From the NCBI GenBank assembly GCA_000503875.1, contig CP006913.1, positions 840,001-872,000 on the forward strand: a stretch of 32,000 nucleotides of DNA, given 5' to 3'. Under the pieces are notes generated by a model that was not told where the DNA came from, did not search any database, and worked only from the letters and a program-made list of their open reading frames with translations. Numbering within the stretch: the first letter of the stretch is position 1; the number at the start of each line of letters is the position of its first letter. Position numbers and translations under genes: made by a program. Below are positions 1 to 32,000 of this stretch, piece by piece. This DNA is from Candidatus Saccharimonadota bacterium (GTDB taxonomy: Bacteria > Patescibacteriota > Gracilibacteria > Absconditabacterales > Absconditicoccaceae).

Positions 1-285
1 TTCATATCACTCCAAGTACGTATTGATGAAAAACATATAGCAATCAAATTTGGATACGGGATTTTCAAGAAAAAGTTTTCGCTCGATGATATCCTATCTG
101 CTAAAACCGTAAAAAATCATCGATATTATGGATGGGGAATCAGAGTATGGTTTTGGCCCAAGATGTGGATTTTCAATGTTTCTGGTTTTGACGCAGTTGA
201 AATAAAAATGAAAAATGGCAAAACATACAGGATAGGTACGGACGAACCCAAAAAATTAGAACAAGCAATTCTGAAGATGGTGTAA
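1..285 (+). CDS. hypothetical protein, C-terminal part (gene starts upstream of window)
   Basis: Frame 1 is open from base 1 to TAA 283-285 (...YYGWGIRVWFWPKMWIFNVSGFDAVEIKMKNGKTYRIGTDEPKKLEQAILKMV*). It is absent from the ORF track because it has no start inside the window. No family recognised. Confidence 0.45.
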   Translation, partial: FISLQVRIDEKHIAIKFGYGIFKKKFSLDDILSAKTVKNHRYYGWGIRVWFWPKMWIFNVSGFDAVEIKMKNGKTYRIGTDEPKKLEQAILKMV

Positions 286-348
286 TTTTCTTTTGTAAAA
301 AGAAGCAAAATAGATACATTAAGATTGATTTATTCACTAACGAATAGG

Positions 349-888
349 ATGAATAGAATTCAAAAATCAAAAGAATTTGCAGAAGAATGTTTAAAAGACA
401 TAGATTCGGCACATGGGATAAAACATGCTGAGACTACTGCAAACTTTGCTAAAATTGTTTCTGAAAAAGAAAATATCAATACAGAATTATGTATTATTAC
501 AGCACTTCTTCACGACATTGGAAGAAGCAAAACATGGAAACAAGAAACAATTGAAGACAATCATGGAGTTGATGGTGCAAAAAAAGCAAAAGATTTTCTT
601 TTTTCATTAGAATTATCCAATGAAGAGGTTGATATGATTTGCGAAGCAATATCCCAACATTGTTTTCCAAACATTCAAACAAATCAAATTTCAAAAATAT
701 TGCGAGATTCAGATAAATTAAATTCATTTTCAAAAGAAATGAAGTTGGAATATATCAAATATTGGAAGGAAAAAGGATGGGATGATGAAAAAATTACTGA
801 ACAAATCAAAAAAGAAAGAGAATTTTATTTTAAGACATTTTACACGAAAACCGCACAAAAGATAGCAAAAGAGAATTTTACAGTATAA
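349..888 (+). CDS. HD-domain metal-dependent phosphohydrolase
   Basis: Track ORF 325-888; the first ATG is at 349. Motifs HGIKH...ITALLHDIGR (H...HD) are typical of the HD superfamily. No in-frame TGA. Stop is TAA. Confidence 0.7.
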   Translation: MNRIQKSKEFAEECLKDIDSAHGIKHAETTANFAKIVSEKENINTELCIITALLHDIGRSKTWKQETIEDNHGVDGAKKAKDFLFSLELSNEEVDMICEAISQHCFPNIQTNQISKILRDSDKLNSFSKEMKLEYIKYWKEKGWDDEKITEQIKKEREFYFKTFYTKTAQKIAKENFTV

Positions 889-990
889 AAAATAGAAATG
901 GCCACGTAAATAAGAAATCTATTTTTTTCAAAACACCTTGTTTTCCAGCCACAAAACACTATCAAGAACATAACACTTAAAACATAACAT

Positions 991-1989
991 ATGACTATGT
1001 CCCTCTATCAATCTCACATTCGAAAGACCATTCAAAAAGATATTTACCAAAAGCCTAGCTTTACCCTCCATCTCTTCGGTAAAGACTATTTTTGAACAAT
1101 CAAAACCAAAAAAATCGGACCTATTACCCTCAAACGATATCAGATTCTATGAATTGAATTGCCAAAAGATCATAAAGAAATCAGCAAAGCTATCCAAAAA
1201 ATAAAGTCTGAATTTTGACATCATTGGACAGATATTTTTTTTCAACGAGGTGTGACTACTTCTATCCAAACTTTTGATGTCAAAGACATCGACAACGAAT
1301 TGGCGAGTTCGCTCAGAGATACGAGATTAAGTCTTCGTACTCACTTCAAAGAAGACTATCATCTTATCCATTCATTTAGAGAAAATCTGCCAGAAAGTAA
1401 TATTATTATTGATATTACAAAAACCAATGAAGAATTACTCCGTGAAATGAACAAATCATCCAGAGTTCGTGTCAGAAAATGAATAGAAAATGGGATAACT
1501 TTTAGAACACTCCAAGAACACGAATATCAAAAGTTTTATAACAAACGACAAACAACAGCAGACAAAAAATGATTTAACACCATATCAGAAAACCAATATA
1601 CCAAACTAATAAAAGAGCTGATACAGACCAAAACAGGAAATGTAGTAATTACCGAAAAAGATGGTGAAATCTTGGCAGGAAGTATAGTTATTTATGACGA
1701 CAAAAATATGGTGTGACTCTATGGATTTGCTGACAGAACACATAATACAATAGGGGGACAACAATATTTGAAATTTAAAACCTTTGAACGAGCGAGAGAA
1801 CAAGGCTTTACAACCTTTGACCTCATGGGCGGCGCTCCTACAGGATTTCCTGAACATGAATTAACAAGCGTCAGTGCTTTCAAAGAATCTATAGGGGGTA
1901 AAAAAATAGAATATACAGGAAATTTCGATATCATCCTCAATCCTCGACTCTACAAAATTTTCAAACGACTATTCACTTTAAAAAAATAA
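991..1989 (+). CDS. FemAB-family peptidoglycan bridge-formation (aminoacyltransferase) protein
   Basis: One frame is open from ATG 991 to TAA 1987-1989 if the 6 in-frame TGAs (1093, 1150, 1216, 1480, 1570, 1714) are read as sense. It joins track ORFs 1252-1482 and 1768-1989. The C-terminal segment ...LYGFADRTHNTIGGQQYLKFKTFERAREQGFTTFDLMGG... resembles the FemAB/GNAT-like fold. Confidence 0.6.
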
Positions 1990-2005
1990 TAATAAAAATA
2001 GCCCT

Positions 2006-4513
2006 ATGCATAAAATAGTATCCAAAAAAATCAAACATCTGATTAATAATAGCTTTTTTAGTGGAAGAAGTATTGCTCTTCTGTTGATTTTTTTATTGGG
2101 AATAAAACAACGAGCTATTTACAGTATTTATGGTGGACAAATAACTGGCGGTATTCTCAATACAGCATTACTTTCATTGGGCTTTTTGGGAAATGATCTA
2201 ATGATTTTGGGAATCGTATTATTGCTCGTATTTGTCAATCTTAACTTCAAACACAAAACCATAAAACGAATAATAAACAGCATAAACATTATATTAATTC
2301 TGATTTTTTTTATTGATATTGTTACTATCCTTTTTTTTCAAAGTAGATTATCGATATTTGATATGTATAGCTTTTTCAGCGTGTCATCAAGTAAATATTT
2401 TTTTTCCTATAGTATGTTTGCGCTCCTTTTTTTCTGAGGACTTTTTATTCTAGCATTTGTACTTTCACAAAAATTTCTCAAAAAACGAAAAGAAAGTTCT
2501 CATCAACGAATTATTGCGCTTATTTTCTTTGGAATTACGGTCGCAATAACAGGTATTAATGTAATCACAAGAAACAATACAACAATAGCAAACAATATTC
2601 TTTCGCTCAATATTCAGACTTTTGAAGAATGGATAAATAACAAAAAAGCGTTTAATATAAGCTCCTCCAAAAAATATGAAGAATATTTTACAACTATAAA
2701 AGGTAAAAACAGAAAACCAAATATTATCCTACTTTTTGCAGAATCACTCTCGACTATTGATTCAAAAAGATCAGGTTGATTATATGACAACCTACCGTTA
2801 TTTGATAAAATTCAATCTGAAGGAATTACTTTCACCAATTTTATAGCCAATGGATGTACATCAGAAACAGCTCATATTGCAACATTACAGTGAATTGAAC
2901 CTCGAGAATATCCTCGTATAGATAGCAATCAAGATTACGATGCATATGCAAATTATTTACAATCACTCCCAGAATTTATGCAGGATCAAGGATATAAAAC
3001 TACGTTTATAAGTACTGTAACCTTAGATTTTCTCAATCAAAAAGCGTTTCTTTCTGGGCTACGTTATCAAAACATTATTTGAGAAGAAGCATTCAAAAAA
3101 GAAAAAAAATATGTTTTTAATGCTGCGCCAGATCAAGCGTTGTATAACAAAGCACTAGACGTTATTTCTTGAGCGACAACTCCTGTTTTTCTCACACTTC
3201 AAAGCGTTTCTTCTCATAGACCATATGATACACCATATGGACAAGACACTGAACAAATGTTTTCTTATGTAGATAAAAGTCTTTATACATTTTATCAAAA
3301 ACTAAAAAATAGCTGATTTTTCGACAATGGTATTCTCGTTATTGTTGGCGATCATAGAAAAATGGAAGCAATCAATAAAGCTGAATTTGAAAGGTTTGGA
3401 TTAAGTTCAAAGTCAAGGGTAATTGCAACAGTCGTAGGAAATGGAATCAAAAAAGATACTTTCAATGACAATATTATCCAACACACAGACATTCACAACT
3501 CTCTCAAATATTTGGTAGCAAAAGAAAATGTTCAAATATCAAAACTCTTCAACAATGCTTTTTCTTTGCAGGCAAATAGAGATTGGGGAATTCGTTATTG
3601 TCGTTTTGCAGAAAAAATTTATGTAAAAATCAATAAAGATGGAAGTGCTTCAAATGTTACAGAGAAAAAAGAAGATAATGTAATCAGACAATATATAGAG
3701 GCATACAAAGGATTTCAAGCAGAAAAATTATTATGAATCAAATGAATAGCAAACTATGATACCCCAAAAATTTCTGAAAACAATGCTACGTGATTTGTAC
3801 TAATAGCTCATGGTTGATGAACATACAAAAAACGATTACCAAACACCATTAATACAGCAAAAAGAGCAAATAAAGATGGTGCAAACGCATTAGAGTTAGA
3901 TGTAAGTTTCACCAAAGACAATCAAAATATCGTCATACATGGACCATCATTACAAACAACAGCATGCGGACCAAACAAAACAACAACATGATTTACCTTA
4001 AAAGAAATCAAGGATGATTGTCCTCTAAGGAACGGAGAAAAAATACTCACATTAGAAGAATTTCTTACCAAAACCAAAGATCTTTTTGATCTCTATTTTT
4101 TGGAAATAAAAGTATATGATAATACAAAAGCTGAAGCACAAACATTGGATGCAATCAATACCATTACCAAATTAGGATTAGAAGACAAAGTGATTTTTAT
4201 TTCCTACGATAGAATAGCTAATTACATCATTTGATCTCACAAAAAGATTAGAGCTGGATGGGATAGTTTTGCAGAAGAATCAGATTTGATTTATCAATTC
4301 CCTCATGAATTCTACTTAGTTCCAGAAAGTATGCTAAATAGAAATACTATAGAGGTAGCTCAAGCTATGAAAAAAACATTTGTTGTCTATACACTAAATA
4401 CCCAAGAAAGCATAAAAAAAGCTCTTTCCTTAGGCGCTAAATATATAATGACGGATAATATTCCACTAGTCAAAGCAGTTATCAAAACACAATCAAAACA
4501 AGATTGATTTTAG
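2006..4513 (+). CDS. membrane-anchored LtaS-like sulfatase (phosphoglycerol transferase family) fused to a C-terminal glycerophosphodiester phosphodiesterase (GDPD) domain
   Basis: Frame 2 is continuous from ATG 2006 to TAG 4511-4513 across about 14 in-frame TGAs, joining track ORFs 2006-2437, 3362-3736 and 4286-4507. The N-terminal region is hydrophobic (TM). The sulfatase core carries IILLFAESLS...NGCTSETAH...VVGDHRK. The GDPD part carries LIAHGGG...ALELDVSFTKDNQNIVIHG...LEIK. Confidence 0.65.
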
Positions 4514-4568
4514 TTAGGAATTACCTATAAACTAACCGATACCTATTGCTTTATTTTTTTACAGCATC

Positions 4569-5033
4569 ATGGGTAAATCAATTCTTGATCATTTCCTTTT
4601 TGAGGAAAAATTAGCAGATAATTCTGTTGATTTTAATGATGTATCTGGTCAAAAAAGAATAGCAGAATGATGTATTGTAGAATTAAAACAAGAAATTGAT
4701 GCCAACAAAACACCCGCTGAAAGATGAATAAGTAAATGAATAGCTACGCTTACTCAATTAGATCAAAAACGCAGAGACATAGAAGAAGCAATCAGAGTTC
4801 GGCTCGATCCTATGAATCACGAAATGACATACAAAGAAGATGACGATGAGTTTTTGGAAGAAATTAATAGTATGAAAAGAGATCAGAAAGAAATCATAAA
4901 CATGATAAAAGAAATACATGAAGATATACAAGAAATAAAGCATACAAAGATACCACAAAAAGAAATAATAAATTTAGAAACAAAACGAAAAGAGTACCTT
5001 AGTATAGCAAAAAAATATCCTCCACAATTCTAA
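4569..5033 (+). CDS. hypothetical protein (charged, probably coiled-coil)
   Basis: ATG 4569 to TAA 5031-5033 is in one frame with 3 in-frame TGAs. It extends track ORF 4812-5033 upstream. No family recognised. Confidence 0.5.
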
Positions 5034-5035
5034 AC

Positions 5036-6115
5036 ATGTACGACATTATTATTATTTGAGGATGAGCCGCTGGTCTTTTTTGTGCAGGATATCTGCCAAG
5101 AAACACTAAAAAACTCATCTTAGAAAAAACAGATAAACTTTGAACAAAGGTTCTTCTTTCCGGTTGAGGAAGATGTAATTTTTCCAATGCAAATATATAT
5201 CCAATAAACGATTATTTTGGACAAAACAAAAAAGCTTTACCTAGTCTTTTCCACAAGTTTGGAGCAAATGAAATGAAAGAGTTTTTAGAAAACAATGGAA
5301 TAGCTATTCAAGAAGAAGATAATGGAAGATTAATTCTCAAAAGCGGAAAAGCTGAAGATCTAAACAAGTTGCTTATCAACAAAGCAACAGAAAATAATAC
5401 AGAAATAAAGCTCAATCAAGAGATCATCAATGTTTCAAAAAAGGAAGATATATTTATCATAAAAACAAATGAAGAAATAATTGAAACAAAAAATCTTGTT
5501 ATTGCAACAGGATGAAAATCTTTTCCTCAAATAGGAGCTACTGATTTTGCTCTTCAAATTGCACAACAATTTGGATTAGAAACAACAGATGTTATGCCAG
5601 GATTATGTGGAGTAGAAACCAATGAAGATTTTTCAAGTCTCACATGAAATAGCCTAAAAGCTTCCATAACACTTAATCACAATAACAAACTTATTTTCCA
5701 ACAAAACGGAGATATGTTATTTACCCATAGATGACTATCTTGACCTGCAATTTTCAATTTAGCCAATGCTTTAGGCGAATATAAAATACAAAAAAAAATC
5801 TGAATTAATAATTTTGATAATTTTTCCATAACAATAATATTCAACCCAACTACGGCAATCAAAAAAATCACGAACCATTTCCATGGACAACAAATAGCCA
5901 ATTTTACGATTAAATCACTAAGACCTCGAGAAGAAGCAAAAATAATGGTCGGCGGAGTCCATATGAAAGAAATAAACCCAACAATGGAAAGTAAAAAGAC
6001 CGCCTGACTCTATTTCATAGGTGAGGCGCTGGATATCACATGAAAGACATGAGGCTACAACCTCCAACGATGCCGGACCAGCGCCTATGCCTGCGCCCAA
6101 AGCTTCAAAAACTAA
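5036..6115 (+). CDS. HI0933/YhiN-family FAD-dependent flavoprotein (BaiN-like)
   Basis: ATG 5036 to TAA 6113-6115. The Rossmann motif DIIIIGGGAAG has TGA at 5057 and 5063. Family signatures SGGGRCN (TGA 5165), FTHRGLSGPA and GEALDITGKTGGYNLQ have their glycines encoded by TGA. Includes track ORF 5273-5515. Confidence 0.85.
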
Positions 6116-6139
6116 ATATATTGCTTTTTGAGAGAAAAT

Positions 6140-6604
6140 ATGTATAGATACAAAAACTTAAAACAAAACTCTATGTACAAAGAAAGAACGGATCTTACGT
6201 ATTCGTATATAAAAGCCGAAAACGGCATGGAAAATGCAGAAGAAATTCTTCGTAGACTTCAAGAAGCTGGTTTCAAAATAATAGGACAAAAATTGTTCCG
6301 TTATACAGAAACTACAGCCAAAGATTTATACGGAGAACATGAAGGTAAGCATTTCTATGAAAGATTAATGACTTTTACCTGTTCAGCCGATGTAATAGCA
6401 TTGGTTTTACAAAAAGATAATGCTGTAGAAGCCTGGCGAGACTTTATTGGCGATACTAAAAAGCCAGCTGAAGGGACAATTCGTTATCTATTCCAAATCC
6501 CTAATGATGGAGAAAAAAATGTTGTCCACGGGACAGATAAACCTGAAAGAGTAAGGGAAGAGGCGTTAACACCTTTCCCAGAACTTGCTTATCTCTGGGA
6601 ATAA
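6140..6604 (+). CDS. ndk: nucleoside diphosphate kinase-like protein
   Basis: Track ORF 6128-6604. ATGs lie at 6140 and 6173, and the start choice is uncertain. The N-terminal ...ERT...IK... segment and the active-site-like NVVHGTD match the NDK pattern NxxHGSD. Confidence 0.65.
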   Translation: MYRYKNLKQNSMYKERTDLTYSYIKAENGMENAEEILRRLQEAGFKIIGQKLFRYTETTAKDLYGEHEGKHFYERLMTFTCSADVIALVLQKDNAVEAWRDFIGDTKKPAEGTIRYLFQIPNDGEKNVVHGTDKPERVREEALTPFPELAYLWE

Positions 6605-6624
6605 GAAAATAATACAACAAAAAA

Positions 6625-6652
6625 GGTGCTGCGATTCCGCGACACCTTTTTT
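6625..6652. terminator. intrinsic terminator between convergent ndk and trpS operons
   Basis: GGTGCTGCG-ATTC-CGCGACACC imperfect hairpin (6625-6646), flanked by an A-run upstream and a T-run (6647-6652) downstream. It could work in both directions. Confidence 0.6.
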
Positions 6653-6665
6653 CAAATATATTTTT

Positions 6666-6857
6666 TTATATTTCTTCATCAACAATTTCTCCTTTCACTG
6701 CATGCTTCACTGCTTCATCAAATGCATCCATAAGATCTGGATCATCTTCCAATCATTCTTCTTTTAATATATTTTTAATCTGGGCTATTTTAAAATCAGT
6801 TTCATTCCATTCCTGAGCATCCATAACCGTAAGGTTTATATCTTGTTCTTGCGTCAT
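6666..6857 (-). CDS. small acidic hypothetical protein (63 aa)
   Basis: ATG 6857-6855 to TAA 6668-6666 with one in-frame TGA (6755-6753): MTQEQDINLTVMDAQEWNETDFKIAQIKNILKEEGLEDDPDLMDAFDEAVKHAVKGEIVDEEI*. Missing from the ORF track because the TGA splits it below the length cutoff. Lies 8 nt downstream of trpS on the same strand. Confidence 0.5.
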
Positions 6858-6865
6858 TTTTTATA

Positions 6866-7849
6866 TTACAAAGTAAATCAAACCTTTTTATAAACTTCTG
6901 CCAATTTTTTATTTGCTAATTCATTCACATACACTGCGTTTTTCTTCATCAAGTCTATAATTTCTTGATCACTAATTTGTGCATAACGATCTTGAATAGG
7001 TTTCAAAAATGCCATAATTTTTTCATATAAATAATCTTTTGCTTCTTTATAACTCAATCCTCCAGCTTGATATTTAGCTCTCAAGGCAGCATCTTCTTCA
7101 GGGGTTAAAAATAATTTACAGATTTTGTAGACATTACATTGATCAGGATCTTTAGGTTCTTCTACTGTTTTCGCATCCGTAGCAATCTGTTTTACTCTCT
7201 TAAGAACTTGTTTTTCATCATCCAAAAGTCAGATATAATTGTTGTATGATTTGGACATTTTGCGTCCATCTACTCCCAAAATTGTTCCAACTTCAGGTTT
7301 GATATATGGTTCAGGAAGTTTAAATGTTTCACCAAAAACATTATTAAATCTTTGAGCTATATCTCTCGCATACTCTACATGTTGTTTTTGATCTTGTCCA
7401 ACAGGCACCATATCTGCATCATAGAGCAAAATATCAGCAGCCATCAAAATAGGATAGGTAAAAACTCCTACACTAATTTCTTTTGATTTTCCCTTGTCTA
7501 AAGCTTCTTTATATGAATGCATACGTTCCATAAATCCCATATGGGTGATACATCCTAGCACCCAACTCAATTGAGCATGAGCGGGAACATCAGCAGGATT
7601 ATAGATAACAAACTTTTTGAGATCTACACCACAGGCCATATATATTTTCAATACATTCAGACTATTATCATGGATAGCTTTGCCATCATGCAAACCTGTC
7701 AATCCATGCATTATTGCCAAAAACAAAAATATTTCAGCATCAGGATATTGCGCAGAAAGTTCCATCATAGGCTTCACTGCTCCAAAATAATTTCCCAAAT
7801 GGATTTGATTATCAGTAGGTTTAATTCACGTAAGAATCCTTTTTGTCAT
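6866..7849 (-). CDS. trpS: tryptophanyl-tRNA synthetase
   Basis: ATG 7849 to TAA 6868-6866. Joins track ORFs 7229-7798 and 6878-7225 across TGAs at 7828-7826, 7231-7229 and 6880-6878. Class I motifs ...TGIKPTDNQIHLGNY... and GRKMSKS are present, and the C-terminal region is typical of TrpRS. Confidence 0.9.
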
Positions 7850-8116
7850 AAATAGAAATATACAAATTAAAGATATCTCCTATATGTATAGTTTCTTTAA
7901 AAAATTTCAAAGGAAAATTAAGAAACAAAAAACAGTAACAAAAAGACCAATACATCGTAATATAAATGATAATAAAAGTATCCTTACAGTTTAGTCAAAG
8001 ATTTGTTTGACAAACACATTCAAATCACTACATTCAAAACAAGAGCTTACTCTTGAAAAGATAAACATAAACACTATTCTAAAAATAATAATATTTTATT
8101 TTTGTTTCAAAAACAA

Positions 8117-9925
8117 ATGACAAAAAAATTTCTTTTTGCTACTGCAATAACGCTAGTAACATTATGAATAATGTACAATAGTGTAAATGCTGAAGCGCAA
8201 ATTATCATAGATCCTATTACCAAAACCATCACTATTACAGGGATCAATCTTTCTACAGGAACTCAAACAACTGGAACTCAAACAACAGGCACTACTCAAA
8301 CCTGAATCACTCAAACAGGAACAACTATAAAAACAGGAACTGTTACTACAACAACTGTTCAAACAACATGAACAGAATTTGAACGTGCTCTTTCATGGAT
8401 GTATGCAAATTGACTAACCAAATACAATAAACCAACAGACTATAGAATGTATGATGAATTAACTAGGGAAGAAGCCGCAAAAATGATAGCTCAAGCATAT
8501 ATCGTTCTTTGATATGGACAAGAACAAAAAAACTCTGCTTGTGCATTTAGCGATGCAGGAGAATTCAATCCAGAACTTACATGATTTATCAAACAAGTAT
8601 GTGGACGATGAGTAATAAAAGGTGCAAACGGGAAATATATGCCAACCAAAAAGCTTACTAGACCTGAAGCTATGGCTATTTTGGTCAGAATGTTTGAAGG
8701 ACAAACATCTTTTGAAGCCAAAGATCCTCGATGGTCAGAATATTACATCAAAGGAAAAGCTCTCGGTCTGACAACACTCAATACAAGTACATTTGAAAAA
8801 GAAATTTCAAGATATGAAATAGCGTTATATATTTACAGACTACAAACTATCGCAAACGACGTAAATCTCAAGTTACAATCACAACTCAAACTTCAAAATC
8901 TTACAGGCGTAGTTCAAACAACGGGAACAATAACAAATACAGTACCTGAAGAATCATCAGAGCTCGCTCAAAAATTTGCAGCAATAGCAAATTCTATTAG
9001 TGTAGAAAAAGATCCAGAACTGCAAGAAGCTATTAGATGGATGCACGACAATGGACTGACAAGCTTTTTAACCATAGGTGAATATAAACCTTTTGAAGTT
9101 CTTACGAGAGAACAATCAGCCAAAATATTTGATGTTTTTGCAAAAATATTTGATTTTTCTCAAGACAAACTCACAAGTACATTACCTACAGAATGCCAGT
9201 TCAAAGACCTTGCAAAAGCAGATCAAACATTAACTACTCATATCCAAAATGTATGTAAAATGGAAATTCTCAAAGGAGGAAACCAACTTTTTGATCCCAA
9301 AAATACATTAACAAAATGACAGTTTATCACTGCGCTTATTAGGTTAGTAGAAGGGAAAAAACTTGATGAAAGCAAAAATCCTCGATGGACAGCTTACTAC
9401 CAAAATGCATTGGATATGGGAATTGTAGGACCAGCTGATGCTATCACATTCGATAGTCCAATTACTAGATACGAAGTAGCATTATTTCTTTATAGATTTA
9501 GAGTAAAATTTCAGTTAATCAATAATCTTAACAACAACTCATTAGAAAATATGATTTTAAACACAATTCCTTGAAGCATCAAAACGGGAGATACTATTTT
9601 ATCTGGAGAAATCCCAGAAGCCAAAGAAGCAGATATTTTTATAGATACCAATTTGATTCAAAATGCTAATTTCGAATTGGGATATATAGAAATATTTTCT
9701 ACAAAATATAAAGTAATTAAAACATCAACAGAAACTTATTTTAGCAAAAATTTTGTACGATACGGAGATATTTATGATATCAGTACAGACAAAAAAATTG
9801 GAACAATCAATTTTATCGTAAGCAATAGAGCGGTTCTCGAAGGAACAGCAAGAATAAATACAAATACATATACTATATCACAGGTAGCAAATACTACTGC
9901 ATATTATCACATCAAGAAAAATTAA
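8117..9925 (+). CDS. secreted repeat protein with SLH-like (S-layer homology-type) modules
   Basis: ATG 8117 to TAA 9923-9925 in one frame across about 10 TGAs, joining track ORFs 8639-9319 and 9653-9925. N-terminal signal-like MTKKFLFATAITLVTLGIMYNSVNA, then a Thr/Gly-rich linker (TGTQTTGTQTTGTTQTG...). Recurring modules such as FSDAGEFNPELTGFIKQVCGRGVIKG...TRPEAMAILVRMF and FKDL...ILKGG...LTKGQFITALIRLV resemble SLH repeats. Confidence 0.5.
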
Positions 9926-9947
9926 TTATTTAAAACTAAACCAAGTT

Positions 9948-10886
9948 ATGGAAATCAAGAAGATCAACACGGAAAAATTGCTCAATATAAATGGTACTCA
10001 TAGACCACTGTCTTTTGTTGATTTTATTGGACAAGAACATATCAAAAACGTTCTCAAAACAGCAATAGAAAGCGGACAAAAAAGAAAATCTCATGTTGGA
10101 CATATTCTCTTCTCTGGACCAAGTGGATTCGGGAAAACAACTATGGCAAATATTATTGCCAAACAATCCAACGTTGGAATCAAAGCCGTTACGGGATATG
10201 CCATTACCAAACCAGCAGAAATTATCAGCATTCTCAATTCATTGGAACAAGGAGACATCCTTTTTATCGATGAAATTCACAGACTCAAACCAAATATAGA
10301 AGAAGTCTTATATATCGCGATGGAAGATTTCGTCATCGATATGGTGATGCCCGAATGAGGAAATGTCAGAATTCCTATCAATCCTTTCACACTCATAGGG
10401 GCAACCACAAAATCTGAATCACTTTCACAACCGATCAAAAATAGATTTGTGTATAATTTTCATTTTATGGAATACGATTCCAAAGAAAAACAAATCATTA
10501 TCGAAAAATATCTCAGACAATATGCGGTGGATTTCGACCCTTCCATCCTCTCAGCTATCGCTGCCAAAGTTGACGCGGTTCCCCGTGAAATCCACAACCT
10601 TTGTATCAAAATGAGAGATTTTGCTATTACGCAAACACAACATAAACGCATAGATCAAGCATGTTTCGATGCATTCTTGCTCCATAGCAAAATCGAAGAA
10701 GGTGGAATGACTCCCCTTCATGCAAAATATCTTGAAATCCTTCGTGACGCCGACAGACCACTTGGTATTAGAACCATCGCGGTGCAACTATGAATCAATG
10801 AAAAAGCTGTCGAAGAAGACGTAGAACCACTCCTTCTCAAGCTCAATAAAATAGAAAAAACCGCAGCAGGAAGAATTATCATTTAA
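9948..10886 (+). CDS. ruvB: Holliday junction branch migration ATPase RuvB
   Basis: ATG 9948 to TAA 10884-10886. Joins track ORFs 9948-10358 and 10449-10793 across TGAs at 10356 and 10791. Walker A GPSGFGKTT, FIDEIHRL and FTLIGATT match the RuvB AAA+ core. Confidence 0.9.
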
Positions 10887-10911
10887 TATTTTTTACCTCT
10901 TATTCATCACC

Positions 10912-12000
10912 ATGAAAAAACTTTTTTCTTTGATTCTCGCTCTTTCAATCCTCGCACCACTCAGTAGCTTCGCGTTCAAAGCCGATGCTGGAGAAAATCT
11001 CAATCTTACTACACCAGTAAATGGAGATTACTACATTGCAGGAGGTAATATCAATCTCAATGCAGATACAGATGGAGATGTAGCTAGTGTTGGATGAAAA
11101 ATTTTCATCAATGGAGACATTGAACAAGATTTAATGCTTTTCTGAGGAGAACAATTTATCAATGGAAACATCGGTGAATCTGCAAGACTTTTATGAGGGA
11201 CAATAATGTTTGATGGAACTATAGAAAAAGATTTACTCATAGCTGGTGGAAATATAATCATCAATAGCAACACCACCATCAAAGGAGAAACCAAAATAGC
11301 TGGTGGAAAAATAGATTTTGCAGGAACAGCAAATAATGTAGATTTAAATGCTGGTGAAATACTTCTCAAAGGTACAATCAAATGAGACGCAACTCTAAGA
11401 GCAGAAAAGATAAAGACAGATGATAGCGCGAAAATTTTGGGGAATTTATATTATGAATCTGCAAGACAAAACACAGGACTCGAACAAATTGTTTCAGGAA
11501 AAGTAACATTCAAACAAGTACATTTCAACAATAGAAATGAGTTTTTGGGAATCTTCAGCGGTTTTGTTTGAGCAAGATTTGCGTTCCTTTTTATATTTGG
11601 ACTTATCCTACTTTTTATCGGACAAAAACGAATTAAATCATCTCTAGAAACACTCAACAAAGAACCTCGAGAATCATTGGGAGTTGGTTTCTTAACATAC
11701 GCAGCACTTCCTTTCATAGCAATACTTTTTGCAATAACAATAATCTGATTACCATTTTCATTACTTGCTATAATGCTTTTTGCTACATTGATGATATTTG
11801 CTAAATTACTCAACGTATATTTCTACACTAATTTCTTGATACAAAGACGAGGTGGATATGAAAAACTCAACAATCGAAAACAATTCTGAATTCTTTTGGG
11901 ATGTGCTATCTTATCAGCAATCCTTAGTGGTATCGACATGATCTTCGCTTTCTTCGCATTAGGAGCTATTATCAGAACTCATATTATCAAGAAGAAATAG
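10912..12000 (+). CDS. beta-helix repeat (bactofilin/polymer-forming cytoskeletal-like) protein with signal peptide and C-terminal transmembrane block
   Basis: ATG 10912 to TAG 11998-12000 across about 9 TGAs. Signal-like MKKLFSLILALSILAPLSSFA. Repeated xGGxIxIxGxIxxD units (GGKIFINGDIEQD, GGEQFINGNIGES, GGTIMFDGTIEKD, GGNIIINSNTTIKG, GGKIDFAGTANNV). The last ~150 aa are hydrophobic. Track ORF 11031-11381(-) is its antisense shadow. Confidence 0.5.
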
Positions 12001-12050
12001 GAAAATAAAACAATATAAATATTAACTTTATTTTTTAAATTATATTTTTC

Positions 12051-12776
12051 ATGGAAGAATCTCTTCAACCAGTTTTACAAACAGTAGTTTGTCCGAAACC
12101 AAAGAAAAAAACAGGTAAACTTTCTATAAAATTAAATAAGAAAAATGAAGAGATGCTTTCGAAATGAATCAGAAAATATCTTAGACTTATAAAGATAGCC
12201 AACGAAAAAGCGCTCAATGAAAGTGATACAAGCAATGTAATCAATGATATGTTAAACGAGATTCGAGGATATGATAAAATGGAAGATATTACAACAGAAT
12301 ATAAAATAAGAAATCAATTTTGCGATTATTGAGTGAAGATAAATAATAAGCTTAATTTTTTGATAGAAGTTAAAGCAATAACAATCGATTTAAACGATAA
12401 TCACCTATTCCAAGCAAATAGTTATGCATCAACTAAATGAGTAAAACGAGTTGTATTAACAAATTTAAAAGAACGAAGAATTTACCATCTATCATTCGGC
12501 TCTAAAATAGACGACAAACTTGTCTTATCTATAGATTTTCTACAAGAAACACCAAAGGAAATACTAGAAAAAGCTAAATATTTACATAAAGAAAGTTTCA
12601 TTAAAAAACATATAGAACAAGTGTACCAACAAAAAATTGCGACCAGTAAAGATAATTTCAAGAAAGCATTATTAAGTAATTCTGTAATAAAAAAAATACA
12701 ATCAGAATTAAAAACAATTAGTGGGGTAAAAGTTCCAGAAACAGAAATTCAGAATATCATTAAATGATTATTTTAA
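12051..12776 (+). CDS. HsdR_N-like (type I restriction enzyme R N-terminal / PD-(D/E)xK nuclease fold) domain protein
   Basis: ATG 12051 to TAA 12774-12776 across 4 TGAs. No track ORF exists because of the splitting. Core ...ESDTSNVINDMLNEIRGY...FCDYGVKINNKLNFLIEVKA... matches the D...(E/Q)xK layout of HsdR_N/Mrr-like domains. Confidence 0.5.
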
Positions 12777-12793
12777 ACCAATAAAGATATGTT

Positions 12794-13510
12794 ATGCATC
12801 AACTTATAATCTGATGATCTACAGGAGATTTTTACAGAATTGATTCAACAAGAAATACCGACCAACAAATAGCAAAATACTTCATAACACCACAAACCTC
12901 TGCAATTGAAATAATGTTTCACGACGAAAACATTCTTGAGTGCGAAATAACGAAAACGTTTTTGAAACAAAATTTCTCTTTTTGTTCAGTACATGCCCCT
13001 ACATATCCCTATCAAGACGATGAAAATTCACATAGGATATTCCAATATCTACAAAATATCTGTTCAATACTACCTATCAAAAATATCATCATCCATCCAG
13101 ATCATGTCGTTGATCGAAATATTTTCAAAAAATATGATCTGCCTTTTTCCATAGAAAATATGGATGAAAGAAAGAAATCCGGCCAAGGAGTAGAAGACTT
13201 ATCAAAAATCTTCGAAAAAGCACCGAACATAAAATTCACTTTAGATCTTCAACATGCTTTTGTAAATGATCCAACAATGCAACTCGCCAAAGATCTTCAC
13301 GCAGCATTTGGAGACAGATTAGTCGAATATCATATTAGCTGATTTGACAAAGAACTTCTTCATTATCCGCTTTTCAAGACACAACAAAAAGAAATTGTTC
13401 ACGGAATTGAAAGATCAGATATTTCGCTAATTATCGAAAGTACATTTGATAAGGCTGACGAATTAGAGAAAGAGATTGAATATATCAAACAAATTATAAA
13501 AAATAACTAA
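12794..13510 (+). CDS. xylose isomerase-like TIM-barrel (sugar phosphate isomerase/epimerase / AP endonuclease 2 superfamily) protein
   Basis: ATG 12794 to TAA 13508-13510, extending track ORF 12914-13342 on both sides across TGAs (12812, 12815, 13340). Metal-ligand-like pattern VHAP...IIHPD...IENM...LDLQH...EYHISG. Confidence 0.5.
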
Positions 13511-13529
13511 TTTTATTTTTTCTATAATT

Positions 13530-14213
13530 ATGGAAAAATCTCTTACACTCAAAACTTCAGACAATCATGTTATCTACTGAACACTAAATTCAAAAAATAA
13601 ATCTGACAAACTTGTTATTTTCGTTCATGGACTAGGATGAAACCAAAACGAACATGTTTTTTTCAATGGAGCTAGATTCTTTAACAACAATTGATTTGAT
13701 ACATTCAGATTTGATCTTTATCCTTGAGAGAAATGAAGAAATTTAGTAGATTGTTGAATCACAACTCATACACAAGATTTAGAAGTAGTTATACAAGAAT
13801 TTATTTGAAAATATAAAGAAATATATCTTGTTGGTCATAGTCTAGGAGGACCTACTATTTTATTAGCAAACATTGAGAATATTAAGAAAATTATATTACG
13901 AGATTCTGTTTTGGATACCAAAAGACTTTATGATGATGAAATTAAATTCGACAAAGAAAGAAATTTATATACCGTAAACTGGTGAATAGACATAATCATC
14001 TGAGAAAAAATGGTGAAAGAGATGAAATCAATAGAAAATTTAAATCCAAAGTTAAATGAAAAATACAAAATAATTTACGCAGAAAAGACAGATTTAAAAA
14101 ATGATTTTAAAGCAAATATCGAGCATACAATAATAAATTCATCTCATTGCTTCAACGAAGAAGGTATTGAAGAAACTTTGTTTCAAGAAACATTAAATTG
14201 GTTTTTATCATAA
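13530..14213 (+). CDS. alpha/beta hydrolase
   Basis: ATG 13530 to TAA 14211-14213 across about 9 TGAs, including track ORF 14010-14213. VIFVHGLGGN (oxyanion region, one Gly is TGA) and the nucleophile elbow LVGHSLGG. Confidence 0.65.
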
Positions 14214-14222
14214 TTAGTCTTT

Positions 14223-14699
14223 ATGCTTCGAACACTTCCACCAATCATCAAAATATACGAAGCACTTGGTGCAATCGCAGACCAGAGAATTGAGCTGACT
14301 CAAGGACTTTTTGTTGAGGCAAAAGTTTATTCTTCGAGTAGAGAAAAATATTATACCGTTACGTACGATCAAGGAAACAATGCGATTATGCTCAATGACA
14401 ATGGTTCATATTGGAAAGGATATCTAGGTTATCCTGGAATAGCTGTTCTCTTACTAACAGGGATGTTACCACTCCAAAAAGGATATTCTGAAATACTCAA
14501 AGATATCCCTCGAAAAGAAATAAATACCAAAAATAACAATGATTTTGAAAAAACCCAACAACAAATCGACACAATGATCATCGAAAAATGATGAGATAGA
14601 GAAGCATTCCACAAATATATCCAGAATATAATTGATGAAATAACAAAAAAGCCATTATCTTATTTAGGAAAGAAAACACTTCCACCAAAAGGAAATTAG
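14223..14699 (+). CDS. hypothetical protein
   Basis: ATG 14223 to TAG 14697-14699. Track ORF 14223-14591 continues through two adjacent TGAs (14589, 14592). No family recognised with confidence. Confidence 0.5.
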
Positions 14700-14722
14700 T
14701 TTTATCTCTTCATAATTTTTTT

Positions 14723-15259
14723 ATGTCACATGAAGAATTAAGATTAGAAGAACCAAATCTATCGCATGAAAAGCAGCACCAAGAAATGCTTGAAGAATTT
14801 ATTAACGAAGAAGAAATCATTACGCCACGAACGATGAGGAAAAAACCGCATGAAGACTATCAACAATTTCTTCAAAGAACAAGAGATCGAAAACAAGGAA
14901 TAAATTTACCTGAGCAATGGGTTCCTGGATCACTATACTTTATTATAAATAAACAAGGAAAACTTGTAGGAGGCGTAAGTGTTCGTCATACATTAAATAA
15001 AGCCCTAGAAAGGTTATGAGGACATATAGGGTACGGCATCAGGCCAAGTGAAAGAAAAAAGGGATATGCAACACTAGCCCTTACATTAGCCCTCAGAAAA
15101 TGTAAAGAACTAGGTATCAAAAAAGCTATGGTGATCTGCAAAAAAGAAAATATAGGCTCAGCCAAAGTTATTCAAAAAAATTGAGGAATTTTGGAATCAG
15201 AATATGTATGTGAAGAGAACGAAAATATACCAACACAAAGACGATTCATTACTACATAA
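14723..15259 (+). CDS. GNAT-family N-acetyltransferase
   Basis: ATG 14723 to TAA 15257-15259. Track ORF 14723-15019 continues through TGAs. ...GGVSVRHTLNKALERLGGHIGYGIRPSERKKGYATLALTLAL...NIGSAKVIQKNGG... matches the acetyl-CoA-binding core of GNAT enzymes. Confidence 0.7.
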
Positions 15260-15263
15260 TAAA

Positions 15264-15291
15264 AAATCCCGTAAAACACGGGATTTTTTTT
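15264..15291. terminator. bidirectional intrinsic terminator
   Basis: AAATCCCG-TAAAACA-CGGGATTT hairpin with an A-run upstream and a T-run downstream, between convergent genes ending at 15259 (+) and 15303 (-). Confidence 0.7.
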
Positions 15292-15302
15292 AATAAACAA
15301 CA

Positions 15303-15830
15303 TTACCAATTCATTGTGTAAAGAATTCCGGTTGTTTTTGGTGTTTGTTTTACTCGTGCCATAAAAGCACCAGTTGGTTTAAACATATCAAATAAACCAA
15401 GGATAATTCCTTCATCAAAAGATTCCGGATAGGGAGTATTACACTCCATTTGCAACATTTTTGCGTTAGCGTCATAGGAAATCAATTTATAATATCCAAT
15501 TTCGCCTCCACGATGATTCGAATGATACGCTTGATCCAAAAGTTCGTAAGCCTCTTTCAAATTCTTTATCGGAGGAAACTTAGCATTTTTTGGAATAGCT
15601 TTTCCAATCATTTTCATATTGACTGGACCTAAAGACTGATTAATAGCTTCAAATGCGTCCAACCAGGCTTGCTGAGAATACCATTTACCTGGTGCTGGAT
15701 CAGAAATACCCTTTTTCTTCAATACTTCTAATTTAGAGTTTTTTGAAGAAGCCACAGCATTTACAAAGGCTAAAATGGTTTCCCCATTAACCTGTACATC
15801 TTTACTAGATGCCTTAAACTTTGTCATCAT
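15303..15830 (-). CDS. hypothetical protein (175 aa)
   Basis: Intact track ORF with ATG start and TAA stop. No in-frame TGA. No family recognised. Confidence 0.55.
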   Translation of the reverse strand: MMTKFKASSKDVQVNGETILAFVNAVASSKNSKLEVLKKKGISDPAPGKWYSQQAWLDAFEAINQSLGPVNMKMIGKAIPKNAKFPPIKNLKEAYELLDQAYHSNHRGGEIGYYKLISYDANAKMLQMECNTPYPESFDEGIILGLFDMFKPTGAFMARVKQTPKTTGILYTMNW

Positions 15831-15925
15831 ACGTTTTATTTTTATTTGTTAGTATTGATTTTTATTTGCGGAAGACTGAATATACAAAACTCAATAAGAA
15901 ATACAAGTATAAATCGAAATAGATA

Positions 15926-15953
15926 TTGACTTTTGTAATAATTTTTATATTAT
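15926..15953 (+). promoter_or_regulatory. sigma70-like promoter for the 15985 gene
   Basis: ATTGACTTTTGTA (-35 TTGACT 15926-15931), then TATATTAT (15946-15953), about 30 nt upstream of ATG 15985. The same extended box recurs on the minus strand at 21994-21967. Confidence 0.5.
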
Positions 15954-15984
15954 ACCTAGGTTTATATAATAATATATCGAATCT

Positions 15985-16896
15985 ATGATGAATACGATAA
16001 ACGTGTGTGAAAATAATGTTCTCACCAAAGAAACTTGGGATAAAATAATTAATCTATTAGTCAACAAAGCAAATCTAGATAGAAACTATGTATGAAAAAA
16101 TCGAAGGATATTAAAAACGAAAGAGTTAAAAGAAATATTTATATCTTTTGAAAAAAACTACGAAAAAATAAGAAAACATTTTAAAAACGGAGAATATACT
16201 TTTCCAGAAAATTTTGATGATTTCAAAAAAATATCTTTAGGTAAATGCCAAGAAAAATATTGAGATTATAAACATGATCTTTTTCAAGAATTATCAATAA
16301 ATAATAAAAAAGAATTTGCTTCACTTATAGACAAAGAAAAATTTTTATATCTTTGTTCGGAAACAAGTAGTACAGTTTGGGACAATCTTTTATGAGAAAT
16401 AGAAAACAAAGAAATATTGGCAAAATCATTAAATAAAGTTTCCAATAAAGAATTAAAAAATCTGATATACATCATAAACAATACGTTAAACGACAGCAAA
16501 AAAATCACAATAGTAATAGATAAATTATGAGATCAAATAAGCAATTTTTTGACAATGTACGACAAAGAAAATATAGTAAAATTAATCAAAAAAATGGAAA
16601 TAAAAGATATAAAACATTTTTTTGATATAAAAAATTATGGAAATAAGCAACTAGAAATAACCCTTTATATAGAGCATATAGAAAAAATAATTGATATTAT
16701 TCAATATATGTGATCTCAGGTATTTTTGGTTGCAACAGAAAATATTGATACAAAAATGCTTGCAGAATTAATAGATAGAACTGCAACCAAAGAACTTTGA
16801 AAAGCGCTATTAAATAGAAATAAAGTAGATGAACGAAAACCAGAAAATATAAAAGGAATAATTAAAGAAATAAATAGCAGTATAAATAAGAAGTAA
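15985..16896 (+). CDS. hypothetical protein (Lys/Glu/Asn-rich, helical)
   Basis: ATG 15985 to TAA 16894-16896 is one continuous frame with 6 in-frame TGAs. No track ORF on this strand because of the splitting. Track ORF 16284-16508(-) is antisense to it. Confidence 0.5.
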
Positions 16897-16957
16897 AGAC
16901 AATCCCTTGTTATTTAAACTTCTTTTTATATATACAACAAACCATAAATTGAATTAT

Positions 16958-17053
16958 ATGAAAAAAATTATTTATCACCCAACCTACATTTATGACCCAA
17001 TATTGGGAGCAAGAATGATTCTTGTAAAAATTGTATTACCTGAAACAAGATAA
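16958..17053 (+). CDS. possible 31-aa small ORF (MKKIIYHPTYIYDPILGARMILVKIVLPETR)
   Basis: ATG 16958 to TAA 17051-17053, ending exactly at the terminator hairpin. No further support. Confidence 0.2.
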   Translation: MKKIIYHPTYIYDPILGARMILVKIVLPETR

Positions 17054-17091
17054 AAAAGCCGGCGAATTGCCGGCTTTTTTCCTAAGAAAAA
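17052..17091. terminator. intrinsic terminator hairpin; copy 1 of a 40-nt direct repeat
   Basis: AAAAAAGCCGGC-GAATT-GCCGGCTTTTTT followed by CCTAAGAAAAA. Identical to 18800-18839 except for 3 loop positions. Confidence 0.7.
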
Positions 17092-17153
17092 ATTATCTCT
17101 TGAAATAGAATACAAAAAGGCTATTGGTGAGGCTTGTTGCTTTTTTATATAGT

Positions 17154-18800
17154 ATGAAAAATATGAAGAATATTATTAATCAAATCAAAAGTAATTGGAA
17201 ATCTGGATTAGTTGTAGCGATTGTTTCTATTCCTCTTTCAATTTCCTTAGCGATAGCCAGTTGAGCAACCCCACTTCAAGGATTAATCAGTGCCATATGG
17301 GCAATGGGATTGGCAGCACTATTTGCTTCAAGCCAGTACAATGTTTTTTGACCAGCAGGAGCTTTATCATGAATATTGTTGGCATTCACACTAACACATT
17401 GAGCTACGTATTTACCAATTATAGCAATCATAAGCTGATTACTATTGTTAGTTGCTTATTTCTCAAAATCCATCAGATATATTACATTAATTCCCGCTGC
17501 ATGACTTCAATGATTTCTTTTTGCCGTTGGATTGACCATTTTAGTTTCCCAAATTCCTGGCGGATTGGGTATCTCGATACCAACACATGAAAAAATATAT
17601 CTTAATATCATAGAAATTTTTAACAACCTATCAAGTATTAATCGAATAAGTTTTGGGGTATGTTTATCATGATTATGATTTCTGTTTTTTGCAAAAAAGA
17701 AGCGACCAAAAGTTCCTGGAGCAATTATATTATCACTACTAGGTATTGGAATCGGATTTGGGGTACATCAATGATGGTTTCCCAATATAGCATTACTAAG
17801 TAACAAATATCCAAATCTATCGTTCTGATTACGAGATTTTTCATATATACAAAACACAAAAGCACTTCTCTCCAATACAAATGCAATAACAGACATAGTA
17901 AAAATATCAGCAGTGATAGCAATTGTAACCATATTAGAGACAATAATTTCAGGAAAAATAGGTGAAAAAATGACTAAAGTCTGATTCAATAAAGATAAGG
18001 AAATTTTTGGTAATGCTATTGCAAATATCTGATCGGGATTAATGGGTGGAATTCCCGCTACAGCAGTATTAGTGAGAACGGCATTAAATATCAAATCATG
18101 AGCAACTTCCAAATATTCCCAATGATTAGCTGCCTTAACGGCTTTGGTAATATCAGCATTATTATTCAATAACGTTTTCACGCTGTTACCTATGAGTATT
18201 ATTGCAGCCATCCTGATTTTCATAGCAATTGGGATTATGGATTTTTCTATACTCAAGAAATTTTATACGTTTGAAAAAACATCCTTTTATCTGATTATTA
18301 TCACAATAGTTTGTTCAATAGTATTCGATACCATTACATGAATTTTGGTAGGAACATCTCTTACGTTATTGATTTTTATAGCAAGAACCACCTACACAGA
18401 ACCTCGTGTTACAATCTTTAGGAATAAACAATTCTTTACAAAAACAGATCTAACAAAATATATTACCCAACAACAATCTTGAGATATAATTATTATGAAA
18501 CTTGCAGGAGAGTTGAATTATCTCAATATAGATTATCAATTTACCGAGATGAAAAAAATAGTTTCATGAAGTGTTATGATTTTTTCTCTAGATCAACTTT
18601 CTGATATAGATATAGATGGATTAGAATATTTTGAAGATATCGTACATCACCTAGAAGGAAAAAAAGTAACAATGTATATCACCTGATGGAATAAATGAAT
18701 CAAAGAAATGTGTTTCAGAGTGCCTTCGCTAAAAAAGCTTAATGATAATGGACTTATCTACGATTCAAAATCAGAATTATTACAACATTTAGGAATCTAA
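17154..18800 (+). CDS. SulP-family anion transporter with C-terminal STAS domain
   Basis: ATG 17154 to TAA 18798-18800 in one frame with more than 20 in-frame TGAs. Includes track ORF 18144-18341; track ORFs 17195-17590(+) and 17768-18256(-) are off-frame or antisense. Motifs SIPLSISLAIASGATPLQGL, VFGPAGALS and GGIPATAVLVRTALN, then a STAS-like tail (IIIMKLAGELNYLN...). Confidence 0.8.
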
Positions 18801-18839
18801 AAAAAGCCGGCAGTTTGCCGGCTTTTTTCCTAAGAAAAA
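18800..18839. terminator. bidirectional intrinsic terminator; copy 2 of the 40-nt direct repeat
   Basis: AAAAAAGCCGGC-AGTTT-GCCGGCTTTTTT followed by CCTAAGAAAAA. The CTA at 18830-18832 is the TAG stop of tex on the minus strand. Confidence 0.7.
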
Positions 18840-21127
18840 CTAATATTTCCTTTCATACTTGTTTCTGGGATATTATCATCATCTTTTCCTCCTTTTGATC
18901 ATCCGATATCACGTTTTTTTTCTTCTGAAATTGCTTGTCTAACCTGTTGAGTACCTGCATCTGTTCCATCTTTCATAGTCAATGACACCTTTTCTCTTTC
19001 TGCATCTATATCAAGCACCTTCACTTTCACTCTTTGACCAACACTTACCACTTCTATCGGATTACTCACATAATGATTTGCCATCTGTGATTTATGAACC
19101 AGTCCATCACTGTGCAATCCAATATCTACAAACGCACCAAAATCAGTCACATTTCTTACAATTCCTTCCAAATCCATACCAATTTTGAGATCTTTTAATT
19201 CCAAAATATCAGATTTAAAACAAGGAACTTCCAGTTCATCACGAGGATCCAATCCTGGTCTTTGCAATTCTTTGATAACATCGATCATAGTTTCATATCC
19301 AATATCATATTTTTGAGCCCATTCTTTGATTTGATGATCAGCATATTTTTCTACTGCCATAGGCAAGGTTAATGCCTTCTTTTTGATTCCAAGTTCTGTT
19401 TCAAGAAAAGCATATACTTGTTTGTGGATTTCCGGGTGGATACCTGTTGCATCCAAAACCTCTTTTCCTCACTTGATTCTCAAGAATCCAATTGCCTGTT
19501 CATACGCTTTTGGACCAAGCCCTTTCACTTTCTTGAGTTGCGCTTTTGATTCGAAAGATCAGTTTTCATCTCTATACGTAACTACATTCTTCGCTACCGC
19601 TTCGCTAAGCCCTGCAATATATTGCAACAAAGTATAACTCGCTGTATTTACATCAACTCCCACGGCATTCACGACATCTTCTACCTTTTCATCTAGCTTT
19701 TCTTTGAGATATTTTTGGTCTACATCATGTTGATATTGCCCAACTCCAATCGCCTTAGGATCGATTTTTGTCAATTCCGCCAATGGATCTTGTACTCTAT
19801 GTGCAATACTAATTGCTCCTCTAATCGTTACATCCAAATCAGGATATTCATCTTGAGCAAGTTTAGACGCTGAATACACAGAAGCTCCAGATTCAGAAGT
19901 TATCATATATTTCACATCCAATTTATATTTTTTGATGAAATCATTTACCACCTTCTCAGATTCTCTCGAAGCCGTACCATTTCCGATCACTATTAAATCA
20001 ATTTTATAATCAGACACTAATTTCAATAAGGTCTGCCAACTTTCTTCAACTTTATTTTGTGGTTCGGTTGGATAAATAACGGTTTTTGCGAGGAATTTTC
20101 CTGTCTTATCGACAACTGCTAGCTTACATCATGTTCTAAACGCAGGATCAAATCCGAGCACGGTCATACCTTTAATCGGAGGCGTTAATAAGAGGTTCTT
20201 TAGATTTTCTCCAAACACTTTGATCGCAGCTTCATCAGATCGTCTTTTTTTGTCTGATCTGAGTTCTCTTTCCAATGATGGTAATAACAATCTATCCAAT
20301 CCATCTCTAATTGCTTCTTCCAAATACGAAACAGAGCTTTTTGCTTGTTTTGGCACAAAGAAACCAACTGCAGATTCCCATATTTTGAGGTCAGAAAGCG
20401 TTAATTTCAAAGAGAGTTGCTTTTCTTCTTCTGCTCTTGTCACCGCAAGGTACGCATAAGACGGCATTTCTCATAATTTTTTAGAATATTGTTTGTAAAT
20501 TCTATAGACTCCGTTGTCTTCAAAGGTCTTTGTTGCCTTGGTTTCCAAAACAGCATGCGTATCTTCCCATGTTTTAATATCATCTCTCAAATCAGCATGA
20601 TCAGATACATCTTCAGCCACAATATCCTTAGCTCCTTGAATAGCTTCTTTGATATCTTTCACAGAAGTCTTGGCGTCACCTGTATCTTTGATAAACTTCT
20701 CTGCTTCCGCTTCGAACTCCTCTTTGGTCAAATCGGCCTTCGCCAAAATCTTCGCTAACGGCTCAAGTCATTTTGCCTTGGCGATAGTTGCCTTAGTATT
20801 CTTCTTTTCTTTAAATGGACGATAAAGATCCTCAACTCTGGCCAAGGTCTCAGCTTCCATTATTTGTTTTCTAAGTTCATCAGTCATCAAGCCTTTTTCA
20901 TCGATCAAACGAATTACATCCGCCTTTCTCGCCTCCAAATTTTTGGTATAGGTATAAATATCATTAAAATCTCTAAGCTGCTCATCCGTCGCTCCCTTTG
21001 TCATTTCCTTACGATATCTGGCAATAAACGGTACCGTATTTCCCTCATTCAAAAGATCTATAATCGTCGTAATCACACCTCTTTCCATTCCCGTTTTGGA
21101 AACTATCAACCCGATCAAATCAGCCAT
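18830..21127 (-). CDS. tex: Tex-like transcription accessory protein (YqgF/HhH/S1 domains)
   Basis: ATG 21127 to TAG 18832-18830 (766 codons, one frame). Joins five track ORFs (20768-21127, 20471-20746, 20129-20467, 19559-20026, 18899-19456) across TGAs. N-terminal VPFIARYRKE, IVIGNGTASRE (YqgF-like), GLGPKAYEQAIGFLRI (HhH), and S1 domain GIVRNVTDFGAFVDIGLHSDGLVHKSQM. Confidence 0.9.
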
Positions 21128-21215
21128 TTTCTCTACTATATAAGGTAAAAATATTATTCAAAACACAACAAATCTGACTTTATCAAAACACGTTCAGATT
21201 GCAATTCAAAAATTT

Positions 21216-21243
21216 TTGACAAAAAATCGATTCTGGATATAAT
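21216..21243 (+). promoter_or_regulatory. near-consensus sigma70 promoter
   Basis: TTGACA (21216-21221), 16-nt spacer, TATAAT (21238-21243), about 50 nt upstream of ATG 21294. Confidence 0.6.
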
Positions 21244-21293
21244 TGGAATGGCATAACTAATTGTCAGGTTTTATTTTATATGACATAAAAAGT

Positions 21294-21560
21294 ATGATAG
21301 CTATCCAAGAAGAAATAATGACTGAGAATGGAGTAGAAGAACAAGAATCTAAAAAATTATCAAACAATTATGAAGATGAATTATTACAATCAATATTAAG
21401 AGACAACAGCGATGAATTTGAGCTACAAACAACTGAATCAAAAACTAATTTCAAGAAAGAATCAGAATATTTTAATGAAGAACAAACTGATTACAAAAAA
21501 ACTCGCAAACAAAGAAAGCAAAAGACTGATCAAAATCTAGCCGAGGTTTTCAAATATTAA
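21294..21560 (+). CDS. small acidic hypothetical protein (88 aa)
   Basis: Track ORF 21261-21560 (TTG start). The first ATG is 21294, downstream of the predicted promoter. Glu/Lys-rich, no family recognised. Stop is TAA. Confidence 0.45.
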   Translation: MIAIQEEIMTENGVEEQESKKLSNNYEDELLQSILRDNSDEFELQTTESKTNFKKESEYFNEEQTDYKKTRKQRKQKTDQNLAEVFKY

Positions 21561-21569
21561 ATTTTTTAT

Positions 21570-21960
21570 AAAAAATCCCCAGCGCATGCGCTGGGGCTTT
21601 AGTTAACATGATACATCATTCCCTTCCATATATGGGCGAGCCACATAAGGGGCGCCTCTTTCATCGAAGAAGGGATTTTTTTGGGGGCCCCAATGCACGG
21701 GGCAAATGTACCTCTACACAGAGGAATAGCCAAGACGGTTTGGCATCCAATTTTTTGTGCAGGGGTGTTTTTTTCGGAAATAAATTCTTCTTTTCGGGGT
21801 TTTTCCTTCTTAAGGAGATCCTCGAATCAAAATAATTAAATGCATCATACCGGTTGATTAAATAATTTTTTATGGTATATTTAAACTAAACCTGGACTCC
21901 GAACACGGAGCAAAACTTGATGTTTTATCATATACGCGAACCAATAATTTTTTATTGGCA
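21570..21960 (-). ncRNA. candidate structured non-coding RNA of unassigned class (~390 nt)
   Basis: A GC-rich island in an AT-rich genome with no credible ORF. Minus-strand promoter at 21994-21967 and terminator at 21596-21570. Hairpins in plus coordinates: 21620-21626/21669-21675, 21687-21703, 21711-21724, 21729-21744, 21897-21910, 21941-21958. An 11-bp long-range helix pairs 21608-21618 with 21918-21931. Confidence 0.45.
21577..21596. terminator. perfect 20-nt GC-rich palindrome, intrinsic terminator (best on the minus strand)
   Basis: CCCCAGCGCA/TGCGCTGGGG. On the minus strand it is followed by A+TTTTTT (21576-21570). On the plus strand it is followed only by CTTT. Confidence 0.7.
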
Positions 21961-21966
21961 GAGAAT

Positions 21967-21994
21967 AATATAATTATTTAGATACAAAAGTCAA
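21967..21994 (-). promoter_or_regulatory. sigma70-like promoter driving the candidate ncRNA
   Basis: The minus strand reads ATTGACTTTTGTA...TATATTAT: -35 TTGACT = 21994-21989, 16-nt spacer, -10 TATATT = 21972-21967. It is the same extended box as the promoter at 15926-15953. Confidence 0.45.
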
Positions 21995-22122
21995 TACAAT
22001 ATTAAACATTATTATATAATACAAAAGAGTCATTAAGAATCTGATTTTCGTTTGTTTTTTTTTCTGTATTTTGTATAGTAAGTTATATCAAAAGACATTA
22101 TTTACCATTTACTGTAACAAAA

Positions 22123-22854
22123 ATTCACTACCGCACCATTATTATTTCAGACGTTCATTTGGGTACTCCTGACACAAAATATCAGGAAGTATTTGATTTT
22201 CTGACAACAAACACTTGTGATAATCTAATCCTCAACTGAGATATTATCGATGGACGATATTTAAGATATTTTCCAACACGACCAACAGAACAAAGAAAAG
22301 TTATTGAATATATTCTCAATCTTTGAGAAGAGAACAAGGTAAAAATAACCTACCTCAAAGGAAATCACGAAAGATTACGAAAAAATCTTCTTCCTATAAA
22401 AATAAACAATATCGTTTTTGCTGATGAAATAATTTATCAATCAGGAAACAAAAAATATCTGATTTGTCATGGACAACAATTTGATAAAAAAATCTGCTGT
22501 ATCATGGGTATAGAGACCATTTCTTTTCTAGGATGATTGTTTCTTTTTCGACTTAACAGAAAATTCAATAACCGAAGAATAAACCATGGATATACATATT
22601 TTTCTCTCGTTTGAAAAATCAAACGATTAGCTAAAAAAATAGCTCTATGAGGAGAAAAGTCATTCGATGAAAAAATCAAAAATCTTCTTCACAAAAAACA
22701 ATGCGATGGACTCATTTGTGGTCATTTGCACAAATCTGCAGATAGATATATAGGAAAATATCACTACCTCAACTCTGGAGATCGAATAGAATCCCTTACC
22801 GCATTAGTTGAGACAGAAAATCACGAATGGAAAATTATAAAATATGGAAAATAA
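22123..22854 (+). CDS. LpxH-like calcineurin-type metallophosphoesterase (UDP-2,3-diacylglucosamine hydrolase family fold)
   Basis: Frame 1 is open from 22006 to TAA 22852-22854 across about 7 TGAs. Motifs IISDVHLG, LNGDIIDG (Gly is TGA 22237), GNHE and GHLH. The start is unresolved: there is no ATG, GTG or TTG upstream of the DVH motif, so ATT 22123 is used provisionally. Confidence 0.6.
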
Positions 22855-24300
<1,446 letters not shown>

Positions 24301-24314
24301 GATTTGGTTATCAT

Positions 24315-25211
24315 CTAAAATATCGTTGCTACTTTAGGATCTCTTCCTTGTACCAACTGATCATTTCATCATCATTTTAAACCAAGGTTTTGAACTATAG
24401 TTTTGGCAGATCCTGTATTCATAAACAAAGCAAAATTTCACTCTTTTGTATAGATCAAAAAATTCTGATTTTCAAATATTTTTCTAACTTGTCCCAACGC
24501 AATTTTAAAATCAATATCGCTAGGTATTTCCAACACAATATTTAAGTCTGAATTATTGGTTTTATTTGGCAATCCGTGCAACATATCAGCAACTAATTTA
24601 TTTTGTAATTGTCCAAAAGAATTTTGTAAAGCTTCATGTTCTTTGATTAATTTTTCTGCTTTATCAACGACTTGTTTTTGACCAACGCTAAATTTTTGTG
24701 ACAAATCATCCAAAATTTGATCTTTTTCTTGTACATATTCAAACACTTTTGGTCCTGTCAAAGCCACAATTCTTTTGATACCAGAAGCTACAGATTCTTG
24801 AGCAAGAATCACAAAACATCAGATATCTTTGGTATTGCTTACATGAGTTCATCAGCAAAGTTCAGTAGAAACATTCTGATCAACTTTGACCACTCTCACC
24901 ATATCTCCATATTTATCTTCGAAAAATGCTTTTGCTCAAAGTTTAATAGCTTCATCATACGAAGTTTCAAAGTTTTCTACAGGCAAAGCCGCATAAATCA
25001 AATGATTGATTGTTTTCTGAATTTCCAAAAGTTCCTCACCAGTTAAAGCTCTATCCGCAGCAAAATCCAATCTCAAATAATCTTCATCTACAAATGATCC
25101 TGCTTGTTTTGTTTCAGAAAAAATAGTACCCAACTGAGCGTGCAACAGATGCGCAGCCGTATGAGCTCTCATTTTCGCATATCTTTGAGCAATATCAACA
25201 ATAAGTTTCAT
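24315..25211 (-). CDS. alaX: free-standing alanyl-tRNA editing protein (AlaX-L type: AlaRS editing domain plus shortened C-Ala/DHHA1-like tail)
   Basis: ATG 25211 to TAG 24317-24315 (299 codons). Joins track ORFs 24936-25211 and 24438-24812. HxxxH motif MRAHTAAHLLH. The CGGTH motif has both Gly as TGA (24854-24849). The C-terminal GLKGGGND has three consecutive TGAs (24374-24366). No AlaRS catalytic domain lies upstream. Confidence 0.8.
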
Positions 25212-25243
25212 AAGATGATATATTATTGTTAAAATTTATTGTA

Positions 25244-25444
25244 TTATAAACCCAAAGAAGAAATATCTATAACTTCATCTTCATTTGGCAATTCTCCAGT
25301 AAGATTTTCACCAGTAAGTGTTTCAGCTGGCGCATTTTTGTTCATATCTACAAAATACATCACAGAAACTAATCAACTAGAAAGCAAAAAAACAGCCAAA
25401 ATAATAAGAACAAAAAATTTCATAACTCTTTTTTGAGAAACCAT
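25244..25444 (-). CDS. small membrane-anchored hypothetical protein (66 aa)
   Basis: ATG 25444 to TAA 25246-25244 with one TGA: MVSQKRVMKFFVLIILAVFLLSSGLVSVMYFVDMNKNAPAETLTGENLTGELPNEDEVIDISSLGL*. It has an N-terminal TM helix and lies on the same strand just upstream of alaX. It competes with antisense track ORF 25239-25436(+). Confidence 0.4.
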
Positions 25445-25487
25445 TTTTATATATAAAGATTTAAAATCAGTAATTACAAACTAAGTT

Positions 25488-25559
25488 TGGCCCGACCAGG
25501 AGTTGAACCTGGGTTTCAATCTTCGCAGGATTGAGTCCTATCCACTGAACGACCGGACC
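25488..25559 (-). tRNA. tRNA-Arg (anticodon GCG)
   Basis: The reverse complement folds as a cloverleaf: GGTCCGG TC GTTC AGTGGATA GGAC T CAATC CTGCGAA GATTG AAAC CCAGG TTCAACT CCTGG TCGGGCC A. Acceptor stem is 7 bp (two G-U pairs), T-loop is TTCAACT, anticodon loop is CU-GCG-AA. CCA is not encoded. Confidence 0.85.
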
Positions 25560-25651
25560 ATCAAAAAGTAACTGTAAGTATTTCCCATCAAAACTCAAAC
25601 CAAAAACGCCATTAAATTACTATACATATGAAATATTTGTTTATAAATTTA

Positions 25652-25680
25652 AAATTAGATTAAAAAACTTAATCTAATTT
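25652..25680. promoter_or_regulatory. perfect 12-bp inverted repeat (candidate operator) abutting the -35 of the 25747 gene
   Basis: AAATTAGATTAA-aaaac-TTAATCTAATTT (25652-25663 / 25669-25680), 4 nt upstream of the -35 box at 25685. Confidence 0.35.
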
Positions 25681-25684
25681 AAAA

Positions 25685-25713
25685 TTTGCATATTTTCTCA
25701 AAACCACTATAAT
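25685..25713 (+). promoter_or_regulatory. sigma70-like promoter
   Basis: TTTGCA (25685-25690), 17-nt spacer, TATAAT (25708-25713), about 30 nt upstream of ATG 25747. Confidence 0.5.
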
Positions 25714-25746
25714 AATAAAAAACCTTTTTACTTTTAAACAAAAAAA

Positions 25747-26442
25747 ATGGCAGAAACAAAAACAAAAGAAACAGCAGCAGCAAAAGAAGTAAAAGCTGTT
25801 GAACCAAAGGTAGAAGCTAAAACAGCCGAACCAAAAGCAAAAAAAGCGACAAAAACAAGCAAAGATGAACTTATGGAGAAATATCTCCAAATGGTACAAT
25901 TCGTACAAAATACAGTAGGTAATATCGAAAATGATCTCAAAAGAGTATCAATCGTATTGAGCCAACTTTCAAAATTCAATCCAGAAAAACCAGAAAGCTT
26001 CTTGGAAATCGACAAAGACGCAAAAGATTTTTTCTGAGAAACAGAACTCAAAACCTATTCAGAAGAAAATATGGAAGTAGTAGAAGGAAAATTTGATGGA
26101 TACTTTATGATCGGAGCCGACCAAAAGAAATATCCAGTTCCTTTGAATTACTCAAGTAAAACTAAGCTTATTCCCGGAGATGTACTCAAACTCAAAATTC
26201 TTGAAGATGGTAAATTTATCTACAAACTTATCCAACCAGCAGATAGAAAACACGTTAGAGCTATCCTTTCCAAAACTGAAGATAACAAATTCATCGCTAT
26301 GACAGATGATGGAAAATCATTTTTCCTCAATCAAGCTGCGGTAAGCTTCTTCAAAGGAAAACCAGGTGACGAATTATACATCTTAGTTAACGAAAAAGAT
26401 GATTCAGCATTCGCTGCTATCGAAGCTATTATCAAAAAATAG
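25747..26442 (+). CDS. hypothetical protein with Lys/Ala/Glu-rich N-terminus (231 aa)
   Basis: Track ORFs 25747-26037 and 26071-26442 share a frame and join across a single TGA (26035-26037). Stop is TAG. No family recognised. Confidence 0.6.
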
Positions 26443-26492
26443 CTCGAATATTATTAAATAATTAATTAAATCTGACATACTTTCACACAAAG

Positions 26493-26517
26493 ACTCCTCT
26501 TAAATGGGGAGTTTTTT
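26493..26517 (+). terminator. intrinsic terminator
   Basis: ACTCCTC-TTAAAT-GGGGAGT hairpin followed by TTTTTT, 50 nt after the stop at 26442. Confidence 0.65.
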
Positions 26518-26563
26518 CATTTCCTCTTGCCATTCTCCCAAAAATACTTACAATACATCTACT

Positions 26564-27286
26564 ATGCACGAAAACCGAGGAACTAAGCTTATAAATTTCT
26601 TTTTCCCAAAAACCTGTATTAAATGTAAAAAGACAGGTGAATATTTGTGTAATGATTGCAAAAAAACACTCACTCCACATCCTGAAATCTGTCCTTACTG
26701 CCACAGAATTTCTGCCAATTATCAAACTTGCTTGGACTGCAAAATAACCCCATACAACGCTCTTGAAGGCGTGATAATACCTTTTTCTTATTCAGATACT
26801 ATCAAACAACTTATCACAAAATTCAAATATAAACACCAAAAAGATTTGGTCGATTTTCTCGCTGATAGACTTATCGTTATTTTACAAACCAATGAGAAAT
26901 TAAACAAACTCATAGAAGAAAATAATCAGATTCTTATAGCCTACATTCCAACTCATCGATATAGAAAACATTTCGTCAAAGGCTACAATCAATCACAAGT
27001 TTTAGCCGAAAATATGAGTCAAAAAATCCAGATTCCAATTATTGAATTATTACAAAAACCACAAGCTAGTAAGGCACAAGCCAAATTACAAAGAACCCAA
27101 AGATTGGTTAATCTTCAAGGAAAATTTATTTTCAATTCAAATATTCAGTTACAGGGGCACGAAACAATACTTCTTATAGACGATGTAACAACCACCAATG
27201 CGACGTTAAATGAAGCCGCACGCACTATCAAAGCACAATATCCATACACAAAAATACGAGGATTAGTAATTGCGAGACATAATTAA
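26564..27286 (+). CDS. comFC: ComF-family phosphoribosyltransferase-domain protein
   Basis: Track ORF 26504-27286. ATG 26504 lies inside the upstream terminator hairpin, so ATG 26564 is preferred. The N-terminal zinc-ribbon pattern is CxxC...CxxC...CPYC...CxxC. The PRTase loop is ILLIDDVTTTNATL. No in-frame TGA. Confidence 0.75.
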   Translation: MHENRGTKLINFFFPKTCIKCKKTGEYLCNDCKKTLTPHPEICPYCHRISANYQTCLDCKITPYNALEGVIIPFSYSDTIKQLITKFKYKHQKDLVDFLADRLIVILQTNEKLNKLIEENNQILIAYIPTHRYRKHFVKGYNQSQVLAENMSQKIQIPIIELLQKPQASKAQAKLQRTQRLVNLQGKFIFNSNIQLQGHETILLIDDVTTTNATLNEAARTIKAQYPYTKIRGLVIARHN

Positions 27287-27443
27287 CAAAACCAATCGGC
27301 GCAATTAGATAATCACAACATTTTTTCACAAAAAGGCAAGTCGAAACACCTGCTCTTTTTTTTTATTTTAGGTTTTTTAAGCGTTCTCGGTTATACTTAG
27401 AGTAAGTCGTGACAAAAACTTTTAAACAATATAAAATACTAAA

Positions 27444-29060
27444 ATGACAGATCCAATTATTCAAAATCAAGCACAAGGAGGAACAAATCCAATGCCAGTA
27501 CAGGCAGAACCTCAAATAGATTTTGATCTCAATTTACCAGCAAACGAAGAAACTCCTACAAATGAAGAGCCTATAATTTCGTTAGATTTTGATGATATTC
27601 AAAAAACTCAAATAGATAATACACAAGAAACTAACGTAAATGATAGTTCTTTTGTTGAAGAAGTAAAAGTAGAGGCTGTTCCAGTTGTTGAAACTCCTGT
27701 TGTCGAAGCTACTATTGTCGAAACTCCAGCTGTTGAAACTCCAGTTGTTGAAGCTCCAGTTATCGAAACCCCAGTTATCGAAGTCAAAGAAGACAATCGA
27801 TTAGATCAAGAAGACGCTCTTGTTGAAGAAAGTAAAAAAGATACTGAAGCAACTCCCGTTATTGAAACTAAAAAAGAGCCAGAAATCAAAGAAGAATCTT
27901 TAAATATGTTTAGCGAAGAAATCGTTGAAACACCAATAGTTGAAGCTCCAGTGGTTGAAGCTCCAGTTATCGAAGAAGCCCCAGTTGTTGAACAACCAAT
28001 CGAACAAACAATTATACAACAAGAAATCGAAAAACCAGTACCAGGAGAACCACAACAAAATTTTCCACCAAGTACAAATTTACAACAAGACCAAGCAATA
28101 ATCCAACAAATTCAAGCAAGTGCTGGAAAACCAAGCGAACCAGTAGTATCTACTCCAGTAGCACCAACTGCAACAGAAGTAAATCTAGATGATCTTTTGA
28201 ATACTCCTGCACCACAAAATCAAGCAACAACACAACCTGTTATTGCAGCACCAATGCCACAAATGCCAGCATTTACTGGAATTCACGGATATTCATTACC
28301 ACCAATTGCGACACAAATAGGTCAACAAATCAAACAACCACTCAATAAAAAAATTCTCATCAATTTCTGAGTAGGAATTATCGCATTAGTTGTTGGATGA
28401 TTTATGTTTAAAACAATGTATCCTCTAGAATATCAAAAAATAGTAGGAAACACTCCAGAAACTGGTATCGAAAGTGAATTAACAAATCCAATAGAAACAA
28501 CTGGAGAATGAACAGATGTTGAACCAACCGATGGATTATTCGAAAATCCAGCTTTAACAAATTATCATGCTGCTGCCGAAGACAATTCTGGTAGTAATGG
28601 TGATTTTAATGCATTTGAAGATATTGAACAAACCATGACTGATGATAATGCAAAAATCAAAGAACAACTCCAAAAGTATGTTGATGAAGGCAAGAAATAT
28701 CTCGTTATTGGAAAAAGAACAAATGATAAAAATATTACTAAATATAGTCTATTTTTGTATAAAAAAGCAACGGCATTGTTGTTAGACATTGAAAATGGAA
28801 CTCAAATCAGTACTGATGAACTAGATACACAATTAGCTGATTTTGAAACCTATTTACAAAAACTAACCGGTACTGGATCTAATGACGAAATTCTTCCAAC
28901 ACAACCAATTACCCCAACGCCAGAAGAATTTTTCTGATCAGAAAATAGTTGAACAACACAAGAAGAAACAGTGACTCCAGCCGAAATCCCTACAACAACA
29001 GAAAGCTGATCAACCACACAAGAGACAGAAACTCCAGCTGAAAACTTATCAGGAAACTAA
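27444..29060 (+). CDS. acidic Pro/Val/Glu repeat protein with one central transmembrane helix (538 aa)
   Basis: ATG 27444 to TAA 29058-29060 in one frame across 6 TGAs, joining track ORFs 27444-28370 and 28635-28937. Pentapeptide repeats (T/A)PV(V/I)E. TM segment ILINFGVGIIALVVGGFMF. Thr/Glu-rich tail. Confidence 0.6.
27678..27782 (+). repeat. seven tandem 15-nt coding repeats (VPVVE/TPVVE/ATIVE/TPAVE/TPVVE/APVIE/TPVIE); a second shorter block lies at 27930-27992
   Basis: Direct reading of the period-15 units gaa-act-cca-gtt-gtt and variants, in frame within the 27444 CDS. Confidence 0.8.
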
Positions 29061-29061
29061 A

Positions 29062-29952
29062 ATTCAATCACACAGTCTAACGAACCTAATTGACAAATAT
29101 ACGTATTATCTCACCTACGAAAAAAACGTCAGTAAAAAAACATTGGAAAATTATAGCCTACGACTCAACAGACTCGTAGATTTTCTTGGAGATATTACTA
29201 TTGAAGAATTAAACCGTATTCAGGTTTTAGATTTTAGAATGGAACTCAGCAGACAAGGACTTGCAACAAAAACAATTAATTATCATATTGTTGCTATCCG
29301 CGCATTTCTCAAATTCATTTTAAAAAATGATATAGACTGTATGAGTCCAGATAAACTTGAACTCGCCAAAACTCCTCCTAGAGAAGTTAATTATCTCGAT
29401 GAAGATGAAATTTTGAAAATTTTGGAAGCACCAGGAAAATTGGCAAACAAAAATGTTGAACAACAGACAAGAGATATAGCAATTTTGTATATGCTTTATG
29501 GAACAGGACTGAGAGTTACTGAACTTATCAAGCTCAAAAAAACAGACATCAAAATTGATTCCAATCAGTTTTCTGTTATCGGAAAATGATCCAAACTTAG
29601 ATCAATTTTTGCTACCAAAATCGCCAGAGAAAAATTACAAAATTATCTCAAACAGAGAAAAGATAATTCCGAATATCTCTTTACAACTGTTTCTGTAAAT
29701 GGTTTGGGAGAATATCTCAGTAGAAATAGTATCGAAGATATTGTAAGAAAATATGCAAAATTAGCGGGAATTACCAAAAGAGTTACCCCACATACGCTCA
29801 GACATAGCTTTGCAACTTCTCTTATCAAAAAAGGCGCCGACATCAGAGCAGTGCAAACACTTCTTGGTCACGCTTCTATTACCACCACACAAATCTATAC
29901 TCACGTCGATGATAGACATCTCAAACAAGTCCATGATTTGCTTGAATCTTAA
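29062..29952 (+). CDS. tyrosine recombinase, XerC/XerD family
   Basis: Track ORFs 29143-29589 and 29704-29952 share a frame and join across TGA 29590 (the GKG motif). Motifs GTGLRVTEL (Arg), HTLRHSFAT (HxxR) and [15 protein letters not shown] (His/Tyr). The homologous core-binding helix [23 protein letters not shown] lies upstream of TTG 29143. ATT 29062 is the provisional start, so the start is uncertain. Confidence 0.8.
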
Positions 29953-30042
29953 ATCTGAATAAATAACATTCCAGTCAGTCATTACGACCCCAAGCGAAAC
30001 AAAGGGGAAATTCACTATTTACACTATAAATTTATAAAAAAA

Positions 30043-30660
30043 ATGAACCAAGAAGAACTCCTCAAAAAGTATGAAGACATTATCAAAGAAGAAATTAATA
30101 TCAAAGAAATTACAGCTTTGGACAGCAGTATCAAAGTTAAAAAAATATTTAAACCCCTAGGAAATCAACTTTCTGCAAAATTTGGAAAAGATACAGGAAA
30201 AATTATTCAATTCGGAAAAATGGGAAATTTGAAACAAGGAGAAAACAATCAGATTGTTGTTTTTGATGATGCTTGAAACGAACGAACACTTGAAAATTCG
30301 GATTATGAAATTGCTTACGAAGGATTAGAATGAGACAACATCGCGATCGATAACGAAATCATCGCAAAGCTCGATTTAGAAATTACTCCAGATCTTGCCA
30401 GAGAATGAGTCGCTCGCGAAATATCTAGATTTCTCAATCAAATGAGAAAAGAAGCGAAATATAATGTTGACGATAAGGTACATCTTGCCTACCAAACCGA
30501 TAGTAAATATTTGATGGAAGTAATGTCAGAATTCTGAGAATTTTTACAAGATGAAGCGCTTGTTAAAGAAATATCTCACAACACTAGAAAACCAGCAGGT
30601 GATATTGTCGCAGAATTCACTTCTGACGAACAAATGATGATGATCGCTTTGAAAAGATAG
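30043..30660 (+). CDS. free-standing protein resembling the C-terminal extension of type-2 isoleucyl-tRNA synthetase (DUF5915-like)
   Basis: ATG 30043 to TAG 30658-30660 across 4 TGAs, extending track ORF 30043-30276. ...KPLGNQLSAKFGKDTGKI... and ...LDLEITPDLAREGVAREISRFLNQMRKEAKYNVDDKVHLAY... match the IleRS C-terminal pattern L.EL..EG.ARE..R..Q..RK.AG..V.DRI. Confidence 0.55.
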
Positions 30661-30869
30661 GATGATTACTTGAAAAGATAATTAAATTGAGCAATAAAAA
30701 GAACAAACAAAAAAAGAAAATATCAACAAATCAGCATCATCATGAGCCAAAACAGGAATTCAATTATAATGAGACGCTAATTCTAAATAAAATATTGCTT
30801 TGATATTTGATGTATGTTGTTTGTTTTTTATTGCGAAACAATGACGACTTTATGATCTTAAATTAAATA

Positions 30870-31310
30870 ATGGCCCAACAAACTTGTCTAGATTATGCAC
30901 TTCATTATATTTCTCGCTATCCAAAAACCGAAAGCGAACTCAAAATTAAACTTATGCAAAAAGGTTATTTTTCCAACGATATCGAAAAAGCAATGAATAT
31001 TCTCAAAGAAAAAAAATTTCTTAGCGATGAATTGTTTGTAGAAAGTTATGTAAGAAGCGAACTTATGAACAAAGGTAAACCGCCTATCGCAATTATCAAA
31101 AAGCTTCAAGAAAAATGAGCAGATAAACACCTTATTATGAAAATCATCAAACAAAATGAAGAAGACGTAAATAGCGGCGTAAGAGAAAGAATCAAAAAAG
31201 AAATCGCAAGCTACAAAAAAAGAGGCGAAGAATGATTCGATATTATTCAAAAACTTATGCGCAAAGGATACAGATTATGAGACATCAAAGATGTTATCAA
31301 CAACAAATAG
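30870..31310 (+). CDS. recX: RecX-family regulatory protein
   Basis: ATG 30870 to TAG 31308-31310 across 3 TGAs, extending track ORF 30870-31118. ...[28 protein letters not shown]...[14 protein letters not shown]...GK..I...L..KG... matches the three-helix RecX repeats. Confidence 0.7.
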
Positions 31311-31342
31311 ATTCTGATTTTATTTATTATAGACAAGCTATC

Positions 31343-32000
31343 ATGAAAGCTACTCCTATCAGCAAATTGTATGCAGATCACAAGTCATTACTCAATACAT
31401 CAATCAATCTCAATGGATGGGTAAGAACAATCAGAGATTCCAAAACATTTGGATTTATTGAACTTAATGATGGATCATACCTCAAAAATATACAAATCGT
31501 TTTTGAAGATAAATTAGATAATTTCGATGCAATTTGCCACCTTGGAGTAGGAAGCGCAATTTCTGTAGAAGGAACTCTCGTTGCTTCACAAGGAGGAAAA
31601 CAAGTTTTTGAAATTCAAGCAAGCAAAGTAACTATCGTAGGAACTTCTCTTCCAGAATATCCTCTTCAAAAGAAAAGACATGGATTCGAATACCTCAGAG
31701 AAATTGCTCATCTTAGACCAAGATCAAATACCTTTTCTGCCGTGTTTAGAGTAAGAAATTTACTTTCATTCGCGATTCATAAATTCTTCCAAGAACAAGG
31801 ATTTATGCGAACACATACACCAATTCTTACAGGAAGCGACTGTGAAGGCGCTGGAGAAATGTTTAGAGTATCTACTCTTGATATGATGAATCCTCCAAAA
31901 ACTGAAGACGGGAAAATAGATTATTCCAAGGATTTCTTTGGGAAAGAAGCATCTTTGACAGTAAGCTGACAACTAAACGGAGAAACATTTGCTTGTGCTT
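31343..32000 (+). CDS. asnS: asparaginyl-tRNA synthetase, N-terminal part (continues past window end)
   Basis: ATG 31343, in frame with track ORF 31232-31969. OB-fold [66 protein letters not shown] with the Gly encoded by TGA 31967. The frame stays open to base 32000. Confidence 0.85.

Follow-up and report, generated by a model that had tools for sequence, protein, structure and literature searches.

The use of UGA as a glycine codon in SR1 bacteria was already described in 2013 (Campbell et al. 2013, PMC3619370; Kantor et al. 2013, PMC3812714). It corresponds to NCBI translation table 25 (SR1/Gracilibacteria), which alters the meaning of UGA only and keeps CGA and CGG as arginine codons. A more extensively modified code, in which UGA specifies Gly and both CGA and CGG specify Trp, was predicted with Codetta for the Absconditabacterales (Shulgina & Eddy 2021, eLife, PMC8629427), mass-spectrometry support for CGA/CGG as Trp being absent in any SR1 bacterium (PMC8629427). 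In Anaerococcus and in an uncultivated Bacilli clade, GTDB order RFN20 (PMC8629427; Onthovivens in PMC13092985), CGG alone has been reassigned to Trp, CGA still being read as Arg via tRNA-Arg(ICG). Table 4, used by the Mycoplasmatales and several insect endosymbionts, also makes UGA a sense codon in small AT-rich genomes. According to the literature, UGA is decoded by an added tRNA-Gly(UCA) in SR1, and by tRNA-Trp(UCA) under table 4.

The DNA analysed here (the window, i.e. the whole stretch of 32,000 nucleotides, positions 1–32000) very probably belongs to the chromosome of an uncultured Absconditabacterales bacterium (SR1, CPR/Patescibacteria) in which UGA encodes Gly, CGA and CGG encode Trp, and UAA and UAG are the sole stops. 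Such a code is already known, since it is the one predicted for the Absconditabacterales by Shulgina & Eddy (2021), and the code changes in the window are nothing new in kind. The window shares with that code the three reassignments, the lineage, a low GC content (32%), AGA as the dominant Arg codon, and a tRNA-Arg(GCG) predicted to read CGU/CGC in place of an ACG tRNA. It differs in codon usage: in each species the reported frequency of CGA within aligned Pfam domains was <37 per 10,000 codons, lower than or close to that of UGG (PMC8629427), whereas over all genes of the window CGA amounted to ∼61 and TGG to 37 per 10,000 codons, although these denominators are not strictly comparable. Also unlike that report, CGR outnumbered TGG at the conserved Trp columns of the related genomes (153 vs 91). 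The predominance of CGA over UGG among Trp codons fits codon capture at a late stage. With table 25 the window has in common UGA as Gly, the UAA/UAG stops, the SR1 lineage and a sediment source (its contig is part of a public MAG, GCA_003543185.1, obtained from sediment), but it does not fit the assignment of CGA/CGG to Arg. With table 4 it shares a sense UGA and a small AT-rich genome, the amino acid being Gly rather than Trp. The resemblance to Anaerococcus and RFN20 lies in the capture of a CGN-box Arg codon by Trp in a low-GC genome; unlike in these, both CGA and CGG have changed, and the tRNA-Arg of the window bears a GCG anticodon, presumably in place of ACG. The window is a clean case of one stop-to-sense and two sense-to-sense changes in a bacterial code.

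Genomes titled Absconditabacteria, SR1 or Absconditabacterales were the source of the 75 relatives found for the Tex protein (63–93% identity). Gene order was conserved in the closest of them, and one homologue of the LpxH-like protein was named Absconditicoccaceae. The lineage proposed in an initial annotation, the SR1/Gracilibacteria group, was right, and a code with CGA/CGG as Trp narrows it to the Absconditabacterales (SR1), in agreement with the Tex relatives.

When open reading frames were called with the standard code, 62% of the window was covered, in 44 pieces. With TAA and TAG as the sole stops, it contained 29 genes and was 87.7% coding, which indicates that the genes are shattered because UGA is a sense codon and only UAA and UAG terminate. 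In-frame TGAs were present in 25 of the 29 genes, and the 28 complete genes ended in TAA (19) or TAG (9), with no other terminator. The in-frame codons comprised 146 TGA, 57 CGA, 2 CGG and 35 TGG; TGA accounted for ∼24% of the Gly codons, and CGA plus CGG for ∼63% of the Trp codons. After each TGA had been replaced by X in the translated proteins, Pfam searches gave single near-full-length matches spanning many TGAs. The initial annotation had regarded the fragmentation as an artefact of standard-code calling, with all genes ending in TAA or TAG, and had suggested profile searches that read through TGA; its expectations were borne out on each of these points. The features on which the comparisons draw are the following.

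5036–6115, forward strand: HI0933-like flavoprotein gene; 12 TGA, including 5057 and 5063 (GxGxxG) and 5165 (SGGGRCN)
6173–6604, forward strand: nucleoside diphosphate kinase (NDK) gene; 0 TGA among 9 Gly codons
6866–7849, reverse strand: tryptophanyl-tRNA synthetase (TrpRS) gene; 3 TGA, including 7826–7828 (T-G-I-K-P-T)
17154–18800, forward strand: SulP-family transporter gene; 20 TGA and 3 CGA; Pfam Sulfate_transp (16–384) and STAS
18830–21127, reverse strand: Tex gene; 6 TGA and one CGA (20240–20242)
22159–22854, forward strand: LpxH-like metallophosphoesterase gene; TGA at 22237 (GD motif)
22855–24297, reverse strand: IMPDH-family gene; 9 TGA; Pfam IMPDH over residues 13–475 (profile 2–345 of 345)
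24315–25211, reverse strand: stand-alone AlaX-like protein of 298 aa; 8 TGA; AlaRS editing domain and C-terminal GGG motif
25487–25560, reverse strand: tRNA-Arg, anticodon GCG (ARAGORN; Rfam tRNA, 52 bits), the sole tRNA in the window
29143–29952, forward strand: XerC/D-type recombinase gene; TGA at 29587–29589 (G-K-G-S)
31277–32000, forward strand: asparaginyl-tRNA synthetase (AsnRS) gene, 5′ part; TGA at 31967 (TVSGQL), CGA at 31808 (GFM-x-THTP)

Aligned with homologues that use the standard code, the TGA columns corresponded to Gly in 29 of 43 cases and to Trp in none (binomial P of about 9 × 10^-24 for a background of 7%). Codon exchange was compared across up to 75 related genomes. At 122 TGA sites of the window, the SR1 orthologues had GGN 331 times, TGA 294 times and TGG once, while the conserved Gly columns of eight families contained 2462 GGN and 1199 TGA codons. 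Counted by site, TGA was exchanged with GGN at 88 of 156 and with TGG at one. In the HI0933-like protein, the Pfam HI0933_like match (residues 3–355, profile 2–243 of 244) spanned the 12 TGAs, and all 11 TGA columns aligned to the closest of four PDB homologues were Gly. The TGA at 22237 of the LpxH-like gene fell on a column that was G in all 104 homologues aligned (identity ≤42%). The IMPDH-family protein, when compared with PDB 7oy9 (426 bits), had Gly at seven of its nine TGA columns; in relatives, eight of the nine contained TGA or GGN only, the one at aa 331 being AAA in four of four. TGA columns were Gly in 3/5 cases for Tex (against P. aeruginosa Tex) and in 6/12, with Trp in 0/12, for the SulP transporter (against a distant PDB homologue). 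Columns containing exclusively TGA or GGN were found at the three TGAs of TrpRS (eight orthologues), whose Pfam tRNA-synt_1b match covered residues 4–283 (profile 7–292 of 292), and at those of the AlaX-like protein (seven SR1 orthologues). Given that TGA lies on Gly columns and is freely exchanged with GGN, UGA was confirmed, as judged from these codon comparisons, to encode glycine in the window, as the initial annotation had held.

The CGR codons gave a different result from that expected under table 25, the code chosen in that annotation. At 32 CGR columns aligned to outgroups (31 CGA, 1 CGG), the residue was Trp in 20, Tyr in six and Arg in one. Thirteen CGR sites of the window aligned to W (6), Y (3), L, A, G and R (1 each). 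The ValRS gene, located 2.6 kb upstream of the window in the same contig, contained 17 CGA codons which, on comparison with the Thermus thermophilus enzyme, matched W (12, including those of SRQL-WW-GH), Y (3), L (1) and K (1), and R in no case. At 49 CGR sites of the window, orthologues had CGR (179), TGG (54) or TAY/TTY (29), and no Arg codon, while the conserved Arg columns consisted of 2153 AGR/CGY codons and no CGR. CGA and CGG were thus exchanged with TGG in relatives, never with AGA, AGG, CGT or CGC. The Tex CGA illustrates this: among 69 SR1 orthologues, the site was CGA in 44, TGG in 21 and CGG in three. In the LpxH-like gene, the CGA columns at 22255, 22279 and 22783 were each W in 104/104 homologues; of its further CGA codons (22378, 22549, 22573, 22624), that at 22549 faced W in 54 and R in 37, and that at 22378 faced L in 101. 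The HI0933-like gene contained three CGR codons, CGA 5927, CGA 6068 and CGG 6074; the last two, in the motif GYNLQ-W-C-W-TS, each aligned to W in both HI0933 and 9x7q, the second being TGG in one orthologue, while CGA 5927 aligned to Y or I in the PDB homologues. In AsnRS, compared with PDB 6pqh, TGA 31967 corresponded to G and CGA 31808 to Y, and two further CGAs just past the end of the window to W and W; in relatives, the TGA site was GGN (19) or TGA (4), and the CGA site TAT/TAC (19), TGG (2) or CGA (1). The CGG sample was small, with two codons in the window, one of them aligning to W, although CGG and TGG were exchanged in relatives and the Trp columns of orthologous Tex, LpxH-like and TIM-barrel genes included CGG. 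Trp content would be 0.37% with TGG only, and 1.0% with CGR added. Thus CGA and CGG act as Trp codons in the window, with CGA as the main one (57, vs 35 TGG). The initial annotation took TGG to be the codon at Trp positions, which is true of 35 of the 94 Trp codons, the remainder being CGA or CGG.

One gene departed from this pattern in a manner not described in PMC8629427. The single CGA of the NDK gene (6437–6439) lies on the invariant catalytic Arg equivalent to R88 of human NME1, a position specified by CGA in five and CGG in one of the NDK genes of six SR1 genomes. A second invariant Arg was CGA in one orthologue and CGT in the others. The remaining Trp codons of the six genes were all TGG (13/13), and none of their 55 Gly codons was TGA; among 60 SR1 gene families, NDK had the lowest TGA share (0.018, compared with 0.10–0.79). 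With dN/dS values of 0.11–0.16, NDK evolves under purifying selection. The family has the look of a standard-code gene, CGA/CGG being confined to its two invariant catalytic arginines. It is conceivable, though unlikely, that CGA/CGG have not been cleanly reassigned in SR1. If so, CGR might have two meanings, Arg and Trp, whether ambiguously or depending on context, through partial charging of tRNA(UCG) by ArgRS; alternatively, selection would hold particular genes legible in both codes. Only the NDK exception might touch the open question of whether reassignment proceeded through, or retains, ambiguous decoding.

Under the standard code, the TGAs would have to reflect pseudogenes, sequencing errors, selenocysteine or programmed read-through; this reading has nothing in its favour except the naive ORF track, and its probability is negligible. 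None of the 146 TGAs is out of frame, purifying selection acts on the genes, which are intact (dN/dS 0.04–0.2), the same TGA usage recurs in 75 independent genomes, and the columns concerned are Gly rather than Cys. Two independent assemblies of the contig (DPJE01000005.1, GCA_003543185.1; ENA ERZ936476 k127_338944) did not differ at any of the 20,540 bases compared. This explanation was thus refuted. Reading UGA as Trp, as in Mycoplasma (code 4), would equally remove the fragmentation, and public protein entries for the contig do carry W at TGA; with Trp at no aligned TGA column and a single site of exchange with TGG, however, that reading is extremely improbable and was rejected.

Plain table 25 accounts fully for UGA, and its retention of CGA/CGG as Arg would agree with the NDK codon on an invariant Arg and with one HI0933 column that is AGA, AAA or CGA among close relatives. 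Against it stand the single Arg among the outgroup-aligned CGR columns, the lack of CGR at conserved Arg columns, the lack of Arg codons in orthologues at the CGR sites of the window, and the implausibly low Trp content that it would leave, so that it is very unlikely to apply. Somewhat less improbable, though still unlikely, is that CGA/CGG are mostly Trp but ambiguous, or that their meaning is gene-specific, with NDK kept readable in the standard code. The UCG and CCG tRNAs would carry the main anticodon determinants of ArgRS (C35, G36), making partial charging with Arg possible, and the NDK pattern was seen in six genomes. These six orthologues are not, however, independent samples, the pattern is confined to one gene family, and the residue at the invariant-Arg position of NDK may itself be Trp. 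Moreover, appreciable insertion of Arg would be very costly, because essential proteins such as ValRS, with its 17, have many CGA codons on invariant Trp positions.

The reading of CGA/CGG as Trp is consistent with the tRNA-Arg(GCG) of the window, which bears A20, C35, G36 and A73 and was also found near Tex in 15 loci fetched from related genomes. As predicted from its anticodon, it would read CGU and CGC only, leaving CGA and CGG to other tRNAs, which fits a split CGN box; this decoding of CGU/CGC has been described for CPR bacteria (PMC8629427). Within 47 kb of the contig and ∼1.2 Mb of related loci, none of the tRNAs had the anticodon UCA, UCG or CCG. By analogy with the literature, UGA would be read by an extra tRNA-Gly(UCA), with release factor 2 presumably absent, and CGA/CGG by tRNA(UCG) and tRNA(CCG) with Trp identity elements (G73, no A20), for which the TrpRS gene at 6866–7849 would supply the charging enzyme.

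Every existing translation of the contig is wrong. The NCBI record contains code-11 calls with genes in fragments, while the ENA and Logan protein entries have W at TGA positions and Arg at CGA/CGG. Code 4 is implicit in the Prodigal, ENA and Logan gene calls for the contig; gene callers choose table 4 for small AT-rich contigs with a sense UGA. Thus table 4 places Trp at Gly positions, and the officially correct table 25 places Arg at Trp positions, mistranslating 59 codons distributed over 22 of the 29 genes, many of them for invariant catalytic or structural tryptophans. Such errors carry over into searches for homologues, predicted structures and the profiles of protein families that are built from these entries.

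Some gene-level details of the initial annotation required adjustment. The gene termed AlaRS does contain TGAs in the editing domain and the GGG motif, namely TGATGA at 24849–24854 on the reverse strand (ELC-G-G-THV, the C-G-G-T-H site) and TGATGATGA at 24366–24374 on the reverse strand (GLK-GGG-ND), but it encodes a stand-alone AlaX-like fragment; its Pfam match was to tRNA_SAD only, and it had no PDB match at E 1e-15 or better. This extra fragmented AlaRS, together with split IleRS pieces, resembles those described by Kantor et al. (PMC3812714) for the SR1 genome RAAC1. The assignment to IMPDH agrees with the Pfam family, the best match among solved structures being a GuaB1-type GMP reductase. 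Nearly all the TGAs located by that annotation were in frame as given, those at 5057, 5063, 5165, 22237, 31967 and 7826–7828 (reverse strand) each being TGA, the exception being 29590, which is the base right after TGA 29587–29589. In the HI0933-like family, the Arg codon of FTH-R-GLSGP was AGA in the window, AAA in one relative and CGA in five.

When the window, whose GC content is 32%, was translated with the standard code, ORFs of at least 100 aa appeared as 44 pieces covering 62% of the sequence. These pieces joined in frame once only TAA and TAG were taken as stops, in line with the initial annotation, which had attributed the fragmentation of the genes to standard-code ORF calling. The gene set adopted with these two stops contains 29 genes and occupies 87.7% of the window; in-frame TGA codons (146 in all) are spread over 25 of the 29 genes, and the 28 complete genes terminate in TAA (19) or TAG (9). 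Contig sequence beyond the window was also used (9.65 kb upstream and 5.3 kb downstream), giving 47 kb of genome in all. When the proteins were run against Pfam with TGA, CGA and CGG masked as X, single near-full-length matches spanning many TGAs were obtained for HI0933_like, IMPDH, Sulfate_transp, tRNA-synt_1b, the Tex domains, RuvB and Phage_integrase, as had been anticipated for profile searches. The TGAs singled out in the initial annotation all lie where it had placed them, except that of XerC, which is at 29587-29589 and not at 29590.

To read the residue under each TGA, the masked proteins were aligned with solved structures and with distant standard-code homologues. PDB searches with the LpxH-like and AlaX-like proteins gave no match, and for this pair of proteins large-database homologues and SR1 orthologues were used instead.

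Table. Residues aligned with in-frame TGA codons
HI0933: 11 TGA columns aligned, 11 Gly
IMPDH family: 9 TGA columns aligned, 7 Gly
SulP: 12 TGA columns aligned, 6 Gly
Tex: 5 TGA columns aligned, 3 Gly
AsnRS: 1 TGA column aligned, 1 Gly
LpxH-like: 5 TGA columns aligned, 1 Gly (GD motif, G in 104/104)

Pooled, 29 of the 43 aligned columns were Gly, far beyond chance (P ∼9 × 10⁻²⁴ against a 7% Gly background), and none was Trp, which rules out code 4 (UGA = Trp). A codon-level comparison was made with 75 loci encoding Tex relatives, taken from GTDB species genomes. Over 122 TGA sites of the window, the orthologues had GGN (331), TGA (294), TGG (1) or other codons (188); across the conserved Gly columns of eight families, GGN occurred 2462 times and TGA 1199 times. 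Since TGA falls on Gly columns and interchanges with GGN, UGA is a synonym of GGN, as the initial annotation had held.

The same annotation had assigned translation table 25 and had Trp positions written as TGG, and on both points it has to be corrected. The window contains 57 CGA codons, a high count for an AT-rich genome, and 2 CGG, vs 35 TGG (0.37%), and CGA and CGG (together, CGR) fall on invariant Trp positions. In the HI0933 flavoprotein gene (5036-6115, plus strand), 'GYNLQ-CGA-C-CGG-TS' pairs with 'GYNFQWAWSS'; three CGA columns of the LpxH-like protein are W in 104/104 homologues, and three CGAs of AsnRS pair with Y, W and W. The ValRS gene, just upstream on the same contig, has 17 CGAs which, aligned with the Thermus thermophilus enzyme in a comparison that takes in DW-ISRQLWWGH-IPAWY, correspond to W (12), Y (3), L (1) and K (1), and never to R. 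Pooling the CGR columns (n = 32) gave 20 Trp, 6 Tyr and 1 Arg (P ∼8 × 10⁻³¹). The SR1 orthologues have CGR (179), TGG (54), TAY/TTY (29) or other codons (28) at 49 in-window CGR sites, with no AGA, AGG, CGT or CGC among them; conversely, 26% of the relatives' codons aligned to window TGG sites are CGA or CGG. Conserved Arg columns are written with AGR/CGY 2153 times and with CGR 0 times. Counting CGR as Trp brings the Trp content to 1.0%, a normal value, and makes CGA the majority Trp codon. For ComF, a representative-library search gave W (62), Y (13) and F (8) at column 27257, an aromatic signal that is only suggestive, because recoded relatives translated with table 4 dominate the matches and confound the R and W counts (the confounder is visible as 'KWYNQS' for K-G-YNQS). 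The TGA-free genes HD, hyp175 and ComF were considered as a special class and rejected as such: chance suffices to explain each of them (P 0.04-0.25), and in ComF CGA sits on aromatic columns.

The only tRNA in the window, found by ARAGORN and also the sole Rfam match, is a tRNA-Arg(GCG) at 25487-25560 with A20, C35, G36 and A73, which relatives also have in this neighbourhood. ARAGORN scans of the window, 15 kb of flanking sequence and ∼80 related loci yielded only tRNA-Arg(GCG) and unrelated tRNAs, and none with the anticodon UCA, UCG or CCG; the decoding mechanism is therefore taken here from the literature. UGA was reportedly assigned to Gly in SR1 by Campbell et al. in 2013. Kantor et al. 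(2013) described UGA = Gly in the closed SR1 genome RAAC1, which came from acetate-stimulated aquifer sediment; its GC content is 0.31, its IleRS is split, and it has an additional, fragmented AlaRS (PMC3812714). Using Codetta, Shulgina and Eddy predicted for Absconditabacterales a reassignment of CGA and CGG to Trp atop the older UGA to Gly change, with CGU/CGC read by tRNA-Arg(GCG) and a tRNA(UCG)/(CCG) of Trp-like identity; by their own statement, the CGA/CGG reading was without protein-level evidence (PMC8629427). This code is restated in PMC13092985. The code of the window is this published, computationally predicted one, and nothing new in kind. Two genes of the window match the synthetase peculiarities of RAAC1 (PMC3812714), the first its extra fragmented AlaRS and the second its split IleRS:

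24315-25211, minus strand, stand-alone AlaX-like protein of 298 aa with HxxxH, CGGTH and a C-terminal GGG motif
30043-30660, plus strand, DUF5915-only protein (IleRS C-terminal domain) of 205 aa

The records behind the Tex relatives (63-93% identity) bear the titles Candidatus Absconditabacteria, candidate division SR1, Absconditabacterales, Absconditicoccaceae and SR1 oral taxon HOT-345, and in the closest relatives the gene order of most of the window is conserved. The CGA/CGG change and these names place the window in Absconditabacterales; the lineage first proposed, 'SR1 and Gracilibacteria', is thereby narrowed. Many GTDB-representative TPA records among the Tex loci (L005-L078) carry the title 'uncultured Candidatus Peribacteria bacterium', and one is labelled 'Candidatus Gracilibacteria'; Tex from genomes so titled is 65-91% identical to that of the window, and these genomes use TGA for Gly. 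Record titles are unreliable for the SR1 clade.

One gene, that of nucleoside diphosphate kinase (NDK; 6173-6604, plus strand), departs from this pattern. None of its 9 Gly codons is TGA, and its sole CGA (6437-6439) lies opposite the invariant catalytic Arg of at least three PDB NDKs and of 15 non-SR1 homologues. In human NME1 this position is R88. The pattern is repeated in five further SR1 orthologues (L080:5001-5432, L084:962-1393, L085:1050-1478, L083:2693-3121 and L082:6787-7215). Across the six genes the catalytic-Arg codon is CGA five times and CGG once, a second invariant Arg ('GTIR') is CGA in one orthologue and CGT in the others, the remaining Trp codons are all TGG (13/13), and TGA is absent from 55 Gly codons; CGR is thus confined to two invariant catalytic Arg positions. 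The TGA share of Gly codons in NDK is the lowest of 60 SR1 gene families (0.018 vs a range of 0.10-0.79). In the same contigs, the adjoining HI0933 gene shows normal TGA and CGR use.

To judge from its codons, NDK resembles a standard-code gene. Recent acquisition of a foreign gene was rejected as a simple story: at least four SR1 contigs have the gene in the same HI0933-NDK-small ORF-TrpRS arrangement, its GC and GC3 are unremarkable, and a dN/dS of 0.11-0.16 indicates purifying selection. NDK dS between allele groups is ∼1.5-1.9 vs 0.3-0.55 in flanking genes, a 3- to 6-fold difference. A metagenome scan for more SR1 NDK orthologues returned none, only distant standard-code NDKs (≤44% identity). 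Trp may be tolerated at the catalytic-Arg position; alternatively, some CGR codons may be decoded as Arg, or compatibility with the standard code may be maintained in this gene. With Trp at residue 89, the expected peptide would be DNAVEAWWDFIGDTK; with Arg there, the tryptic peptides DNAVEAWR and DFIGDTK would be expected. HI0933 codon 5729-5731 ('FTH-R-GLSGP') is a weaker case than NDK: it is AGA (Arg) in the window, AAA (Lys) in one close relative and CGA in five (variant codons in L080, L082, L083, L007, L009 and L065), standard-code homologues having R or F. This could be an easy Trp-to-Arg replacement that needs one step from CGA to AGA, or else another hint of Arg-like CGA.

The slot between HI0933 and TrpRS (window 6116-6865) differs among SR1 relatives. 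In the window, L080 and L082 it holds NDK and a conserved ORF of 63 aa (window 6666-6857, minus strand); in L007 (21128-21849) and L065 (17165-17863) a cytidine-deaminase-like gene takes their place, and L085 (1541-2008), and probably L083, have both.

The worth of these results lies in annotation, in CGA being already the majority Trp codon of the lineage, and in the NDK oddity. The window is identical to part of contig DPJE01000005.1 (NCBI assembly GCA_003543185.1) and to contig k127_338944 of ENA assembly ERZ936476 (sediment metagenome, run SRR944699). NCBI calls on the contig are code-11 fragments, ValRS being in four pieces; ENA calls are full length, yet mistranslated. ENA and Logan proteins follow table 4, reading every UGA-Gly as W and every CGA-Trp as R (public entry P0001 and the gene calls of L002, the second public assembly), so that public 'ILNWDIIDGRY' stands for ILN-G-DIIDG-W-Y.

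The stretch of ∼1 kb that separates Tex from the divergent LpxH-like gene (21128-22158) contains only short unsupported ORFs, one of 99 aa being called by ENA at 21261-21560, and has no Rfam match. The gene read as IMPDH (22855-24297, minus strand) may encode a GMP reductase, as its best score was with the GuaB1-type enzyme 7oy9 (426 bits vs ≤237 bits for any IMP dehydrogenase). The 602-aa protein at 8117-9925 (plus strand), with no Pfam match, has a signal-peptide-like N-terminus, a Thr/Gly/Gln-rich repeat and two module copies ending 'K-D/N-P-[CGA]-W-x-x-Y-Y'; in relatives this CGA is kept or exchanged with TGG, giving a conserved WW pair.

Follow-up and report, generated by a model that had tools for sequence, protein, structure and literature searches.

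What does the GC-rich island between a small acidic ORF and an LpxH-like phosphoesterase gene encode in this code-25 genome? A preliminary description of the window (the whole stretch of 32,000 nucleotides that was analysed) had seen here a candidate for a large structured RNA, either a divergent housekeeping RNA or a lineage-specific RNA of no described class. The island itself is clear, with a GC content of 0.425–0.455 across 21500–21799 compared with 0.235–0.28 in the flanks. Of the two alternatives, the second turned out to be the right one. Our best reading, which in our judgement is about evenly balanced between holding and failing, is a new, lineage-restricted RNA of a leader-like or dual-function type, a function that we infer.

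Transcription signals and distribution of the locus

On the minus strand, the island appears to be a stand-alone gene, namely a separate transcription unit that would produce a structured RNA from its own promoter to its own terminator. The predicted RNA spans roughly 390 nt, with G21959 as its approximate first nucleotide and the U run at 21570 as its end, and the signals at its two ends are as follows.

21967–21994, minus strand: sigma-70-type promoter with the -35 element TTGACT at 21994–21989, a 16-nt spacer and the -10 element TATATT at 21972–21967
21570–21596, minus strand: intrinsic terminator CCCCAGCG-CAUG-CGCUGGGG followed by AUUUUUU, a perfect 8-bp palindrome (21596–21577) with the U run reaching 21570

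Both signals had been pointed out before and are present. Promoter-like sites occur four times in the window, against 4.3 expected, and the match alone is therefore not above chance; the promoter becomes significant because 11 relatives have it conserved at the equivalent place. A single match to the pattern TTGACWTTT-N6-RAATNRTTATAT occurs in the window, and one each at the corresponding position in the related loci L001–L004 and L061; near-identical promoters are also found in L196, L198, L200, L204 and L210. Transcription is likely to start at or near G21959. Terminator-like sites number two in the window (0.2 expected), and a GC hairpin with a U run is found at the 3′ end of every family member. 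The predicted terminator is bidirectional and common to the RNA gene and the convergent acidic ORF, which ends at 21560. As for the strand, the minus-strand fold is better than that of shuffled sequences (z = -4.1, with 0 of 100 shuffles as good), but the plus strand folds equally well (z = -4.2), so that folding energy cannot choose between them. The plus-strand ORF at 21608–21835 is present, as described earlier, and has no match to a Pfam family; for an antisense RNA, the sole plus-strand promoter-like site is within chance expectation.

Twelve related contigs of code-25 Absconditabacterales carry this promoter–RNA–terminator cassette at the corresponding position. In all 13 loci, a small family size that limits the covariation statistics, the cassette is syntenic: it adjoins the LpxH-like phosphoesterase gene and lies upstream of tex, which has its own conserved promoter. 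The cassette measures between 165 and 674 nt, and four relatives (L005, L197, L199 and L201), three of them nested among carriers, lack the RNA at the syntenic position. These nested absences and the length variation show that the RNA is dispensable and fast-evolving. As judged from the sequences, the family appears to be restricted to one subclade of code-25 Absconditabacterales (SR1), and the window RNA is probably a reduced member, the longest members having about 600–674 nt. Wider scans added little to this picture. The matches listed by a promoter-pattern scan of metagenomes were mostly generic sigma-70 promoters, the sole real one among them (L084) being a copy of L003. With the pattern GGGCKCCCC..GGCTCGCCCAT, a scan of IMG/VR gave five contigs of 63–68% GC, which we rejected as false positives in coding sequence, and two more specific sequence patterns gave no matches. 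A blastn search against phages and plasmids was likewise negative, a covariance model of the 5′ hairpin run over 911 kb of SR1 loci recovered only its own building sequences, and literature searches on non-coding or leader RNAs of Absconditabacteria found nothing.

Known RNA classes and the helices of the RNA

With about 350–400 nt, a GC content above that of the genome and many helices, the RNA resembles RNase P RNA and tmRNA, the latter also in having a short ORF, and there are local resemblances such as AGUCC, GAUGAA and GGCUC. A housekeeping RNA (RNase P RNA, tmRNA, SRP RNA or 6S RNA) so divergent that the Rfam models miss it would account for these features. In fact, GGAGUCCAGG, GAUGAA and GUGGCUCGCC were first taken as CR-I, CR-IV and CR-V with a P4 helix. 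However, a P4 pairing of CR-I (GAGGAAAGUCC) with CR-V (ACAGAA..GGCUUA) was not found, nor were CR-II to CR-IV. AGUCC forms the 5′ strand of locally covarying hairpins in the RNA (H2 and H4) and lacks the preceding AA, and GAUGAA is not conserved. The Rfam search that had been suggested places the RNA outside every Rfam family: at E ≤ 10, the window gave no match to RNase P, tmRNA, SRP, 6S or any other family, the 612-nt relative L003 gave only an 8.5-bit local RNase P match (E = 3.1, gathering score 100), and ten relative loci gave no match at gathering score. ARAGORN reported only a tRNA-Arg in the window and neither a tmRNA nor a tRNA-like domain. Given also that the longer relatives have no match and that the locus varies in length and is dispensable, a housekeeping RNA is extremely improbable, and the idea that the locus supplies the missing RNase P RNA or tmRNA of a code-25 genome can be discarded as a false lead.

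Further classes were rejected in the same way. The long forms of 600–674 nt are, like OLE, GOLLD, ROOL, HEARO and raiA, multi-hairpin RNAs to which no function has been assigned, but they match none of the corresponding Rfam models, are distributed far more narrowly, are poorly conserved in sequence, and have no association with phages or mobile elements that we could find. A type I toxin–antitoxin system was dismissed since no 15-residue window has a mean hydropathy above 1.3. For a sponge of the CsrB/RsmZ type, the counts of GGA and ANGGA lie within about 1–2.7 standard deviations of shuffles in every member, the window having 7 GGA-type motifs against 4.5 ± 1.8.

The RNA consists of two parts. 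Its 5′ 150 nt contain a hairpin and two short ORFs (ORF-A and ORF-B), and its 3′ 240 nt are a non-coding array of GC hairpins with A-rich linkers between them and the intrinsic terminator at the end. From the 5′ to the 3′ end, the elements are as follows.

21940–21959, minus strand: H1, 5′-terminal hairpin GCCAAUA-AAAAAU-UAUUGGU with an A-rich loop, beginning at about +1
21929–21937, minus strand: 5′ strand of helix S, GCGUAUAUG, which carries the ORF-A start codon and pairs with 21849–21842
21881–21931, minus strand: ORF-A, AUG...UAA, 16 codons, MIKHQVLLRVRSPGLV, with the motif CGG AGU CCA GGU (R-S-P-G) at 21901–21890
21896–21911, minus strand: H2, hairpin GCUCCG-UGUU-CGGAGU, whose 3′ strand is formed by the Arg-Ser codons of ORF-A, followed by CCAGG
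21850–21895, minus strand: helix of CC(A)GGUU (21895–21889) with AACCGG (21855–21850), pair probabilities 0.69–0.98 in the window fold
21842–21849, minus strand: 3′ strand of helix S, UAUGAUGC, which carries the ORF-B start codons
21810–21848, minus strand: ORF-B, AUG AUG...UAA, 12 codons, MMHLIILIRGSP, with the motif CGA GGA UCU CCU (R-G-S-P) at 21824–21813
21793–21826, minus strand: H4, two-tier hairpin UUCG-AGG..UCCUU-AAG-AAGGA..CCCCG, whose outer 5′ strand is formed by the ORF-B motif codons
21768–21780, minus strand: linker UUUCCGAAAAAAA, a degenerate copy of the UUGCCGA motif that recurs in the family
21729–21744, minus strand: hairpin GCCAA-ACCGUC-UUGGC, common only to the window and L200 (GCCAA...UUGGU)
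21711–21724, minus strand: hairpin CCUCU-GUGU-AGAGG, the local counterpart in the window of family helix Pa
21687–21703, minus strand: Pb, hairpin GCCCCG-UGCAU-UGGGGC, followed by an A run at 21682–21676
21620–21675, minus strand: Pc, stem UCCCUUC...GAAGGGA, which encloses Pd and the conserved block GGCUCGCCCAUAU
21656–21635, minus strand: Pd, GGCG-CCCCUUAUGUGGCU-CGCC, inside Pc
21597–21619, minus strand: tail AUGAUGUAUCAUGUUAACUAAAG, which holds the 3′ strand (21618–21608) of the long-range helix discussed below

All six local hairpins of the preliminary description are among these elements. When folded without the terminator, 11 of the 12 complete members reach z ≤ -2.0, the exception being L004 with -1.2. 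The check for covariation among syntenic code-25 relatives, which had been proposed earlier, showed compensatory changes that keep the pairing in H1, H4, Pa and Pc; the stems of H4, Pa and Pc pair with different sequences in 8–11 members. For H1, 92.9% of the alignment cells are paired and four of the seven pairs carry compensatory changes, giving a covariation of 0.607 compared with 0.383 in shuffles (0 of 500 reach the score) and with 22–42% paired cells in slid controls. Its G-U pairs are compatible with the minus strand only. At the position of H2, seven relatives (L200, L198, L196, L002, L061, L004 and L210, the last read from the sequence) have a hairpin of other sequence followed by CC(U/A)GG; MAFFT did not place this helix in a single register. 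The outer stem of H4 appears with differing sequences in eight members (CGAGG/CUUCG, UCGAG/CUUGA, GGAGU/ACUCC, GGAGC/GCUCC and GAAGUCC/GGACUUC), and its inner stem gains a C:G pair in L200.

In the 3′ part, Pa takes the forms CUCCGC/GCGGAG, CCUCCA/UGGAGG, UCCUUCAC/GUGGAGGA and UCCUCUG/CAGAGGA in relatives, where it encloses 29–69 nt, compared with a tetraloop in the window. The Pc stem is retained with differing sequences in nine members, and the pairs of Pd are mostly invariant (two of seven compensatory). Hairpins of the CCC(C)/GGG(G) type with a ..UAUUUGCAU..-type loop occur in one to three copies per family member. The motif UUGCCG occurs 12 times in six members, 19 times the expected number; the window itself contains no perfect UUGCCGA copy, and targets complementary to this motif were not found within it.

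The preliminary description had also closed the RNA into a multi-helix junction of about 300 nt by a long-range helix between 21931–21918 and 21618–21608. This helix does belong to the minimum-energy fold of the window, with a duplex z of -2.15, but a significant 5′–3′ duplex was found in none of nine relatives (z from -1.4 to +1.8), so that the closed junction is not a family feature. Similarly, RNAalifold proposed a long-range pairing CUCCG:CGGAG(3′), but the compensatory changes in L002 and L196 belong to the local helix Pa, which we therefore preferred.

The repeated loss and shrinkage could also mean that the window form is a neutral relic, left by an ancestral RNA of about 650 nt that is shrinking by deletion, and the Pc/Pd module of the window indeed looks as if two modules of the long forms had been joined by a deletion. 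Nevertheless, the closing stem was rebuilt after this apparent deletion, and the window retains a near-consensus promoter, both ORFs in frame and a fold of z = -4.2, which makes a decaying, non-functional remnant very unlikely.

Reading frames of the 5′ part

The locus had been called ORF-less, which does not hold for the RNA strand: ORF-A and ORF-B are conserved in frame in 17 of 17 cases. From the AUG to the motif, ORF-A measures 21, 27, 30, 42 or 45 nt, a multiple of three in all nine members, and the distance from the ORF-B AUG to the Arg codon (12–24 nt) is a multiple of three in eight of eight. These 17 stretches contain no in-frame stop. Elsewhere in the RNA, only 24% of the indels (53 of 224) have a length divisible by three. 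The frame constraint is thus significant, with a Fisher p of 1.6e-10, or 1.5e-4 by a conservative estimate that counts eight independent length changes. Variation in ORF-A is concentrated at third codon positions; third-position changes in ORF-B are synonymous (UUA/UUG, AUU/AUC, CGA/CGG/CGC and CCU/CCC/CCA), and its AUG lies within a conserved block CCG(C)GUAUG. Altogether, these patterns argue that both ORFs are under reading-frame constraint.

All that is conserved in the two ORFs is a motif at the C-terminus or close to it, Arg-(Ser/Gly)-Pro-(Gly/Ser/Val). For ORF-A the core is RSPG in five members, RGPG in two, and RGPS and RASG in one each; for ORF-B it is RSP(V/S) or RG(S/H)P. The N-terminal part varies in length and sequence, and the tails past the motif comprise 0 to 47 residues, with the ORFs of the window, L003, L210 and L001 ending 0–3 residues after it. 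The ORF lengths of 12–57 codons are near a rough, hand-made chance estimate from base composition (~19 codons). A third ORF of the long forms (MEDRRTGCPVYLHWARP) was discarded as not conserved: L210 has a stop in it, L067 a frameshift, and in the window the frame differs. Among SR1 proteins, R[AGS]P[GP] occurs 0 times against 5.2 expected, which is uninformative given that control motifs are equally depleted.

Constraint on the frame and synonymous substitutions, together with stops close behind the motif in the window, L003, L210 and L001, would also be expected if the RNA were the mRNA of two functional micropeptides, active through their C-terminal R-S-P-G, with the hairpin array serving as a stabilising 3′ UTR. 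However, conservation is limited to 3–4 residues between variable N-terminal parts and tails, the peptides are not membrane-like, and a covarying 3′ part of 240–500 nt exceeds the needs of a stabiliser; we consider this quite unlikely.

The opposite view is that of a purely non-coding, abundant and stable RNA whose role in trans would be that of a scaffold or sponge: its loops and A-rich linkers would bind a protein or other RNAs, and the AUGs would be kept solely because they lie within a helix. The modular multi-hairpin build with its recurring motifs (UUGCCG, CCC/GGG hairpins and UAUUUGCAU-type loops) is in line with such a role, as are the strong promoter, the 5′ hairpin and the terminator. 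Both AUGs do lie inside helix S, and the short members L204 and L211 are without ORF-A and ORF-B. Yet RNA structure leaves the complete frame conservation and the third-position variation unexplained, the window has no perfect UUGCCGA copy, and GGA motifs are not enriched, which speaks against a CsrB-like RNA. We regard a purely non-coding RNA as a rather unlikely alternative.

The ORFs and the helices are interlocked in several places. In the window, L002, L003 and L210, the start region of ORF-A forms a helix with that of ORF-B; in the three relatives, the equivalent of helix S (AUAUGCG:CGCGUAU) reaches a probability of up to 1.0 and has its GC clamp on the opposite side. Start-to-start pairing was not seen in L196, L198 and L200. 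The helix between 21895–21889 and 21855–21850 sets the Pro-Gly codons of ORF-A against the segment just 5′ of the ORF-B AUG, with an AU-rich hairpin inside. Since motif nucleotides double as helix strands, constraint at the RNA level adds to the conservation of the motif.

Comparison with nascent-peptide and leader systems

The transcription signals, the family, its dispensability, the covariation of helices and the constraint that keeps both ORFs in frame are established, and the leader-like or dual-function reading builds on them by adding translation, pausing, a structural switch and possibly a function in trans. The 5′-terminal hairpin would stabilise the RNA and both short ORFs would be translated, while their start regions would sequester each other by pairing. 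A ribosome translating ORF-A and pausing on its R-S-P-G codons may then melt H2 and the helix over the ORF-B start, and a ribosome on ORF-B may melt H4. In this way, translation status could act on the 3′ domain of the same RNA, determining how it folds, how stable it is or how active it is, instead of governing a protein gene further downstream.

The mini-ORFs might accordingly encode nascent peptides with a leader or regulatory role, similar to those of the RAPP-like group (RAPP, RGPP, RAPG, RAGP). To our knowledge, every characterised arrest-peptide system has a protein gene downstream on the same transcript. In the RNA studied here, the hairpin array and terminator end the transcript, facing a convergent gene: the same strand has no protein gene before the terminator, and only ORF-B lies downstream of ORF-A.

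Arrest peptides of the RAPP-like type are small; their C-terminal core, R-(A/G/S)-P-(P/G), is conserved and their N-terminal part varies, the ribosome stalls when the third core codon occupies the P site, and no replacement of the Ala in the RAPG of ApcA was tolerated (PMC12992588). Likewise, ORF-A and ORF-B are short, have a C-terminal core of Arg, small residue, Pro and Gly/Pro comparable to SecM (RAGP), ApdA/ApdP (RAPP), ApcA (RAPG) and RGPP, and vary in the length and sequence of their N-terminal part. A further parallel to the known systems is that mRNA helices masking the following start codon include part of the ORF (PMC12992588). In contrast, the cores found here (R-S-P-G, R-G-P-G, R-S-P-V/S and R-G-S-P) are outside the tested motif set, and there are two tandem ORFs in a code-25 CPR host. 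A single, exactly defined mechanism at the peptidyl-transferase centre is made less likely by the differing motif spacing of the variants, R-S-P-x compared with R-G-S-P. We consider it unlikely that ORF-A and ORF-B are true RAPP-like arrest peptides through which the RNA controls the fold, stability or activity of its own non-coding domain. If it were true, this would be an arrest-peptide-controlled non-coding RNA and the first description of such regulatory nascent peptides in the Candidate Phyla Radiation.

If the broader leader-like reading is right, a reduced, episymbiotic lineage would hold a new RNA family that joins RAPP-like leader ORFs to a large structured domain with no downstream cistron. 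This would widen the range of targets for nascent-peptide sensing and offer a compact system for in vitro tests, its weight being limited by the narrow family of 13 loci and the repeated loss.

Two other groups of RNAs show a related architecture. In the mgtCBR leader (mgtM, mgtP) and the ermA leader, which has two leader peptides, the position of the ribosome selects between alternative hairpins. Both resemble the present RNA in having two short ORFs with Pro codons inside a structured RNA of several hundred nucleotides. They are, however, 5′ leaders of operons, whereas the RNA described here is followed by a convergent gene, and tex is served by a separate, conserved promoter. Dual-function small RNAs such as SR1/SR1P of B. 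subtilis, RNAIII/hld of S. aureus and SgrS/SgrT likewise combine their own promoter and terminator with a short ORF in a structured RNA and a restriction to one lineage. Compared with these, the peptides here are barely conserved beyond 3–4 residues, and the non-coding part of the long forms is much larger.

A structured RNA gene on the minus strand

The locus between the acidic-protein gene and the metallophosphoesterase gene forms a GC-rich island, with a GC content of 0.425-0.455 over 21500-21799 versus 0.235-0.28 on either side. As proposed in the preliminary description, it is framed on the minus strand by a TTGACT-16-TATATT promoter (21994-21967) and a terminator, a palindromic hairpin of 8 bp with 7 GC pairs (21596-21577) followed by AUUUUUU, and all of the local hairpins listed there were found. 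The minus-strand fold reaches -113.6 kcal/mol versus -88.3 +/- 6.2 for shuffled sequences (z = -4.1). Since the plus strand folds equally well (z = -4.2), the minus strand is assigned because of the promoter, the U run and the G-U pairs in conserved helices, which become A-C mismatches when read on the other strand. The proposed helix closing the 5' on the 3' part is present in the window's minimum-energy fold (duplex z = -2.15) but has no equivalent in relatives. The plus-strand frame at 21608-21835 is indeed open; it matches no Pfam family, and indels among relatives in this region are mostly not multiples of three. The description of the locus as ORF-less does not apply to the minus strand, which carries two mini-ORFs (21931-21881 and 21848-21810). 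Antisense to the 5' part of the RNA gene (21854-21881, plus strand) there is a promoter-like site, TTGATT-16-TATATT, that carries an upstream TG; the count of such sites in the region, including this one, equals the shuffle expectation.

Next, we compared the locus with known RNA families. An RNase P or tmRNA type of identity had been considered, yet across the whole window Rfam 15 matched only the tRNA-Arg at gathering score, and ARAGORN found no tmRNA in the window. At E<=10, the region 21400-22150 gave only weak, terminator-driven matches. Ten related loci (120 kb) contained only tRNAs among Rfam families, and the 612-nt homologue in contig L003 gave only an 8.5-bit local RNase P match, for which the gathering score is 100. 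A diverged RNase P was first suspected from AGUCC, GAUGAA and GGCUC. AGUCC, however, is the 5' strand of local hairpins and covaries with local partners, and GAUGAA is not conserved. The RNA is thus almost certainly not a housekeeping RNA. A literature search on non-coding RNAs of Absconditabacteria (SR1) found nothing. The locus is classed with the short-ORF or leader-type structured RNAs; it involves no new principle and belongs to no named family.

A syntenic and lineage-restricted family

Related contigs were gathered via tex and the LpxH-like protein, which flank the RNA gene together with a small acidic ORF.

Genes around the RNA gene, in local order
18830-21166, minus strand: tex, first in the local order, before the acidic ORF
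21261-21560, plus strand: small acidic ORF, between tex and the RNA gene
ends at 22854, plus strand: LpxH-like metallophosphoesterase gene, beyond the RNA gene
25487-25560, minus strand: tRNA-Arg(GCG); position relative to tex kept in L001, L002, L003, L005 and L061

In GTDB species genomes, 75 relatives of the Tex protein were found; nearly all belong to Absconditabacteria (SR1), at 63-93% identity. At a constant position, the related loci carry a cassette that opens with a near-identical promoter and a 5' hairpin, continues into a body of GC hairpins and closes with a terminator.

Cassette lengths (end of the -10 box to the U run, inclusive)
L204: 165 nt, short form without ORFs
L211: 201 nt, short form without ORFs
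L061: 221 nt
L001: 331 nt
window: 400 nt
L004: 437 nt
L200: 517 nt
L198: 526 nt
L196: 604 nt, long form
L003 (L084 identical in sequence): 612 nt, long form
L002: 673 nt, long form
L210: 674 nt, long form
L067: 3' part of a long form only (partial)

The cassette is missing from the tex/LpxH-like position in L005, L197, L199 and L201/L202, and comparison of L196 with L199 shows it as a whole cleanly present versus absent. In the LpxH-like identity matrix the cassette-less L197, L199 and L201 nest among carriers, and L061, L004 and L204 carry the cassette at only 56-68% LpxH-like identity. Nested absences and distant carriers therefore indicate an old element with at least three losses. The RNA itself diverges fast: nhmmer hardly aligns members whose Tex identity is 91-93%. 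The long forms share 83-85% identity across aligned blocks.

A search of 911 kb of SR1 sequence with a covariance model built from the 5' hairpin recovered only known members, module motifs were absent outside the RNA, and phage, plasmid and IMG/VR searches for a mobile-element association were all negative. The element is no dispersed repeat, and nothing links it to mobile elements. Altogether, the syntenic cassettes in related code-25 loci and their covarying helices bear out the earlier suggestion of a lineage-specific structured RNA, and the gene is very probably real and lineage-restricted.

Conserved helices and two 5' mini-ORFs

Features of the 5' part of the RNA
21959-21940: helix H1; 92.9% of cells paired, 4/7 pairs compensatory
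21931-21881, minus strand: ORF-A, MIKHQVLLRVRSPGLV
21848-21810, minus strand: ORF-B, MMHLIILIRGSP

Covariation in H1 was 0.607 versus 0.383 for shuffles (0/500 reach the observed value), and slid controls were 22-42% paired. The outer and inner stems of helix H4 as well as helices Pa and Pc remain complementary despite differing sequences in 8-11 members; Pa encloses 29-69 nt in relatives and a tetraloop alone in the window. The pairs of helix Pd are mostly invariant. Without the terminator, folds reach z <= -2.0 in 11 of the 12 complete members (L004, -1.2). UUGCCG (n=12) occurs at 19 times the expected number, and CCC(C)/GGG(G) hairpins with loops of the UAUUUGCAU type are another recurring element.

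Nine of the 12 complete members have ORF-A, in which the first AUG past H1 is in frame with CGN-RGN-YCN-GGN, encoding R-(S/G/A)-(P/S)-(G/S), at a distance of 21, 27, 30, 42 or 45 nt. The AUG of ORF-B lies within a conserved block CCG(C)GUAUG, and in 8/8 members its frame leads to (V-L-I)-R-(G)-S-P at a distance of 12, 15, 18, 21 or 24 nt. All 17 AUG-to-motif distances are multiples of three without a stop, versus 53/224 indels elsewhere in the RNA (Fisher p = 1.6e-10; 1.5e-4 on the eight independent length changes only). The motif and preceding codons vary synonymously at third positions (CGG/CGU/CGC, AGU/AGC, CCA/CCU/CCC, UUA/UUG, AUU/AUC), and the motif codons also form one strand each of two helices, the 3' strand in H2 and the 5' strand in H4. 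In L001, ORF-A and ORF-B are fused in frame to a single ORF; the short members L204 and L211 have neither. The 0-47 residues following the motif are not conserved, the peptides show no membrane-like character, and ORF lengths are close to a rough estimate of chance expectation. On balance, we consider translation of the mini-ORFs fairly likely.

Partition-function folding of the 5' parts predicts that the two start regions pair with each other (helix S), as AUAUGCG with CGCGUAU in L002, L003 and L210 (probability up to 1.0). In the window, GCGUAUAUG pairs with UAUGAUGC, with the GC clamp on the opposite side, which in these predicted folds amounts in effect to a compensatory rearrangement. In addition, the Pro-Gly codons of the window's ORF-A, CC(A)GGUU (21895-21889), pair with AACCGG (21855-21850) directly 5' of the ORF-B AUG (probability 0.69-0.98). 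Because other partners are predicted in L196, L198 and L200, the start-codon pairing is suggestive only.

The best reading of the locus is a leader-like or dual-function RNA. Ribosomes on ORF-A and ORF-B would remodel H2, helix S and H4, and this would in turn alter the 3' hairpin domain. RAPP-like arrest peptides are typically small proteins with a highly variable N-terminal region, encoded upstream of functionally diverse genes, and stalling occurs when the third core codon occupies the P site (PMC12992588). The mini-ORFs match this general outline. However, their cores (RSPG, RGPG, RSPV/S, RGSP) lie outside the tested motifs, core spacing varies between variants and no protein gene follows downstream. 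In SR1 proteins, R[AGS]P[GP] is depleted (0 observed, 5.2 expected), but control motifs are depleted to an equal degree. That the mini-ORFs encode arrest or regulatory peptides is a tentative possibility, and on the doubtful side.

Genetic code and neighbouring genes

The window is read with genetic code 25: ORFs of >=100 codons total 14,933 aa with table 25, whereas table 11 yields 4,734 aa. Throughout the window TGA serves as a sense codon, and database gene calls under other codes truncate the proteins or translate TGA as W.

The protein encoded at 21261-21560 (plus strand) is very acidic with a basic C-terminal tail (KKTRKQRKQK) and has no Pfam match. Its gene is convergent with the RNA gene, shares the palindromic terminator with it and is also found in L197 and L199, both without the RNA. 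The LpxH-like relatives P0002 and P0005 begin with MHYRTIIISDVHLG, where their ATG corresponds to ATT at 22123-22125 in the window. Within 22081-22160, no in-frame ATG, GTG or TTG precedes TTG 22159, which sits within the conserved metal-binding motif DVHLG. The window's gene probably starts at ATT.

In some relatives (L196, 1388-3123; L199, 213-1948; L002, 3' of the RNA), the interval from tex to the RNA or LpxH-like gene holds a 92-aa ORF, a 298-aa ORF and a Peptidase_C39 gene, the latter encoding a stand-alone domain of 175 aa. This intergenic position by tex is a hot spot of gene gain and loss. About 300 nt upstream of tex, a block TTGTCAAAATTTTT(T/G)AATTGACAT...GATTTGATACATTTGGTT is conserved (L003 5620-5700; L004 3510-3570; equivalent sites in L001, L061 and L204), which points to a putative conserved tex promoter and a long conserved 5' UTR.
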